Shown: in pieces, positions 1-64,000 of the stretch
Layout of the letters: the number at the start of each line of letters is the position of its first letter
Position numbering within the stretch: position 1 is the stretch's first letter
NCBI GenBank assembly: GCA_963699755.1
Contig: CAVOVB010000002.1
Location: 256,001 to 320,000, forward strand
DNA length: 64,000 nucleotides
Reading direction: 5' to 3'
DNA from: an uncultured delta proteobacterium
GTDB taxonomy: Bacteria > Myxococcota_A > Polyangia > Polyangiales > Houyiibacteriaceae
The notes under the pieces: generated by a model
Told to the model about the DNA's origin: nothing
The model's input: the letters and a program-made list of their open reading frames with translations, nothing else
Databases searched by the model: none
Made by a program: the position numbers and the translations under genes

Positions 1-200
1 CGCAACTGGACGAATTCACCCGTCGTCGGCTGGCCCCCCTCGTCGTACTCGAGGGGCGGGCAAAGCACGCGACCATCGGCCGTCTTGACGCCTTCGAGCA
101 CTTCGTACCGAAGACTTTCCAAGAAGCGACCGACTACGGGCCCGGTGCTTCGGGTGTACGTGTATTCGAGCGCGTATGGAGCCGACAGAATCTCGCTCAT
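1..200 (-). CDS. DUF35/OB-fold acyl-CoA-associated protein, Rv3521-like (5' part only; runs off the left edge)
   Basis: Manual translation from ATG at 200: MSEILSAPYALEYTYTRSTGPVVGRFLESLR...DGRVLCPPLEYDE. The YTRSTGP/GRV-PP-EYD pattern resembles the actinobacterial Rv3521 family. Not in the ORF track because it is truncated. Confidence 0.75.
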   Translation of the reverse strand, partial: MSEILSAPYALEYTYTRSTGPVVGRFLESLRYEVLEGVKTADGRVLCPPLEYDEGGQPTTGEFVQL

Positions 201-227
201 GGGTGTATACCGCCTGGATCTGGGCTC

Positions 228-563
228 TCAGCCCTGGGGAAAGAATTTCTGCATCTTCTGAGCGAGAGCGATATTGCCCTTCACCTTGAGCTTGCGCGTG
301 AGGAACGCCTTGCGCCCGTCGAGGTCGCCATTGGCCATCTCGACGAACTTCGCAGCGTCCATCATCACGTTGAGAGTCGGCTTCTCGACACCACCGGTCT
401 TGACGCCCTTGAACTCCCCGTCGGTGATTGTGATGGTCCACTCGCCGCCGCCGTCACCTGAAAGCGTATATTGAATCTGGGCGTTGACACCTTTGGCCTG
501 CTCCGGCTCGAATCGATCGGCAAGGGTGTCGAAATACTCTGCTGTGTTGGCTACTTTGGCCAT
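228..563 (-). CDS. SCP2 sterol/lipid-binding domain protein
   Basis: ATG at 563 with upstream GGAGGT RBS. SCP2 hallmarks: IQYTLSGDGGGEW...AFLTRKLKVKGNIALAQK. Confidence 0.9.
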   Translation of the reverse strand: MAKVANTAEYFDTLADRFEPEQAKGVNAQIQYTLSGDGGGEWTITITDGEFKGVKTGGVEKPTLNVMMDAAKFVEMANGDLDGRKAFLTRKLKVKGNIALAQKMQKFFPQG

Positions 564-605
564 GTTCACCTCCCGGTTCCGGGTCGAAAAAGGGTCCACT
601 AGAAG

Positions 606-619
606 TGAAACGTGTTCTA
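606..619. promoter_or_regulatory. KstR-type operator palindrome TGAAACGTGTTCTA (site 1)
   Basis: Exact match to TnnAACnnGTTnnA, about 40 bp upstream of the SCP2 start. Overlaps a minus-strand TTGACG-N17-TAGAAC promoter-like arrangement. Confidence 0.75.
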
Positions 620-693
620 TTTTGCCGAAGGCGCCACGTCAAGCCGCCTCGTTCCCCGGGCCGAAGAAAAGCCTCGAAATGCTGCCGCGCCGG

Positions 694-1062
694 CTACTGC
701 TGATTCGCAGGAGGCACGATCGAGCCGACGACGTGGAGGCCGGCGACGCACTCCTCGCCCACGCGGCGAGCCCAGATGACGCGTGCCCGCTTGAAGAGCA
801 CCCGCCCAGTGTGCGTCGTGATGCGCAAGTCACAGAGCGCGCCGGTCGAGAGCCAGCGGTCGAGGGCGACTTGGATCCCCATCGCGCTCACATCCAAAGC
901 CGTCGCCTGGGTTTGGATCGGCGAAAGGATCTGGATCTTCGCGTCGGAGGCCCAGCGGGTATCATGGCGCCGTTCCTCAGGCGGCGCCGCGCGGCGAACC
1001 TCGGAGTGGCTCCGGCCCGGAGGCGGTGGATTCGAACCTTGTCTCGGAACCTTTGAGCTCAT
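694..1062 (-). CDS. PilZ domain protein (c-di-GMP receptor)
   Basis: RxxxR (ERRHDTR) and DxSxxG (DVSAMG) motifs followed by ARVIW...VAGL. Start chosen at ATG 1062. Confidence 0.75.
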   Translation of the reverse strand: MSSKVPRQGSNPPPPGRSHSEVRRAAPPEERRHDTRWASDAKIQILSPIQTQATALDVSAMGIQVALDRWLSTGALCDLRITTHTGRVLFKRARVIWARRVGEECVAGLHVVGSIVPPANQQ

Positions 1063-1209
1063 GAACGGCCTGGACTCTGCGCTTAGATCATGCCGAGCAG
1101 CCCGGACAATGTCGACTAAGTCACCAAGTCGTGTGCGGCATGTCACAGACCGCTCCCGCGCTGAGCCTCGAGGCGCGGTCTATATCCCTGATCGAGGACT
1201 CGGCTGGGA

Positions 1210-2364
1210 TCAGCCCAGCCGCTCGATGATGGTGACGTTGGCCTGACCGCCACCCTCGCACATCGTCTGGAGACCATAGCGGCCGCCGCTGCGCTCGAGC
1301 TCGTGCAGAAGCGTCGTCATGAGCTTCGCGCCCGTTGCGCCGAGCGGATGGCCGAGGGCGATCGCGCCGCCGTTTACGTTCACCTTGGCGAGGTCGACGT
1401 CGAGCTCCTTGGCCCATGCGCAGACGACTGGTGCAAAGGCTTCGTTGATCTCGACAAGGTCGATGTCATCGAGGCTCATGCCGGACTTCTCCATGGCGTA
1501 GCGAGTCGCTGGGATGGGAGCGGAGAGCATGCGAATCGGATCCTCGCCGCGAACGCTCAAATGATGAATGCGCGCGCGGGGGGTGAGGTTGTGCTCCTTG
1601 AGCGCTTTCTCCGAGACGATGAGAAGCGCGGCGGAACCATCGGAAATCTGGCTGGCCACCGCCGCCGTGAGCCGTCCACCCTCCATGAGGATGGGAAGCG
1701 CGGCCATTTTCTCGAGGGTGGTGTCGGGACGCGGGCCTTCATCGGCGGTCACGTCGCCAAAGGGGATAATCTCACGATCGAATCGGCCCTCCTTCTGTGC
1801 TTGGATCGCGCGTCGATGGCTTTCGAGCGCGAACCTCTCGAGCTCTTCGCGAGAGAGATCCCAGTCCTTGGCGATCATTTCAGCGCCGTAGAACTGATTG
1901 ACGGGCCTGTCGCCATAACGTTCCTTCCAGCCCACCGAAGTGGAGAACGGGTCGGGAATGCCGAGCTCTTTGCCCGCGATCATCGAAGCGCCGATGGGGA
2001 TCATGCTCATGTTCTGAACGCCACCTGCAACGACGACATCTTGTGTGCCGCTCATGACCCCCTGCGCGGCGAAGTGAACCGCCTGCTGCGAGGAACCGCA
2101 CTGGCGGTCGACCGTAACACCTGGAACGTGCTCTGGATAGCCGGCTGCCAGCCAGCAGGTGCGGGCGATGTCCCCGGCCTGGGTGGCTACCGAGTCCACG
2201 CAGCCGAAGACTACGTCATCGACGGCGCCCGGGTCGATCCCCGTGCGTTCGATCACCCCCTTGATCGCGTGGGCGCCGAGGTCGGCGGAGTGGACTTTGC
2301 TCAGGCCGCCCTTCTTTCTTCCGACGGGCGAACGAACTGCTTCGACGATGTATGCATCCGGCAT
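1210..2364 (-). CDS. fadA6: Acetyl-CoA C-acetyltransferase (thiolase), FadA6-like, HIP pathway
   Basis: Thiolase motifs DRQCGSSQQ, NEAFA, GHPLGATG and TMCEGGG. N-terminus AYIVEAVRSPVG-KKGGLS-VHSADLGAH resembles Rv3556c. Cluster context. Confidence 0.88.
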   Translation of the reverse strand: MPDAYIVEAVRSPVGRKKGGLSKVHSADLGAHAIKGVIERTGIDPGAVDDVVFGCVDSVATQAGDIARTCWLAAGYPEHVPGVTVDRQCGSSQQAVHFAAQGVMSGTQDVVVAGGVQNMSMIPIGASMIAGKELGIPDPFSTSVGWKERYGDRPVNQFYGAEMIAKDWDLSREELERFALESHRRAIQAQKEGRFDREIIPFGDVTADEGPRPDTTLEKMAALPILMEGGRLTAAVASQISDGSAALLIVSEKALKEHNLTPRARIHHLSVRGEDPIRMLSAPIPATRYAMEKSGMSLDDIDLVEINEAFAPVVCAWAKELDVDLAKVNVNGGAIALGHPLGATGAKLMTTLLHELERSGGRYGLQTMCEGGGQANVTIIERLG

Positions 2365-2431
2365 CTGAACCTCGCTATGAACTTCTCTTTAGGGGGAGTG
2401 GATGTCGCACGCAAGGCGCTACCCAGTGAGC

Positions 2432-3445
2432 TCAAAGAATGTGACGGCCTATTCGCTCTCGATGATGGGCTGCGTCCCCGTGTGCCGCGGCGAGGGCCCA
2501 AGCCCGTTTCATCCACATGTGGAGGTCGCATTCGATGGTGTAGCCAATCGCGCCATGAACCTGCAGCGCCTCCTTGGCAACGAATTTTGCAGCTTGGCCT
2601 GCATAGATCTTTGCAAGGGAGACATCGACCTCCGCGTCGCGTGAAACAGTGGCCACCGCCCAGGCGGCGCGATAAACCATCGGTCGGGCGAACTCCTGCT
2701 GAATCAGCGCGTTGGCGAGCCGGTGCTTGATCGCCTGCTGTGCACCGATGGGCTTGCCGAACTGCTCTCGGTCTTTGGCGTATTGCACGGCCATGTCCAG
2801 CATGCGTCCCGACAGCCCGAGCAGCTGGGCCGCCGTGGCTAGTGCGGCTCGCTCCCGGCCGAGTGCAAAGAGCGCCTGCGTGTCTACGTCTTCGCGCATG
2901 CGGTACTGCGCGCTGTGCTCAAACGAGACGCGGCCGAGCTCGCGTGTGCGGTCGACCGATTGCTCTGGCTGGGTTGAGACCTCGCTGATGGGCACGCAGT
3001 ACCCGGCCCCGCCTCGCTCGGCGATCAACACGTCCGCCGACGCGGCGTAGGGTACGATCGTTTGGTCTTCGAACGAGACTACGATGCGCGCCTCGCCTGC
3101 CGCGGCGGGGCTGAGCCAGCGCTCCTTCTGCGCATCGGTGCCGGCGGCCTCGATCAGCGGAATTCCAACCGCGACGGTATCAACGATCGGCCCCGGCAAT
3201 GCTGCATAGCCGGCTTCTTCGAGGGGAAGCACGAGGTCAAGCTCGCTCATCCCCATGCCGCCAACGTCCTCGGAAGCCGTCATGCCGATCACGCCGGTCT
3301 CGGCGAGCGTGTCCCAAACCGCGCGGACGCCCTCGGGGCGCCCTTCCCAAGCGGCGCGCACGACCTCGGGCGGACACTCGCGCTGCAAGACTTCGCGAAC
3401 GGTGTCGCGGAGCATCTTCTGGTCGTCAGCGAAAGCGAAATGCAT
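2432..3445 (-). CDS. fadE32: Acyl-CoA dehydrogenase, short subunit of a heteromeric ACAD, FadE32-like
   Basis: ACAD C-terminal motifs REQFGKPIG-QQAIKH and LQVHGAIGYT-E-DLH. 337 aa, directly after the fadE31-like gene. Confidence 0.72.
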   Translation of the reverse strand: MHFAFADDQKMLRDTVREVLQRECPPEVVRAAWEGRPEGVRAVWDTLAETGVIGMTASEDVGGMGMSELDLVLPLEEAGYAALPGPIVDTVAVGIPLIEAAGTDAQKERWLSPAAAGEARIVVSFEDQTIVPYAASADVLIAERGGAGYCVPISEVSTQPEQSVDRTRELGRVSFEHSAQYRMREDVDTQALFALGRERAALATAAQLLGLSGRMLDMAVQYAKDREQFGKPIGAQQAIKHRLANALIQQEFARPMVYRAAWAVATVSRDAEVDVSLAKIYAGQAAKFVAKEALQVHGAIGYTIECDLHMWMKRAWALAAAHGDAAHHRERIGRHIL

Positions 3446-3449
3446 GACG

Positions 3450-4610
3450 CTATTTCCGCGGAAGCCCGAGGACGCGCTCGGCGATGATGTTGCGCTGGAT
3501 TTCGTTCGTGCCGGCGTAGATGGGGCCCGCCAGCGCGAACTGAAAACCCTTCATCCAGCTCCCTGCGTCGACCGCGCTGTCCGAGCCCTCATCGAGCTCG
3601 AGCGCGTCGCCGATGATCGAGAGCGCGGTTTCGTGCGTGCGCACGTCCATCTCGGACCAGAAGACCTTGTTCATACTGGAATCGGGGCCGATCGATTCAC
3701 CCTGCATCATACGCGTGACCGTCTGAAAGGTGAACCAGCGGTAGGCCTGCGCGTCCATCCAGGCCTGAATCACCTGGTCGCGGAGGATCGGATCGGAGCG
3801 GTCGCGGTATCGGTGGTAGAGCTCGATCAGACGCGACGCGGTCGCCATGAACCGACCAGGGCTCCTCAGGCTGAGGCCGCGTTCCGAGCTCGTGGTCGCC
3901 ATCGCGACCTTCCAGCCCTGATTGACCTCTCCGATGATGTCTTTGTCAGGGACAAACACATCTTCGAGGAAGATCTCGGCGAAGCCTTCGTCGCCATCGA
4001 GGCGATCGACGCCGCGCACCGTGGCACCCTCCGCGTGCAGCGGGAACATGAAATAGGTGAGCCCTCGATGACGCGCCTGCTCGGTGTCGGTGCGAAACAG
4101 GCCATAGGCCATATCGCAGAAGGCAGCGCGGGTGGACCAGGTTTTTTGTCCGCTCAGACGCCAGCCGCCATCGACGCGGCGCGCGGTGCTCTTGAGCGAA
4201 GCGAGGTCGCTGCCCGCGTTGGGCTCGGACCATGCCTGGCCCCAGGAGACATCTCCTCGCGCCATCGGGCGAAGAATGCGCTCCTTCTGCTCGTCAGTCC
4301 CGAACTCGAACAAGGTCGGCGCCAATAAGAAGATGCCGTTCTGGGTCACACGGCTTGGAGCATTGGCGCGGTAGTATTCCTCTTCGAAGATGAGCCATTC
4401 GAAGAGCGTGGCCTCACGCCCGCCATACTGCCTGGGCCAGGAGACCGCAGCCCAGCCGGCGTCGAAGAGCTTGTGTTCCCACTCTAGGTGCAGGGCGTAC
4501 CCGTCCCTGGTGTCGCCTGAGGGCAAGGATTCGAGCGGCACGTTGGCTTCGAGCCAGGAGCGGCACTCCTCGCGAAAGGCGTTCTCGGAGTCGGTGAAGT
4601 CGAGGTCCAT
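3450..4610 (-). CDS. fadE31: Acyl-CoA dehydrogenase, FadE31-like
   Basis: WLIFEEEYYRANAP, QAWSEPNAGSDLASL and IYAGTNEIQRNIIAERVLGLPR. Resembles Rv3562. Confidence 0.82.
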   Translation of the reverse strand: MDLDFTDSENAFREECRSWLEANVPLESLPSGDTRDGYALHLEWEHKLFDAGWAAVSWPRQYGGREATLFEWLIFEEEYYRANAPSRVTQNGIFLLAPTLFEFGTDEQKERILRPMARGDVSWGQAWSEPNAGSDLASLKSTARRVDGGWRLSGQKTWSTRAAFCDMAYGLFRTDTEQARHRGLTYFMFPLHAEGATVRGVDRLDGDEGFAEIFLEDVFVPDKDIIGEVNQGWKVAMATTSSERGLSLRSPGRFMATASRLIELYHRYRDRSDPILRDQVIQAWMDAQAYRWFTFQTVTRMMQGESIGPDSSMNKVFWSEMDVRTHETALSIIGDALELDEGSDSAVDAGSWMKGFQFALAGPIYAGTNEIQRNIIAERVLGLPRK

Positions 4611-4619
4611 CGCTTTGGC

Positions 4620-5978
4620 TCAGGCGCCCAACCTTTCGAGCGTTGCCTCCGCCTCGGCCATGATACGTTGGAGAAGCTCGGCAACCGTCGGGATTTCGTC
4701 GATGACGCCAGCGACTTGGCCCGTCGGCAAGATACCGGCTTCGACTTTGCCATCGACCATCGACGCCTTGGTCAACATCGGCGCATTGGCCGCCATCGCG
4801 AGCTGTGCCCAGGTGAGCTCCTGATTCTGCTTCATCGCGATGCCTTCTTCGAGAAGCTCCGGCAGGGAGGTACCGGTGACCTTCATCAATGACAAGGCAT
4901 TGAGTGCAGCTCGGGGAAAACGAGTCAGCGGGCTCGCCTTCTCGAGCTGGTCGATGAGAAGCGTTCGGATGACGCGTTGCGGATAGCCGTCGACGGCCTT
5001 GGTGACGACAGTCCCGTTTGCCTTCGTCTCGACGTAGATTCGCTTGACGTGGTCGGGCACCTGGCTGTCTTTGGTGAGCAGGAAGCGCGTGCCCATGGCG
5101 ATGCCTTCGGCTCCAAATGCAAGCGCCGCCACCAGACCGCGTCCGTCGCGGAAACCCCCGGCGCCGACAACGGGAATGTCGACTGCAGCGGCGACGTCCG
5201 GAATCAGAATCGAGGTGGGAATCTGCCCTGTGTGGCCGCCGCCTTCGTGCCCCTGCGCGATCACCGCATCGACGCCCCAGGCCTGCACCTTTTCGGCGTG
5301 TCGGCGCGCCCCAATCGTCGGCATCGTGAGGACGCCGGCGTCCTTGAGCGTCTTGATGACGCGCTCGCCGGGCGCCTGCGCAAAGCTTGCGACCTTGATC
5401 TTCTCGCGGATGAGAAGCTCCACGCGCTTCATCACGTCGGATTGATCGGCCCGCATGTTCACACCGAACGGCTTGTCGGTCCGGCTCTTGACCTTGGCGA
5501 TCGCCTCCTCGAGCTCGCGGAAGGTCATCGTCGCCGCTGCGAGAATCCCGAGGCCTCCTGCCTGGCTGGTCGCCGAGGTGAGCTTTGCACCGGACACCCA
5601 GCCCATGCCGGTCTGAATGATCGGGTACTCGATGCCGAACATCTCACAGATCCGGGTGTGGAGTGCCGGCTTGGCTTTCGCTGCCTTCTCGGAGGCCGTC
5701 GCTTGGACAGCCGTGACGCGAACGGGCGGCTTACTCTTGCGGGCCTGGGTCTTTGGCTTGGGCGTGACGGACGCCCGCTTCTTCGCAGGCGCCTTGCTGG
5801 CTCGCTTGGCTTTGGGTGGCGCGGACTTCTTCGGGGCGTTTGTCGTGGCCTTCGCTTTCGGCGCAGCGGACGCTCGCTTCTTAGCAGGCGCCTGCGCCAT
5901 GCGCTTGGTCGTTGCCTTGGGCGCCCCAGACGTTCGATTCTGCCTGGGCGCTTTAGTCGTCCTCTTCTCAGCGCTCAT
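4620..5978 (-). CDS. ipdC: IpdC-like FMN-dependent enoyl-CoA reductase (nitronate monooxygenase fold) with a Lys/Ala/Pro-rich N-terminal extension of about 105 aa
   Basis: Core LHTRICEMFGIEYPIIQTGMGWV, QGHEGGGHTG, AGGFRDGRGL and ILPTGQVAG. Start overlaps the ipdB stop (ATGA). Confidence 0.85.
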   Translation of the reverse strand: MSAEKRTTKAPRQNRTSGAPKATTKRMAQAPAKKRASAAPKAKATTNAPKKSAPPKAKRASKAPAKKRASVTPKPKTQARKSKPPVRVTAVQATASEKAAKAKPALHTRICEMFGIEYPIIQTGMGWVSGAKLTSATSQAGGLGILAAATMTFRELEEAIAKVKSRTDKPFGVNMRADQSDVMKRVELLIREKIKVASFAQAPGERVIKTLKDAGVLTMPTIGARRHAEKVQAWGVDAVIAQGHEGGGHTGQIPTSILIPDVAAAVDIPVVGAGGFRDGRGLVAALAFGAEGIAMGTRFLLTKDSQVPDHVKRIYVETKANGTVVTKAVDGYPQRVIRTLLIDQLEKASPLTRFPRAALNALSLMKVTGTSLPELLEEGIAMKQNQELTWAQLAMAANAPMLTKASMVDGKVEAGILPTGQVAGVIDEIPTVAELLQRIMAEAEATLERLGA

Positions 5979-6739
5979 CCTACGACTTCTTTCTGCGCGT
6001 ACCCTTGCGGATCGAGCTCACGCAACACACCAACGAGCTCTGGGGTCGGGACCGGGGTCGTGTCCAGCCCATCTGGGACCACGAGCTCGAAACCCGTGTT
6101 GTCGATCACCTCTTCGAGCACCACGCCTCGATGAAGCGAGACCAAACGCATGCGGTGATCGGGCGTGTTGAAATCGAAGACGCCGAGATTGGTGACCACT
6201 CGCCGAATCTCGTGAAAGCGGCTGCCTGCGGGCCCGAGAGCAGCGGCGCGATCGTACCCCACCCCACTCACCATATCGACCTTTGCCACGAAGACTCGGG
6301 CGTTGTGATTCGGAACCCAGTAGCTGGTCACATGGTTGATTGTGTTGCCGGGCGCTCCGCGAACGCCGAGCAGCTGCGCCTTCGGCCTCTCCCAGGGGCC
6401 GATGCACGCGATGTTCTGATTGCCGAACTGATCGATCTGTGAGGCGCCCATCATCACGTGACGGCGTCCCCACCAGAGGGTGTCGAAGACTGCGCCGAAC
6501 GGCATCCAACCCTCGACGTCGCGATCGCTCGGCTCGACCCCGAGCGGAAGCGCACGACGGAGCAACAAGTTGAACCCATCGGTCATCAGCAAGTCCGGCT
6601 CGAAGGTCGACTTCGCCAAGCGTGCGCCCAGGCTCGGGCTCGTTCCCATCGCGCTGACCATGATCTCGCCGTCGTTTCGAAAGCACTCGGCAATGGCGAG
6701 CGCGCAGACATCGGCGCGGGTGGCTTCGGTGCTGCTCAT
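5975..6739 (-). CDS. ipdB: IpdB, CoA-transferase-like beta subunit (COCHEA-CoA ring hydrolase)
   Basis: TRADVC...TFEPDLLMTDG, GRRHVMMGASQIDQFGNQNI and LLGVRGAPGNTINH. ATG 6739 overlaps the ipdA stop. Confidence 0.88.
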   Translation of the reverse strand: MSSTEATRADVCALAIAECFRNDGEIMVSAMGTSPSLGARLAKSTFEPDLLMTDGFNLLLRRALPLGVEPSDRDVEGWMPFGAVFDTLWWGRRHVMMGASQIDQFGNQNIACIGPWERPKAQLLGVRGAPGNTINHVTSYWVPNHNARVFVAKVDMVSGVGYDRAAALGPAGSRFHEIRRVVTNLGVFDFNTPDHRMRLVSLHRGVVLEEVIDNTGFELVVPDGLDTTPVPTPELVGVLRELDPQGYAQKEVVG

Positions 6740-7581
6740 GATGCCACCGCCTTTTGGTAGTCGGCCTCGCTCGCGTCGAGGTATTTCGCACGGAACGCCT
6801 TCCAAGCTTCTTCGTCGTTTGAGGTCGCGGCATATTCGCGCTGAAATTTCTCGTCACGCGCATAGTCGGGCGAACACTCCGTGAAGTGCGCGCCGCCGGG
6901 CGCCTCGACCACTCCGCTCACCATCATGCGGTTGATCAGCAAGCTCTGGAGCGGCCCGCCGCTGACGAGCTCGTCGGTCGACACGATCTTCTCCGAGCTC
7001 ATGAAGGACTTCTTCGCGGCCATGCAGAAGAGGTTGTCGAAGTAGGGGTCGCGGCCGAGGGCTTGGCCGTTCCCCAGGGCATCCGCGCGATTCATGTGAA
7101 TGAAGGCGACGTCGAGGTTCAGTGCGGGCACGGCGACCAACTCCTCGCCATCGTCGTAGGGCGATATCACGGTCTTGAGGTGCGGATTGATCTTCAGGAC
7201 GTCGGAGCCTAGGCCTGCTCGAGTCGGCAAGAAGGGCAGCCTTTGTGCAGCCGCTCGGAGCCCGAGGAGAAACATCCCCTCATCTAGCTCAACCGCCTGG
7301 AGCGCCCCGTTTTGCCGAGCCTTCCGGAACTGTGGCTCGAGGGGAATCGAATCGAGTGACACGAAGCCGTAGACGGCCTTCTTGAGCTGTCCCGTTGCGC
7401 AGAGGATTCCGATGTCAGGACCGCCGTATGAGACGACCGTCAAGTTCCTCACACCCTTGCGGACCAGCGCTCGTACGAACGCCATCGGCTTACGCCGCGA
7501 GCCCCACCCTCCGATGCCGATTGTCATTCCGTCGGTGACCTCGGCGACGGCTTCATCCACCGTCATGCGTTTGTCTGTCAC
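6736..7581 (-). CDS. ipdA: IpdA, CoA-transferase-like alpha subunit
   Basis: GMTIGIGGWGSRRKPMA, YGFVSLDSIPLEP, ELDEGM and LPFLPTRAGLGSD, typical of the Rv3551 family. Confidence 0.9.
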   Translation of the reverse strand: MTDKRMTVDEAVAEVTDGMTIGIGGWGSRRKPMAFVRALVRKGVRNLTVVSYGGPDIGILCATGQLKKAVYGFVSLDSIPLEPQFRKARQNGALQAVELDEGMFLLGLRAAAQRLPFLPTRAGLGSDVLKINPHLKTVISPYDDGEELVAVPALNLDVAFIHMNRADALGNGQALGRDPYFDNLFCMAAKKSFMSSEKIVSTDELVSGGPLQSLLINRMMVSGVVEAPGGAHFTECSPDYARDEKFQREYAATSNDEEAWKAFRAKYLDASEADYQKAVAS

Positions 7582-7590
7582 GAAGCTACC

Positions 7591-8352
7591 TCACTTCTTG
7601 TCGGTGTTGGGGTCGCGCTTCTCGACGAACGCGTCCCGCGCCTCGTCGGCCACGCCTGCCAAGTTCAGCTCGAAGGTAAAGCCCTGCTCGAATCGGTACG
7701 AACGATTCACGTCCACCGGATCGATGTTGTTGAGGCATTCCTTCGCTACGCGCACGACCCGCGGGATCTTTTTCGTGAAGGTGCGAGCAATTTCCCTCGC
7801 CTTGTCGGCGAGCTGAGCTTCTTCGACGACGGCGTAAACCGAGCCCCAGTTGTGCAGCTCCTCCGCCGTCGCGGCCTCGCAAGTCAGGACCATCGCGCGC
7901 ATCTTGAGCGCCGGAACCAAACGAGCGAGGTGGGTGGCCGCACCGAGCGCGCCCCGATCCACTTCAGGCAATGCAAACCTGGTGCCCTTGGCAGCGATGA
8001 GGATGTCCGAGTTGCCGGCGAGGCCGATGCCGCCACCGACGCAGTAGCCGTGCACGGCGGTGATCACGGGGACCTTGCACTCGTAGACGGCCTTGAACGA
8101 TTCCCAGCAGCCGCGATTGGCCCCAAGAAGGGCATCGAAGCCGTCGTTGCTCTGCATCTCTTTGATGTCGACACCGGCGTTGAAGCCTCGCCCCTCGGCC
8201 CGCAGAATGACCACCCTGGTTTCCGGGTCGTTCCCGGCAGCGCTGATCAAGTCTGCAAGCTCGAACCAGCCGTCTACGGGAATCGCGTTGACCGGGGGAA
8301 AGTCGACGACGATTTCGGCGATTCCATCGATAATTTCATGCGAAATACCCAC
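7591..8352 (-). CDS. echA20: Enoyl-CoA hydratase family ring-cleaving enzyme, EchA20-like
   Basis: PPVNAI, FNAGVDIKE, LPEVDRGALGAATHL and SYRFEQGFTFELN. Directly upstream of ipdAB, as for Rv3550. Confidence 0.88.
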   Translation of the reverse strand: MGISHEIIDGIAEIVVDFPPVNAIPVDGWFELADLISAAGNDPETRVVILRAEGRGFNAGVDIKEMQSNDGFDALLGANRGCWESFKAVYECKVPVITAVHGYCVGGGIGLAGNSDILIAAKGTRFALPEVDRGALGAATHLARLVPALKMRAMVLTCEAATAEELHNWGSVYAVVEEAQLADKAREIARTFTKKIPRVVRVAKECLNNIDPVDVNRSYRFEQGFTFELNLAGVADEARDAFVEKRDPNTDKK

Positions 8353-8380
8353 GGCGCATCCCTTCCAAGCAGGGCCGAAG

Positions 8381-8394
8381 TGAAACGCGTTTCA
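8381..8394. promoter_or_regulatory. KstR-type operator, perfect palindrome TGAAACGCGTTTCA (site 2)
   Basis: 28 bp upstream of the echA20 start, just downstream of a minus-strand TTGACC -35-like hexamer. Confidence 0.8.
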
Positions 8395-8423
8395 GTCCGC
8401 GGGTCAAGCCGACGAGAGGGTGC

Positions 8424-8888
8424 TCAGGCCACGAGGGTGTCGAGGAACCCCTCGGTCGCCGTCCCGATGGGCCGCGCTATTGGCGCCAGCTCGGCACGGA
8501 CGGCGTCCGCAGCGCTCGGGACGTCGGGGGTCGTGCCGGTGCGAATCAGCGGCGTTCGAAAGCGGTACACGACCTGGAGCACAGCCCGATCGATCGCTTC
8601 GGGCACTACGACCACCACGGAGAAATCGTCTCGTTTCAGCTTGTCACGGCGAGCGTCCAGCCAGCGGGCGAAGGTCTTGGGATGGCGCGCTGCAATCACG
8701 CCGGTGCCACGTTCGTGTCGAACCAGCCCGACGAACGGCAGCGCGTGATCGAGTTGGAAATCGGCGATGCTCAGCATCAGCTCGATTTCGTGGTCCTCGA
8801 TGAGTCGAGGCCGTTTCATGTCGCAAAGTAGGTGAGGCATCCTCACGAAAGCGAGAAATCCCTCGAAGCGCGGGAACGATGAATACAT
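8424..8888 (-). CDS. Hypothetical protein, possibly STAS/SEC14 (SpoIIAA-like) fold; start uncertain
   Basis: Fills the gap divergent from fadD3. Its pattern (F-ARWLD-RR-KL..VVVV..R-VL..Y....P) loosely parallels the 11344 protein. Confidence 0.45.
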   Translation of the reverse strand: MYSSFPRFEGFLAFVRMPHLLCDMKRPRLIEDHEIELMLSIADFQLDHALPFVGLVRHERGTGVIAARHPKTFARWLDARRDKLKRDDFSVVVVVPEAIDRAVLQVVYRFRTPLIRTGTTPDVPSAADAVRAELAPIARPIGTATEGFLDTLVA

Positions 8889-8983
8889 TACTTCGCTCGT
8901 CAATCCGAGTATGGTGATGAAACGAACAGTGACCGAGCGGTGCTGTCTTGCCCATCTCTTGGCTTGGCGATATCACGGTCGCC

Positions 8984-10549
8984 GTGTTCGAGACGATTCC
9001 TCAGATGGTCGCCAAACAGGCCGAAAGCCTTGGCGATCGGGCCGCCATCGTCGACGGCGAGAAGACGCTCAGCTTCACCGAGCTCGCCGAGCATGTGGAT
9101 GAGGCCGCCCGGGCTCTGATCGCTCTGAGGATTCAGAAGGGCGACCGGGTTGCTATCTGGGCGCCGAACATCTGGGAGTGGATCGTCTGTGCGCTGGCGA
9201 TCCACAGCGCCGGTGCCGTGATGGTCCCGATCAACACCCGATACAAGGGAATCGAGGCCTCCTACCTGCTCGAGAAGAGCGGCGCGAAGGCGCTGTTCAC
9301 GGTGACCGGATTTCTGGATGTCGACTACGTGGCCCTTCTTCGCAACAGCGCGGCAGACCTCCCCGAGCTCGAGCAGATCATCGTGCTCCGCGGAGAAGCG
9401 CCGCAAGGAACGCTCGGCTACCAGGACTTCCTCGGGCTTGCAGCGGGCGTTTCCCCAAGCGCCGCTCGAGAGCGCGCGGCCGCCGTCGGCCCCGATGACC
9501 TCGCCGACATCCTCTTCACCTCGGGCACCACCGGCAAGCCCAAGGGCGCGATGTGCACGCATATGCAGAACCTACGCGCCTTCGATCAATGGAGCTCCAT
9601 CGTCGGGCTTCGCGAAGGCGATCGGTATCTGGTCGTACTGCCGTTCTTCCACAGCTTCGGCTACAAGGCGGGCTGGTTTTCCGCGCTCATGCGGGGGGCA
9701 ACGGTGTTCCCGGAGCCAGTCTTCGACGTGAACGTCGTCCTTCGGCGCATCGAGGAAGACGCGATCACCATGCTTCCAGGGCCGCCCGCCCTGTATCAAT
9801 CGATTCTGCTCGATCCGAACCGCGCGCGGTTCGACATTTCGAGCTTGCGCCTCGCGGTTACCGGCGCGGCAGCAATCCCGGTCGAGTTGATTCACCGAAT
9901 GAAGGATGAGCTCGGGTTTGAAACGGTGATTACTGCCTATGGGCTCACCGAAAGCTGCGGCGTCGTCACCATGTGTCGGCTCGACGACGACGCCGAAACC
10001 ATCGCCACGACGAGCGGCCGAGCGATCGCTGACGTCGAGGTTCGAATCATCGACAGCGAAGGCAATCCACTCCCCGCAAACCAGCCCGGTGAAATCGTCG
10101 TCCGCGGATACAACGTCATGAAGGGTTACCTCGACGCAGAGGAAGAGACGAAGATGGCCATCGACGAAGATGGTTGGCTCCACACGGGCGACATCGGAAC
10201 CATGGACGAGCGCGGCTACATCAAGATTACGGACCGCCTCAAAGACATGTTCATCGTAGGCGGCTTCAACGCTTATCCTGCGGAAATCGAGAACACACTC
10301 TTGCAGATGCCCGGCGTCGGCGAAGTCGCGGTGATCGGCGTCCCTGATGAGCGGCTCGGAGAGGTCGGGATGGCCTTTGTCGTTCCTGCGCCTGGACAGT
10401 CCCTCACGCCCGAGAGGGTGATTTCGTGGAGCCGGGCAAACATGGCGAATTTCAAAGTGCCTAGACGCGTCGAGATCCTCGAGGCTCTACCTCGCAATGC
10501 GACCGGCAAGGTCGTGAAGTTCGAGCTTCGGGAGCGAGCCAGTGGCTGA
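8984..10549 (+). CDS. fadD3: HIP-CoA synthetase, FadD3-like acyl-CoA ligase
   Basis: GDRVAIWAPNIWEW, FTSGTTGKPKG, PFFHSFGYKAG, TAYGLTE and GGFNAYPAEIE. GTG 8984 chosen as start (track gives 8948). Confidence 0.85.
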   Translation: MFETIPQMVAKQAESLGDRAAIVDGEKTLSFTELAEHVDEAARALIALRIQKGDRVAIWAPNIWEWIVCALAIHSAGAVMVPINTRYKGIEASYLLEKSGAKALFTVTGFLDVDYVALLRNSAADLPELEQIIVLRGEAPQGTLGYQDFLGLAAGVSPSAARERAAAVGPDDLADILFTSGTTGKPKGAMCTHMQNLRAFDQWSSIVGLREGDRYLVVLPFFHSFGYKAGWFSALMRGATVFPEPVFDVNVVLRRIEEDAITMLPGPPALYQSILLDPNRARFDISSLRLAVTGAAAIPVELIHRMKDELGFETVITAYGLTESCGVVTMCRLDDDAETIATTSGRAIADVEVRIIDSEGNPLPANQPGEIVVRGYNVMKGYLDAEEETKMAIDEDGWLHTGDIGTMDERGYIKITDRLKDMFIVGGFNAYPAEIENTLLQMPGVGEVAVIGVPDERLGEVGMAFVVPAPGQSLTPERVISWSRANMANFKVPRRVEILEALPRNATGKVVKFELRERASG

Positions 10550-11306
10550 TTTTTCGCGAGGCGTGGCGCTGGTCGTTGGGGGGAGCGGAGGTATCGGAGG
10601 CGCGATCGCGCGTGGCTTTGCGGCTGCCGGGGTCACCCTCGCGATCACCTACCGCCGCAACAAGGGCGCGGCCGACGCGGTGGCCGAAGAGATCCGCTCC
10701 GGGGGCGGGGCATGCACGCTGCACCCCGTCGAGCTCGCTGAGCTCGACTCCGTCAAAGCCTGCCTCGAGCAGCTCGTCGAAGAACACGGTCAGATTCACA
10801 CCATCGCGCACGCTGCGGGCTCACACATCGACCAGCCCTACATCAGCCAGCTCACCCCGGAACAGTGGCGGAACACCATGGACTGGGACGTGAACGGTTT
10901 CTTTCATGTGGCGCACGCGGCTCTTCCGCATCTTCGTAGGAGCCGCGGGTCGATCGTCTTCGTCAGCTCGGCAGGCTTGAAACGATATCCGCCGGGCGAC
11001 GTGCTGTCGGTCGCGCCCAAGGCTGCGATCGAAGCTCTCATGCGTGGCATCGCGCGCGAAGAGGGGCGAAACGGCGTTCGCGCCAACAACGTTGCGGTTG
11101 GCGTGGTCGACGCGGGGATGTTCCCCAAGCTCGTCGAGCGGGGTGAGCTCAGCCGGAAATGGATCGACGCGGCCATGCGCAACACAGCGCTTCGCCGCTT
11201 CGGGACTCCCGACGAGGTCGCCGACGCAGTGGTATTCCTGGCCTCCTCCCGCGCTCGCTACATCACCGGTCAGACACTCTTCGTCGACGGGGGCTACACG
11301 TTGTAG
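10542..11306 (+). CDS. SDR family oxidoreductase with atypical active site
   Basis: GGSGGIG Rossmann motif and YITGQTLFVDGG C-terminus. The YxxxK position reads SVAPK. Confidence 0.8.
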   Translation: MADFSRGVALVVGGSGGIGGAIARGFAAAGVTLAITYRRNKGAADAVAEEIRSGGGACTLHPVELAELDSVKACLEQLVEEHGQIHTIAHAAGSHIDQPYISQLTPEQWRNTMDWDVNGFFHVAHAALPHLRRSRGSIVFVSSAGLKRYPPGDVLSVAPKAAIEALMRGIAREEGRNGVRANNVAVGVVDAGMFPKLVERGELSRKWIDAAMRNTALRRFGTPDEVADAVVFLASSRARYITGQTLFVDGGYTL

Positions 11307-11343
11307 CGGCTGAGCCGGCCAATTAGACTGAGCATCGGGGACC

Positions 11344-11757
11344 ATGGGCCAAGTCATCTTCGACGAGAAAGACAAGCCGCTGATGCGAATGACCTACCGG
11401 GGTTTGTGCGGTGATGCCGAGTGGCGACGGCACCTCGAGGTCATGAGCGAGTGGGCGCGGCGGGGCGAGGTCTACGCGGTTGTGATCGACGCGCGCGAGG
11501 TGGGTCGGGTGCCGGCGACGCAGCGAAAGGGCATCATCGACTGGATCGACCGCGACCGGCCGGCCCTCAAAGAGAACTGCGCAGGTGGTGCCATGATTTT
11601 CAACGACGCGGTTCAGCAGGGACTCTGGACGGCGATCTCCTGGGTTGCTCCAAGCCCGATCCCCGTGAAGATGTTTGTTGACACGCCCTCGGCGGAAGCT
11701 TGGCTTAGAGAGCAGCTGCGGGAAAAATTGGCGCCCCGAGGCGAAGGTCCCCTGTGA
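11344..11757 (+). CDS. STAS/SEC14 (SpoIIAA-like) domain protein
   Basis: AVVIDAREV..PATQRK..DW...C.G.AMIF...W..P.P.KMF....AEAWLREQL pattern. Stop overlaps the next start (GTGA). Confidence 0.6.
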   Translation: MGQVIFDEKDKPLMRMTYRGLCGDAEWRRHLEVMSEWARRGEVYAVVIDAREVGRVPATQRKGIIDWIDRDRPALKENCAGGAMIFNDAVQQGLWTAISWVAPSPIPVKMFVDTPSAEAWLREQLREKLAPRGEGPL

Positions 11758-13451
11758 ACGATTCGACGACATCTTCGACCAGTCGCCTCAGAGCGGTCGA
11801 AGCGCAGCTCCTCGCTCCAGGAGCGCCCTTCGAGCTTGCCCACGAAGAGGTGCTCGGCGAGCGCGTTCCGGTGTTTGCCAATCGTGCGCGCTCGCTGCGT
11901 GACGTTTTGTTGCGTGGGAGAGAGTTTGCTCAGGCAGAGTACATGGTGTTCCGCGACGGCGAACGAGAGCGACGGTATACGTTTGAACAGCACGAGAAGC
12001 TGGTAGCAAGCGCCGCGGCAGCGTTTGCGGATCGTTTCGGCGTCGGCCCCGGCGACAGGGTTGCGATCCTGGCTGCCAATTGCCCGGAGTGGATCATTTC
12101 GTTTTGGGCCGCGGTCAGCTTGGGGGCCATTTGCGTCGGCTTGAACGGATGGTGGACCGAGGACGAGATCCGGTACGCGCTGGGTAATAGCAAGCCGAAG
12201 CTGCTGATCGCGGATGGAAGGCGGGTGGCGAGAATGGCGGCCGACCCAGCTGTGCCGATGCTGGTGGCCGAAGATGGCTTCGACGAGCTGCTCGCCGAGT
12301 ATCCCAACGCCGGGCTGCCAACACAGCCAATCGCCGAAAGTGACCGGGCGATCATACTGTACACGAGCGGCACGACAGGCCGCGCCAAGGGAGTCGTTCA
12401 CACCCACGGCAACGTGACGAATATGCTCATGGTGAGCTTTTTTCACGGTGCGCGTTTGATGATGGCCAACCCAAAAGCGTCGGAGCTGCCGAAGCTCGCG
12501 AACAGCATCCTGGTGACGAGTCCGCTCTTTCACGTCTCGGGATTACACTGCGCAGCGGTGACCGGGCTGGCCGGGGGTGCCAAGACCGTCTGGCCGATGG
12601 GTCGCTTCGACCCCGAAGCCGTCCTGGGTCTCATCGAGCGCGAGAGGATCACGGGCTGGGGGTACACCGCCACAGTGCTCCACCGGCTGCTCAACCATCC
12701 GAAGGTCGGCGAGTACGATCTGAGCTCGTTCCGCTCAGTCGGCGGCGGTGGCTCACCCATCCCCGCTCCGTTGATCGAGAAGGCTCATTCCCTTTTTCCG
12801 CAGTGCAGCCACACGATGGGCGTCGGCTACGGGCTGACGGAGGGAACAGCGTTCGCAACCTTGAACGCTGGGGAAGAGCTGACGAGCGATCCGTTTTCCG
12901 TTGGTCGCCCCGTCCCAGTGGTCGCGATTGAGATTCGCGATGAGCATGGACGCGCGCTCCCCGACGGCGACGAAGGCGAGATCCATCTGAGGGGCCCCTT
13001 GGTCATGCGCGAGTACTGGGAAGACCCCGAAGCAACCCGTGCCGCCATCCGCCCAGGGCGTTGGCTCAACACGGGCGACGTCGGGCGCTTGCAGAACGGC
13101 AAGCTCTACATCGCTTCGCGCAAGCGCGACTTGATCCTGCGCGGTGGCGAGAACGTCTACCCGTTCGAGATCGAGCAGCGGCTAGAAGCGCACCCGGCCA
13201 TTGCAGAAGCAGCGGTGATCGGCATCGACCACGAGGAGCTTGGCCAAGAAGTGAAGGCCGTCGTCGTCTTCGAGCCGGGCCAAGAGCTCGATAGCGAACA
13301 AATGCGGCGATGGGTCGGCGACACGCTGGCCTACTACAAGATCCCGAGCCAATGGGAACCACGCAAAAAGCCCCTTCCCCGCAACGCGACGGGAAAGGTG
13401 CTAAAGAACTCGCTGCGCGATGCGCAGGATTCGATGTTCATCGAGGAGTGA
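11754..13451 (+). CDS. Long-chain acyl-CoA synthetase (class I adenylate-forming)
   Basis: YTSGTTGRAKG, SPLFHVSG, GYGLTE, TGDVG, RGGENVYP and PRNATGKVLK. Confidence 0.88.
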   Translation: MNDSTTSSTSRLRAVEAQLLAPGAPFELAHEEVLGERVPVFANRARSLRDVLLRGREFAQAEYMVFRDGERERRYTFEQHEKLVASAAAAFADRFGVGPGDRVAILAANCPEWIISFWAAVSLGAICVGLNGWWTEDEIRYALGNSKPKLLIADGRRVARMAADPAVPMLVAEDGFDELLAEYPNAGLPTQPIAESDRAIILYTSGTTGRAKGVVHTHGNVTNMLMVSFFHGARLMMANPKASELPKLANSILVTSPLFHVSGLHCAAVTGLAGGAKTVWPMGRFDPEAVLGLIERERITGWGYTATVLHRLLNHPKVGEYDLSSFRSVGGGGSPIPAPLIEKAHSLFPQCSHTMGVGYGLTEGTAFATLNAGEELTSDPFSVGRPVPVVAIEIRDEHGRALPDGDEGEIHLRGPLVMREYWEDPEATRAAIRPGRWLNTGDVGRLQNGKLYIASRKRDLILRGGENVYPFEIEQRLEAHPAIAEAAVIGIDHEELGQEVKAVVVFEPGQELDSEQMRRWVGDTLAYYKIPSQWEPRKKPLPRNATGKVLKNSLRDAQDSMFIEE

Positions 13452-13454
13452 GTC

Positions 13455-14675
13455 ATGCCCGAAGCCGTGATCGTTTCAACCGCGCGGACCCCGATCGGCC
13501 GCGCCTTCAAGGGGTCGCTGATTGAAATGCGCCCCGACGACCTCGCCGCGATCGCGGTGAAGGCAGCTTTGGCAAAGGTTCCGAACCTCGACCCGGCCAC
13601 CGTCGAGGACTTGATGATCGGCTGCGCTCAACCCGCGGGCGAACATGGCTACAACATGGGTCGAGTCGTGAGCCTGCTAGCGGGCCTCGATTCGCCTGGC
13701 ACGACGGTCAATCGTTATTGCTCTTCGTCCTTGCAGACGATCCGCATGGCGGCTCATGCGATCAAGGCCGGTGAAGGCGATGTGTTCGTGGCCGCAGGCG
13801 TCGAGTGTGTCAGCCGCTTCGGTCTCGGCAAATCCGACGGCATGGAGAACACCAAGAACCCGAAGTTCAACGAGGCCGAGGAGCGCATGGCGAAGCTCAT
13901 GACGCCCGAGGGCGGCAACTGGGAGCCGACCGACGGTCTCGGCGATGTGTACGTCACGATGCTCCAAACCGCGGAGAACGTCGCGCAGTACATGGCCGTG
14001 TCCCGGCAAGAGCAAGACGAGTTCGCTGCCCTTTCACAACAGCGCGCCGAAGCCGCGCAGAAGTCTGGCCACTTCGCCAAAGAGATCACGCCGGTCGCGA
14101 CGCCCAGCGGTGTGGTAGTCGACACCGATGACTGCCCGCGCCACGGAACGACTGCGGAGAAGCTCGCTGGGCTCAAGCCGGTGCTCCTAGGGCAGATGGG
14201 CGAAAGGGCCACGGTGACGGCGGGCAACGCCTGTCCGCTCAACGACGGCGCCGCCGCGGTCGTCGTAATGAGCGAGACCCGCGCCAAAGCGCTCGGCATC
14301 ACGCCTCTGGCGCGCGTCGTCTCGACCGGCGTCTCCGCGCTCAACCCCGAGATCATGGGCCTAGGCCCCGTCGAAGCGACCAAGCAGGCGCTTGGGCGCG
14401 CCGGGCTGACGATGAAAGACATCGATCTAGTGGAAATCAACGAGGCCTTCGCCGCGCAGGTCATTCCCTCCGCCCGCGAGCTCGGCATTCCCATCGACAA
14501 GCTCAACGTGAACGGTGGCGCGATCGCCCTCGGCCACCCCTTCGGGCAGACCGGCGCTCGCATCATGACGACCCTGATCAACAACCTCCAGTCACGCGAC
14601 GGGCGCTACGGGGTCGAAACGATGTGCGTCGGCGGCGGTCAGGGCATGGCTGCCGTGATCGAACGGCTGGGCTGA
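13455..14675 (+). CDS. Acetyl-CoA C-acyltransferase (thiolase), actinobacterial FadA3-like
   Basis: MPEAVIVSTARTPIGRAFKGSL..MRPDDL, NRYCSSSLQ, GHPFGQTG and MCVGGGQG. Confidence 0.88.
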   Translation: MPEAVIVSTARTPIGRAFKGSLIEMRPDDLAAIAVKAALAKVPNLDPATVEDLMIGCAQPAGEHGYNMGRVVSLLAGLDSPGTTVNRYCSSSLQTIRMAAHAIKAGEGDVFVAAGVECVSRFGLGKSDGMENTKNPKFNEAEERMAKLMTPEGGNWEPTDGLGDVYVTMLQTAENVAQYMAVSRQEQDEFAALSQQRAEAAQKSGHFAKEITPVATPSGVVVDTDDCPRHGTTAEKLAGLKPVLLGQMGERATVTAGNACPLNDGAAAVVVMSETRAKALGITPLARVVSTGVSALNPEIMGLGPVEATKQALGRAGLTMKDIDLVEINEAFAAQVIPSARELGIPIDKLNVNGGAIALGHPFGQTGARIMTTLINNLQSRDGRYGVETMCVGGGQGMAAVIERLG

Positions 14676-14899
14676 GAAAAGCGAGCAAGAAGGGGACGCC
14701 AACTTCGAGCGGCTCGACAGCCAGCGCGGGTTTTGATCCCGCCCTGCAAAGCCCAGGTCGTGAGGGTTCCCTGCATCATCGTCCGTCCGGCGCGAAGTGA
14801 GCGCGTCTTCTTGCAGCTCAGCGAGATTGCGGTCTATGAGAACGGTGAGATCGTCGAAGGCCGGTCGGTCTTCAGACAAGGTGCCCGAAGGCGGGACGC

Positions 14900-15802
14900 T
14901 TGAGCAACACGCGGATCGAGATCGAAACCCCGGCTTTGTGGCGCTTGGCAGCGGCCTCCGTCGCGCTGCTCGTCCCCTTGAACTGGAGCTGGCATCTCTG
15001 GGGTCGGCAGATCCCGGGCTCGCTTGCGGTCTACGTACTGGCCGGCGGCGCCCTCTATTTCGGACTGCTTCGCTGGCTCACTGGCATCCGCTTCAAAGAG
15101 ATTTCCTACGAGGCGCGATTCGCGGTCGTCAGCTCGATGGCTCTGCTGATCCTGTTTTTGGCGTTGGGCCGCTCGAATACCTACCAACGGCTCTTCGAGC
15201 AACTCGTGCCAAAGGATGTGCGAACGCCGCTCTTCGGCTTCATGTACTTCGCGACCTGCAGCGTGCTCTTGCGCCTCGTGATTCCGTACCTCCTCGTCCG
15301 ATTCAAGCTTCGGCAGCCACCGCGGGAATATGGCTACGTCGTGCGAGGCGGAACGCGCATGCGCTGGGTCTACTTCGGGCTGTTCGTCGTGATGGTTCCA
15401 CTCGTCATCTGGGCATCGACCCTTCCCGACTTCCAGGCCAGCTACCCGCAGACCCGCGGCGTGATGAGCGGCAACGAAGTATCGATTCGGCTCTTCATCC
15501 TCTACCACGCAGCCTATTTCATGGTGTTCGTTTCGGGCGAGAGCTTGTGGCGCGGCTACATGACCTTCGGCCTCGGCCGAGACCTCGACGTCGGCGCGCT
15601 CCCGTGGATGGTCATGATGTACAGCATCGGCCACTACGGAAAACCAATCCTCGAAGTGAACGCCGCCATTGTGGCCGGCTTCGTCCTCGGCTACCTCGCC
15701 CTCCGGCACCGCTCCTTCTTCCTGGGCGCCCTCCTTCACTGGTCGATCGCCCTGAGCATGGACTTGGCAGTCCTGTGGCAACGCGGCTTGACCTGGCACT
15801 GA
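14900..15802 (+). CDS. CPBP (CAAX protease/Abi) family intramembrane metalloprotease
   Basis: Multiple TM segments. GESLWRG (ExxxR), HYGKP..E and LLHWSIA..MD motifs. Confidence 0.75.
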   Translation: MSNTRIEIETPALWRLAAASVALLVPLNWSWHLWGRQIPGSLAVYVLAGGALYFGLLRWLTGIRFKEISYEARFAVVSSMALLILFLALGRSNTYQRLFEQLVPKDVRTPLFGFMYFATCSVLLRLVIPYLLVRFKLRQPPREYGYVVRGGTRMRWVYFGLFVVMVPLVIWASTLPDFQASYPQTRGVMSGNEVSIRLFILYHAAYFMVFVSGESLWRGYMTFGLGRDLDVGALPWMVMMYSIGHYGKPILEVNAAIVAGFVLGYLALRHRSFFLGALLHWSIALSMDLAVLWQRGLTWH

Positions 15803-15863
15803 GGACGGGGGCGACGTGAGTACCGGAGAAGTCTACCGATCTAGGGGGTCAGCTTGCAGAAAG

Positions 15864-15877
15864 TGAAACATGTTTCA
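15864..15877. promoter_or_regulatory. KstR-type operator, perfect palindrome TGAAACATGTTTCA (site 3)
   Basis: 12 bp upstream of GTG 15890, which heads the six-gene operon ending in ipdF. Preceded by TTGCAG. Confidence 0.8.
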
Positions 15878-15889
15878 GTCTAGTGGACC

Positions 15890-16912
15890 GTGGCGGAGGT
15901 CAATCGACAGATCTTGTTGAGAAGGCGGCCCGTTGGGGCGCCAACTGCGGGGGATTTCGAAGCTAGCGAGGGCCCTCTCGGACGGCCAGGGACGGGGGAG
16001 GTTCTCCTCCGGAATCTATATCTATCTATCGACCCGGCGATTCGCGGATGGATGAGTGATGCGAAGTCATATCTGCCACCGATTGGGATCGGCGAGCCGA
16101 TTCGAAGCGGGACGCTCTCCCAGATCATCGAATCCAAGGCCGAAGCTTGGCCGGTCGGACAGATCGTCCAGGCCCTGGCTGCTTGGGAGTCGTACAGCGT
16201 GGTTTCCTCTCGAATGCTTCACGGCAGGGTGAAGAGGATGGAGGGGATTCCGCTATCCGCGATGTTGAGCGTCCTCGGGGGCACAGGCCTGACCGCGTAT
16301 TTTGGCTTGCTCGAAGTCGGGAAACCCAAGGAAGGGGAGACCGTTCTGGTGTCCGCCGCGGCGGGCGGCGTGGGATCGATCGTCGGACAGATCGCAAAGG
16401 TCCAAGGCTGTCGGGCCGTAGGACTGACAGGCAGCGACGAGAAGTGCGTTTGGCTGACCGACGAGCTCGGCTACGACGCGGCGATCAACTACAAGACGAC
16501 GGACTTGCGACTTGCCCTGAAGGAAACCTGCCCCGAGGGGGTCGACGTGTTTTTCGACAGCGTGGGCGGCGAGATCCTCAACACGGTTCTGACTCGCCTC
16601 AACTACCACGGTCGTGTGGTCGTCTGCGGCGCGATCTCGCAGATCAACGAGGCAGAGCTCCCGTCCGGGCCCCGCAACTATTTGCAGCTCCTCGCCAAGA
16701 GCGCCCGGATGGAAGGATTCACGACCTTGGATTTCACCACGCGCTATGATGAGGCACGCGCGAACCTCGCGCGTTGGATTCGCGAGGGTCAGATTCAGTA
16801 TCGCGACGAGGTCGCCAAAGGGCTAGATGAGGCTCCGTTGCACTTGCTTCGACTGTTCAGCGGCGAGCATCGAGGAAAACTGATGGTCAAGTTGGCGGAC
16901 GCAGAGGGTTGA
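15890..16912 (+). CDS. NADP-dependent oxidoreductase (MDR; prostaglandin reductase/CurA-like enone reductase)
   Basis: LYLSIDPAIRGWM, GLTAYFGLL, VSAAAGGVGS, DVFFDSVGG and CGAISQ. Confidence 0.88.
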   Translation: MAEVNRQILLRRRPVGAPTAGDFEASEGPLGRPGTGEVLLRNLYLSIDPAIRGWMSDAKSYLPPIGIGEPIRSGTLSQIIESKAEAWPVGQIVQALAAWESYSVVSSRMLHGRVKRMEGIPLSAMLSVLGGTGLTAYFGLLEVGKPKEGETVLVSAAAGGVGSIVGQIAKVQGCRAVGLTGSDEKCVWLTDELGYDAAINYKTTDLRLALKETCPEGVDVFFDSVGGEILNTVLTRLNYHGRVVVCGAISQINEAELPSGPRNYLQLLAKSARMEGFTTLDFTTRYDEARANLARWIREGQIQYRDEVAKGLDEAPLHLLRLFSGEHRGKLMVKLADAEG

Positions 16913-16914
16913 GA

Positions 16915-17820
16915 ATGACTGGCATTTGTGATGGACGGGTGGTGATTGTGACCGGCGCAGGACGCGGCATTGGCCGTGAGCATGCGCTCGAGCTCGCGCG
17001 GCAGGGTGCGAAAGTCGTCGTCAACGACCTCGGTGTGAGCAACAGCGGCGAAGGCGGAGGTCAAGGACCGGCGGACGAAGTCGTGAAAGCGATTCGTGAT
17101 ATGGGCGGCGAGGCGGTGTCCAACGGTGCCGACGTTGCGGACTGGACACAGAGCGAGGCACTGGTGCGACAAGCGATCGACGAGTTCGGGCGCCTCGACG
17201 CGGTCGTGAACAACGCCGGCTTCGTCCGAGACCGCATGTTCGTGAGCTGCAGTGAAGAGGAATGGGATGCGATCATTCGCGTTCACCTCAAGGGGCACTT
17301 CTGCGTCGCCCGACACGCGGCGGCCTATTGGCGAGAGCAGGTCAAGGCCGGTGAGCCGGTCAACGCACGGATCATCAACACGAGCTCGGGCGCGGGAGTG
17401 CTCGGCAGCGTCGGCCAGTCGAGCTACTCCGCCGCGAAGGCGGGCATCGCGACGCTGACCCTGGTGCAGGCGGCCGAGCTCGGCCGCTACGGGATCACCG
17501 CCAACGCGATTTGCCCGATCGCGCGCACGCGAATGACCGAAGGCGCGTTCGGCGACGCGATGAAGGCGCCCGACGAAGGCTTCGACGAGAACGACCCAGC
17601 CAACGTCTCGCCGTTCATCGCCTGGCTCGCCAGCCAGGAGTCGCGCGACGTGACGGGTCGAGTCTGGGAGGTCTTCGGCGGAACAGTCACGCTCTTCGAT
17701 GGCTACCGCCGGGAGCAAACGATGAACATCGGCAAGCGATGGAACCCAGCGGAGCTCGGCCCGGCCGTGAAAGAATTGCTCTCGAAGGCGCAGCCACCTG
17801 TCAGGGTGTACGGCGCATGA
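16915..17820 (+). CDS. SDR oxidoreductase, Rv3548c-like
   Basis: TGAGRGIG, VVVNDLG, NNAGFVRDRM, VHLKGHF and YSAAK. Confidence 0.85.
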   Translation: MTGICDGRVVIVTGAGRGIGREHALELARQGAKVVVNDLGVSNSGEGGGQGPADEVVKAIRDMGGEAVSNGADVADWTQSEALVRQAIDEFGRLDAVVNNAGFVRDRMFVSCSEEEWDAIIRVHLKGHFCVARHAAAYWREQVKAGEPVNARIINTSSGAGVLGSVGQSSYSAAKAGIATLTLVQAAELGRYGITANAICPIARTRMTEGAFGDAMKAPDEGFDENDPANVSPFIAWLASQESRDVTGRVWEVFGGTVTLFDGYRREQTMNIGKRWNPAELGPAVKELLSKAQPPVRVYGA

Positions 17821-18599
17821 GCGAGCCCCTCGACTTCAGCGGCCGGGCTGTACTGATCACCGGCGGAAGCCGTGGGATCGGCCGAGGTATCGCCGAAGCA
17901 TTCCTCGCGGCTGGAGCCGATGTCGCCGTATGCGGCCGCAAAGAGCCCGACGAGCTGCCGAACGCAGGCGGCAAGCGCGCGATCTTCGTCAGCGCCGACG
18001 TTCGGGATGCGGAGCAGGTCGAGAAGATGGTGAACCAAGTGGTCGGGCTCTTGGGGCGACTCGACGTGCTGGTGAACAATGCCGGTGGCGCCCCCTTTGC
18101 GGAGGCAGCGACTGCCTCTCCACGCTTTTCGGAGAAGATCATTCAGCTGAACCTGACAGCGGCGCTTCATTGTGCGCAGCAGGCAAACCGCGTGATGCAG
18201 GGCCAGGACTCCGGCGGCTCGATCATCAATATCGCCAGCGTGTCCGGGGTGCGCCCTTCCCCCGGCACCGCGGCCTACGGCGCCGCAAAGGCGGGGCTCA
18301 TCAACCTGACTGCCACCCTCGCCATCGAGTGGGCTCCCAAAGTGCGCGTCAATTCCATCGCAGCGGGCTTGATTCGTACCGAGCAAGCCCATCTACATTA
18401 CGGCGACGAAGAAGGCATTGCCCGCGTGGCGGCGACGGTCCCGCTACAGCGCCTCGGCACGCCCGCCGACATCGCGGGAGCGTGCATGTTCTTCGCGTCT
18501 CGACTCTCGTCCTACGTGAGCGGCGCCAACCTAGTTCTGCACGGCGGCGGACAAACCCCTGCGTTCCTCTCTGCCGCTAGTGTCAACCAAGGAGACTGA
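17817..18599 (+). CDS. SDR oxidoreductase, Rv3549c-like
   Basis: ATG 17817 overlaps the previous stop. TGGSRGIG, NNAGGAP, ASPRFSEKI, RPSPGTAAYGAAK and EWAPKVRVN. Confidence 0.85.
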   Translation: MSEPLDFSGRAVLITGGSRGIGRGIAEAFLAAGADVAVCGRKEPDELPNAGGKRAIFVSADVRDAEQVEKMVNQVVGLLGRLDVLVNNAGGAPFAEAATASPRFSEKIIQLNLTAALHCAQQANRVMQGQDSGGSIINIASVSGVRPSPGTAAYGAAKAGLINLTATLAIEWAPKVRVNSIAAGLIRTEQAHLHYGDEEGIARVAATVPLQRLGTPADIAGACMFFASRLSSYVSGANLVLHGGGQTPAFLSAASVNQGD

Positions 18600-18603
18600 G
18601 CGA

Positions 18604-19743
18604 ATGGAGTTTTCGTTCTCGGAAGATCAGCATGAGCTTAGAAGAGCCGCACGCCGGTTCCTGGAAGTCCAGTCATCTGAGGAGCGCGTTCGGAGTGCCA
18701 TGGAAACCGAACGAGGCTACGACCCGGCGACCTGGGAGCAGCTATCCGAAGAGCTCGCATGGACGGCGCTGACCATCCCGGAAGCGTACGGGGGCCTCGG
18801 CATGAGCTACCTCGAGCTGCATCCCCTGATGGAGGAGATGGGTCGCGCGCTGCTCTGCTCGCCGTTCTTCTCGACGATTTGTTTGGGCGCCAACGCCCTT
18901 CTTCTCGCTGGTAGCGAAGGCCAGAAGCAGCGCTACCTCCCCGAGATCGCAGCCGGCACTACGAAGCCAACGCTGGCGTACGCCGAGAAGAACAATCGGA
19001 TGGATGCGCTCGGCGTAGAAGCGACCTACTCGCGGAGCGGATCTGGCTACGCCTTGCGTGGCGAGAAGCGCTACGTCCTCGATGGACACACGGCCGAGCT
19101 CTTGGTCGTCGCGGCACGCTCCGAAGGCAGCACCGGCGCCGAGGGGGTCAGCTTGTTCCTCGTCTCGGGCGACGCGCAGGGCCTCGAGCGCCGCTGGCTC
19201 CCAACGATGGACCAGACTCGACGCCTGGCATCTGTGGTGCTCGCTGACGTGGCCATTTCGGACGACGCCCTGCTCGGCGAAGAAGGCAGGGGTTGGGAGC
19301 TCTGTGAAAGGACACTGGATCTGGCGCGGATCGCTCTCGCGGCAGAGCAAGTGGGCGCTGCAGAAATGTGCCTCGAAATGTCGGTCGAATACGCGAAGGT
19401 GCGTAAGCAGTTCGGCCGGCCGATCGGTTCGTTTCAGTCGATCAAGCACAAGTGCGCCGACATGCTGATGATGGTCGAGTCGGCACGCTCCGCGGCCTTC
19501 TACGCCAGCGCGCTGGCGGCGCAGGGTGACGACGGGCTTAGCGAAGCAGCCTCGAGCGCCAAAGCATATTGCTCGGACACCTTCTTCCACTGTGCTGCCG
19601 AGAACATCCAGATTCACGGAGGCATCGGGTTCACCTGGGAGCATGCGGCCCATCTGTACTTCAAGCGCGCCAAGTCGAGCGAGACGCTTCTTGGCGACCC
19701 GTCCTTTCACCGCGAGCGAGTCGCACGATGCATGGGTTTGTGA
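18604..19743 (+). CDS. Acyl-CoA dehydrogenase, partner subunit (FadE33/IpdE2-like)
   Basis: RKQFGRPIGSFQSIKH and IQIHGGIGFTWEH..HLYFKRA. Translationally coupled (TGATG) to the fadE30-like gene. Confidence 0.75.
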   Translation: MEFSFSEDQHELRRAARRFLEVQSSEERVRSAMETERGYDPATWEQLSEELAWTALTIPEAYGGLGMSYLELHPLMEEMGRALLCSPFFSTICLGANALLLAGSEGQKQRYLPEIAAGTTKPTLAYAEKNNRMDALGVEATYSRSGSGYALRGEKRYVLDGHTAELLVVAARSEGSTGAEGVSLFLVSGDAQGLERRWLPTMDQTRRLASVVLADVAISDDALLGEEGRGWELCERTLDLARIALAAEQVGAAEMCLEMSVEYAKVRKQFGRPIGSFQSIKHKCADMLMMVESARSAAFYASALAAQGDDGLSEAASSAKAYCSDTFFHCAAENIQIHGGIGFTWEHAAHLYFKRAKSSETLLGDPSFHRERVARCMGL

Positions 19744-20918
19744 TGGAGCTACAGCTAAACGAACGAGAGAAGGCGTTTCGCAAAGAGGCTCGCACCTGGT
19801 TGCAGGAGCAGCTCACAGGCCCGTTCAAGAGCCTCCAAGGCCGTGGCGCCTCGGGCGACCAGGACACCTACGTTGAAGAGCGAATTGCTTGGGGCAAGGT
19901 CATGGGCGCCGCTGGTTGGAACTGCATTGGCTGGCCCAAGGAGTTCGGTGGGCGCGGCTGCTCGATCAAGGAGGAAGCGGTTTTCAACGAGGAGTACGTC
20001 CGCGCGAACGGTCCCGGCAACATAGGTCACATAGGCGAGACCCTGCTCGGACCGACCTTGATCCACTTCGGCTCGCCGGAACAGCAGAAGCGCTTCTTGC
20101 CACCGATCGTCTCCTGCGACGAGATCTGGTGTCAGGGGTACTCGGAACCCGGCGCGGGGTCGGATCTCGCCAATGTGCAGACGAAAGCAAGCCTGGTCGG
20201 AGACGAGTGGATCATCGAGGGGCAAAAGATCTGGACCTCGGGTGCGCAGTACTCGGACTGGTGCTTCGTGCTCTGCCGGACGGACGCCGAGGCCCCGAAG
20301 CACCGAGGCATCAGCTATATCTTGGTTCCGATGAAACAGGACGGCGTCGAGGTCCGACCAATCAAGCAAATGGGCGGCAGCTCAGAGTTTGCGGAGGTCT
20401 TCTTCGACGGCGCCAAGGCCGAGAAGGACCACGTCGTTGGCGGCGTGAACAACGGATGGAAAGTTGCCATGGGCACGCTCGCCTTCGAGCGTGGTGCGTC
20501 GACGCTCGGGCAGCAGTACCTCTTTCAGAAGGAATTCGAGCAAGTGGTAGCCGTTGCCAAGCGGACAGGCGCCGCGGAAGATCCGATCTTCCGCCAGCGA
20601 ATCGCAGACGCCTGGATTGGGCTCAAGATCATGCGGGTCAACGCACTCCGAATGCTCGAGCACGAAGGCGCCGACCTAAACCGAGAAGCGCTCATCAGCA
20701 AGCTCTACTGGTCGAACTGGCACCGCGACCTCGGCAAGCTCGCCATGGACCTGCTCGGTCCCGAAGCCGAGCTCCTCGATGGCGCACCCTACCAGCTGAC
20801 TGCGATGCAGAAGTGGTATCTCTTTTCGCGAGCGGACACGATCTACGCGGGCTCGAATCAAATTCAACGAAACATCATTGGCGAGCGAGGACTTGGGCTA
20901 CCAAAGGAGCCGCGATGA
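19743..20918 (+). CDS. fadE30: Acyl-CoA dehydrogenase FadE30/IpdE1-like
   Basis: HIGETLLGPTL, WCQGYSEPGAGSDLANV, LAFERG and LFSRADTIYAGSNQIQRNII. Resembles Rv3560c. Confidence 0.85.
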   Translation: MELQLNEREKAFRKEARTWLQEQLTGPFKSLQGRGASGDQDTYVEERIAWGKVMGAAGWNCIGWPKEFGGRGCSIKEEAVFNEEYVRANGPGNIGHIGETLLGPTLIHFGSPEQQKRFLPPIVSCDEIWCQGYSEPGAGSDLANVQTKASLVGDEWIIEGQKIWTSGAQYSDWCFVLCRTDAEAPKHRGISYILVPMKQDGVEVRPIKQMGGSSEFAEVFFDGAKAEKDHVVGGVNNGWKVAMGTLAFERGASTLGQQYLFQKEFEQVVAVAKRTGAAEDPIFRQRIADAWIGLKIMRVNALRMLEHEGADLNREALISKLYWSNWHRDLGKLAMDLLGPEAELLDGAPYQLTAMQKWYLFSRADTIYAGSNQIQRNIIGERGLGLPKEPR

Positions 20919-21697
20919 GCAACAAACCCACATACGTCGGCGGGCACGGCCTGCTCGAAGGTAAGACCGTCCTCGTCACAGCGGCCGCGGGCACAGGCAT
21001 CGGATTCGCCACTGCGATTCGCTGCGCGGAAGAGGGGGCTTCGGGTCTGATGATTAGCGACATCCACGAGCGACGACTCGGTGAAGCCGCCGACAAGATC
21101 GAAGCCGAAACCAGCGTCCGCCCGGAGACCGTCATCTGCAACGTCACCAATGAGGACGAAGTCCGGGCGATGTTCGAACTGGCCACTGAAAAGATGGGGC
21201 ACGTCGACGTGTTGATGAACAACGCCGGGCTCGGAGGCTACGCCAAGATCGTCGACATGACCGATGAGCAGTGGCACCTGGTGCTCGACGTCACCCTCAA
21301 TGGCTGCTTCCGTTGCACCCGCGCGGCGCTCAAGCACATGATGCCGCGCGGGAGGGGCGCGATCGTGAACAATGCCTCGGTCCTCGGCTGGCGCGCCCAA
21401 GAAGGGCAGTCACACTACGCGGCCGCGAAGGCGGGCGTCATGGCGCTCACCCGATGCGCGGCCATCGAAGCCGCTGACGCCAACGTGCGCGTCAATTGCG
21501 TCTCGCCATCGCTCGCGATGCACCCGTTCCTCGAGAAGGTCACCCCACCCGGCCTGCTCGAAGAGCTCCAAAAGCGGGAGGCATTCGGCCGCGGTGCCGA
21601 GCCCTGGGAGATTTCGAACGTCATGGTCTTCTTGGCGAGCGACTACAGCTCCTACATGACGGGCGAGGTGGTCTCGGTGTCGAGCCAGCGCGCCTGA
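20915..21697 (+). CDS. ipdF: IpdF, 5-oxo-HIP-CoA reductase (SDR)
   Basis: Diagnostic GHGLL.GK.VLVTAAAGTGIG, SDIHERRL, LGWRAQ..QSHYAAAK and YMTGEVVSVSSQRA. Confidence 0.9.
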   Translation: MSNKPTYVGGHGLLEGKTVLVTAAAGTGIGFATAIRCAEEGASGLMISDIHERRLGEAADKIEAETSVRPETVICNVTNEDEVRAMFELATEKMGHVDVLMNNAGLGGYAKIVDMTDEQWHLVLDVTLNGCFRCTRAALKHMMPRGRGAIVNNASVLGWRAQEGQSHYAAAKAGVMALTRCAAIEAADANVRVNCVSPSLAMHPFLEKVTPPGLLEELQKREAFGRGAEPWEISNVMVFLASDYSSYMTGEVVSVSSQRA

Positions 21698-21699
21698 GA

Positions 21700-22677
21700 C
21701 TAGACGCGGCTCTTCCGGACCTGCCAGGCGTCGGAATACCTCAACATGTACCAGCGGATGAGCGGCGCAAACATCCGCACCAGGGGCCGCGTGAAGCGTG
21801 ATGCTTTCCGCATCTGGCCAATGAACTCCTCGAAGCTGGTTCGCTGGTAGGCCAAGAGCGATTGACTCTCCTTGGTGTCGAGCCAATCGCAGTAGTAGAT
21901 GCCGCTGCCATAGGCTTCGACCGGAAAACGCCCTACGCCCGTCGCGTCGAACATCGCACCATAGAGCTCACGAAACGTCAGTCGGCAGCTCTCGCCGCCG
22001 CCGATCATCAAGGTCTTGCCGACCGCCTCCGGGTTTTCGATGGCGCGCACCTGAGCAAGCGCAACGTCCTCGGGATGCACCCATTCGAGACGCGTCTCCG
22101 GGTTGATGCTGAAGAGCAAGCGAAAGACGTCCGGCGAGAGGTCGCCCGCCGCTGCTTTGACCCCTACCGACACGCCGATTCGAAAGATCACGTACGGCAG
22201 GCCCGATTCCCGAAGGAGCCGCTCGCACTCGGCCTTGTTCGAGGTATAGAAGTCGGTCCCGATCGCGGGGTCCTTGCCGGTCAGCGGTGGTCCGCCCGGC
22301 GCACGGGGCCCGCAGACCGACAGGGACGACGCGAAGACGATGACCGGGGGACGTTCCCTACGTTTCATCGCTTCCAGGAGGTTCTGGGTACCCCCCACGT
22401 TGACCGCGTACGCCAGGTCCGGATGGCTCTCCGAGACCGGCGCCAGCACGCCCGCGTTGTGGATGATCGCATCGGCCTCCAGGACTGCCGGCCCGATGTC
22501 CCCGGCCGATCGGATGTCGCCCCAGACGACTCGAATCCTCTCCGCGAACCGCCTTGCTGCCTTCTCGTTTCGGCGATTCGGCACGTCAAAGGCGGTCACC
22601 GAATATCCCTCTTTCAAGAGACGCTCGATGGCCTCTTGTCCAAGCCGACCAAACGCCCCCGTCACCAGCACGCGCAT
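21700..22677 (-). CDS. NAD-dependent epimerase/dehydratase (extended SDR; 3-beta-HSD-like)
   Basis: MRVLVTGAFGRLG, IHNAG, VNVGGT and YTSNK (YxxxK). Start at ATG 22677. Confidence 0.8.
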   Translation of the reverse strand: MRVLVTGAFGRLGQEAIERLLKEGYSVTAFDVPNRRNEKAARRFAERIRVVWGDIRSAGDIGPAVLEADAIIHNAGVLAPVSESHPDLAYAVNVGGTQNLLEAMKRRERPPVIVFASSLSVCGPRAPGGPPLTGKDPAIGTDFYTSNKAECERLLRESGLPYVIFRIGVSVGVKAAAGDLSPDVFRLLFSINPETRLEWVHPEDVALAQVRAIENPEAVGKTLMIGGGESCRLTFRELYGAMFDATGVGRFPVEAYGSGIYYCDWLDTKESQSLLAYQRTSFEEFIGQMRKASRFTRPLVRMFAPLIRWYMLRYSDAWQVRKSRV

Positions 22678-22714
22678 CCGCGCAGGCTGACCTGCAGCCG
22701 TGCGCGCTTCAAAT

Positions 22715-22728
22715 TGAAACACGTTCTT
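22715..22728. promoter_or_regulatory. KstR-type operator variant TGAAACACGTTCTT (site 4)
   Basis: One mismatch (last base) to TnnAACnnGTTnnA. Lies in the 104-bp gap between the divergent extended SDR and the LLM/F420 operon. Confidence 0.6.
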
Positions 22729-22781
22729 CTTCCTGATAGGGTCGCGCTCCCCGAAAGAGCGCGGTACCAAAGGAATTCTAG

Positions 22782-23825
22782 ATGAGGCTCGGCCTAACAC
22801 TTGGATACGCAGGTCCCCAGTTGAACACGACCGTTCAGGACCTGGTGAACATGGAAAAGATCGGCGAGGTCGAGCGCCTGGGCTACGACTCGATTTGGAC
22901 GGCGGAGTCCTGGGGCAACGACGCGGTCACGCCGCTCGCCTGGGTGGGCCCGCAGACTTCGACCATCAAGTTGGGCACGGCGATCATGCAACTGCCTGGT
23001 CGCTCGCCAGCGAACGCGGCGATGACGGCCATGACCATGGACATGCTTTCGAACGGACGCTTCATCATGGGGCTCGGCACTTCGGGTCCACAGGTCGTCG
23101 AAGGCTGGCACGGCGTCCCCTTCAACAAGTCCCTCACCTGGCTGCGCGAATACGTCACCATCGTGAAGAAGATTTTCGCGCGCGAGGCTCCGCTCGAGTT
23201 CGACGGTGTGCACTATCAAATTCCTTATCGTGGCGAAGGTTCTTCGGGCCAGGGCAAACCGCTCAGGAGCATGATCCGAAGTCGAGCTGATATTCCGGTC
23301 TTCACCGGCTCGATGGCGCCCAAGTCTCAGGCGATGTCTGCCGAGATCGCCGATGGCTGCTTGCTCACTTGCATGCACCCCGAGCGTTCGGAAGTCCTGA
23401 TGAAGAACTTCAACGAGGGCTTCGCGAAGGCTGGCAATGGCAAAGGTGTCCAGAGCTTCGACATCGCTCCAACTGTGGTGGTCATCATCGGCGACACGCA
23501 GGATGCAATGACGCCTTGCAAGATGCAGCTCGCGCTCTACATCGGTGGCATGGGCTCGAAGAAAAAGAACTTCTACAAGGACTATCTGAGCCTGGTCGGA
23601 TTCGAAGAAGCCTGCGAGAAGGTCCAAACGCTCTTCCTCGATGGCAAGCGCAATGAAGCGATTGCTGCCGTGCCCGACGAAATGGTCGATGCCCTCTATC
23701 TAATCGGCTCCAAGGACCGCATTCGCGACCGATTTCAGCGTTGGAAGGAGTCGCCGGTCGGAACGATGATGATCGGCTCGCAGGACATGGACACGCTCCG
23801 CTTCATGGCCGAGCTCAACTCGTGA
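22782..23825 (+). CDS. LLM class F420-dependent oxidoreductase, Rv3520c-like
   Basis: WTAESWGNDA, GLGTSGPQVVEGWHG, HYQIPY.G....GKPL and LYIGGMG..NFY. Confidence 0.85.
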   Translation: MRLGLTLGYAGPQLNTTVQDLVNMEKIGEVERLGYDSIWTAESWGNDAVTPLAWVGPQTSTIKLGTAIMQLPGRSPANAAMTAMTMDMLSNGRFIMGLGTSGPQVVEGWHGVPFNKSLTWLREYVTIVKKIFAREAPLEFDGVHYQIPYRGEGSSGQGKPLRSMIRSRADIPVFTGSMAPKSQAMSAEIADGCLLTCMHPERSEVLMKNFNEGFAKAGNGKGVQSFDIAPTVVVIIGDTQDAMTPCKMQLALYIGGMGSKKKNFYKDYLSLVGFEEACEKVQTLFLDGKRNEAIAAVPDEMVDALYLIGSKDRIRDRFQRWKESPVGTMMIGSQDMDTLRFMAELNS

Positions 23826-23832
23826 GGCAGCG

Positions 23833-24489
23833 ATGAAGATCGGAATCGTAGGGGGCACTGGGCGCGAGGGTCGTGGCTTGGCGGTTCGCTGGGCGAAGGC
23901 TGGGCATGACGTGTTCATTGGTTCTCGCCAGGCCGAGAAGGGAGCGGCAAAGGCGGCCGAGCTCTCGGCGGAGTTTGGCGTCAGCATTGAGGGCGCCGAC
24001 AATATCACGGCGTGTGAGCATGCTGAGCTGATCATCGTGACGGTTCCGTACGGCGCCCACGAGGCTACCTTCGATTCGATCAAGGACTCGGTCGGCGACA
24101 AAGTGATCGTCGACATCACGGTACCCCTTCAGCCGCCCAAGGTTCGCTCCGTGAACCTGCCCAAGGGGCAATCGGCAGCCCTAGAAGCACGCGCGTTGCT
24201 CAACGAGGGTGCGCGCCTGGTGGCTGCGCTCCACCACATCAGCTCGGAGCACCTCAGCGACCCAGCTCACAGCTTCGATTGTGACGTCCTGGTCTGTGGC
24301 GACGACAAGGACGCGCGCGCTGCCGTCATTTCGCTCGTCGCCGATTTAGGCCTTCGCGGCATCGATGCCGGCGTCTTGAAGAATGCGATTGCGCTCGAGT
24401 CGCTCACGCCGGTTCTCTTGTACATCAATCGCCGCTACAGGAGCGTCGGCTCCGGCATTCGCATCACGGGCATTCCGGAGACGGAATGA
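23833..24489 (+). CDS. npdG: NADPH-dependent F420 reductase (F420H2:NADP+ oxidoreductase)
   Basis: GGTGREGRGLA.RWA, IGSR, DVLVCGDD and ESLTPVL..INRRY...GIRITG. Confidence 0.9.
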   Translation: MKIGIVGGTGREGRGLAVRWAKAGHDVFIGSRQAEKGAAKAAELSAEFGVSIEGADNITACEHAELIIVTVPYGAHEATFDSIKDSVGDKVIVDITVPLQPPKVRSVNLPKGQSAALEARALLNEGARLVAALHHISSEHLSDPAHSFDCDVLVCGDDKDARAAVISLVADLGLRGIDAGVLKNAIALESLTPVLLYINRRYRSVGSGIRITGIPETE

Positions 24490-25301
24490 GCCATGACGGG
24501 CCAACTTCGGACGACCTTCGCGTCGGCTCGGAGCTTCTGGTTCGCTCGATCGCCGGCATCCCGACGGTCGAGGCCGGCGACGACCTCTACGAGCTGATCG
24601 TGTCCTGCCTAGGCCGGGCTCAGCTGGATCTGGTCGACGGAGACGTGCTCGTGGTCGCGAGCAAGATCGTCTCGCGCGCAGAGGGCTGCTTCGTCGATTT
24701 GGGAAGCATCGTCCCGAGCGACACAGCCAATCAGCTCGCGGTAGAGCTCGAGAAGGACGCACGCCTGGTAGAGCTGATTCTGCGCGAGAGCGTGGGGATT
24801 TCACGCAAGACGAGCGGCGCACTGATCGTCCGGCACCGTCTTGGCTTCATTTCCGCCAACGCCGGAATCGACGCGAGCAATGCGGCTCCGTCCAACGTAC
24901 CCCAAGACAGCGGTCCCTGGGTGCTCACTTTGCCTCATGATCCAGATGCAAGCGCAGCCTCGCTTCGCACCAAGCTCTGCGCACGCTACTCGGCGGAGGT
25001 CGCGGTGCTCGTCACCGATTCCTGGGGACGCCCGTTTCGCCGTGGCACCGTAGGCTTTGCCGTTGGTGTCGCCGGTCTGCCGGCGATCTGGGATCGCCGC
25101 GGTGCCATCGATCGGCACGGACGGGTGCTCGAGGCGACCGAGTCTGCAGTTGCCGATTCAGTCGCCGCAGCAGCGGACCTCGTCGCCGGACAAGCCAACG
25201 AGGGCCGACCGGTTACCCTGGTGCGTGGGCTTCGTTTCAAAGCGTCACGCGATTCGGCAGCGGTCTTGCTTCGCGATCCAGAGAACGATCTCTACGCATG
25301 A
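24486..25301 (+). CDS. cofE: F420-0:gamma-glutamyl ligase (single domain)
   Basis: [34 protein letters not shown] and [11 protein letters not shown]. No C-terminal nitroreductase domain. Confidence 0.92.
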
Positions 25302-26233
25302 CTCCGGGGTCAGAGAACGGCTTCTCGGTCGTTGCACTCGCAGGAGGCGTGGGTGGCGCGAGGCTCATCGACGGACTCAGCTCCGTGCTCCCTCGGGGCT
25401 CGCTCACTGCCGTGGTGAATACCGGTGATGACTTCCGGCATTGGGGGCTCCAGATCAGCCCCGACATCGATACGGTGATGTACACCCTCGCGGGCCTGTC
25501 ACCGGAGGACCGCGGCTGGGGCATCGAGGGCGATAGCTTCGAGGTTCTAGAAGAGGCCAAGCGCCGTGGCCTCGACAATTGGTTCCAGCTGGGTGACCGC
25601 GATCTGCTCACCCACCTGACCAGAACCAGTGCGCTGTCCCGCGGCGATTCCCTGACGCAGGCCACCGCCGAGCTCTGCAAGTCGCTTGGCGTCGAGAGGC
25701 CCATCCTGCCGATGAGCGACGATCCCTGTCCAACGAGCATCTTGACCAGAAGCGGCGAAGAGCTCGCATTCCAACAGTGGCTGGTCAAGGCTCGAGCAGC
25801 GCCCGCGGTACGCGAGATTCGGCACGGTGGCAGCGGCCGAGCCACACGGTCGGTCCTCAATGCGCTCAGCGCTGCGGATCTAGTCGTGATTTGTCCATCG
25901 AATCCGTACGTTTCAATCGACCCCATCCTCGGTTTGGCTGGCGTTTTCGAAGTGATTCAGCGCGCGACGACTGTCGCTGTGAGCCCGATTTTGGGGGCCA
26001 AAGCAGTGAAGGGTCCGCTCGCCTCCATGATTTGGGAGATCGACGGACGCGTCGCATCGGCCGAAGCGGTCGCCATCCACTATGAGGGTCTGCTGGATGG
26101 ATATGCACTGCACCACGGGGACGCCTTCAGCGCCAAGTATCCAATCCTCGAAACGAACATCCTGATTCAAATGAAGGAAGATCGGATACGCTTCGCCAGC
26201 GAGCTGCTCGAGTTCGCTCGGAGCCTGCCATGA
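25298..26233 (+). CDS. cofD: 2-phospho-L-lactate/PEP transferase
   Basis: LAGGVGGA, VNTGDDF, SPDIDTVMYTL, WFQLGDRD, PSNPYVSIDPIL and KGP. Confidence 0.93.
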   Translation: MTPGSENGFSVVALAGGVGGARLIDGLSSVLPRGSLTAVVNTGDDFRHWGLQISPDIDTVMYTLAGLSPEDRGWGIEGDSFEVLEEAKRRGLDNWFQLGDRDLLTHLTRTSALSRGDSLTQATAELCKSLGVERPILPMSDDPCPTSILTRSGEELAFQQWLVKARAAPAVREIRHGGSGRATRSVLNALSAADLVVICPSNPYVSIDPILGLAGVFEVIQRATTVAVSPILGAKAVKGPLASMIWEIDGRVASAEAVAIHYEGLLDGYALHHGDAFSAKYPILETNILIQMKEDRIRFASELLEFARSLP

Positions 26234-26826
26234 GCCGCTGGGCGTTGATTCCAATCAAGGGTTTCGATCGCGGGAAGTCGAGGCTCTCCGAAGTTTTGGC
26301 GCCAAGCGAGCGCGCGCAATTGGCGCGCTCGATGTTCGAACACGTCGTCCAGGTGCTTCGTGAGTCGCCGCACATCGACGCGATTGCAGCCGTGAGCGAT
26401 TCGCCCGAGGCCCGTGAGCACGCCGACGAGATGGGCGTGCTGGCACTCGCGGACGCCGATGGCAGCCGAGGCCTCGCCGACGTCGTCGATCGCGCGCTAC
26501 TGGAGCTCGCGCTGCACGGCGCAACTAGCGTGCTGATCTGCATGAGCGACCTGCCAGACTTGACCGTGCAGGACATCGCAAGCGTGGCACGCGAGCTCGA
26601 GGAGAGCGAGGTTGTGCTCGTGCCCGATCTCGCACAGCGGGGCACCAACGTCATCGCGGTGAGGCCAGCGACCGCGCTTCCGAGCTGCCTCGGACATGAT
26701 GACAGCCTCCAACGTCATCACGTTCGCGCCCGCGGTCTCGGCCTCAGCGTAAGCATCCAGCTCAGCAGCGGCATCGGTTTTGACGTCGACCGCCCGGTCG
26801 ACCTCGATCGATTGCTGGAGCGTTAG
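26230..26826 (+). CDS. cofC: 2-phospho-L-lactate/PEP guanylyltransferase
   Basis: LIPIK....KSRL, DLP, PD...GTN, S...H and DVD.P.DL. Confidence 0.9.
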   Translation: MSRWALIPIKGFDRGKSRLSEVLAPSERAQLARSMFEHVVQVLRESPHIDAIAAVSDSPEAREHADEMGVLALADADGSRGLADVVDRALLELALHGATSVLICMSDLPDLTVQDIASVARELEESEVVLVPDLAQRGTNVIAVRPATALPSCLGHDDSLQRHHVRARGLGLSVSIQLSSGIGFDVDRPVDLDRLLER

Positions 26827-27632
26827 TGCCCCGCCGAAAGGCGGTCCATGAGCAGGCCGAGGAAGCGGGTGGCGAGTGGACGCGGCAAAAGCCTAATCGT
26901 GAGAACCATCAGCTTGTTGAGGAGGCCGGGAACGACCGTCACCCGCCCTCCAAGGGCCCGCAAGCTCGTCGAGACCACCGAAGCGGGGCTTGCGAAGATC
27001 AAGCGTGCGAGCGGGCCGAATCTGCGAGGGTCGAGACCCGCAACTCGCTGGAACTCGCTGTTCGTCCCCCCCGGACAGAGCGCCTGCACGTCGACACCGT
27101 GGGGCTTGAGCTCGGCGGCGAGACCCTCCGCGAAGAGAAGATCGTAGGACTTGGTAGCGTTGTAGTTGGCCATCCCGCGTGCTCCGGAGAATCCGTTGAC
27201 CGAAGAGACGAAGATCACTGCACCTTTGCCCCGTTCGCGCATACCTTGCGCGATCTCGTGCGTGAGAAGCATCGGCGCGCGGCAATTCAAGTTGAGCATC
27301 GCCTCTTGAACACTGGGGTCCATGTCGAGGAAGGGTCCGCTCGAGCCGAAGCCCGCGCAGTTGACCAACAAACCGATCTCGATCCCGTCAAGCGCCGGCC
27401 GCAATACCTCGACGATGTCACGCGAGGCGAGGTCCGCAGGAGCTACGCGAGCTTCGACCTGGCACATGTCTTCGATGTTCGACGCGAGCGCTTCGAGACG
27501 GTTGCGACGCCGCGCCACCAGGACGACGTTGACCCCACGCTCGGCAATGCGTCTCGCAAACTCTGCACCAATTCCCGCGGAAGCGCCGGTGATGACCGCC
27601 CAGGGTCCGTAGCGCTCGGTAAACTGGCTCAT
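26823..27632 (-). CDS. SDR oxidoreductase (17-beta-HSD/ketoacyl-reductase-like)
   Basis: YGPWAVITGASAGIG, LVNCAG and YNATK. Start at ATG 27632. Confidence 0.82.
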   Translation of the reverse strand: MSQFTERYGPWAVITGASAGIGAEFARRIAERGVNVVLVARRRNRLEALASNIEDMCQVEARVAPADLASRDIVEVLRPALDGIEIGLLVNCAGFGSSGPFLDMDPSVQEAMLNLNCRAPMLLTHEIAQGMRERGKGAVIFVSSVNGFSGARGMANYNATKSYDLLFAEGLAAELKPHGVDVQALCPGGTNSEFQRVAGLDPRRFGPLARLIFASPASVVSTSLRALGGRVTVVPGLLNKLMVLTIRLLPRPLATRFLGLLMDRLSAGH

Positions 27633-27672
27633 GGCCCATGAGCCTACCACGCGGCTCGCTAGCACACAGCCA

Positions 27673-28950
27673 TCAGCTCACGACGCGCAAGCTGCGAGGC
27701 TCGTAGCGGAACCGCGAGTCTTGGGTCAGCTCTTCATAGGAGCCGAAAACCTCATCGGGATTCTGAATCGCGTCGAGCGGCTCCGTGGGGTCCTGATCGG
27801 ATGTGCCCCCGAACTCGCGAAGCACCCCGTAGCCGGTGTCGCGCTGCACGGGCACCCTCCCCGAATCTCGGATGACCCGGCGCAAGGTCGCGGGCGTCAT
27901 TAGCTGTCCGTGACGAGCACCCGCCGCGGTCGAGATGCTCTCGTTCATGAGCGTCCCACCGAGGTCATTGACGCCGCAGCTGAGCAACAACTGGGAGGTG
28001 CGAAGACCTTCCTTGACCCAAGATGCCTGGAGGTTCGGGATGTCCCAGCCGAGCATGAGGCGGGCCGTCGCGTAAAGGCGGAAGACCTCATCACCGGTCG
28101 GCCCTGGCCGAACGCCCGGTACCTCGCTGGCCGCGAAGAGCGGCGCGTCCTCGTGGACGAAAGACAGTGGGACGAACTCGGTGAACCCACCGGTCTCCCG
28201 TTGGACTCTACGTAGAAGATCCATGTGCCGCATCCGATCCTCGACCGATTCGACGTGCCCAAACATCATGGTGCAAGTCGTTCGAATGCCGAGCCGGTGG
28301 GCGGAGGTGACGACGTCCAGCCATTCCCCGGTCGTGATCCGGGTGGGTGAAATGGTTTTGCGCAGACGGTCGTCGAGAATTTCGGCCGAGGTGCCAGGAA
28401 GCGTGCCGAGACCCGCCTCCTTGAGCTCGGCCAGGTAGTCGCTGTAGGAGACCCGCTTGAGCGAAGCGCCAAACTTCACCTCTTCCGGCGAGAAAGCGTG
28501 GATGTGGATCTCAGGCGCCGCTTCCTTCACGACGCGACACAGCTCGCCATAGCTGTTGCCGGTCAAATTCGGCGAGAGACCAGCTTGTAGGCAGACTTCG
28601 GTGGCACCCATCTCCCAGGCCTGGCGGACTCGCCGCGCGACCTCTTCGTGGGGAAGGAAGTAGCCATGCTCCGAACGCACCGTGCGGGCAAATGCACAGA
28701 ACTTGCAGTTCTTGATGCAGACGTTGGTGAAGTTGATGTTTCGATTGACGACGTAGCTGACCCGCTCACCCACCTGCCGTCGGCGGAGCTCGTCGGCAAC
28801 CATGCACAGGGCCTGGAGGTCGCGCCCTCGCGCCTCGTTCAAGACCATTCCGTCTTCGACGCTGAGCTCATCACCGCCGAGGCTCTGCTCGAGGATCGTG
28901 CGAATAGGGGACGAAACCTCCTGGAGACAGGTTTCGAGAGCGGTCGTCAT
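27673..28950 (-). CDS. cofH: FO synthase subunit CofH (radical SAM)
   Basis: VNRNINFTNVCIKNCKFC, PGTSAEIL, NLQASWVK and NDLGGTLMNESIS.AAGA.HG. Confidence 0.9.
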   Translation of the reverse strand: MTTALETCLQEVSSPIRTILEQSLGGDELSVEDGMVLNEARGRDLQALCMVADELRRRQVGERVSYVVNRNINFTNVCIKNCKFCAFARTVRSEHGYFLPHEEVARRVRQAWEMGATEVCLQAGLSPNLTGNSYGELCRVVKEAAPEIHIHAFSPEEVKFGASLKRVSYSDYLAELKEAGLGTLPGTSAEILDDRLRKTISPTRITTGEWLDVVTSAHRLGIRTTCTMMFGHVESVEDRMRHMDLLRRVQRETGGFTEFVPLSFVHEDAPLFAASEVPGVRPGPTGDEVFRLYATARLMLGWDIPNLQASWVKEGLRTSQLLLSCGVNDLGGTLMNESISTAAGARHGQLMTPATLRRVIRDSGRVPVQRDTGYGVLREFGGTSDQDPTEPLDAIQNPDEVFGSYEELTQDSRFRYEPRSLRVVS

Positions 28951-30089
28951 GGCGTGGCTAGCTCCATTTGAACCTTGCGGATATGAGGGCGCAAAGATGC
29001 GTCCACGAAACCCCGCGCATCGAGGTGACCGGGATATGCTGGCAGTCTCCGTTCGAGTCGAAATCCCTCGGCTTCGCAGGCTTCGCCAAGGCGTTCGAGA
29101 TACGGCCAGGGATGTTGAGGGTTGATGTAGTCTGGGGTCACAGGCGAAATGCCACCGAAGTCGTTGATGCCTGCATGGATCAAGGCGGCCGTCGAAGCTG
29201 GATTGAGATTAGGTGGCGCCTGAACGCTGATGTCGTCGTCGAGGATCAGCCGGGTCAGGGCGATCGTGGCGGCGAGCTCGTCGGAGCTCGGCTCGCGCGA
29301 CAAACCCATCGGAGTATCGGGATGCGCGCGAAAGTTCTGGACGATCACTTCGCCGATATGACCGTGCTCGCGATGCAAGCGTCGAATCGCAACAATCGTG
29401 TCGATTCGCTCCTCGATCGTCTCACCGATTCCGATGAGAAGGCCCGAGGTGAACGGAATTTGGAGCTCGCCCGCTTCGCGAGTCATTTGAAGGCGCTTGG
29501 CCGGTCGCTTGTCGGGCGCGCGATGGTGCGGCATGCCCCTTTCGCATAGTCGCTCACTCACGTTCTCGAGCATCAAGCCGAGGCTCACGTTCACTGGCCT
29601 GAGCGCGACCATATCCTCGCGAGAAAGAATGCCGGCATTGGTGTGCGGTAGCAGCCCCGCTCGTAGCGCTTCTTCGGCCGCCCAGCGAAGATAGTCGACC
29701 GTTCGTTCGTGCCCCCAAGAACGCAGTAGGGCCCGGTATTCCCGAAAGCCGGTTTCAGGCGTGTCACCCAAGCAAAACAGCGCCTCGATGCAGCCCTGCT
29801 GTCGTGCTCGATGGAGCCAATCGTGAATCTCGCCGGGGCTCATCGTCCATTCGCCGGGATCGCCCGGCGAACGACGAAACGAGCAGTAGTCGCAGTGATT
29901 CCGGCAGAGATTGGTGATCGGAAGAAACACCTTGGGAGAGTACGTGAGCCTCTTCCCCCAGGCACGATCGCGACGAGCACCAGCAGCCTCGCAAAGGGAG
30001 GCGCCGTCGAGCTCGCTCAGTCGGTAGGCGTCTTGCTCGCTGACCGGACCGAAGCTTGCGCTGTGCAAAGTTCTCGACATCGGGGTCAT
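28947..30089 (-). CDS. cofG: FO synthase subunit CofG (radical SAM)
   Basis: TYSPKVFLPITNLCRNHCDYC, LPHTNAG, QAPPNL and DFGGISPVTPDYINP..PWP. Confidence 0.92.
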   Translation of the reverse strand: MTPMSRTLHSASFGPVSEQDAYRLSELDGASLCEAAGARRDRAWGKRLTYSPKVFLPITNLCRNHCDYCSFRRSPGDPGEWTMSPGEIHDWLHRARQQGCIEALFCLGDTPETGFREYRALLRSWGHERTVDYLRWAAEEALRAGLLPHTNAGILSREDMVALRPVNVSLGLMLENVSERLCERGMPHHRAPDKRPAKRLQMTREAGELQIPFTSGLLIGIGETIEERIDTIVAIRRLHREHGHIGEVIVQNFRAHPDTPMGLSREPSSDELAATIALTRLILDDDISVQAPPNLNPASTAALIHAGINDFGGISPVTPDYINPQHPWPYLERLGEACEAEGFRLERRLPAYPGHLDARGFVDASLRPHIRKVQMELATP

Positions 30090-30961
30090 TGCATCTTGGC
30101 GATGACGGTGTCCGCAAACCGGTTCAGGCCGTCGAGGCGTCCCTGCAAATCGCCGCCTAGCATGGGAGTCCCATACATGAGCCAGGGCACGGTGATGATA
30201 TCGGTCACGCCTGCGTCTTCGAGACGCTTGTACCCGTCGGCATCCCAGACGTCAGTAACGACCGCCTGGTATTCCATCGGCAGATGGTCACGACCGTACT
30301 CCTTGCGAAAGGTTTCGATCTGGCCGATGAGGGCGAGCAGCTTCTTCGAAGTAAGCATCGCCGAAGACCAGCCGTCTCCGTATTTGGCTGCGCGTCGAAG
30401 CCCCGGCTTGCTGTGGCCACCTATGTAAATGGGAATGGGCTTGCTCGGGGCCGGGCTCATCTGGATCTTACCGAAGTCGTAGTGCTCGCCGTGGTATTCG
30501 ACCATGCCGCCTCCCCAAATGAGGCGGAGTATTTCGAGACACTCGTCCATGCGCTTGCCGCGCGTGTCGAAGTCCGTGCCACACCACTTGAACTCCTCGG
30601 GCAGCCAGCCGAGCCCACAGCCGAAGCCAAAGCGATTATTGGAAAGCGCCGCCAGGGAAGCGACCTGTTTGGCGACCAAGACTGGATGGCGCACGGGCAG
30701 CTTCACGACGCTCGTGTAGAGGAACAGCGATTGCGTCGCAGCAGCCATGGCGGCTGCGCCCACAATCGGCTCAATCCACGGAGTCTCGCCGTCCCACATG
30801 CGACTGCCGTCTTGGGTGTACGGGTACGGCTTACTGACTTCCTCTGAGAAGAAGATCGAGTCGGGCAAGACGATGGCATGATAGCCGCGTTTCTCCGCCT
30901 CCTTCGCCACCGGGATGTAGTGCTCAGGCGGCGCCATGGCGATTGAGACGCTGAATTTCAT
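30086..30961 (-). CDS. LLM class F420-dependent oxidoreductase (Rv2161c-like)
   Basis: YPYT.DG, VKLPVRHPVLVAKQ, GLGWLPEEF, RGKRMDE and PIYIGGHS...LRRAA..GDGW. Confidence 0.85.
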   Translation of the reverse strand: MKFSVSIAMAPPEHYIPVAKEAEKRGYHAIVLPDSIFFSEEVSKPYPYTQDGSRMWDGETPWIEPIVGAAAMAAATQSLFLYTSVVKLPVRHPVLVAKQVASLAALSNNRFGFGCGLGWLPEEFKWCGTDFDTRGKRMDECLEILRLIWGGGMVEYHGEHYDFGKIQMSPAPSKPIPIYIGGHSKPGLRRAAKYGDGWSSAMLTSKKLLALIGQIETFRKEYGRDHLPMEYQAVVTDVWDADGYKRLEDAGVTDIITVPWLMYGTPMLGGDLQGRLDGLNRFADTVIAKMQ

Positions 30962-31020
30962 CGGGCGGACCTTAGCATAGGGGAGCCCCAAGCAAAGCCT
31001 CTATCAGGGACGAAGGCCGC

Positions 31021-32288
31021 CTATCCGCGGTCTCGCGGGATTCGCGTGCCGATGACACGCGTTACGTTGAGCCAGGCCCACATCCGAGCAGAAAGGAGCG
31101 GCTTGCCGGTGTTCATGAACGCGACACTGATGTCCCGATCGGGATCGGCCCATCCGAGGACATTGGTAAAACCGAGGTGACCATAGGCGTTGGCCGTACG
31201 AGGTCCGTAGAACCCAAAGCTTCGCAAACCAAGCATGAACCCCATCGAGAGTGGAATCGGCATCATCAAGACGCGATCGACCTGCCCCGTTACCTGAGGC
31301 TCGACGGCGCGGGCGATCGTGCGCTGCTCGAAGACGCGACTATCTTGATAGGTGCCACCGCAAAGTAGCGTCTCGAAGAAGCGCGAAATCTCCTCGGGCG
31401 TGGCAATGATGTTGGCAGCGGGTGCGACACCCGTTCGGAAACGAGGGTCGTTACCCAGGTCGACGAGCTCCCGCATGGAGGCGCCAAAGGCCACTTGGAC
31501 CAGATTTCGATAGGGCCAGGTCGGGGTAGGCCCGGTGAAGGCGTCGACGGCAACCTGGTCTAGAAGCTCTGGTTCGACGCCATAGTTGAAGTGCTTCATC
31601 CCTAGGGGCTCGCGTACCTTCTGCGTGAGGAACTCTCGTATCTCCTGGCCTGTCACTCGCCGAATGATCTCGCCCAAGATGAACCCGCTGGTGACGGCCT
31701 GATACGCCTGCACGCTTCCAGGCCTGTGCGTCGGCTCGAGCTCGCAAAATGCTCGAACGATTGCCTCGGGCTTCGAAAGCAGGTCGAGGTTGATTGCTTC
31801 TTCCGGGGTAGCCGGAATCCCGGCACGATGCGTCAGGACGTCACGAATGGTGATGTTGTGTTTCCGACGTTTCGCAAACTCCGGAATGAACGTGGCTACC
31901 GGCTCGTCGACATGGAGCTGTTCCTCCTCCTGCAAGAGGTGAATCAGCATGGCGGTGACAGACTTTGAGCCCGAGAAAAAATTGAAGAGCGTATCAGGGG
32001 TCGCTCTGACCAAGGGCGCGCCTTCAGGATCATCGGGGCTGTTTCCCCGCGCATGTCCGATGGCTCGATCGAGAATGATTTCGCCCCTGCGCCGGATGCA
32101 AAGCGCGATCGCTGGATGCAGTCCCGACTTGTAGAAGGTGACCACCGAGCCCCAAATCGCATCGACGTCTTGAGTGCTCAGCCCCACCCCGCGAGGATCG
32201 ATTTCGCGGTGACTCCGGGTCGTCACCTCCTCTGGATCGAACGTTCGAACGCTCACCGGCAGAAGATCTCGAAGCCGTGGTCGCTGCA

Positions 32289-32289
<1 letters not shown>
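31021..32289 (-). CDS. Serine hydrolase (beta-lactamase-fold esterase), LipE-like
   Basis: SxxK (FSGSK), LTHRAG and YGHLGFTN. HPAIALCIRRRG..ILDRAIGH..GN resembles mycobacterial LipE. TGATG coupling with metH. Confidence 0.8.
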
Positions 32290-35960
<3,671 letters not shown>

Positions 35961-36116
35961 CTGCTTCAAACCTCGCCCCGAAGAACTCGCGTAATGACCT
36001 TAAAAGGTGGCATGCGCCCGTGGCACGACGCACGCATACTCAGACGGGCAGCCGGTGGGGAGCATTGATATACTCCTGATGGGTTAAGCTACTATGCTTA
36101 GACTGGTGCGCCTACG

Positions 36117-37172
36117 ATGAATTCCAACCGATTGGCTTTTGGTACGGCGTGGGTTCGCTTCGTGTTGGCGGCCTGCGGGATCTGGCTCGTCCCCCTCTTG
36201 TATCCGCCGATGGCGGCGCATCGCTGGGTGTTCATCGCCTACGCCGGCGTCGCGATCGTCGAGCAGTTCTTGATTTGGCGCGACATCGCGTCGCGGTGGC
36301 GCGCGGTCCTCGGCGGCATCCTCGACATGGCAGTGCTCACGTTCATCGTCCAGCGCGTCGGCTCCTCCCGGACCGTGATGGTGGCACTCTATTTCGTCGC
36401 AGGGATCGTCAACTCGCTCGTGGTGACACCGAGATTGGGCGTCCTGGTCTCGACCATTGGCGCGTTCATGTACTCGGCGGTGGTCATGATGGAGGTCCAA
36501 GGCATCCTGCCATTCGCACCCGACGGGCCAGCCTGGATGCAGTCGGGACGCCTCAGCCCAATCGACGGGTTCTTGCAAGCGTCATTGGTCACCGTGTTGC
36601 TGATGTTTGGGACGGCGATCGTCGCGAGCTTGATCCGGAGAATCAGCCAGCGGGAAACCGAGCTGGTCGTGGCCAACGAGCGCCTCGCCGAGCTCTCTCG
36701 CCAAGACCCGCTGACCAAGCTGTGGAACCGTCGACATATCCTAAGCCACATCGAACAGGGTCTCGCCTGGCTGAATCGTGGACGGCCGATGGCTGTCGTG
36801 ATGATCGACTTGGACCAGTTCAAGCGCGTCAACGACACCCGAGGCCACCTCGAAGGCGATCAGGTTCTCAAGAGTGTGGCCGAAGCGCTTCAAAGGTCGA
36901 CGCGCGAGGTCGATATCGCCGGCCGATACGGCGGAGACGAGTTCGTGATCGTGCTTCAGGACACGAATCAAGATGAGGGACGCGTCGCCGGAAACCGCTT
37001 CGTCACTGCAATCCGGGAAGTGGGCATGAAGTTCGACCCGGTGAACCCCGTCACGGCAAGCGCCGGCCTGAGCATCGCCCGCCCCGGCGACACGGTGGAA
37101 ACCGTGTTGAAACGGGCCGACGATTTCGCATACTCCGCCAAGGGCAAGGGCGGCAATCGCCTTTGTGGCTGA
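36117..37172 (+). CDS. Membrane-anchored diguanylate cyclase
   Basis: Several N-terminal TM helices, DPLT..WNR, RxxD I-site (REVD) and intact GGDEF. Confidence 0.9.
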   Translation: MNSNRLAFGTAWVRFVLAACGIWLVPLLYPPMAAHRWVFIAYAGVAIVEQFLIWRDIASRWRAVLGGILDMAVLTFIVQRVGSSRTVMVALYFVAGIVNSLVVTPRLGVLVSTIGAFMYSAVVMMEVQGILPFAPDGPAWMQSGRLSPIDGFLQASLVTVLLMFGTAIVASLIRRISQRETELVVANERLAELSRQDPLTKLWNRRHILSHIEQGLAWLNRGRPMAVVMIDLDQFKRVNDTRGHLEGDQVLKSVAEALQRSTREVDIAGRYGGDEFVIVLQDTNQDEGRVAGNRFVTAIREVGMKFDPVNPVTASAGLSIARPGDTVETVLKRADDFAYSAKGKGGNRLCG

Positions 37173-37175
37173 AGC

Positions 37176-38039
37176 ATGCCTGACACAGTTTTGATCGCTG
37201 GCTGTGGTGACGTGGGAAACGCTCTTGCGGCGAGGCTCCTAGACGAAGGGTGTGAAGTTTGGGGCGTGCGCCGTCGTGTCGAGGGTCTGGGCCAGGGGGT
37301 TCGGCCCTGGCGTATTGATCTCTCCGAGCCGCGCGGTTTCGGTTCCCCACCCGCCGCTTTCGACTACCTATTCTATACTGCGAGCGCAGACCGTCGGGAC
37401 GAGGACCACTACCGGTCGATCTACGTCGACGCCCTGCGAGACCTCCTGGCTGCGCTGCGGGCGGCCCGCTGCCCCCTTCGGCGTGTCTTTTTCACCTCGA
37501 GCACCGCCGTATACGGCCAAGGTGCAGGCGAATGGGTCGACGAGGACTCGGCGACCGAGCCGCTTGGGTTCAACGGGCGCGTTCTTCTAGAGGCTGAAGC
37601 CATCGTTCGCGAGGGACCGGAAACGGGAATCAATCTACGGCTATCGGGGATCTACGGTCCCGGACGCACCCGATTGGTCCGGAACGTTTGGAGCGGGGAG
37701 GCGAGCCCAACCGCAAGCTGGACCAACCGGATTCACGTCGAGGACTGCGCGGGCGCGCTGCACCATCTAATGCGCGTCGACGATCCGAAGGCCCTCTACC
37801 TGGGCTCTGACGACGAGCCCGTGACCAGCGCTGATCTGACGACCTGGCTCGCCGAAGCGCTCGGCGTGCCCGCACCCACGAAAAAAGAAACCGCTCGATT
37901 GAACAAGCGCTGCCGAAACGCCCGGCTCCGAGAGTCGGGCTATCAGTTCGAGCTGCCGACGTTTCGCGAAGGCTATCGGCCGATCGTCCGGGAGTTCCTG
38001 AGGGACGTCAGCGACCCGGGTGCGAGCGACCAGCGCTAG
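37176..38039 (+). CDS. Atypical SDR / NAD-dependent epimerase (YeeZ-like)
   Basis: IAGCGDVG, SSTAVYGQ..GEWVDE, RLSGIYGPGR and NRIHVED. Confidence 0.85.
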   Translation: MPDTVLIAGCGDVGNALAARLLDEGCEVWGVRRRVEGLGQGVRPWRIDLSEPRGFGSPPAAFDYLFYTASADRRDEDHYRSIYVDALRDLLAALRAARCPLRRVFFTSSTAVYGQGAGEWVDEDSATEPLGFNGRVLLEAEAIVREGPETGINLRLSGIYGPGRTRLVRNVWSGEASPTASWTNRIHVEDCAGALHHLMRVDDPKALYLGSDDEPVTSADLTTWLAEALGVPAPTKKETARLNKRCRNARLRESGYQFELPTFREGYRPIVREFLRDVSDPGASDQR

Positions 38040-38356
38040 CCAGTTCGGTGAATGATGTGAAAGCCGAAAGGCGTCTCTACCACATCGCTCGTCTCCCCCA
38101 CTCCAAGCGCGAACGCGGCATCTTCGAAGCCCTTGACCATCTGGCCGCGGCCGAAACCACCCAGGTCACCCCCTGCCTGGGCGGAGCCGCAATCGGAGTG
38201 CGCACGCGCGAGGGCGCCGAACTCGGCACCGTCTCGAAGCTGTTGCGCAATGTCGGCGATCTGAGATTGAGCTTCTTCTTTGCTTCGGGTTGCGGAGGAG
38301 CGGTCGGAGCCCGCATACATGAGAAGGATGTGTGAGGCGTTGATCTGTTCTGCCAT
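38036..38356 (-). CDS. Parvulin-type peptidyl-prolyl cis-trans isomerase
   Basis: ASHIL, HSDCGS..GGDLG.F..GQMV..FE..AF and ETPFGFHII. Confidence 0.93.
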   Translation of the reverse strand: MAEQINASHILLMYAGSDRSSATRSKEEAQSQIADIAQQLRDGAEFGALARAHSDCGSAQAGGDLGGFGRGQMVKGFEDAAFALGVGETSDVVETPFGFHIIHRTG

Positions 38357-38403
38357 AGTCGTCTCCCCTGAAGGCCCAACCCTAGCAGAGACCAGCGGCG
38401 TCT

Positions 38404-39795
38404 TCAGTCGCTAATGGACTTCAAGCGGCCCGAACAGCGGAGCTCCACAGCAGCACGATCGACTTTGCCCGAACGATTGACGGGAAACGAATCGAGGAGG
38501 CAAATGCGCTTGGGTCGTTTGTGCGGCGCAAGCTCCCGTTCGAGCTCTCGTCGGAGCTGGTCGACGCTGAATCGTGCTCGGTCAGTCAGGAGAGCCGCAA
38601 CCACCTCTTGACCCCAGTCGTCGTGCGGCAGCGGAAAGACACAGGCCGAAACGATTCCATCGACGGATTCGAGCCAAGCTTCGACCTCCTGAGGCGCGAC
38701 GTTTTCCCCGCCCGTCACGATGATGTCGTCGATGCGTCCCCCAACGAGCAGCTGCCCGTCGGGCAAGAAGGCGCCAAAGTCGCCGGTACGAAGCCAGGCG
38801 TCCAGCGTCCAGGGCTCGCCGCTTCGATCTTCACCCAGGTATCCATCCATCAACGTGTCGCCGCGAATCTGAATCTCGTCATCCACGATCCGAACATCGA
38901 TGCCGCGCAATGCTGAGCCTGAGCCGGGCTGGCCGCTTTGTTCAGGCGCTTGTGTCGTGACCTGAGAGCAAGCTTCGGTGCACCCGTAGGTGGCGAGGAT
39001 CGGGACCCCTCGACTTCTGGCACGCTCGCGCAAGGCAGAAGGAAGCGGCGCACCGCCAACCAAGACCGCGCGAAGCTCCGGGCTCGGCTCCCAGATGGGG
39101 TCTTCGAGCTGGAGCAAGCGGCGAAGCATGGTTGGCACGACGCTCAGGAGCGTTATGCGGTTCTCAGTCATCAGGCGGCTCAGCGCACGGGGATGGAAGG
39201 GACCGGGGCCCAACACGATGCAGCGCCGGGCAATGAGCGATCGGGTGATGATCGACAAACCGCCGACATGGGCCGGTGGCATGCACAGGAGCCAGCGGTC
39301 CTCAGGAAGCCAGCCGAGATTCGCGGCATGCGCAGCTTCCGAAGCGATGAACGCGCGACGAGATAAGCGAGCTCCGCGAGGCGCACCGCTCGAACCCGAC
39401 GTGTAGGCGATCGCCAGGGTCTCCTCGTCGGCGACCGGTGCGGGCTCCGCGAACGGCTCGGCGGGCGCATCGACCGGGACCGCGCCCTCGATCCGGTGCG
39501 CGGGCACCGACTCGGTCAACAGGAAGGCCCGTTCGCGATCGCGGAGACCTGGATGTAGTAGCACCGCCGGGCAGCCGAGCTCGAAGAGGGCGTATAGCCA
39601 AACGATCGAGTCAAAATCCAGCTCGGGCGTGAGCGCAACCCTATCCCCGGGCTTGACCCCGCGAGCCCCAAGCGATGCAACGGCTCTCTGAACACGGATC
39701 GCGACATCTGCATACGACCAAGCCCTGCCGTCTGCGATCAGGCAGTCACGGCCTGGATCTTCGCGTGCCGCAGCGAGCAGGCTCAGCTCAGTCAT
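38404..39795 (-). CDS. menE: o-succinylbenzoate-CoA ligase
   Basis: YTSGSSG, PPAHVGGL, TYGCTE..SQV and TGGENV.P. Position in the men operon. Start at ATG 39795. Confidence 0.82.
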   Translation of the reverse strand: MTELSLLAAAREDPGRDCLIADGRAWSYADVAIRVQRAVASLGARGVKPGDRVALTPELDFDSIVWLYALFELGCPAVLLHPGLRDRERAFLLTESVPAHRIEGAVPVDAPAEPFAEPAPVADEETLAIAYTSGSSGAPRGARLSRRAFIASEAAHAANLGWLPEDRWLLCMPPAHVGGLSIITRSLIARRCIVLGPGPFHPRALSRLMTENRITLLSVVPTMLRRLLQLEDPIWEPSPELRAVLVGGAPLPSALRERARSRGVPILATYGCTEACSQVTTQAPEQSGQPGSGSALRGIDVRIVDDEIQIRGDTLMDGYLGEDRSGEPWTLDAWLRTGDFGAFLPDGQLLVGGRIDDIIVTGGENVAPQEVEAWLESVDGIVSACVFPLPHDDWGQEVVAALLTDRARFSVDQLRRELERELAPHKRPKRICLLDSFPVNRSGKVDRAAVELRCSGRLKSISD

Positions 39796-40861
39796 CGGAG
39801 CCCTCTTCGAATTCAAGGCCCAAACCCGGCGCGTCATGCGGGACGATGAGCCTGTCTCGAATCGCCGCGATCCGGTGGGGCGGCCAGAGCCCAAGCGCCG
39901 GATGCTCGCCGAGGCCGGCAGCGAGCTCGGTTTGGAGTGCGAGCGCAAGCTCAGCGGTGGCGGCGCGGGCAATCGGGCCATCGAACGTGTGCGACACCAG
40001 GTATCGGGCGCCATGAGCGGCTGCGCGCTCGGCGATTTCGAACGAGGCACGCAAACCTCCCAGGACCATTGGCTTGATGACCACGGCGCTGATCCGGCCG
40101 CTCTCGAGTAGCCGCCGAGTAAGCGCCCGATCGCGAAGCGATTCATCGAGGGCGAAAGGCAGCGGCAGGCCCAACGCGGTCGGCCAGTCCTCGGGCGCAA
40201 CGGGTTCTTCGATCAGCTCCAGCTCGAGGGCTTCGAGCACGTCGGCATTCTGCCGAAGCGCTGCGACAGGGACGCGGCGGTTCGCGTCGAGACGAAGCGG
40301 GAGCATCGGATGTGCACTTCGAATCGATCGAAGGGCTTCGATCTCTGATTCGAGATCAGATCCAATTTTGAGCTTCAGGTGCGTTGCACCGTCGGCGACT
40401 AGCTCATCGGCGCGCTGCGGCCATGAGCTGGCGTCCGCGGTCATGACGAGGTCTGCGATGGAGATCGCAGATCGCTCCTCGTCGCCACCCAGCACCCGAT
40501 GCACCGGTTCGCCCCGAGTCTGACCAAGCCAAGCGAGCAGCGCCGTCTCTAGTGCGAAGCGAGAAGACGGTTGCTTCAGCGGCCGCGCGGTAAACGCATC
40601 CTCGAGTAGCCGAAACGGGCTTGCCAATGGGTCCGCAACGAGCGGCGCATCAGCGAGCTGCTGGAGCTCCTCGGCGACATCGGCGAGCACATCCGGAGAA
40701 TAGCCAGGCAGCGGGGAGGCTTCACCGAGCCCAGTGGTGCCGTCGCTGCGCATGAGCCGAATCACCGCGAACGCCCGCCTGAGGAGGCCTTCGGCTCCGC
40801 CCAGGAGCGCCTCCGACAGCTCGCCTTCGAGCAGGTCGATCTGCGCGTGAAGCTCGGTCAC
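39788..40861 (-). CDS. menC: o-succinylbenzoate synthase (enolase superfamily)
   Basis: [29 protein letters not shown] and IKP. GTG 40861 overlaps the menA stop. Confidence 0.85.
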
Positions 40862-41748
40862 GCCAGGATCCCAATCGCGAAGAGCACACCGAACAGGGAA
40901 AGAAGCTTCGCTGTGCCGGCGAGCGTTTGATTGAGAACGACCCCGCGATCGTGGGCAACCGAGCGATAGAGCCGAATCGCCCAGACCATCGTGAGAAGAG
41001 GAAGGCAGACCCAGGCGCTGCTCCAACCGAGAAGGAACATGCCGATGGGCATTGCGTATGAGAGGAGCAGCAGGAGGGCGTATTCCCGCACACCGGCTTC
41101 CCTGCCGAATCGAACGACGAGCGTCGTCTTGCCAGCCCGGCTGTCGCCTTCGAAGTCGCGCACGTTGTTCACGACCAGAATCGCGGTAGCAAGGGCGCCG
41201 ATTGGAACAGAAGCGAGCCAAGCGATCGAGGGAACATAGAGCGCCTGCACGAACGCCGTTCCACAGACCGCCACGAACCCGAAGAACGCCATCACGAAAA
41301 CATCGCCGAGGCCGTTGTAGGCGAGCGGCAACGGGCCGCCGGTATACGCAAGGCCCGCGGCCATCGATGCGAGGCCGATTGCGACCACGACCGGGCCAGC
41401 AATCCACGCGAGATAGAAGCCAGTCCCGAGCGCAAGCCCGAAGGCGACCAGGATTCCACGACGGAGCTCGGGCACGCTGAGTAGACCGGCCTGAGCCGCA
41501 CGGGTGGGGCCCAGGCGTTCTTCGGTGTCGGCGCCCTTTTGAAAGTCGAACATGTCGTTGGCGAAATTGGTCGCGACCTGAATCAGAAAGGCGCCAAGCA
41601 AGGCAGCAAGCGCAGCATCCCAGCGAAATCCACCCGCCCGCCATGCGCAGGCGGTACCCACCGCAACCGGCGCGAAGGCCGCCGTGAGCGTCGCCGGGCG
41701 CGCGGCGACAATCCAGGCGCCCATCGAGCCGGGGGCGATCTCGGTCAT
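40858..41748 (-). CDS. menA: 1,4-dihydroxy-2-naphthoate polyprenyltransferase
   Basis: [38 protein letters not shown] and VNNVRD...D...GK.TL. Confidence 0.93.
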
Positions 41749-42494
41749 CGGCGCGCCAACTCCTCGACTCGCTTCAGCGCGGCAGCAACGACGGCCGGCG
41801 CTTCGAGCAAGACGTTGTGACCCACGCCATCGACGAGCTGCACCTCGATGTGCGCGTTGTCTGCTGCAAGCGCTGTGGCGACCTTGGAGAACTTCGAATC
41901 GAGCGAGCCAGTCATGAGGACGATCGGAATTTCGAGAGACGCGAAGGCAGCAGCATAGTCGGGCATCTCCGCCAAGCCCAGGATCTCGAGGGATCGGGCC
42001 AAGCCCTCCGGATCGTGGGCGAGCCGGTTCTCACGCTGCACGGCCAAGCGTTCCGGGGGAAGCGCGCGTTGGCTCGCGAAGAGGGGCAACGCTTCCCAAG
42101 CCGCGACGAAACACGCAAGCCCTTTCTCACGAAGCAGGCTCGCACGGCGGGAATCGATTTCGCGACGCTCGTCGCGAGCGGCTTGCTCAGTGAGGCCCGG
42201 GTGAACCCCGATTAGAAGCGCGCCGTCAAACAGGTTCGGCTTGGCGGCCAGCATCCCCAGCGCAAGCCGCGCACCGAGCGAGTAGCCACAAACGAAGCGG
42301 GGTTGGGTGATGTCAGACTGAAATGAGATGAGCCGCGACACTTCGTCCTCGAACGAGTCGATGGCCCTGCTCCGCCAATCGACCCCGTGACCGGTCAAAG
42401 CCGGAATGCACGGCAAGTCGCTGAGGTCGGCGCAATGGAGCATGGGATCGTAGCTTCGCGGCGAGCCCGTGAAGCCGTGCAGGAGCGTCCACAT
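41745..42494 (-). CDS. menH: SHCHC synthase (alpha/beta hydrolase)
   Basis: [17 protein letters not shown]...PLFASQ, D.KF and GHN. Lies between menD and menA. Confidence 0.85.
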
Positions 42495-44278
42495 CAAGAC
42501 GCCTCGCGCTGCAGTGCCCGCTCGACCCGAGCGATGAGATCGCGTCCTTGATGCAGCGCGCTATGTGGCGGCACCAACGCCTCGATGACGGTGCAACCTT
42601 CTCGTCGGTATCCAAGCTCGAGGGCTTGGCGCAACCCGATCACCGTGTCGACGCTTTGGAATGCGCATCCATAGAGCGAAGCGGCAGAGTGCAGGTCGGC
42701 ACCATGAGGAGTCGTGAAATAGGGGAGCCAGGCCTCCTTGCCGTCTCCCGCGATCGGCAGCTGCTCGAAGATCCGGCCGCCGCCGTTGTTGACCACCACA
42801 ATCACCAAAGGTCCCGCCAGCTGGGACGCCAACTGAAGCCCATTGATGTCGTGTAGGAAGCTGACGTCACCAATCAGCAGTGTCGTCACGCCGTCAACCC
42901 AGGACGCGACGCCAGCGGCGCAAGATACGACGCCGTCGATTCCACTCACGCCGCGCTGAGAGCAAACAGCCAGAACCTTCTTCCCGGGCGGCACCCACAT
43001 GTCGACGTCGCGGATCGACAGGCTATTTCCAACCACCAATGAGCTAGGGTCAGGGAGTGCATCGAGCAACGTGCGGGTTGCTCCAGCCTGTGTGAGCAGA
43101 TCACCGGCCTGAGCAACGATCGCCGATGCCTCGTCCCATACGGCGGACTCCGCCCACTCAAAGCCAGCCACGAAGTCTTCGTCGCGGCGGACCGGTCTGT
43201 AGGCAGACGAGCAAAGCGCGGTAAGGAAGGAACCGATGTCGGCTTGGACGATCGCCTCGGCGCTCGAGCTGGGGTCCGCCCATTCCCAAGGATGCACGAC
43301 GATGCGTCGAATCCGATGCGCTGCGCAAAGCTGCTCCCAGCCCCTGGAGGTCGGGCTTGCACCGAGCTGCAGAACGAAGTCCGGGAGGCACATCGACCTC
43401 CCACTCTCGGTTCGCCAAATGGTGTCGAACGCACCCAGCGCACGGGACTTCGCCCAGCACCGGAACTGACTCGTGGTTTCAGCAAGGACCAAGGCACCGG
43501 AACGCTCGGAAAGCTCGTCGAGCGCGTCGACGAACATCGCACTCCGCAGGTCGGCGGGACCGCATAGAATGACCGGACGCGCCGCGGCATCGAGCGCCTC
43601 GGCAACCGAATCGACGAGCAGCGGGGAAACGTGCTCGATGAGCTTCGGGTCGAGTGGTCGCGCGCGATGGAGCTGGGTGAGCGGCTCGCCGAGGATCGCA
43701 TCGACTCGCAAGGCGAGCTCGCGGCTGGCTGGCGCTGGCTCTAGTGGTTTGCGGGCCTGTGCATTGATGTGAACCGGACCCGGCTTGACACCGAGGGCTT
43801 CGGACACCGCCTGTGCGACGATGCGCCTGGCGGCCCGCAGGCTCGCCTCCTCGTCACGCGGTTCTCCGAGATTCGCGAAGAAGCGAACTTTGTTTCCGTA
43901 CAGCCCGATCTGATCCGTCGTTTGGTTTGCGCCGCAGCCATGGAGCTCAGGAGGTCGATCGGCGGAAAGCACGACCAGCGGAACGCCTGCCTCGCTCGCC
44001 TCGATGACGGCCGGAAAGTAATTGGCCGGCGCGCTTCCGGAAGTGCACAAAAGGAGCGAAGGCCGCAAGGTGCACCGCGCCTGACCAAGGGCGAAATAGG
44101 CGGCCGAGCGTTCATCCAGCACGCTCGTGCACTCGAGCTCCTCGTTTTCGAGGGCCGCGATCACGAAGGGCGTGGAACGCGACCCTGGACTGATGATCGC
44201 GTCCACGATGCCGGCTTGAACGAAGCTCTCGATGACGAGCCTCGCCCACGCGCTTTGAAGCTCAGCGGCCGTCCCCAT
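42494..44278 (-). CDS. menD: SEPHCHC synthase (ThDP-dependent)
   Basis: SPGSRSTP, DERSAAYFALG, SADRP, GANQT, RGVSGIDG and GDVSFLHD..NNGGG.IF. Start at ATG 44278. Confidence 0.93.
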   Translation of the reverse strand: MGTAAELQSAWARLVIESFVQAGIVDAIISPGSRSTPFVIAALENEELECTSVLDERSAAYFALGQARCTLRPSLLLCTSGSAPANYFPAVIEASEAGVPLVVLSADRPPELHGCGANQTTDQIGLYGNKVRFFANLGEPRDEEASLRAARRIVAQAVSEALGVKPGPVHINAQARKPLEPAPASRELALRVDAILGEPLTQLHRARPLDPKLIEHVSPLLVDSVAEALDAAARPVILCGPADLRSAMFVDALDELSERSGALVLAETTSQFRCWAKSRALGAFDTIWRTESGRSMCLPDFVLQLGASPTSRGWEQLCAAHRIRRIVVHPWEWADPSSSAEAIVQADIGSFLTALCSSAYRPVRRDEDFVAGFEWAESAVWDEASAIVAQAGDLLTQAGATRTLLDALPDPSSLVVGNSLSIRDVDMWVPPGKKVLAVCSQRGVSGIDGVVSCAAGVASWVDGVTTLLIGDVSFLHDINGLQLASQLAGPLVIVVVNNGGGRIFEQLPIAGDGKEAWLPYFTTPHGADLHSAASLYGCAFQSVDTVIGLRQALELGYRREGCTVIEALVPPHSALHQGRDLIARVERALQREAS

Positions 44279-45617
44279 GGAGCGCTCCCAGAAGCGCCTG
44301 CATTTTGAGCTCGGTTTCCGCGTACTCCGCATCGGGATCGGAGTCGGCCATGATTCCGGCGCCAGCGTAGACCCAGGCCTTTCCGTCGCGTAGCAGTCCG
44401 GAACGAAGCGCGACCACGAATTCGCCATCGCCGGCAGCGTCGACCCAACCCACCGGAGCGCTGTACCAACCGCGGGCCTGGGCCTCGTGCTCGACGATCC
44501 ATCGAATCGCTTCGTTCGTTGGAACGCCCCCCACGGCCGGCGTGGGGTGCAGCGCTTGCACCAGGGCCAAGATGTGAGTCGGCTCGCGCAAACGCCCTTC
44601 GATAGGCGTCTGCATGTGCAAAAGATTTGGAAGCTCGCGAACGCTTGGCTCCGGAGCGGAGCGAAGCGAATCACAGAACGGCTCGAGCGCCTTGAGGATC
44701 GCCTGGACCACCAACTGATGCTCCTCCCGCTCTTTGGAGCTCTCCATCATTCGTGCTGCATCACCATGGGTCGTCGATCCGGCCAGAGCCTCACTCAAGA
44801 CCGATGGACCCCGACGCGAGATCAGAAGCTCTGGCGTCGCGCCCAGGAATGCGGCGTCGCCGCGCCAGAGTGCGAATCGAGTGCAGCCGGGAAAGCCGCC
44901 TTCGAGGCGCTTGAGAACGTCCAGTGAACCGGCTCCCGTCTCGAGCTCGACGACACAACGCCGCGCGGCGACGACTTTCTCGAAGATCCCGTTCTGGATC
45001 TCATGACGAATGTCACCAACCTGGCGCGACCAGGTCTCGCGATCGGCTTCTTCGATGCGACGGACCGAAACGGGAGGCGGAATGACGCCGATTGGGCGTT
45101 CCAGGCTGTCCCAGATCGCATCGAACACGTCGAGCGCTTGCTCGGCGGCTGGGCGTTCCAAACCGCAGGCTGCGAACGAGAGCCAAGCGCGCTCGTCGAC
45201 TTGATAGGTCCAGGTCGGCAGGAGCAAGAAACCATCTCCAAAGCTCTCCCAGGGCATCTGCCCCGCCGCACCCGGAGCAAAGGAGGCCCCGCCAAATACC
45301 CGGGGCGTGGGACTCGCTTCATGCGCAATATGGCTCGTGTGATCGAAGAAGTCACCGATGGACGGGGCATTGGTCGGTAGAGTGGTCGCCACTCCAATCC
45401 CGGAGCAGGCGGTGCCTTTCGGTGGATCCCAGAGAATGCTCGCCTCGTGCGGAAAGGCACGAAGCAGGGCATCGGGCGGCGCAACCGGCGCTGGCACGGT
45501 GACGATGAGGTGATTTACCTCGGAGCGATGCGCGTTCAATGCCTGCTCGAGGAGTGACCGCGAGCTTTGCCGAACCGCTGCGCCGTCGAATGCAAAAGCC
45601 GCGCTCTGCGACCTCAT
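44262..45617 (-). CDS. menF: Isochorismate synthase
   Basis: KVVAAR, FLGATPE, EALAGS, KEREEH, LHPTPAVGG, RGWY and AGAGI...S....E..ET..K. Confidence 0.9.
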   Translation of the reverse strand: MRSQSAAFAFDGAAVRQSSRSLLEQALNAHRSEVNHLIVTVPAPVAPPDALLRAFPHEASILWDPPKGTACSGIGVATTLPTNAPSIGDFFDHTSHIAHEASPTPRVFGGASFAPGAAGQMPWESFGDGFLLLPTWTYQVDERAWLSFAACGLERPAAEQALDVFDAIWDSLERPIGVIPPPVSVRRIEEADRETWSRQVGDIRHEIQNGIFEKVVAARRCVVELETGAGSLDVLKRLEGGFPGCTRFALWRGDAAFLGATPELLISRRGPSVLSEALAGSTTHGDAARMMESSKEREEHQLVVQAILKALEPFCDSLRSAPEPSVRELPNLLHMQTPIEGRLREPTHILALVQALHPTPAVGGVPTNEAIRWIVEHEAQARGWYSAPVGWVDAAGDGEFVVALRSGLLRDGKAWVYAGAGIMADSDPDAEYAETELKMQALLGALHGDGR

Positions 45618-46345
45618 GATGCGGCCCCTCGTGGCTCAGCCACGTACAGATTGCAGGCGCCGAAGGTGAGCGGGTTCACTTCGAGCACGTTCAAGCCGGA
45701 AGCCCGCATCTGATCGGCGAACTCATCGGCGGGCGGAAAGGCCGCGATTGATTCTTGAAGGTACTTGTACTCGCGCGAGCCCGACAGCATCCCACCAAGT
45801 CGCGGAATCACTTTGCGAACATGGAAGCGGGCAATCGGACTGAGCCAGCCCACGCTCGGCTCGCCAAGCTCCAGCACCGCGACGCGGCCGCCGGGTTTGG
45901 TGACCCGCGCCATTTCGGCGAGCGCGGCGCTTCGATCTGGAACGTTGCGTATGCCAAACGCGATGCAGCAACCGTCGAAGGCGTCAGTCTCATAGGGAAG
46001 CGCCTGTGCGTCACCCAGCTCGAGCCGTACGCGATCGGCAACACCGCTTCGTGCCACTTTCTCGACACCCACTTCGAGCATTCGACTCGAAGGATCGCTT
46101 CCGACGACCTGCGCGTCGGGGTGACTTCGGGCGATCATGAGGGCCAGGTCGCCTGTTCCGGTTGCGAGATCGAGCACGCGAGCCCCGGCGGACAGCTTCA
46201 GCGCAGCAACGGTTTTTCGACGCCAGGACTGGTCGATGCCCATCGACATCAACCTGTTCAGGAAGTCGTAACGGCCCGCAATCTGGTCGAACATCTCCCC
46301 CGAGCCCGGATTGGGCGAGCTGGTCTCTTGGACCGCTTCGCTCAC
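45614..46345 (-). CDS. menG: Demethylmenaquinone methyltransferase (UbiE/MenG)
   Basis: MFDQIAGRYD.LN.LMS.G.D..WR, LDLATGTGD, FGIRNV and Y.YL.ESI..FP. GTG 46345 overlaps the HMG-CoA reductase stop. Confidence 0.9.
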   Translation of the reverse strand: MSEAVQETSSPNPGSGEMFDQIAGRYDFLNRLMSMGIDQSWRRKTVAALKLSAGARVLDLATGTGDLALMIARSHPDAQVVGSDPSSRMLEVGVEKVARSGVADRVRLELGDAQALPYETDAFDGCCIAFGIRNVPDRSAALAEMARVTKPGGRVAVLELGEPSVGWLSPIARFHVRKVIPRLGGMLSGSREYKYLQESIAAFPPADEFADQMRASGLNVLEVNPLTFGACNLYVAEPRGAAS

Positions 46346-47556
46346 TGAGCACCTCGTTCGAGCTTCTTGGCTTGCAGCCGTGCGTTCTCCTGCACCTCCT
46401 GCTTGCGAGAATGGAGCCTCATGTGACCGCGCTGGATGCCCTCCCCGGCCAGTGCGCGAAGCGCCGCCAAGTTCGATGCCATGCCAGCCGCACCCATGAC
46501 GACGGCGAGCTCCCCCGCATTCTGGATGCCCATGAGCTCGAAGCCGGCGCGAACGCCACGATGGACACGCGTCGAGCCGCCGACGGTACCGACGGCCATC
46601 GGCATGTCGAGCTCCCCGTGCACCCCACTCTCGGTGCGGCTCCAAACGACGAGCGGCCTATAACGCCCGGTCAGCGCAGCGAACGCGTGGGCCCCCGCTT
46701 CAATGGAGCGCCAATCCTGCCCCATCGCAAGGGCCACCGCATCGATGCCGTTCATCACGCCCTTGTTGTGCGTAACCGCGCGGAAGGGATCGAGCTCAGC
46801 AAAGCGGCTCGCCTTCACGATGCCGTCTGCGAGCTCCGGGCCACCGAGTGCATCGACACTCACGTCGCAGCGCACTTTGATGCGACGTCGCAGAGGCAGA
46901 TTGCTGAGGATGCGCAAGCCGACCGTGCCGCCGGTCAGCTCCTGGATTCGTGGAGCGACAGCTTCGGCGACCGCGTCTACGACGTTGGCGCCCATCGCAT
47001 CGCCCACGTCGACGTAAAGATGCACGACCAAAATCCCGTCGTCTTCGTCGAGCACGCGCACGTCGAGATCACGGGAGCCACCGCCCCGCTCGACCATGCC
47101 CGGGATTGCTTCGTCTGCGATCTGGAAGATGAGATCACGCTCGGCTTCCACGCGGACCTTCGCCGCTTGCGGATCGGGCACATCATCGAACTGCACCTGC
47201 GTCGTCATGATCGGCGCCGTAGCCTCGCCAAAGAAGCCGCCGGTCATACGCACCTGACGCGCAGCGTTCGATGCCGCCGCGACGACCGAAGGCTCCTCCA
47301 CCGACATGGGTACCAAGACGTCGTTGTTGTTGACACGGAAATTGAGCGCGATCGCGAGAGGCAGACCGTGCACGCCGATCACGTTCTCGCTCATGCGGTC
47401 GGCGACCTCGAGCGTGAGGCGCCCGCCGTCCTGAAGATGCCTTACCGAATCCTCGGATAGCAGGCCGGTATCGATCATAGTTCGCAGCCGCTGCTCGACA
47501 TGCTCGCGGTAGAACCCCGGGATGCGGCTAGTCACGGTTGGTGGTTGCTTGGACAT
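46342..47556 (-). CDS. mvaA: Hydroxymethylglutaryl-CoA reductase, class II
   Basis: ENVIG, EEPSVVAA, DAMGAN, THNKG, GQDWR and GIQRGHMRLH. Confidence 0.92.
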   Translation of the reverse strand: MSKQPPTVTSRIPGFYREHVEQRLRTMIDTGLLSEDSVRHLQDGGRLTLEVADRMSENVIGVHGLPLAIALNFRVNNNDVLVPMSVEEPSVVAAASNAARQVRMTGGFFGEATAPIMTTQVQFDDVPDPQAAKVRVEAERDLIFQIADEAIPGMVERGGGSRDLDVRVLDEDDGILVVHLYVDVGDAMGANVVDAVAEAVAPRIQELTGGTVGLRILSNLPLRRRIKVRCDVSVDALGGPELADGIVKASRFAELDPFRAVTHNKGVMNGIDAVALAMGQDWRSIEAGAHAFAALTGRYRPLVVWSRTESGVHGELDMPMAVGTVGGSTRVHRGVRAGFELMGIQNAGELAVVMGAAGMASNLAALRALAGEGIQRGHMRLHSRKQEVQENARLQAKKLERGAQ

Positions 47557-47580
47557 CGATGACTCTTTCCTGGTTGCTCG

Positions 47581-48651
47581 CTAGGACTCCCGGTGGACGG
47601 TGGCGCGAGCCACCGTGATCAACGCATCTCGTGCCCGCCCCTCGGGCAGCCCGTTTAAGGCCGAACAGGCCTCGTCGGCTTTGTGAATCGCCAGCTCGCG
47701 CGTCGCCTCGAGCGCGCCCGTCAGTTTCAGCGCGGACAGTAATTCCGACTTCGCTGCGTCGGACACCTCGTCTACAGGGCTCGCGACCAGCTCCTCCAGA
47801 ACAGACCGGAGTGAAGGGTCCCGCTCGAGGGCGACAATCACGGGGTACGTCATCTTGCCCTCGCGCAAGTCGGTGAATGGAGATTTTCCGATCGTCGAGC
47901 TTTCGCCCGCGTAGTCGAGCTGGTCGTCGATCAGTTGAAACGCGACACCGAGGTGAAGCCCATACTCTTCGAGCGCCTGGCACGCTCCAGGGTCGAGACC
48001 GCCGGCCCGGGCGCCCGCGAACATCGCCCAGCGGAAAAGCGCAGCCGTCTTTCCCTCGACCACCTGCATGTAGGTATGCATGCGGGCGTCGATGCGGCCA
48101 CGGTTTTCGAGCTGAATGGCCTCCGCGAAGATCATCTCGTCGATGATGTCGAGCAAGCGGATCAAAACATCGGGCATTTCGGCAGCTCGAACGCGGCGAA
48201 GCGCATCGACGAGCAACCAGTCACCGGCAAAAATCGACGCGGCATTCCCATAGAGGGTGCGGGCGGCAGGCACACCGCGACGTTGATCACCCGCGTCCAC
48301 GACATCATCGTGCAGGAGCGTCGCACAATGCACGAGCTCCACCGCCACCCCGAACGCGCGCGTCTTGTCGTCGAGGCCCTCTCCGAGCCGCGAGGCCAGA
48401 ACTACGCACATCGGACGGAGCCTCTTCCCAGCAATTTCGAGCAAATGATGCGCGCTCTTGTGCACCAAGCTCTCACCGAGAGGCAGACCCTGGATATTTT
48501 TTTCGAGCTCCGCCATGTCCCAACGCACCAATCCGGCGAGGTCGGCCAAGTCCGCAGAAAGGTCTCGAAGGCCCTGCGAATCGCAGACGGCCTGCAGGCT
48601 TGTCAGCACGTCAGACGACGAATCGGATCGAAGCGCCGCAATCAACGACAT
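47581..48651 (-). CDS. Long-chain trans-polyprenyl diphosphate synthase
   Basis: GKRLRP, LLHDDVVD..RRG, GKTA, FQLIDDQLD and DLREGKMT.P. Start at ATG 48651. Confidence 0.9.
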   Translation of the reverse strand: MSLIAALRSDSSSDVLTSLQAVCDSQGLRDLSADLADLAGLVRWDMAELEKNIQGLPLGESLVHKSAHHLLEIAGKRLRPMCVVLASRLGEGLDDKTRAFGVAVELVHCATLLHDDVVDAGDQRRGVPAARTLYGNAASIFAGDWLLVDALRRVRAAEMPDVLIRLLDIIDEMIFAEAIQLENRGRIDARMHTYMQVVEGKTAALFRWAMFAGARAGGLDPGACQALEEYGLHLGVAFQLIDDQLDYAGESSTIGKSPFTDLREGKMTYPVIVALERDPSLRSVLEELVASPVDEVSDAAKSELLSALKLTGALEATRELAIHKADEACSALNGLPEGRARDALITVARATVHRES

Positions 48652-48682
48652 CTCGGGCCTCCGCTGAGTCTTCGCTGGTGCA

Positions 48683-49258
48683 TCAGTCTTCTTCTTCCGC
48701 TGCTTGCAGATCGGCTGGGTTGAGCATGCGACCTGCGACCAGCATACGAACGAGCCGTTCGCCGGCTTTGGATAGGGCGGCGAGCCTTGCAAGTCGCTTG
48801 CGCATGTAGTCCACGCGCCGGCGCTCCTCGCCCCTGAGCTGATCGCGCGCCTCATCGAGAACGCGCTGTGCTTCGCAGAAGGCGTCGCTCGCTTCGCGTA
48901 TGAGGTTGAGCTCCCGGCGTTCGTACACGCGACGAAGGAGCTTCCAAACACTGCTTTCCGCCTGATAGAAGTCTTTTCGTTCACCGGGGAGCCAGGTCTT
49001 GCGCACAGCGCCCCATCGAACCAGCTCCCCGAGGGACAAGCTCACCGCGCTGCTGCTCAGCTGAAGCGTCTCCGAGAGCGCTCCGGTGGTCATCGGCTCG
49101 GGGGAAAGGTAAAGGATCGTCCAGAGCCGTCCCATGTGGCGGCGGAAGCCCCAGAACTCCATCAATCGCCCCATCGCGTCGGCCGCACGAAGTTCGCCCT
49201 CACGCCATAAAGGCTGAGAATCATTCGGTTCTGTCTGTTTGGCGGCTGCGGTGGGCAC
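48683..49258 (-). CDS. GbsR/MarR family transcriptional regulator
   Basis: FWGF.R.MGR.W..LYLS.EP, LS..AVS..L.EL..WG.V and GERKDFY.AE winged-helix pattern. Confidence 0.85.
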
Positions 49259-49274
49259 TCGGGCGGCTCGGTTC

Positions 49275-49292
49275 GTTCAAATTTTATTGAAC
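49275..49292. promoter_or_regulatory. Inverted repeat GTTCAA-ATTTTA-TTGAAC, putative GbsR-family operator
   Basis: AT-rich perfect 6-bp arms, 16 bp upstream of the regulator start, in otherwise GC-rich DNA. Confidence 0.65.
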
Positions 49293-49391
49293 AGTCGTAG
49301 GACCGGGGCGGGAACGGGTCAAGTCGAAGGTCTCAGGAGCCGAAGCAGGGTGCGGATGAGGGGGATCGGAGTGCTAGACTCTGCAGCCCCC

Positions 49392-51074
49392 ATGAGCAGA
49401 AAACTCAACAAGTACAGCAGTCGAATCACCCAACCCCCGTCGCAGGGCGCATCCCAGGCGATGCTCCATGCAACCGGGCTGAGCAGGGGCGACCTGGACA
49501 AGGCGGAAGTTGGCATCTCGGCGGTCTGGTACGAGGGCAACAGCTGCAACATGCACCTCAACGAACTGGCCGGGGTCGTGAAGCGCGGGGTCGTGGACGC
49601 GGGGCTGGTCGGCATGCGCTTCAACACCGTCGGCGTCTCGGACGGGATTTCGATGGGCACCGACGGGATGAGCTACTCGCTGCAGTCCCGCGATTTGATT
49701 GCCGACTCGATCGAGACCGTCATGGCAGCGCACTGGTACGACGCGAACATCTCGATTCCCGGCTGCGACAAGAACATGCCCGGATGCATGATCGCGATTG
49801 GCCGCCTCAATCGGCCAGCGCTCATGATCTACGGCGGAACGATTCGCGCGGGCCGTGGAAACCACGGCGAGAAGCTCGATGTAGTCTCAGCGTTCCAGTC
49901 CTACGGCCAGCTACTGGCGAAATCGATCGACGAGACCAAGCGCCTCGACATCATCGAGCACGCCTGCCCTGGCGCTGGCGCCTGCGGTGGGATGTACACG
50001 GCAAACACCATGGCATCGGCGATCGAAGCGATGGGCATGTCTCTCCCATATAGCTCCTCGACGCCGGCAGAGGATCCTGGAAAACGGGAGGAATGCTTGC
50101 GAGCAGGCCAAGCTATCAAGCTACTCCTGGAGAAGGACATCAAACCGCTCGATATCATGACACGGCAAGCCTTTGAAAACGCCATGGTGACGATCATGGC
50201 GCTTGGTGGCTCGACCAATGCGGTCCTGCACCTCATCGCAATGGCGCGGGCGGTCGATGTTCCCTTGACGATCGATGACTTCCAAACGGTCAGCGATCGC
50301 GTGCCGTTTCTCGCGGACCTGAAGCCGAGCGGACAGTACGTGATGGAGGATTTGCACCAGGTTGGCGGCACCCCGGCCGTGCTTCGCTATCTGATGGCCC
50401 ACGGCGCGCTTCACGGCGACTGTCTCACCGTCACCGGCAAAACCCTCGCCGAGAATCTCGCGGGGCTTCCCGACTTGAGCGAGGGACAAGACGTCATTCG
50501 TTCTTGGGAAACGCCGATCAAGAAGACAGGACACCTCACGATTCTGCGCGGCAGCCTCGCGCCCGACGGTTCGGTTGCAAAGATCACCGGGAAAGAAGGC
50601 TATCAGTTCAAGGGGCCCGCCAAAGTCTTCAACTGCGAAGAGGACATGTTGGCCGCGATGGAGCACGACGGAATCGAGAAAGGCGACGTCGTCGTCATTC
50701 GCTATGAGGGACCGAAGGGTGGGCCTGGGATGCCCGAGATGCTCTCACCAACCTCGGTCATCATGGGAGCGGGGCTCGGTCAGGATGTTGCGCTCATCAC
50801 CGACGGCCGTTTCTCGGGCGGCTCGCACGGCTTCATCATCGGCCACATCACACCAGAGGCGCAGGAAGGCGGGCCCATCGCCCTGGTGCAAGATGGCGAC
50901 CTCATCGCCATCGACGCCAAGAAGCGATCGATCGATCTCGGGGTGCCCGATGCGGAGCTCGCAAAGCGTCGCGCCCGGTGGAAGGCGCCTGAGCTCAAGG
51001 CCAAACGTGGGACACTTTACAAATATATCAAGAATGTGAAATCCGCTTCGGACGGCTGCGTGACCGACGAATAG
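49392..51074 (+). CDS. ilvD: Dihydroxy-acid dehydratase
   Basis: [42 protein letters not shown] and TDGRFSG. Confidence 0.96.
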
Positions 51075-51113
51075 AAACTCGGTTCACGCGCGAGCACGGA
51101 CCGTTCGACCCGG

Positions 51114-51138
51114 CCGGGACGCCGTTGGCCCGGTTTTT
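51114..51138 (+). terminator. Possible intrinsic terminator after ilvD
   Basis: Bulged GC stem CCGG(GAC)GCC-GTT-GGCCCGG followed by TTTTT. Confidence 0.3.
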
Positions 51139-51207
51139 CCAGCGATTTCGTGGTCCACCCCTACACTGAAGCAGGTCAGGTCAGACAGCTGCCGCGGGGG
51201 ATTGATC

Positions 51208-52365
51208 ATGTACATCAACAAACGAGGCCTTCAGGAGATTGGGAAAGTCATCTTCAAGAGGCCGACCGTTGGCCGTCTGGTGACGACTGCCTGGGTCGCG
51301 CCGATCTATCTCGGTCTTCGCCAAGCTGCGGTGACATTCCGCGCCCTCGACGAGCTCGTCTGCCCCGAGTACCGCCACCAGAAGGTCGAGCGCCCGGTCT
51401 TCGTCTTCGCCAATCCACGGAGCGGCACCACCCTCGCCCATCGCCTCATCAGCATGGACGAAGAGGTCTTCACCACAGTGAAGCTCTACCAAACGATCTT
51501 CCCCGCCGTGACCGCAACCAAGACGTTCAAGCGGCTGATCGCGCTCGCACAGACCAGCATCGGCTCGGTCCTCAACCGCGCGTACGACCTTTTCAACGCC
51601 CCACTCGAGAGTCGCTGGCAGGAAGTCCATCACCTCAGTCTCGACCAAGCCGAGGAAGACGTGTGCACGCTGCTTTGGAGCCTGACCTCTCCGGCGACCG
51701 GTCTTCTCTTTCCGTTCATGGAAGACATGCCAAGCCAGACCTGGGTCGACCATCAGCCCCCCGAGGAGCGGCGCGCGTTCATGGAGTCGTATGAGAACAC
51801 CATCAAACGCCACGTGTTCGAAGCGGGCGGCAAACGCTTCTTGAACAAGAACGTATTTTTCTCGACCCGTGTTCGGTCCGTCTACGAAAAGTTCCCCGAT
51901 GCTGTGTTCGTGTACCTGGTCCGTGACCCGCACGACTGCCTTCCGTCGTTCTTGAACATGTTCTACCAGGCCTGGAAGGCGCACTCGCCGAGCATTCCTC
52001 CCGATGGGGAAGAGATTCAGGCGCTCAAACGGCTCGGCTACGACTACTATCGATATGCGCTCGAGTGCCGGAAAGAAATCCCAGAAGACCAGTTCATCGT
52101 AATTCGCTACGAGGACCTTGTCGGGGACCCGAAGAAGGCGATCTTGGATTTGTACGGCCGACTCGGCATGCCGGTGAGTGAGGCGTTCGAGGCCAAGCTC
52201 GACGAGGCCCTCGTGGACCATCACGACTACGAAAGCCCCAGGAATTTCGAGCTCGATTTCTTCGGAATCAGCCGAGAAGAGGTTTCTCACGAGCTCCGCG
52301 AAGTCTTCGAAGAGTTCGGCTACGAGAGTCCCGAAGAGGCCCGGTACCTCGAAGCCGCCGAATAG
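51208..52365 (+). CDS. Sulfotransferase family protein
   Basis: 5'-PSB loop PRSGTT, 3'-PB motif LVRDP...PS and IRYEDLV.DP. Confidence 0.85.
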   Translation: MYINKRGLQEIGKVIFKRPTVGRLVTTAWVAPIYLGLRQAAVTFRALDELVCPEYRHQKVERPVFVFANPRSGTTLAHRLISMDEEVFTTVKLYQTIFPAVTATKTFKRLIALAQTSIGSVLNRAYDLFNAPLESRWQEVHHLSLDQAEEDVCTLLWSLTSPATGLLFPFMEDMPSQTWVDHQPPEERRAFMESYENTIKRHVFEAGGKRFLNKNVFFSTRVRSVYEKFPDAVFVYLVRDPHDCLPSFLNMFYQAWKAHSPSIPPDGEEIQALKRLGYDYYRYALECRKEIPEDQFIVIRYEDLVGDPKKAILDLYGRLGMPVSEAFEAKLDEALVDHHDYESPRNFELDFFGISREEVSHELREVFEEFGYESPEEARYLEAAE

Positions 52366-52422
52366 GCGACCGCCGGCTAACACCGGTGGGGCAACGTTGT
52401 ACATTCCCCACTCGGAGGATGT

Positions 52423-53517
52423 ATGACGACGGACGTCGAAAGTCTCGAATTTCCCGGCAGCGATGGGCAGCCTCGCGCGGGTCGAATTGACTTGCCGGCT
52501 GTGAGGCCGATTGCCTGCGCTGTGTTCGCTCATTGCTTCACCTGCTCCAAGGACAGCAGAGCGGCAAGATATGTCGGTGCCGCTCTTGCGGAGAGGGGAA
52601 TCGCGACTCTCCGATTCGACTTCGCGGGACTGGGTGAGAGCGGAGGCGAGTTTGACAGCACGACGCTCGCTCACGACGCAGGCGATATCATTGCCGCTGC
52701 GGGCGCGTTGCACGAGGTCTACCCCGTCCCATTGCTACTCGTTGGGCATAGCCTCGGAGGAACGGCAGCTCTCGCCGCGGCTGGGCGAATTCCAGAGGCA
52801 GCCGGTGTCGCGACCATCGGTGCGCCTTTCGAACCCCAGCATGCCGCGGGAATCGGCAGCATGAGGAAGCCTCTGGTCGTCTTTCACTCCCCGCAGGACA
52901 ATGTCGTCGGGATCGACAACGCACGCAGGATTTACGAAGCCGCCCGTCACCCGAAGAGCTTCGTCTCTTTGGACGGAGCCGATCACCTGCTGGGCCGGCG
53001 GAGTGATGCGCGGTACGTCGCGGAGGTTCTGGCGGCCTGGGCAGACCGCTATTTGCCCGAACAGCCTGCTGAAGAGCCCCCGATGGATGCCCCCGAGGGC
53101 GAGGTCGTCGTCGAGGGAAAGACCATCAGCTTCTTGCAGCGAATTCAGGCGCGCCATCTAAGCTTCGCAGCCGACGAACCGATCGATAAGGGAGGTAGCG
53201 ATCTCGGTCCCAACCCGTACGAGCTCTTGCTCGCTGGACTCGGCGCATGTACCTCGATGACCTTGAAGATGTATGCGGGAAGGAAGGAGTGGCCTCTCGA
53301 AGCGGTACGGGTCACCCTGCGCCACGATCACGTTCACGCTAAAGATTGCGAAGACTGCGACAAGGACACCGGAATGATCGATGTGATCGAAAAGAAGCTC
53401 GAGCTCGAAGGCGCCCTCACTGAGGAGCAACGTGAGCGACTTCTCGAGATCTCGGCGCGCTGCCCGGTGCACCGAACCCTGGTCAACGAAATCAAGATCC
53501 GCTCGGAGCTCGCTTGA
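52423..53517 (+). CDS. Alpha/beta hydrolase - OsmC fusion protein
   Basis: AHCFTCSKD, GHSLGG and SFVSLDGADHLL. OsmC part: DEP...GG.D.GP.PY.LL.AGLGACT and CPVHRTL. Confidence 0.9.
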   Translation: MTTDVESLEFPGSDGQPRAGRIDLPAVRPIACAVFAHCFTCSKDSRAARYVGAALAERGIATLRFDFAGLGESGGEFDSTTLAHDAGDIIAAAGALHEVYPVPLLLVGHSLGGTAALAAAGRIPEAAGVATIGAPFEPQHAAGIGSMRKPLVVFHSPQDNVVGIDNARRIYEAARHPKSFVSLDGADHLLGRRSDARYVAEVLAAWADRYLPEQPAEEPPMDAPEGEVVVEGKTISFLQRIQARHLSFAADEPIDKGGSDLGPNPYELLLAGLGACTSMTLKMYAGRKEWPLEAVRVTLRHDHVHAKDCEDCDKDTGMIDVIEKKLELEGALTEEQRERLLEISARCPVHRTLVNEIKIRSELA

Positions 53518-55502
53518 CGACACTCGCTTCGATCAACAAGGTTTCGCTCGCGCTGGGTGGAGAGGTGCTCTTCGATGGGCTGTCGCTTCAGGTGCACCAG
53601 GGCGATCACATCGGTCTGGTGGGTCCGAACGGATCAGGGAAATCGAGCCTATTCCGCTTGCTCGCCGGCAAGATCGAACCCGACGGCGGCAGCGTCAAAA
53701 CGCTGCCTGGAGTGCGAGTCGGCTTTTTGCCCCAGGAGATCGCTTCGTTTCCGAACGAGCAGGTGCTGACCTTCGTGTACGACAGCGTGCCCGGCCGGCC
53801 CGAGCTTCGCGCGGAGCTCGAACGGTGCGAAGCTCGGTTGGCCGCGCTCGAGCACGATAGCCACGCCAACCACGATGAGCTGGTCGCTGTGGCGAGCACC
53901 GTCGCAGAGCTTCACGAACGAACCGCCGTGCTGGATGCTCAGTTCTCCGAGCACGACGCCAAAAAGATTCTGCACGGGCTGGGCTTCACCCAAGACGACC
54001 ACCAGCGCCTCTTGTCGGAGCTCAGCGGCGGCTGGAAAATGCGCGCCGTGTTGGCCTCACTCTTGTTTCAAAGACCTGGGCTACTGCTCCTCGACGAGCC
54101 CACCAACCATCTGGACATGCCATCGGTCGCGTGGTTCTCGAAGTTCTTGAGCGGCTACGATCAAGCCCTCTTTCTCGTCTCCCACGATAGGGAGTTCCTG
54201 AACGAGCAGGTTAACCGAGTGGTCAGCTTCGAGCCGGAAGGCGTCCGGACCTTTCGAGGGAACTACGAGCGGTATCTATTGCAGCGGGAGGAAGAGCGGC
54301 AGCTTCTAGAGAACCGGGCGAAGAATCTGGAGAAGGAGAAGGAACACCTCGAGCAGTTCGTGCGACGTTTCCGCGCCAAAGCGAGCAAGGCGGCTCAGGT
54401 TCAAAGCCGTGTTCGCAAGCTCGAGAAGATGGACTCTGTGGAGCTCCACGCCTCCGCACGCGAAGTTCGTTTCTCGTTTCCGGCGACCGATCGTGGCGCG
54501 CGCACCCCGATGCGAGTGGATGACCTCTGCAAGTCGTTTGGCGAGCATGTAGTATTCGACCGCGTGACGCTTGCGGTGGAGCGCGGCGATCGCATCGCGA
54601 TCGTTGGACCCAACGGCGCCGGCAAGACCACGCTCCTGAAGATCTTGGCCGGTGAAATCGAGGCTTCGGCAGGACGCGTGCATCTGCCGGGGCAATCGAA
54701 CGTCCGGTATTTCGCACAGCACCACACGGACGCCCTCGACATGCAACGCACGGTGATAGAAGAGGTCGCCTATGCCAGCGATGGCACGAGCGTGGAGGGT
54801 GTCAGGAAGGTGCTCGGTGCCATGTTGTTCGGCGAGCGAGCGATCGACAAACGAATCTCGGTTCTCTCCGGCGGTGAACGGGCGCGGGTCGCCCTCGCCA
54901 AGATCCTCGTTCGCCCCGGCAACGTCTTGTTGATGGACGAGCCGACGAACCACCTCGACCTTCAAACCACCGAGTCCCTCACCGAGGCGCTCGCCACCTA
55001 CGACGGCACCCTACTCTTCGTCAGCCACAACCGAGGCTTCATCCGTCGCCTCGCGACCAAGCTCTGGGTCGTGCACGACGGCGGCGTCGAAAACTATCCG
55101 GGCACCCTCGACGACTACCTCTGGTCCTGCCAGCAGCGGGATCTCACCCCTGCGACGGAGGGCGCAACCAAGCCGGCGGCTCAGAAGAGAAGTCGGAACG
55201 CCCGAAAGGAGCAGAGACGGAAGGAGGCCGAGCTTCGATCCAAGCAGAATCAGGGCGTGAGGCCGCTGGAGAAACGCGTTGGAGAGCTCGAACAATCGAT
55301 TGCAAGGCTCGAAAAAAAGATCGCCAAGGGCAATGAGGAGCTGAGCAAGCCCGAGGTATATGGCGAGCCCGAGCGCCGCGATAGGCTACTGCACGAGGCG
55401 CGGACGGCGCAGCGGGAGCTGGAACGCGCCTTCGACGAATGGACCGAATCGAACGAGAGGCTGGAACAGCTCCGCGGGGAGCTGAAATCCATGGAGGGTT
55501 GA
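53514..55502 (+). CDS. ABC-F family ATPase with C-terminal coiled coil
   Basis: Two ABC domains ([21 protein letters not shown] and [21 protein letters not shown]) and no TM domains. Confidence 0.93.
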
Positions 55503-55504
55503 GT

Positions 55505-55792
55505 ATGAAGAAGCTGACCGACGCGGAAATCGCCGCCCAGATGCTGGCGCTCCCGAATTGGGAGCTGGGAACGGACCGCATTCGTCGCGTGTTCCGCTTC
55601 AAAGACTTCGTCGAGGCCTTTGGCTGGATGAGCAGCGTCGCCATCGTAGCCGAATCGATGAATCACCATCCCGAGTGGCGCAATGTCTGGGCAACCGTAG
55701 AGGTGGAGCTCAGCACGCACGACGCCGGCGGGCTCACCGAGCTAGACATGAAGCTCGCCGCCAAGATGGACGAGCTCAGCCGCCTCGGCTGA
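55505..55792 (+). CDS. Pterin-4-alpha-carbinolamine dehydratase
   Basis: F.F.DF..AF, NHHPEW.NV and [10 protein letters not shown]. Confidence 0.92.
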
Positions 55793-55812
55793 CCCTGCCT
55801 TGCGTCTCACCG

Positions 55813-57924
55813 TCAGTAGGTCGCCGTGGCGACCGGCGTAGTCAGGTCGTCTAGGTTGTGGACTCTGATGCCGCCGTAGCTGATCGAGTAGATGAAGTCT
55901 TCGTCGTCACCGCTGATGAAAACGCCGCGGGTGATCTGTGGCTGGTAGCCGCACTGAAGGTAGAAATCGTCTACCGGATACGGGGCGCCAGCGCAGCCAC
56001 TGACGACCAGGTCGGAGTGATCGACGGCGCCGAGACGCTTGAAGCCGTCCGCAACGGTGACCTCATAGAGCTCGAGAGTGCTCGAGAAGTTGCCCTCATA
56101 GGACACGAACGGGAACGCCAACAGACCCTTCTCGGCGTAGAAGTTGAACGCCTTGTGGTTGTGGTTCGCTTCCGAGTAGCCCTCGCCGACGATCTCCTTG
56201 TGCGCAAGGATCGGGTTTGTCGGGTCGGACACATCGAAGATCTGCAGAGCGGTTCCGTTTTCCCTCTGCGTCGTTTCGTCCACATCGCGACCGATCGTCA
56301 ATAGATGGCTGTCAGCAAGTGGATGGATGTATTCGCTGAAGCCCGGGATCTTGAGCTGGCCGAGAACCTTGGGGCTTTCCGGATCGCTGAGATCGATCAC
56401 GAAGAGTGGGTCCACTCGCAAGAACGTCACGACGTAGGCGAGGTCTCCGATGAATCGGGCGGATTCAATCGACTCCCCCTCCGCGAGCGGCGGCGTCGAG
56501 CCTGCAAGCTCGAGCGTGTTGCCCTCGAGCCTAAGGGTGCTCACCAGATTATCCCTAATTGGCGGAATCCAAATCTCCGGCGCCCCAAGATCGGGGTTGC
56601 GGCTCGGCCAAGTGGTACGGGTCGTCGCGAGCCGGATGATCCCGGCCCGCTCATCGATCGAGAACTGGTCGTTGACGGTGCCCTGAACGAAACCCGATCC
56701 CTGATAGGGGGTCCGTTGCTGCTCGGACGAAACCGCAAAACGGTGCACCGCGGTTCGGTCGCTGTTCACGCCACGTTCGTAGTAGGTCCAATCCGGCTGA
56801 GTGAGCACCATCGTCTCGCTGTTGGCATAGACCTGATTCGCTTCGCCCAGAATCGACGTGATTCGGGTCGGGCTATCGCTCGCGATGTCGAGGCCGACGA
56901 TCTGCGTGAGCCCGTAATTAGTGAGGCCCGGCTCCGGCGAGTAGAAGTCGGTGCATTGCACCGGCTGCTCCACAATTTCGCCGTCGATCCGTTCGCCCCA
57001 GACTGGCACCCAGTCCGCCAGGCTCGTCTCGCGAATCGCGTCTTTGGCCTGCGCTGCCCAGATGCGGGCACGAGCGATTTCTGCCTCGCGCGTCTCTGGG
57101 TAGGTTTCGCCGTTGTAGACGACCTCGTAGAGGTGCGGCACGGTGCCCGGTCTTTGCATGCTGCTCTGCACGACGGCGCGAACGATGCCGTCATGCCGAC
57201 GCGAAGAGGTATACCAACCGTCTACGTACACCTCGCGCACCGCCTCGGGCGCATCGCCGCTCAGGTCGATCACGGTGATCTTCACGAAGGAACGGCCGCA
57301 GTAATAGAAGCTGCCGTCGACGTCAGCCAACGCGGGCTCGGGGCCGCCGCCGTAGTAGTAGCCTTGGCAAAGGTCGCCATCATCGAGCGCCTCGACACCA
57401 TAGGCATTGGAGAACACCACGGCGCGGTCGCCTTCGACGAACATCTCCATGGGACCGCCCTCGATCTCGAGGTCGGCGACCTTGGAGGTCTGTGATGCCG
57501 GCCAGGAATCAAACTCGTAGAAACCGTTGCCGCGAATCACGAAGAGCTTCCGGCCGTCGTCGCCGACTTTGACGATGTCCGCCTCGTCGACATCGGCCAC
57601 CTGTCGGTTGGTATCCGAGAATCCGGACGGAGCCTCGGCCCCCGCATCACCCTCGGCCACGGGGGCTCCCGGGAGGAGCGGGCCACCGAAGTCACCGTCG
57701 ACCGCGACCGCGCCGCCCCATCGGTCGTAGTACTCCTGGCTGATGAAGGACTCGAGCTCGAGCTCCACCTTGGCGATCGCGTCCTCTCGAACGGCGTCGA
57801 GCACGTCCTCGCAGCTCGTCGCCTGCCTCAGGGCAGCCTCGTACTGGCTCACCTCCGGGCTGTTCGTGCAACCTATCGAGCCCCCGATCAGCACCAGGCA
57901 AAGCATTCCGATGAACTTTCGCAT
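55813..57924 (-). CDS. Secreted beta-propeller domain lipoprotein
   Basis: AGGAGG RBS and lipobox SIGC. SDTN.QV..VDEADIVK, NDQFSIDE, RFIGD.AYVVTF..VDPLFVIDLS and LKIPGFSEY.HP. Confidence 0.85.
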   Translation of the reverse strand: MRKFIGMLCLVLIGGSIGCTNSPEVSQYEAALRQATSCEDVLDAVREDAIAKVELELESFISQEYYDRWGGAVAVDGDFGGPLLPGAPVAEGDAGAEAPSGFSDTNRQVADVDEADIVKVGDDGRKLFVIRGNGFYEFDSWPASQTSKVADLEIEGGPMEMFVEGDRAVVFSNAYGVEALDDGDLCQGYYYGGGPEPALADVDGSFYYCGRSFVKITVIDLSGDAPEAVREVYVDGWYTSSRRHDGIVRAVVQSSMQRPGTVPHLYEVVYNGETYPETREAEIARARIWAAQAKDAIRETSLADWVPVWGERIDGEIVEQPVQCTDFYSPEPGLTNYGLTQIVGLDIASDSPTRITSILGEANQVYANSETMVLTQPDWTYYERGVNSDRTAVHRFAVSSEQQRTPYQGSGFVQGTVNDQFSIDERAGIIRLATTRTTWPSRNPDLGAPEIWIPPIRDNLVSTLRLEGNTLELAGSTPPLAEGESIESARFIGDLAYVVTFLRVDPLFVIDLSDPESPKVLGQLKIPGFSEYIHPLADSHLLTIGRDVDETTQRENGTALQIFDVSDPTNPILAHKEIVGEGYSEANHNHKAFNFYAEKGLLAFPFVSYEGNFSSTLELYEVTVADGFKRLGAVDHSDLVVSGCAGAPYPVDDFYLQCGYQPQITRGVFISGDDEDFIYSISYGGIRVHNLDDLTTPVATATY

Positions 57925-58061
57925 TCTCTTCCTCCTAGCTGCGCCTACGAACAAGCAAGGGACGTGCCGAACCAAAACCCTAGCAATTTCAAATTAGCCA
58001 CTGGGCCAGGATGTGCCATTCGGATCAGCCTTGCGCTCTTGTTAGGGACTTCTAATGAAGC

Positions 58062-58082
58062 TGCAATTCATTTTCATTTGCA
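58062..58082. promoter_or_regulatory. Possible Fur-box-like site
   Basis: AT-rich TGCAATTCATTTTCATTTGCA (reverse TGCAAATGAAAATGAATTGCA), 17 bp upstream of the porin ATG. Confidence 0.4.
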
Positions 58083-58099
58083 AGAGGGAGAGAGCGAAC

Positions 58100-59449
58100 A
58101 TGACCAGTCGATACAGCGACTTCGCGCTGATTTGCGGAATGCTGCTGGGACTGACCGGCTGGAGCGACGGAACAGCCAGCCCCCAGGACAGCGCACCCTC
58201 CCCGGAGACCGACGCCCGCACGGACGCTGACACTGGCGCTGACGCTGGCGCTGACGCTGACGCTGACGGCCCTGAAATGATCTTGGCTCCCGGTGAGGTC
58301 GACAACGAAGAGCCCGATCCCGGGCAATACCGGGTCGAAATCGACCCGCTGCGCGGCATGCAGCAAGGGCGTATGCGCCGCGAGCAGAGGACCACAATCG
58401 GCGGCTACGGCGAGCTGCACCTGAACACGGTGAAACCCGAGGACGACGACTTCAGCTGCATCTTGGACTTCCGCCGTTTCGTCATCTTCTTCGCCCACCG
58501 CTTCAACGATCGCTTCCAGTTCTATTCCAAAGTGGAGCTCGAACACGCGTTCGTCGCCAACAGCGACGGTGTGGCGATTCCCGAATTGGTGCGGATCGAG
58601 CAAGCCATGCTCGACTGGCGACTTCTCAAAGGCTCGAGCACGGCGCTCTACCTGCGAACCGGTGCGATCTTGGTGCCGATCAGCATCATCAACCAATGGC
58701 ACGAGCCCCCGATCTTCAACGGCGTCGAGCGCCCAACGGTCGACCGCATCGTCATTCCAACGACCTGGCGAGAAGGCGGCATCGGCATCTGGGGCCAACC
58801 CAACGACAGGTTCCGCTACGAGCTCTACATCCTGAGCGGCCTCGACGCGAGCGGCTTCTCGGGCAGGAGCGGCCTTCGCGGCGGCCGCCTCAAGATGACC
58901 CAGGCGGAGCTCAACGGGCCGGCATTCGTCGGCCGTGCGGAATGGGAGCCCGTGCTCGGCACGGTGCTCGGGGTGTCGCCGTACTTCGGTTTGGCAGGGC
59001 CTCGCCAGCTCCCGGACGTCAACGTGAAAGTCAGCGGAGCCTCCGGCGATCGCCGCATCCTCCGCAAGGGCTTCGAGTCCCGATTCCTGATCGCCTAATT
59101 CGACATCAGCAATACCACCGAGCTTCGCGAAATTCCCGACGGGGAAACGGACCCGATCAGCACGGTCGGCTCGAACATCTTCGGCGTGTACGGAGAGCTC
59201 GGCTACAACGTCCTCAACTACGTGGATACCGAGATGGCGCTGGTGCCCTGCGTGCGCGTTGACTACTACGATACGACCTTCCGAGAATCGGATCCGGACT
59301 TCAACTTGCCAGCCTATCTGGTGCCCACCATCGGGCTGAGCTACCGCCCCATTCGGCAGGTCGTCTTCAAGTTCGACTACCAGTATGAACGGCCGTCCAG
59401 CGGTGCGATCGTCAATCGTTGGAATGTCGGCATGGGCTGCATGTTCTGA
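58100..59449 (+). pseudogene. Outer-membrane porin-like beta-barrel gene interrupted by an in-frame TAA at 59096-59098
   Basis: IGGYGELH.N, VELEH, N.WHEPP.F.GVERP and IPTTWRE.G. The frame continues after TAA (FDISNTT...GELGYNV...VVFKFDYQ...GMGCMF) to a terminal Phe. Confidence 0.78.
58223..58270 (+). repeat. Degenerate 6-bp tandem repeat (GACGCT) x8 encoding DADTGADAGADADADG
   Basis: GACGCT GACACT GGCGCT GACGCT GGCGCT GACGCT GACGCT GACGGC read directly. Confidence 0.85.
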
Positions 59450-59532
59450 GCCGATCCCGAGTCGTGGAACGTGCTTGGTCCGCTCGCCCGATCTCGCATG
59501 GCAAGCGGTCGCAAGCCTGGTACGGTCTGCGC

Positions 59533-60666
59533 ATGCGACTCTTGTTGGCCCTCGTTGCGTCGACTCTACTCGCCTCGACCGCTCACGCGGAGGGCTGGCA
59601 CGGCTCTGCAGCAGGCGGTGCCGACTTCGCGTTCGTCCCCGAGGTGACGGGCTTTGGCTTCGTCCTCTTCGAGGCGACCGGCGAAGACAAAGTCGGAAAG
59701 GGTGATGTTCGCCTTCTCTTCAACACCGATACCATCCACCTGGAGATCGAACGAATTCCCCTAGGCAAGAACTTCGAGCTCTCCGTCGCTCTTCGCGGCG
59801 AAGTGTTCTTCGCTGGACTGCTTCGCTACTACTACGAGCAAGGTCTTCGTCGCTCGGACCTGGGATTCAACGCGAGCTACGTGGCCCTACTGCCCAAGCT
59901 TCAGTGGCACTTCGCAGACCACCAAACGCTCGAGGTCCTCACCAACGTTCGCTACTGGTTCTTCGGCGGCAACAAGGACTACCCACCAGGCTATTTCCTT
60001 CCCGCCAACACCGTGGTGTTCGAGCCGCGGCTCGGATACATTTATTGGAACATCGACTCGCCCGCTGAGGAGTACCGCGCGTCCAAGCTCTTCCCGCGGA
60101 TTGAGGGCGTCGCCGTCGGCGCATCGGTCGGCGCGGACGTGCGCTCCGAGGTGCGCCCATGGGGATTCGTGACGGATCAGCCCGACCGGAACGACCCCAA
60201 CAAGGCGATCTGGACTCTCAACCAATGGCTGCGCGCGGGCTGGCAGACAGGGGACTACTTCCGGCTGGAGCTTCAGGAAACGTTCAACTGGGGCTGGTTT
60301 CAAGATGACCTCACGCGCCTGCGGGTCGGGGGCATGAACCCTTACGTCGTCGTCGTCCCCGGCTTGCCCTGGTCGGCCAGCATCTCGGAGCGCCTCGCGC
60401 TCGCGCAGCTCAGCGGTCACGTCCGACCCAAGAAGGGCAAGCCGCAAGAGCTCGGCCTGCTGGTCGCTGGCGGCACCATCAACGACCCGCGCCGTCAGGG
60501 GCTTCTCAGTGATTTCGCCGGGATCGGCGGTCTCGCCCTCTTCACCGATCTTCGCTGGGGCCGCTGGCAGGTCTACGCACGCCTCGGATGGGCGTTCCCG
60601 ACGAGCTGGCTGCTCGACAACCCACACGTCTCGGGCTTCGTAGGCCTTGGCGTCGACGCGTTCTGA
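59533..60666 (+). CDS. Hypothetical secreted protein, probable outer-membrane beta-barrel
   Basis: Signal peptide ending AHA, aromatic-rich amphipathic strands and C-terminal GLGVDAF. Confidence 0.6.
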   Translation: MRLLLALVASTLLASTAHAEGWHGSAAGGADFAFVPEVTGFGFVLFEATGEDKVGKGDVRLLFNTDTIHLEIERIPLGKNFELSVALRGEVFFAGLLRYYYEQGLRRSDLGFNASYVALLPKLQWHFADHQTLEVLTNVRYWFFGGNKDYPPGYFLPANTVVFEPRLGYIYWNIDSPAEEYRASKLFPRIEGVAVGASVGADVRSEVRPWGFVTDQPDRNDPNKAIWTLNQWLRAGWQTGDYFRLELQETFNWGWFQDDLTRLRVGGMNPYVVVVPGLPWSASISERLALAQLSGHVRPKKGKPQELGLLVAGGTINDPRRQGLLSDFAGIGGLALFTDLRWGRWQVYARLGWAFPTSWLLDNPHVSGFVGLGVDAF

Positions 60667-60672
60667 ACCGCC

Positions 60673-61254
60673 TCACGGAAAGGTGACGAGGAGCAGCTTG
60701 ATCTCGACTTCGTCTTCGAGGCTGATCTTCGCGGCGACGCTGTCGGTGCCGATGCCATAGTCGTTGCGATCGAGCGTGAGCTTGCCCTTGTAGGCCGTGG
60801 TATCCACGCCGGCACCGTTCTTTCCTTTGGCGATCTTGAATGGGATGCTGACCAACTTCGACACACCGTGCATCGTCAGGTTGCCTGTCGCGACCAGTTG
60901 ATTTCCTTGCATCTTCACCCCGGTAGAAGCGAACCGAATCATGGGATACTTCGCAGCGTCGAAGAAATCCGGACCCTTGAGGTGATTGTCCCGTTTGACG
61001 TTCTTGGTGTTGAGCGAATCGACCTCGATGTTGGCCTCCACTTTGACGGTCTCAGGCTTGCTCGGGTCGCCATCCACGATGACGCTGAATTTCTCGAACT
61101 CGCCGTCGACGTCAAACAGCACCGTAGCCGCGGTGAAGCTCACTTTGCTGTGAACCGTGTCGAGCTTGAGGGGCGAAAAAGCGGCAAGAGCCGTCGAGCT
61201 GAGCAAGATGGCGCCGAGCGTTACACCGAGGACGTTGCGAATCGCATGCTTCAT
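60673..61254 (-). CDS. YceI family periplasmic lipid/polyisoprenoid-binding protein
   Basis: Signal peptide, D..HS.V.F, RDNHLK..DFFD..KYP, G.LTMHGV and LDR.DYG. Confidence 0.9.
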   Translation of the reverse strand: MKHAIRNVLGVTLGAILLSSTALAAFSPLKLDTVHSKVSFTAATVLFDVDGEFEKFSVIVDGDPSKPETVKVEANIEVDSLNTKNVKRDNHLKGPDFFDAAKYPMIRFASTGVKMQGNQLVATGNLTMHGVSKLVSIPFKIAKGKNGAGVDTTAYKGKLTLDRNDYGIGTDSVAAKISLEDEVEIKLLLVTFP

Positions 61255-61324
61255 GGACTGTTTCCTTTCGTTGATGGCCCTGCGTATGCATGAGCCATTG
61301 GGATGTTTCAGACGGCCACCTGGC

Positions 61325-62227
61325 TCAGGTCGCGGCAGCCATCGGCACGGGATCTTGGTGAATGATGACCTCCGCGTTGGGCAGGAGAGCCAGGATGCGT
61401 TCTTCGACCTCATCGGCGACCGCGTGAGCCCGGGTCAGTGGCAAGCCGTCGTCGAGCTCGAGATGGAGCTGAACGAATCGAAGTCGGCCCGATCGGCGGG
61501 TGCGAAGATCGTGAACCCCAAGCACATCCGGATGCGCTCTCGCAATCGCTAGAATCTCCTGCTGAACCCCGGGCTCCAGCTCCCTGTCCATGAGCTGTTG
61601 GAACGCTTCCGCTGCGATGCGGACCGCGCTGTAGAAAATATAAGCAGCGATTCCGATGGCGAAGACGGAGTCTGCCCAGCCCCAGCCTAGCGAAGCCAAT
61701 CCGAGGCCAGCGATCACGGCGAGGTTCGTGAGGAGGTCGGTCACATAATGCAAGGCGTCAGCTCGAATCGCCGTGGACTCGGTCTGTCGAATCACGCTGC
61801 GCTGAAGCGTCAGGAGCCCGGCCGTCACCACGATCGAAAACACCATGACGGCGATACCGACTTCGATGTCGCGCAAAGGCCGCGGGAAGCGCAGACGATC
61901 GATCGCGTGAAACAGCAAGAACACCGCCGAGCCGCACACGAAGCCAGCTTGGGCTAACCCCGCAAGCGGCTCTGCCTTACCGTGACCGAAGCGATGCTCG
62001 GCATCGGCTGGTACGAGCGAATACCGAACGGCGACCAAATTGATCGCGGACGCAATGCTGTCCATCAGGGAATCGACCAGGGATGCAAGCATGCTTACCG
62101 ACCCGGTCCAGAGCCAGGCAAGCAGCTTGACCGTGATCAAGACGAGAGCCGTGAGGACGGAGGCATACGTGGCACGTCGCAATTGCTTGCCGTATGCCGC
62201 CAGCGGAGCTTGCCCAGGGGTGCGCAT
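61325..62227 (-). CDS. fieF: Cation diffusion facilitator, FieF/YiiP-like
   Basis: SLVDSLMD, PAD.EH.FGHGKAE, ADALHY.TD, HDLRTR.SG and IIHQDP. Confidence 0.88.
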   Translation of the reverse strand: MRTPGQAPLAAYGKQLRRATYASVLTALVLITVKLLAWLWTGSVSMLASLVDSLMDSIASAINLVAVRYSLVPADAEHRFGHGKAEPLAGLAQAGFVCGSAVFLLFHAIDRLRFPRPLRDIEVGIAVMVFSIVVTAGLLTLQRSVIRQTESTAIRADALHYVTDLLTNLAVIAGLGLASLGWGWADSVFAIGIAAYIFYSAVRIAAEAFQQLMDRELEPGVQQEILAIARAHPDVLGVHDLRTRRSGRLRFVQLHLELDDGLPLTRAHAVADEVEERILALLPNAEVIIHQDPVPMAAAT

Positions 62228-62306
62228 CTTTCGGAGACGGGTTCTTGAATCCAGGAGGCCCACCTGTCCAGAGAACCGGCGCGGATGAACGATGGCAAGG
62301 CCGAGT

Positions 62307-62927
62307 CTAGCGACCGCGGGCCCTGCGCCAGACCGCGAACGGTGATTTGCGCTGTCGCGCGGCGGCGATGAGCGTGCCCAGCCACGCACCCGGCAAGAAC
62401 ATGATGTTGATGAGTAGCTCGTCGAAGAGTCGACTTCCCGGGTTTGGTTGGCCACGGCGGCGGTCGGAGAGCGCGTTGAGGGTGTTGGCGATTCGGTTGG
62501 CGACAGTCATCACGCGAGCCACGTCTTCGATATCGCTGCGGGCTTGAAGCCCCAACGCGTCGCCGAGTGCTTCCTGCGAATCTTCCTGGGCGACGGGCGC
62601 GAAATCGGCCTTGACTCGTTCTCGGGCGTGCGCGATGGCCAACCAAGTCCGTCGATCAAATGCGCTCTCGTCGATGCTCTCGAGCGCTGCGAGCTCGGCG
62701 GCCGACACCCCTGCTTCGAGCGCCATTCTGCTGTGCGCGTGCTCGCACATCCTGCAGGCGTTGACCTGTGCGACAGCAACGATGATCTTCTCTCGCAGCG
62801 CCGGCGACAAACGCACGCCAATCCAGATCGACCAGAGTGCCGGTATGCGTCGCAGGACCGTGCCGAAGTCCCGGAAGAGCTCGGGCACGGTGTAGACCCT
62901 TGGAACCGGGCGAGGGGGAAGTTCCAC
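62307..62927 (-). CDS. Carboxymuconolactone decarboxylase/AhpD family protein
   Basis: REKI..AV.QVNACRMCEHAH (CxxC...H). Confidence 0.82.
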   Translation of the reverse strand: MELPPRPVPRVYTVPELFRDFGTVLRRIPALWSIWIGVRLSPALREKIIVAVAQVNACRMCEHAHSRMALEAGVSAAELAALESIDESAFDRRTWLAIAHARERVKADFAPVAQEDSQEALGDALGLQARSDIEDVARVMTVANRIANTLNALSDRRRGQPNPGSRLFDELLINIMFLPGAWLGTLIAAARQRKSPFAVWRRARGR

Positions 62928-63796
62928 TATCGCTCCTCTCCTTGCGTACCGAGCAGGCGCTTGACCATGTCATGTATTTCATGAAGGCGCTCGCTCATGT
63001 GATCCCGCTGCTTGCCATCGAGCAGGTCGAACACGAACAGAAGCGTCTTTCGGCCGTCGGCTCGACGCTCTTGGGGGGACCGGGTGCCGGAGCCCCAATC
63101 CTCGCGTTGCATCCAGGCGTTCCAAAGGAGATCGCGGATCGCCGGCGCGCCAGGGTGTTCGTGCATCCGGTCGGCGATGTCGGCTAGGCGCTGCTCATCC
63201 GCTCTAAGTCGGTCGGGCGCCTCATCGGGCATGGAGGCCACGAACGATCGAATTGCCTCCTCCTGTGAATCGCTCAAGCGCCCCGACCATTCTTCGATCG
63301 CCTCGACGAACTTCTCTTGTCGACTCTGAAGCCGCTCGTCCTTGGGCGCGTTGAGCTCATCACGGGTCTCTTTGAGCCGTTCGTTGAGCACGCGCTGGGC
63401 GTGATCGATCTGCGCATCGCTCAGGGTTGCCAAGATGGGAGCGGCCTCATCGAGGATCCAAGAGACCGCCTTATCCATGAGAATGTCGACCTGGCGCTCG
63501 AGAATGAGGATCTTCTTCTCCGTCATTCCCCGAGCGAGCGCTCGATCGACGGTCGCAACCAAGAGGTCGAGCCTAGGTCCCAGGACCTCGGGCGCCGTCG
63601 CGATGACCCGATCAACTGCCGCACGCGTGGCTGTCCGCTGCGCGTCGTCGAGATCGAAGACCGCGGCGATCTTGCCCGTTGCCCATCGCGCCCCCAGATT
63701 CTGAAGGACACCGGTGCAGCCCGCGGCCAGCGCCAGACCCAAGAGCAGCACGACGAGCGCAGCCTGTCCTGGGGAACGCTCCTTACGGCGATCCAT
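62927..63796 (-). CDS. Helical lipoprotein (DUF6279-like)
   Basis: Lipobox AAGC. FDLDDAQ, LSDAQI, W.G.LS..Q and L...QR repeats. Confidence 0.6.
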   Translation of the reverse strand: MDRRKERSPGQAALVVLLLGLALAAGCTGVLQNLGARWATGKIAAVFDLDDAQRTATRAAVDRVIATAPEVLGPRLDLLVATVDRALARGMTEKKILILERQVDILMDKAVSWILDEAAPILATLSDAQIDHAQRVLNERLKETRDELNAPKDERLQSRQEKFVEAIEEWSGRLSDSQEEAIRSFVASMPDEAPDRLRADEQRLADIADRMHEHPGAPAIRDLLWNAWMQREDWGSGTRSPQERRADGRKTLLFVFDLLDGKQRDHMSERLHEIHDMVKRLLGTQGEER

Positions 63797-64000
63797 AGCC
63801 TCCTTTGCCCCACATCGCACCGATCCCGAGACCGATCAGCGGCCCCTTGATGCCGACACCATCCACAGTCACCGGAATGATCACGTTGCCGGCGCGCGCG
63901 TCGAGTCCGATCCAGAACTCCTTCCGGAGCCGCCAATAGAGAACGCCGCGCAGGTATCCACTCATCACGAAGTCGTTGCGAGCGCCGACTCGTGCCCAAC
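63783..64000 (-). CDS. 3' end of a hypothetical protein (runs off the right edge)
   Basis: Frame open to the window end (...WARVGARNDFVMSGYLRGVLYWRLRKEFWIGLDARAG...). Beta-strand-like alternation. Overlaps the start of the lipoprotein gene. Confidence 0.5.
   Translation of the reverse strand, partial: WARVGARNDFVMSGYLRGVLYWRLRKEFWIGLDARAGNVIIPVTVDGVGIKGPLIGLGIGAMWGKGGYGSP

Follow-up and report, generated by a model that had tools for sequence, protein, structure and literature searches.

The 64,000-nucleotide stretch of DNA that we analysed (hereafter the window) carries two units for catabolism of steroid rings C and D, a fadD3 cluster, an F420 unit and, at its left edge, the start of an operon that continues outside the window to a putative kstR gene (Table 1). 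The host is diderm, as the initial annotation had proposed: its genome has a BamA-family match, and its kin are Polyangiales/SG8-38. Within the operon at 1210..8352, PRK07938 and PRK07801 are above cut-off, IpdA matches 6CO6/6CON with an E-value of about 1e-104, and identity with six of the seven Streptomyces counterparts found is 56-74%. PRK07791, PRK07856 and PRK07831 are above cut-off in the unit at 15890..21697. Its PRK07831 SDR is likely to be IpdF, and the SDRs at 16909 and 17817 we take to be Rv3548c-type (303 aa) and Rv3549c-type, Rv numbers that follow from synteny with actinobacterial loci. The HIP-catabolic set (EchA20, IpdAB, IpdC, FadD3, FadA6, SDRs and ACADs) is represented in the host. 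TIGR03559, TIGR01915, TIGR01916, TIGR01819 and TIGR03552 are all above cut-off in the F420 unit. No operator lies near the start of fadD3, here or elsewhere in the genus; a gap similar to the one between the echA20 operator and fadD3, of 630-790 bp, is found in 28/29 genus loci.

Table 1. Genes and putative operators in the window, and the predicted repressor gene to its left.
Feature	Position	Strand	Remarks
Second gene of kstR-containing operon, 5' part	1..200	-	DUF35/OB-type by synteny and similarity to a Nocardia locus
SCP2 sterol-carrier domain gene	228..563	-	PF02036; first gene of kstR-containing operon
KstR-type operator	606..619	.	Before minus-strand operon SCP2 - DUF35/OB - two lipid-transfer thiolases - fadD19-like - kshA - kstR
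C/D-ring operon	1210..8352	-	echA20 7591-8352, ipdA 6736-7581, ipdB 5975-6739, ipdC 4620-5900
C/D-ring operon, FadA6-type thiolase	1210-2364	-	
C/D-ring operon, ACAD pair	3450-4610, 2432-3445	-	FadE31/32-like by synteny
KstR-type operator	8381..8394	.	28 bp before echA20 (8352, -) of echA20-ipdA-ipdB-ipdC-ACAD pair-thiolase
Small gene between echA20 operator and fadD3	8424..8819	-	
fadD3 (HIP-CoA ligase family), SDR, small ORF, CasG-like CoA ligase, thiolase	8984..14675	+	NF005801 above cut-off
KstR-type operator	15864..15877	.	12 bp from ORF at 15890 (+), second C/D-ring unit (15890-21697)
Second C/D-ring unit	15890..21697	+	NADP-dependent reductase, two SDRs, IpdE2/IpdE1-like ACAD pair, PRK07831 SDR
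NAD-dependent epimerase/3beta-HSD-family gene	21700..22677	-	Divergent from F420 unit
One-mismatch, labile KstR-type operator	22715..22728	.	-35/-10 spacer of F420 unit promoter
F420 unit: Rv3520c-family F420-dependent LLM oxidoreductase, npdG, cofE, cofD, cofC	22782..26826	+	
cofH and cofG (Fo synthase)	27673..30068	-	TIGR03551, TIGR03550 above cut-off
Strict TnnAACnnGTTnnA match	51952..51965	.	Inside sulfotransferase ORF; absent from initial annotation
Predicted KstR orthologue	G000:C2:249882-250460		5.5 kb left of window; TetR, seventh gene of operon under site 606

Strict matches to TnnAACnnGTTnnA occur at four positions in the window (606, 8381, 15864 and 51952), compared to 0.21 expected, and none of 100 shuffles reached four. 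The match at 51952 is probably due to chance and outside the regulon. The site at 22715 (TGAAACACGTTCTT, with TT at its end) is a single base away from the strict pattern. The initial annotation had listed 14-mers at 606, 8381, 15864 and 22715 as intergenic sites within about 55 bp of an operon start, with AAG before three of them and GTC after two. All four are present, at distances of 42 bp (from the SCP2-domain gene, start 563, -), 28, 12 and 53/37 bp, and the flanks are as described; the last site lies between the divergent pair 22782 (+)/22677 (-) and so also faces the epimerase-family gene. What did not hold was their interpretation as a four-site regulon of C/D-ring and F420 genes: the C/D-ring sites are real, but site 606 heads a side-chain/kshA/kstR operon, and the four are part of a larger genome-wide set. 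Conserved -35-like hexamers lie beside or within the boxes. TTGAC is found at -23 beside operator 606 in 34/34 cases, TTGACC is conserved at -13 beside operator 8381, and TTGCA about 10 bp upstream of operator 15864. Operator 606 is retained in 33/33 related loci with flank. A consensus promoter scan of 21000-36500 gave no signal above chance.

Across the genome, 25 of the 48 strict matches are intergenic, compared to a background of 12.3% (p = 3e-11), and this enrichment is the highest among 256 palindromes of the same shape; for the KstR2 box, 1 of 26 matches is intergenic. The top 25 profile matches are all intergenic, a count that is partly circular because the profile was refined on intergenic matches. 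Nearly all of the roughly 25 intergenic sites precede sterol or lipid genes. The boxed genes include kstD-like, kshA, kshB-like, hsaA, hsaB-like, hsaD-like and hsaEGF genes, cholesterol-oxidase-like, P450, ACAD, beta-oxidation and C/D genes, and an outer-membrane FadL-family gene. The hsaA box is conserved in 35/35 cases, and no separate box precedes hsaC. Operator 606 shares its 14-mer with the sites of Rv1894c and Rv3545c, and this 14-mer is EMSA-positive in M. tuberculosis (Kendall 2007, PMC1995591). By sequence comparison, assignment of the box to the KstR type is supported.

The repressor had been predicted to lie outside the window, perhaps beyond its left edge, and a KstR-like TetR gene is indeed found there, 5.5 kb to the left. 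Gaps along the operon down to this gene are 0-37 bp, suggesting co-transcription, and because kstR sits in the operon under site 606 it is likely to be self-repressing. The best PDB match of the protein is M. tuberculosis KstR (1e-22, or 3e-28 by profile; KstR2, 8e-4), and no other TetR_C_20 protein occurs in the genome, which has 34 TetR genes. Annotated Tsukamurella KstR has it as best match (1e-27, next 4e-6), reciprocally, and in a tree it groups with actinobacterial KstR (SH-aLRT 95). It scores 124.4 bits against NF033703, the NCBIfam KstR equivalog, below the cut-off of 280, and shares about 32-34% identity with actinobacterial KstR. On these comparisons it is a distant KstR orthologue and not an equivalog member, and because of the low score and identity its ligand may differ. 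Among 17 echA20-first genomes searched for KstR at 1e-12, two (G103 and G127; 95-97% complete) had no match, and the box is present in both.

At both C/D-ring operons, a KstR-type box takes the position that a KstR2 box has in Actinobacteria. The box is conserved upstream of orthologous operons: it precedes echA20-ipdAB in 33/33 genus genomes and echA20 in 22/22 other Myxococcota-phylum genomes with echA20-first order (10 families), and operator 15864 is present in 30/30 genus loci, counts in which kin are non-independent samples. As had been noted by eye, the window has no exact KstR2 box; one-mismatch matches number five (about one expected) and lie inside called ORFs. Because the strict KstR2 pattern missed the echA20 site in 6/6 actinobacterial controls, we repeated the search allowing at most 2 mismatches, which placed a KstR2 box before echA20 in five of six named Actinobacteria (0.12 expected) and at the echA20 promoter in 29/34 actinobacterial-type metagenomic loci. 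Within 2 mismatches, AnCAAGnnCTTGnT is found at neither the echA20 nor the fadD3 promoter of the window, at echA20 in 2/33 genus loci (0.84 expected), and in 8/22 other echA20-first genomes; in six of these eight, the match is a KstR or KstR-like box taken three bases out of register. Neither box is present at L446 and L451, two metagenomic loci with echA20 first that fall on the Myxococcota side of the tree.

A KstR2 orthologue was not found in the genus and echA20-first genomes among 53 searched, where the Nonomuraea KstR2 query gave at most 31% identity and E-values of 5e-19 or worse; four actinobacterial KstR2s are 42-86% identical among themselves. In the host genome, the best matches to KstR2 queries have 26-28% identity (Nonomuraea) and 36% over 151 residues (best Streptomyces query), and the best TetR_C_24 match is 1.7e-7. 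TetR_C_24 proteins, with strong matches in 4/55 genus genomes, were rejected as KstR2; the one that we examined, which adjoins an SDR gene, has KstR2 as best PDB match but shares 27-30% identity with actinobacterial KstR2s. Three of these four genomes had flank, and all three retain the KstR box. Of the non-genus IpdA genomes, 62/84 have a different gene order and mostly a different operator, so the wiring is not phylum-wide. Myxococcota and Actinobacteria are not resolved in the IpdAB tree and are separated in the IpdA FastTree. For AACGATACGTATCGTT, the second operator of ipdA-first lineages, three candidates were rejected: TetR genes near ipdA-first clusters are not homologous to each other, the EdcR operator showed no match by eye, and a PaaX-like protein, also considered for fadD3, has its repeat only before its own gene.

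The initial annotation had envisaged KstR control of HIP catabolism and F420 supply together. As one conserved design this is unlikely. The LLM-npdG-cofE order is found in 28/30 genus loci (the remaining two end early), promoter elements of the F420 unit are retained across the genus, box strength aside, and the host genome does have a box in the promoter spacer. However, operator 22715 reaches at least 15 bits in only 12/30 genus loci and at least 10 bits in 15/30, its distribution on the tree is scattered (7 changes, compared to 10.3 when shuffled), and nothing that scores 5 bits or more precedes cofG/cofH. Moreover, a link to Rv3520c, of the family of the unit's first gene, is already known, as an EMSA-positive KstR site in M. 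tuberculosis (PMC1995591, Table 3). The putative KstR-F420 link is partial, and many relatives have lost it.

Two-tier control, in which KstR binds all boxes but shares control of the C/D operons with a second candidate regulator that responds to HIP-CoA, is quite improbable. The many TetR genes would offer candidates, one KstR-type box precedes the gene of a PaaX-like regulator, and Tsukamurella has a KstR2 site plus a one-mismatch KstR-like site before echA20; but searches gave neither a KstR2 orthologue nor an intergenic KstR2 box, the PaaX-like repeat (ATTAC-N27-GTAAT) is confined to the region in front of the PaaX-like gene itself, and AACGATACGTATCGTT has no match in the host genome. At 8381 and 15864, conservation extends past the 14 bp into the flanks, which we read as -35/-10 elements. 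PsrA-like fatty-acid regulators have the motif GAAAC-Nn-GTTTC, and perfect TGAAACnnGTTTCA sites, a form conserved exactly across the genus, occur in the host genome at the two C/D operators and nowhere else. A PsrA-like TetR acting there, with KstR on TAGAAC-type sites, is nonetheless very unlikely: a search of the genome gave no TetR_C_30 (PF17939) protein, the echA20 box in other families takes TAGAAC, TGGAAC and TGAAAC half-sites, and EMSA-positive mycobacterial KstR probes reported in PMC1995591 include TGAAAC half-sites. Finally, the first five bases of 22715 are the -35 box itself, but it is extremely improbable that the sites arose by chance or are simply conserved promoter hexamers (TTGAAA or TAGAAC) on which no repressor acts. 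The counts for enrichment and conservation already largely refute this: full 14-bp palindromes recur at 25 intergenic positions, in several promoter registers and in 10 families.

In the textbook model of sterol catabolism there are two repressors, KstR for early steps and KstR2 for late ones. Because a KstR-type box is also on the C/D-ring genes, one repressor likely does the job that is split between two in mycobacteria. We consider it likely that these palindromes are bound by the single KstR-family TetR repressor of the genome, in which no KstR2 orthologue was found, and that sterol operons for the side chain, the A/B rings and the C/D rings would thereby be shut off together. A KstR dimer would occupy the -35/-10 region, blocking RNA polymerase, and would be released by an early side-chain-bearing 3-oxo-steroid CoA ester, as in mycobacteria, so that the whole pathway would open in one step, with kstR feeding back on itself. 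FadD3 and Fo synthase would be outside the direct regulon, and the F420 unit would be an optional add-on that species gain or lose via spacer changes in an otherwise fixed promoter. It is possible, if rather doubtful, that one KstR with a wider ligand range (HIP-CoA and early steroid-CoA esters) controls the whole aerobic sterol pathway in at least 10 Myxococcota families, as an undivided circuit to which second switches were later added by Actinobacteria (KstR2) and ipdA-first lineages (a AACGATACGTATCGTT-binding regulator); unboxed FadD3 would then keep making the HIP-CoA signal.

The Mycobacterium KstR (Rv3574) regulon, as described in PMC1995591, is similar in its 14-bp palindrome, overlap with promoter elements and self-regulation, and in its targets: a Rieske oxygenase, hsa genes, fadD19/ltp, a P450, a nitronate-monooxygenase-family gene, an aldehyde dehydrogenase and an Rv3520c-type LLM. 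The effector of KstR is reported to be 3-oxocholest-4-en-26-oyl-CoA (PMC8700777). Our host differs in being a diderm myxococcote with a repressor about one third identical, and in having kstR inside the side-chain operon, whereas mycobacterial kstR is divergent from fadE34 (PMC1995591). Its regulon adds echA20-ipdABC and the SDR/IpdE unit, with boxes at both, as well as a FadL-family outer-membrane target, and its LLM gene is followed by npdG-cofE-cofD-cofC. The KstR2 (Rv3557c) regulon has the same C/D-ring genes, the same echA20-ipdA-ipdB-ipdC order and an operator at the same promoter (Kendall 2010, PMC3068626; Crowe 2017, PMC5380842), but the host carries a KstR box there, fadD3 is unboxed in its genus, and one query found no EchA13-like gene. 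TeiR, HsdR and EdcR, the last a TetR repressor overlapping the -10, also control steroid catabolism in Gram-negative bacteria (Proteobacteria), by accounts in PMC8399759 and PMC8700777, but the host's proteins and operators differ from these. Bile-acid-degrading Proteobacteria are described in PMC8399759 as lacking KstR and KstR2 homologues.

The KstR regulon itself is known, and the host circuit, inferred from sequence alone, is of an ordinary repressor kind; what appears to be new is a C/D-ring promoter with a KstR box in place of a KstR2 box. Since the box of the other repressor stands at the same genes and promoter in a broad range of lineages, the late switch may be swappable. The 14-bp box can serve as a tag for locating sterol genes in uncultured Myxococcota. 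Unless the host KstR senses HIP-CoA, ring C/D cleavage would be induced only on side-chain sterols, and not on HIP or androgens from neighbours.

The four 14-mers that the initial annotation had read as KstR-type operators are all present, 12-53 bp from gene starts, the one at 22715 being one base off the strict pattern. That pattern has four matches in the window (606, 8381, 15864 and 51952) against 0.21 expected, and the exact KstR2 box is absent from it, as the annotation also held. A -35-like hexamer is fixed next to every box, which fits steric repression of predicted sigma-70-type promoters. Among 51 loci, those with flank kept the 606 box in 33 of 33 cases and the hsaA box in 35 of 35; the 15864 box was kept in 30 of 30 (the best 30 of 37 genomes with the gene).

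Positions of operators, genes and loci (window coordinates unless a contig or locus is named)
Feature	Position	Strand	-35-like hexamer	Remarks
Box, SCP2...kstR operon	606		TTGACG, -23	
Box, echA20-ipdAB	8381		TTGACC, -13	
Box, SDR/IpdE	15864		TTGCA, about -10	
Box, F420 unit	22715		TTGAA, -1	Rv3520c-family LLM, npdG, cofE, cofD, cofC
Fourth strict match	51952			inside coding sequence
TetR gene	C2:249882-250460			5.5 kb left of window
Small uncharacterised gene	8424-8819	-		lies between fadD3 and the echA20 operator in almost every genus member
CPBP-family intramembrane protease-like gene	14900-15802	+		between two C/D units; weak MrtA match
Menaquinone gene run, classical type	38404-48984	-		by Pfam, resembles menE/C/A/H/D/F/G; linked to HMG-CoA reductase and a polyprenyl synthase
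PaaX-like regulator gene	G000:C2:205198-206048 (L032:15198-16048)			under KstR box
Boxed folE unit	G000:C1:481136-485406 (L038:3136-7406)			folE (GTP cyclohydrolase I) between PRK07121 flavoprotein and cholesterol-oxidase-like gene
Region before echA20, actinobacterial-type metagenomic locus	L421:1235-1250			perfect KstR box
KstR-type box, two ipdA-first genomes	L200:7467, L207:7474			before PQQ-dependent dehydrogenase gene directly upstream of ipdA

The host genome (5.35 Mb, 62.6% GC, 100% complete, 9% contaminated), with genes called by a codon-model script written for this analysis, has 48 strict KstR boxes, 25 of them intergenic against a background of 12.3% (p = 3e-11). This box ranks first for intergenic enrichment among 256 palindromes of equal shape. 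One of the 26 KstR2-box matches is intergenic. A profile seeded with the four window sites and refined on intergenic matches gave 25 sites of at least 19.5 bits, all intergenic, in 23 promoter regions. Nearly all of these regions precede steroid or lipid/oxidation genes. Sorted by profile matches, 15 have steroid-pathway families downstream: kstD-like, kshA units, kshB-like, hsaA-hsaEGF, hsaB-like, hsaD-like (hsaC lies upstream of the box preceding hsaD), a flavoprotein with a cholesterol-oxidase-like gene, P450, ChsH2-OB/ltp and the four window units. These names are family-level, several matches being below NCBIfam cut-offs. Six are general lipid/oxidation regions (an ACAD pair, fadA/fadB/fadL, an acyltransferase with WS/DGAT, two ALDH-esterase copies and an NMO-family gene), and the last two precede the PaaX-like regulator and a GMC oxidase.

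The box at the PaaX-like gene occurs in 4 of 6 genus orthologues; the gene also has its own ATTAC-N27-GTAAT repeat, found before homologues in other families too, and a regulatory cascade is possible. Six KshA_C Rieske genes lie under KstR boxes on contigs C1, C2 and C7, two of them weakly similar to 4beta-methylsterol monooxygenase and two probable duplicates from contamination. Two boxed operons are present twice, with proteins 90-92% identical, probably because the genome is 9% contaminated. It has a BamA-family gene, and the window takes up positions 256001-320000 of its contig C2 (G000 in the table).

The annotation had placed the repressor gene outside the window, with the region beyond the left edge the foremost place to search, and a TetR gene lies there, seventh in a tightly packed operon starting under 606. 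Its best match among solved structures is M. tuberculosis KstR (1e-22, profile 3e-28; KstR2 8e-4), and it alone in the genome has TetR_C_20. An annotated Tsukamurella KstR used as query hits it best (1e-27; next 4e-6). In the tree, two actinobacterial KstRs cluster with 32 homologues from Myxococcota (SH-aLRT 95). Its NF033703 (KstR) score of 124 is below the cut-off of 280. The helix-turn-helix is almost invariant in 20 homologues. An Arg in the M. tuberculosis KstR stretch IARVISDVW, which we take to be a ligand contact, is Ser in the host protein. The closest relatives of this repressor have record titles of Myxococcales, Polyangiales or Deltaproteobacteria, SG8_38 (86% identity) among them. 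The 606 sequence is identical to two M. tuberculosis sites bound by KstR in EMSA, according to Table 3 of PMC1995591. A predicted KstR dimer would bind the boxes and occlude the promoters; going by the mycobacterial effectors described in PMC8700777 and PMC8399759, an early steroid-CoA ester would release it. Genes within boxed operons would be co-transcribed, with sterol the putative growth substrate.

KstR2 boxes are reported in mycobacteria at Rv3549c/echA20, kstR2 and Rv3560c/fadD3 (PMC3068626). Conservation before orthologous operons, on which the annotation's reading depended, held at echA20 throughout the genomes sampled: a strict KstR box lies within 150 bp of it in 33 of 33 genus genomes (34 sampled of 55, one without flank) and in all 22 genomes outside the genus that have the order echA20-ipdA-ipdB-ipdC (echA20-first). 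These 22 cover 10 families and come from 84 of the 89 IpdA-positive genomes that a draw of 401 contained outside the genus. KstR homologues are present in 15 of 17 echA20-first genomes searched. Six named Actinobacteria have no strict KstR box at echA20 and five KstR2 boxes (at most 2 mismatches; 0.12 expected); the Tsukamurella promoter also has a one-mismatch KstR-like site. Of the 22 Myxococcota loci, 8 also pass this loose KstR2 test, but in six of them the match is a KstR or KstR-like box in a frame shifted by three bases. As controls, a Streptomyces IpdA found 80 metagenomic loci, 34 of them echA20-first with enough flank. A KstR2-type box stands in 29 of these, a perfect KstR box in one (L421), and neither in four, two of which (L446 and L451) sit on the tree's Myxococcota side. 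L421 is placed among carriers of a KstR2 box, its closest kin included; the swap there is therefore independent, and it is sporadic outside Myxococcota too.

Four actinobacterial C/D clusters contain TetR genes that share 42-86% identity. The one in Nonomuraea is preceded by a KstR2 box, and its stretch YRMIRDTIW resembles the KstR2-5 motif as given in PMC13176608. Searched against 53 chosen genomes, this protein found no orthologue in the genus or in echA20-first genomes (at most 31% identity, E 5e-19 or worse) and reached 36-37% in two genomes with the order ipdA-ipdB-ipdC-echA20 (ipdA-first). TetR_C_24 is matched strongly in 4 of the 55 genomes of the genus and in 5 of a chosen set of 49; the host genome has no such match.

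The start of fadD3 is 632 bp from that of echA20 in the host. The distance is 632-786 bp in 28 of the 29 genus loci, and no further box lies within 1 kb in this region. In one genus genome without the gap, fadD3 is 139 bp from echA20 and shares its box. The 62 ipdA-first genomes, from lineages of the Myxococcota phylum, divide into 41 with another palindrome, AACGATACGTATCGTT, in the 350 bp before ipdA (L161, L167, L168, L179, L180, L188, L190, L196, L200 and L204-L207 among them), two with a KstR box and 19 with neither (one without flank). Where TTTACA and a TATTAT-like hexamer stand 17 bp apart, AACGATACGTATCGTT often fills the spacer; of five genomes searched, four have one copy each. Most genomes carrying it before ipdA also have KstR; a search for its regulator gave no candidate.

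The proposal that F420 supply is under the same control holds at most in part. The box stands at the LLM-cofC unit. cofG and cofH, both on the other strand, have no site of at least 5 bits ahead of them. The LLM-npdG-cofE order is kept, yet no more than 12 of 30 loci (the best 30 of 46 genomes) have a 22715-type box of at least 15 bits. A KstR site at Rv3520c/Rv3521 is listed as EMSA-positive in M. tuberculosis (PMC1995591). The TCAAATTGAA and CCTGnTA elements flanking 22715 are fixed and the spacer between them drifts. On the gene tree, 7 changes account for the 15 loci with a full or partial box; shuffled labels need 10.3. Co-induction therefore probably reaches one part of F420 maturation, and not in every species; this part of the regulon is secondary and labile.

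A search of full texts, mostly from non-subscription journals, gave no paper that deals with KstR or with steroid degradation in Myxococcota, and the consulted passages of bioRxiv 10.64898/2026.07.10.737566 mention neither steroid nor F420. The Myxococcota KstR regulon is real and conserved and can be interpreted; judged from sequence, it is likely to have absorbed most of the KstR2 regulon. The KstR circuit itself was already known; what is new is the variant wiring, in which, unlike in the mycobacterial KstR/KstR2 circuit, most KstR2-regulon genes of a Myxococcota host would be under KstR.

Follow-up and report, generated by a model that had tools for sequence, protein, structure and literature searches.

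Does a set of genes for making and reducing F420 that adjoins a steroid catabolic cluster serve the breakdown of sterols? The question is raised by the window (the whole stretch of 64,000 nucleotides analyzed here), whose host groups within SG8-38 (Polyangiales, Myxococcota), the genus from which the relatives were taken. Within 8 kb, the locus encodes synthesis and recharge of the cofactor along with candidate users, all of which can be expressed together, making the F420-steroid question testable with genes of a harmless organism. In addition, a KstR-type sterol regulon and F420 genes in Myxococcota bear on sterol turnover in sediment and soil and on steroid biocatalysis. We put the chances at about even that the set supplies reduced F420 to accessory reductases acting on sterol-derived intermediates. 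As the sole F420 set lies beside sterol genes, with operon 1 behind a weak operator, an optional F420-driven reduction step on sterol intermediates appears likely from sequence.

The genes form two operons, LLM1-npdG-cofE-cofD-cofC (operon 1, forward strand) and LLM2-cofG-cofH-SDR (operon 2, reverse strand). In a profile search, every gene of both operons except the SDR passed curated model cut-offs (Table 1), and the coordinates and overlaps confirm the gene content, order and near-abutting packing first described: npdG/cofE, cofE/cofD, cofD/cofC, LLM2/cofG and cofG/cofH each share 4 nt (ATGA), and LLM1 and npdG are 7 nt apart. For the SDR, no named family over cut-off was found among its best 25 hits; mycolate-reductase and 7beta-HSDH models match below cut-off, and the name 7beta-hydroxysteroid dehydrogenase was rejected (110 bits vs. 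a cut-off of 300). Of 18 related loci that reach from cofC to cofH, 5 lack the SDR gene, which is dispensable and no constant member of operon 2; one locus (L044) shows neither SDR nor cofH within 2.6 kb past cofC. The epimerase gene adjoins LLM1 in every SG8-38 locus that reaches that far. An Rfam scan of the window gave no match.

Table 1. Features of the F420 locus and its surroundings (scores in bits, match/model cut-off).
Feature	Position	Strand	Details
Steroid C/D-ring and side-chain cluster	1210-21697		Perfect operators at 606, 8381, 15864
NAD-dependent epimerase/3beta-HSD-like gene	21700-22677	-	Divergent from LLM1; Pfam Epimerase and 3Beta_HSD
Predicted operon-1 promoter	22709-22742	+	Invariant TCAAATTGA; -35-like TTGAAA, TG-extended -10-like TAGGGT
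LLM1, luciferase-like hydride transferase (TIGR03559/Rv3520c family)	22782-23825	+	TIGR03559 368/335
npdG/Fno, NADPH:F420 oxidoreductase	23833-24489	+	TIGR01915 203/150
cofE, stand-alone F420-0:glutamate ligase without FbiB nitroreductase domain	24486-25301	+	TIGR01916 244/181
cofD, phospholactyl/enolpyruvyl transferase	25298-26233	+	TIGR01819 263/257 (narrow pass)
cofC, guanylyltransferase	26230-26826	+	TIGR03552 127/105
SDR, last gene of operon 2	26823-27632	-	Likely ATG at 27632, 40 bp past cofH
cofH, radical SAM FO synthase subunit	27673-28950	-	TIGR03551 467/374; CxxxCxxC intact
cofG, radical SAM FO synthase subunit	28947-30089	-	TIGR03550 415/213; CxxxCxxC intact
LLM2, TIGR03619-domain luciferase-like enzyme, first in operon 2	30086-30961	-	TIGR03619 204/167

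With cofC, cofD, cofE, cofG, cofH and npdG over their cut-offs, F420 synthesis and NADPH-dependent recharge are encoded, as the preliminary description had proposed. By known pathway chemistry, CofG and CofH would make FO, CofC, CofD and CofE would add the side chain and the glutamates, and NpdG would reduce F420 with NADPH; no Fgd over cut-off was found in the window genome. The set was also called a self-contained module, a term that we abandon: these genes are single copy and the only such set of the genome, which elsewhere has seven more LLMs and four FDOR-A matches, and two of these LLM/FDOR proteins exceed the F420-type TIGR03617 cut-off. The Gram-negative F420 makers Paracoccus, Oligotropha, Mycetohabitans and Ca. 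Entotheonella likewise have cofC, cofD, a stand-alone cofE and Fno as F420 reducer (PMC8498797, PMC8764529; here and below, PMC numbers stand for the searchable parts of the texts). The diagnostic CofC residue is a serine in 3-phosphoglycerate-using enzymes (PMC8764529). Unlike the makers of 3PG-F420, the window CofC and those of all SG8-38 relatives shown carry glycine instead of Ser/Thr at the Mycetohabitans S162 position, the register being slightly uncertain given a one-residue insertion nearby. CofC is predicted to be of the 2-phospholactate/PEP type. A dehydro-F420 reductase (FbiB C-terminal, TIGR03553) gave no match at E 1e-12 in the window genome and nothing above cut-off across 33 genomes, a search that a distant FbiE could escape.

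The steroid catabolic locus next to these operons is real: the fadA6-family thiolase, echA20, FadD3 and IpdF-family SDR models are all exceeded at their own cut-offs. It further holds acyl-CoA dehydrogenases, ipdC/B/A-like genes, a CasG-like ligase, another thiolase, a CurA-like reductase and other SDRs. The host has KshA_C and Rieske proteins and hsa-, kstD- and ipd-like genes, several below actinobacterial equivalog cut-offs, and judged by these homologies it carries the gene set of aerobic 9,10-seco steroid degraders. The KstR-type operator has a consensus that we take to be TnnAACnnGTTnnA. Exact copies of the steroid operator number 22 in the window genome (0.35 expected) and head kshA-, hsaA/B/C/D/E/F/G-, kstD-, P450-, SCP2/ltp- and ipd-like genes. 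The site bound by KstR is a palindrome of 14 bp (PMC3068626). The best of 18 matches to the KstR model is weak (124 bits vs. a cut-off of 280) and sits at the end of an ltp4-ltp3-fadD-kshA run, some 6 kb before the window starts, in the region C2:249891-250463 of the window genome; the best solved relative of the KstR-like candidate is KstR (E 1.6e-22). For the KstR2-type motif, the window has no exact site and five one-mismatch sites, all inside ORF coordinates. In contrast to the mycobacterial KstR regulon, the ipd genes too stand behind a KstR-type rather than a KstR2-type site here.

A steroid-type operator does head operon 1, as first described: TGAAACACGTTCTT at 22715-22728 has one mismatch to the genome-wide palindrome. 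With a matrix of 22 genome sites built without it, this operator scores 16.7 (maximum 26.4), a score that 2 in 20,000 shuffled versions of the 104-bp intergenic region attain. The genes on either side diverge, LLM1 on the forward and the epimerase gene on the reverse strand (start 22677), and the operator may serve the latter. It also overlaps the -35 element and spacer of the predicted LLM1 promoter, whose TTGAAA (22714-22719) and TAGGGT (22737-22742) are separated by 17 nt. This promoter was read by eye, and the consensus promoter scanner did not list it; the prediction therefore rests on conservation, with TCAAATTGA kept in 23 of 23 aligned sequences and most CCTGnTA positions in 21 of the 23. 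The operon-1 operator scores at least 13 in 9 of 22 relatives (at least 20 in four) and less in the other 13, where the promoter is kept; as a control, the operator of the curA-like gene scores at least 13 in 13/13. LLM2 has its own conserved -10-like TATGCT, and an operator before operon 2 was found in none of 17 genus members (the window and 16 relatives). Co-regulation of the whole F420 set, as envisaged earlier, is therefore not borne out. One RNA run (share 0.06) yielded contigs of relatives only, mostly less than 90% alike.

LLM1 is the sole TIGR03559 member over cut-off in the window genome. Two papers list Rv3520c among the enzymes of cholesterol degradation, as an F420-dependent oxidoreductase (PMC12855090; PMC6429209), and a steroid-converting F420 enzyme in mycobacteria is assumed by gene position. 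Calling LLM1 Rv3520c-like is correct for family membership (TIGR03559), and sites scoring for this 14-bp palindrome also occur in steroid clusters of Nocardia and Tsukamurella; orthology, in contrast, is not supported. Identity between LLM1 and the genes occupying the Rv3520c position is 41-45%, and a 47-row tree (without Rv3520c itself and with four actinobacterial rows only) places the cof-linked LLM1 clade (99/95) apart from the Nocardia and Tsukamurella genes; 19 near-identical SG8-38 rows (L033-L053) had been thinned out of the LLM trees beforehand. Unlike in the mycobacterial cluster, here the cofactor genes adjoin the steroid genes, recharge is assigned to Fno rather than Fgd, and CofG/CofH and CofE are stand-alone.

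Both LLMs share the TIM-barrel luciferase-like fold of the LLHT enzymes (Mer, Adf, Fgd, fHMAD, fPKR, Apd6, LxmJ), and their predicted models reach a pLDDT of 91.3 (LLM1) and 94.5 (LLM2). The closest solved sequences to LLM1 are Mer enzymes, while LLM2 keeps a YGDG stretch shared with fHMAD. A fold search with LLM2 ranked FMN-dependent monooxygenases and F420 enzymes alike, at identities of 20% or less that set it apart from the known LLHT enzymes; LLM2 exceeds the TIGR03619 cut-off and is operon-fused with cofG. At the position of a DH pair in Mer and in many paralogues of LLM2, LLM1 reads ESWG and LLM2 reads DS. The histidine of this DH is the catalytic base of Fgd and Adf. The searchable text of an F420 review names no steroid-acting LLHT and gives no hit for steroid, sterol or cholesterol (PMC8498797).

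Synteny was checked in the relatives, and the linkage of cofD and ipdA holds in the genus, with 17-22 kb between them in the 11 of 24 genomes where they share a contig and different contigs in the other 13; an apparent break in one locus (L033) was dismissed as an N-joined scaffold. Since lipE and metH likewise stay attached in 16/16 long enough loci, synteny within the genus is not special. Among 251 Myxococcota genomes, where kin are not independent, 67 have cofD and ipdA, 11 cofD only, 7 ipdA only and 166 neither; with family f1 and the LLM-rich families set aside, the counts are 9, 7, 7 and 163. A TIGR03559 member is always accompanied by cofD (74/74 genomes), and 4 of 78 cofD genomes are without one. 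Neither cofD nor a TIGR03559 member is seen in 7 of 74 ipdA-positive genomes, and two genomes with LLM1 and the cassette (G139, G266) have neither an operator nor any match for kshA, hsaC, ltp4 or ipdA. Because some degraders are without cofD and some cassette owners without steroid genes, F420 is accessory and optional to steroid degradation, and a required F420 step is not supported. Nor does F420 mark degraders with ltp3/ltp4 or a C26-P450, as F420-negative degraders have them (ltp4 in 7/7 and P450 in 5/7 of the cofD-negative ipdA genomes).

The lineage had been described as not known for F420. This agrees with the searchable text of the review, in which Myxococcota, Deltaproteobacteria and steroids are unnamed (PMC8498797), and disagrees with the genomes, about three in ten of which have cofD (78/251). 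In a literature search, with subscription papers largely outside its scope, no publication treating F420 in Myxococcota that degrade steroids came up. There is an annotated precedent for cof and steroid genes side by side: in the Gram-negative Sterolibacterium denitrificans, cofC-cofD-cofE lie next to ACS3 within a steroid side-chain cluster (PMC6678751). Unlike the route encoded here, its pathway is the oxygen-independent 2,3-seco one, and in the searchable part of that source its F420 genes are annotation only, with no role, LLM, Fno or operator listed (PMC6678751).

The tie of cof genes to the steroid regulon recurs in several other myxobacterial lineages. The sister genus (G183) has the order operator-P450-LLM2-cofG-cofH (operator score 21.7), and G042 a double operator-P450-cofG-cofH on the same contig as ipdA. 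A perfect operator precedes LLM1-npdG-cofE-cofD in G041 and G045/G204, the cassette of G126 lies between hsa genes and kstD-like genes, and in G217 the cof genes stand amid fadE, ipdF, echA20 and fadD3, with operators. The P450 that leads cofG-cofH in G183, G041, G042 and G204 is CYP125/142-like, and its relative in the window genome has CYP125 and CYP142 as closest structures. In 20 chosen cofD regions of non-SG8-38 genomes, a tie to a steroid cluster or operator was seen in two only. In a plasmid collection, LLM2 is best matched by a Nocardia farcinica gene (53%) directly after ltp4-ltp3, with a TIGR03559 gene on the other side of ltp4-ltp3; LLM2 groups with this relative in the tree (90/85). 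Sphingobium plasmids carry LLM2 relatives at 41-43%.

These observations have to be weighed against a general-purpose F420 cassette that merely lies beside the steroid cluster and serves all F420 enzymes (quinone reduction, detoxification), with the LLMs acting on substrates other than steroids, in the case of LLM2 perhaps with FMN, and the operator vestigial or belonging to the epimerase gene. We regard this as rather unlikely. The single cof set would indeed serve seven other LLMs and FDOR-A proteins without operators, two of them over the TIGR03617 cut-off, and the steroid-free genomes G139 and G266, the 18 of 20 chosen regions with no steroid tie, the subthreshold operator in 13 of 22 relatives and the Sphingobium plasmid genes all fit such a role. 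However, perfect operators stand before cof operons of differing gene order in G183, G041, G042 and G045, G126 and G217 have the cassette embedded in steroid clusters, LLMs of both types flank the Nocardia ltp4-ltp3 pair, and a kstD-like gene shares an operon with an FDOR-A gene.

The P450 genes leading cofG-cofH, directly before LLM2 in G183, could also point to the opposite direction of hydride transfer, in which an LLM would be an F420-dependent dehydrogenase of a P450-made C26 alcohol or aldehyde, or of a ring hydroxyl, and a reversed NpdG would return NADPH. LLHT alcohol dehydrogenases on lipids are known (Adf and fHMAD; PMC8498797), but bacterial Fno works mainly toward F420 reduction (PMC8498797), neither LLM keeps the DH pair, and in G041, G042 and G204 the P450-cofGH unit has no close LLM2; we consider this direction improbable. 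Alternatively, LLM1 could belong to cofactor synthesis, reducing the enolpyruvyl group of dehydro-F420 with NpdG-made F420H2 in place of the FbiB/FbiE nitroreductase. The empty TIGR03553 searches, the predicted CofC type and the position of the LLM1 clade beside npdG/cof across the phylum, with or without steroid genes, are in line with this, and the LLHT LxmJ reduces a similar dehydroalanine group (PMC8498797). Nevertheless, the four cofD genomes without a TIGR03559 member and the occurrence of the family in actinobacteria that have FbiB make it very improbable, and the missing reductase could also be accounted for by some other, unrecognized one or by a source of 2-phospholactate.

In our preferred reading, of F420 as donor for accessory reductions, sterol CoA esters would release a KstR-like repressor and raise LLM1, NpdG and CofE/D/C, as suggested by the operator context, whereas LLM2-cofG-cofH would have a separate promoter. 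Hydride transfer to an activated C=C or C=O would then fall to the two LLMs and to the Ddn-type reductase encoded behind the kstD-like gene. The likeliest stage for it may be the processing of side chains in sterols that differ from plain cholesterol, given that relatives of both LLMs flank the Nocardia OB-fold/ltp4/ltp3 genes and cofGH follows a CYP125/142-like P450 in four other genomes. Such a step could widen the substrate range or clear dead-end products, with the core 9,10-seco route independent of F420. Tentatively, and with more doubt than confidence, we suggest that sterol-degrading myxobacteria have repeatedly put F420 synthesis under the sterol repressor because F420H2-dependent LLMs catalyze an undescribed reaction of sterol catabolism, in common with the two LLMs beside ltp4-ltp3 in actinobacteria. 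If true, the compact operons would lead directly to a first steroid enzyme dependent on F420 and to a function for the Rv3520c family. As for the Ddn-type F420 reductase (FDOR-A), its gene (C2:506854-507327 in the window genome) is adjacent to the kstD-like gene in 10 of 16 genus genomes, and the operator of this unit scores 26.0 in the window genome.

The two convergent F420 operons have the presence and gene order given in the preliminary description, LLM1-npdG-cofE-cofD-cofC on the forward strand and LLM2-cofG-cofH-SDR on the reverse (LLM, luciferase-like enzyme), with four-base overlaps at five gene junctions. Curated NCBIfam family cut-offs are passed by LLM1, npdG, cofE, cofD, cofC, cofG, cofH and LLM2; NCBIfam profile comparison gave no specific family name for the SDR. 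A steroid C/D-ring and side-chain cluster lies to the left, an esterase and metH to the right. The window spans C2:256001-320000 of the genome assembly (G000, 5.35 Mb), which is 100% complete with 9% contamination.

Features with coordinates in the window, elsewhere in its genome (G000) and in other genomes
Feature	Location	Detail
F420 operons	window 22715..30961	
Predicted operator of operon 1	window 22715	
Operator ahead of echA20-ipdA-ipdB-ipdC	window 8381-8394	KstR-type, not KstR2-type
Steroid-cluster ORFs	window 11344-11757, 14900-15802	no Pfam or NCBIfam match at thresholds used
Menaquinone (men) genes, HMG-CoA reductase, polyprenyl synthase	window 38404-48984	single run
Strict operator match	window 51952-51965	within called sulfotransferase ORF (51202-52365)
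kstD-like gene and FDOR-A	G000:C2:505079-507327 (L078:5080-7328)	FDOR-A overlaps 3' end of kstD-like gene; near-perfect operator, score 26.0
G000 P450, 63% identical to that of G183	C2:787134	own operator
Its 79% paralogue	C1:1237148	
Near-duplicate blocks	G000:C1:1716000-1729000, C7:273000-286000	aldehyde dehydrogenase, esterase, AdoHcyase, ferredoxin reductase; operator each; may be part of the 9% contamination
Operator-P450-LLM2-cofG-cofH	L167:248-3655 (G183:C360)	sister genus
OB-fold/ltp4/ltp3 operon	Nocardia farcinica L115:3787-9038	flanked by two F420-type LLM genes

The cof genes and npdG are each single copy in G000, and the genome holds 9 LLM and 4 FDOR-A (Ddn-type F420H2 reductase class) matches, so the module is not self-contained as had been proposed. 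Two further LLMs pass an F420-type cut-off, and an operator was found at none of the other seven. As no Fgd scored over the cut-off in the G000 profile search, NpdG is the sole recognized F420 reducer. CofC has a glycine where enzymes that use 3-phosphoglycerate have a diagnostic serine. The FDOR-A behind the kstD-like gene, a pair adjacent in 10/16 genus genomes, is a further predicted F420 user inside the operator-marked regulon.

The palindrome TRRAACRYGTTYYA, a putative KstR-type operator, has 22 exact copies in G000 versus 0.35 expected. Among 188 predicted genes annotated in 20 regions around operator copies and three LLMs, those behind operator copies include kshA-like, hsaC-hsaD, hsaA/hsaB, hsaE-G-F, kstD-like, P450, acyl-CoA dehydrogenase, SCP2/OB-fold/ltp4/ltp3/fadD and ipd genes. 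Sites in Nocardia and Tsukamurella cholesterol clusters also score with the G000 matrix. PMC3068626 describes the KstR site as a 14-bp palindrome and also gives a KstR2 motif. The candidate KstR-like repressor, the best of 18 KstR-model matches although under the cut-off, lies ~6 kb left of the window, and its closest solved relative is KstR. With a KstR-type operator, not a KstR2-type one, ahead of echA20-ipdA-ipdB-ipdC, ring-A/B and ring-C/D genes may be under one repressor, in contrast to mycobacteria. Five distant genomes (L061-L065) also have such an operator at their ipd loci.

The operator attributed to the first operon is present, with one mismatch and a score of 16.7 of 26.4 (matched by 2/20,000 shuffles), and overlaps a predicted -35 element. 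Promoter bases are conserved across 22 relatives, but the operator scores at least 13 in only 9 of these and at least 20 in 4; a curA-like gene, used for comparison, keeps its operator in 13/13. A matrix search found none at operon 2 in the window and 16 relatives. Given these scores, their conservation and the negative result, sterol control of operon 1 is plausible in the window and labile across the genus, and that of operon 2 is absent.

Among LLM1-relative loci, 25/31 are at 85-96% identity. The proposed linkage to the steroid locus holds in the genus: each of its 24 genomes carries cofD as well as ipdA, and the two genes share a contig in 11, at a distance of 17-22 kb, and lie on different contigs in the other 13. 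This synteny is not special, because lipE and metH are equally firmly attached to the cassette (16/16 loci).

Ties recur in other lineages. Besides the sister-genus locus, G042 has P450-cofG-cofH behind two perfect operators on a contig that also carries ipdA; G041 and G045/G204 have LLM1-npdG-cofE-cofD behind a perfect operator and cofG-cofH behind a P450; G044/G101 show a weak site ahead of LLM1. The G000 relative of the cof-linked P450 (43-63% identical) has CYP125 and CYP142 as its closest structures. Cof genes lie within steroid clusters in G126 and G217, the only two with a steroid tie among 20 cofD regions of our choosing; the tie is absent in 2/6 distant LLM1 loci.

PMC12855090 already assigns Rv3520c, as an F420 enzyme, to the breakdown of cholesterol, and Fig. 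11 of PMC6678751 draws a Sterolibacterium steroid cluster with cofC-cofD-cofE. The searchable text of the 2021 F420 review (PMC8498797) mentions neither myxobacteria nor steroids, and our literature search found no paper on an F420-steroid arrangement in Myxococcota. What is new is that cofactor genes and a type of regulon, both familiar from elsewhere, are joined in a phylum where we found neither described, which points to a putative steroid reaction.

LLM2 has its best plasmid-collection match (53%) in a Nocardia farcinica gene directly 3' of ltp4-ltp3, and the two cluster together in the tree with moderate support (90/85). C24-branched side chains are cleaved by ltp3/ltp4, according to PMC6678751; the N. 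farcinica TIGR03619 LLM is missing from the mycobacterial gene list consulted. Both LLMs are modeled as TIM barrels, and the matches of the LLM2 fold search do not separate cofactors.

In the reading to which we give an even chance, the two-operon set would produce the cell's F420, which would be charged with NADPH and, once reduced, used by accessory reductases on intermediates of sterol breakdown, probably while the side chains of non-cholesterol sterols are processed. The genes, their copy number, the operators and the gene context are observed; F420 production, repression, reaction direction and substrate are predicted. The preliminary interpretation is thereby supported in part. The recurrent ties and the operator of operon 1 speak for this steroid interpretation; the operator-free operon 2 speaks against it. 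The additional F420-type enzymes elsewhere would suit a general F420 cassette merely beside a steroid cluster, which we regard as unlikely though a serious contender. Oxidative coupling to the P450 would fit its position ahead of cofG-cofH, but is improbable: LLM1 and LLM2 lack the histidine after the second strand present in Mer and many paralogues, presumably a weak pointer to reduction over alcohol oxidation. That LLM1 is a dehydro-F420 reductase we consider very doubtful, although it would fit the stand-alone CofE and a profile search of G000 that found no FbiB/FbiE reductase. In a 47-row tree LLM1 falls in a 17-row clade (99/95), nearly all of whose members have npdG or cof genes as neighbours; the Nocardia and Tsukamurella genes that occupy the Rv3520c position (41% and 45% identical to LLM1) fall outside this clade. 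LLM1 is nevertheless a member of TIGR03559, the Rv3520c family. Accessory use of F420 is compatible with a core steroid pathway that does not require it, since the seven cofD-negative ipdA genomes (92-100% complete) keep ltp4 (7/7) and the P450 (5/7).

Across 251 Myxococcota genomes, cofD occurs in 78, ipdA in 74 (one weak) and a TIGR03559 member in 74; 67 have both cofD and ipdA, 11 cofD alone and 7 ipdA alone. With family f1 excluded, together with 47 genomes from LLM-rich families (our own assignment from the listed rows), the counts are 9 with both, 7 with cofD only, 7 with ipdA only and 163 with neither. As kin are not independent, this co-occurrence is a lead only. Of five cofD-only genomes examined, kshA and hsaC are both present in two and both absent in three. 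In several families all sampled genomes have cofD, with as many as six TIGR03559 paralogues. The Enterobacterales label of two loci (L054, L060; GC 71-72%) looks wrong, and the ipdA coordinates of the L060 genome are those of G204, a genome classified under the same phylum as the window.
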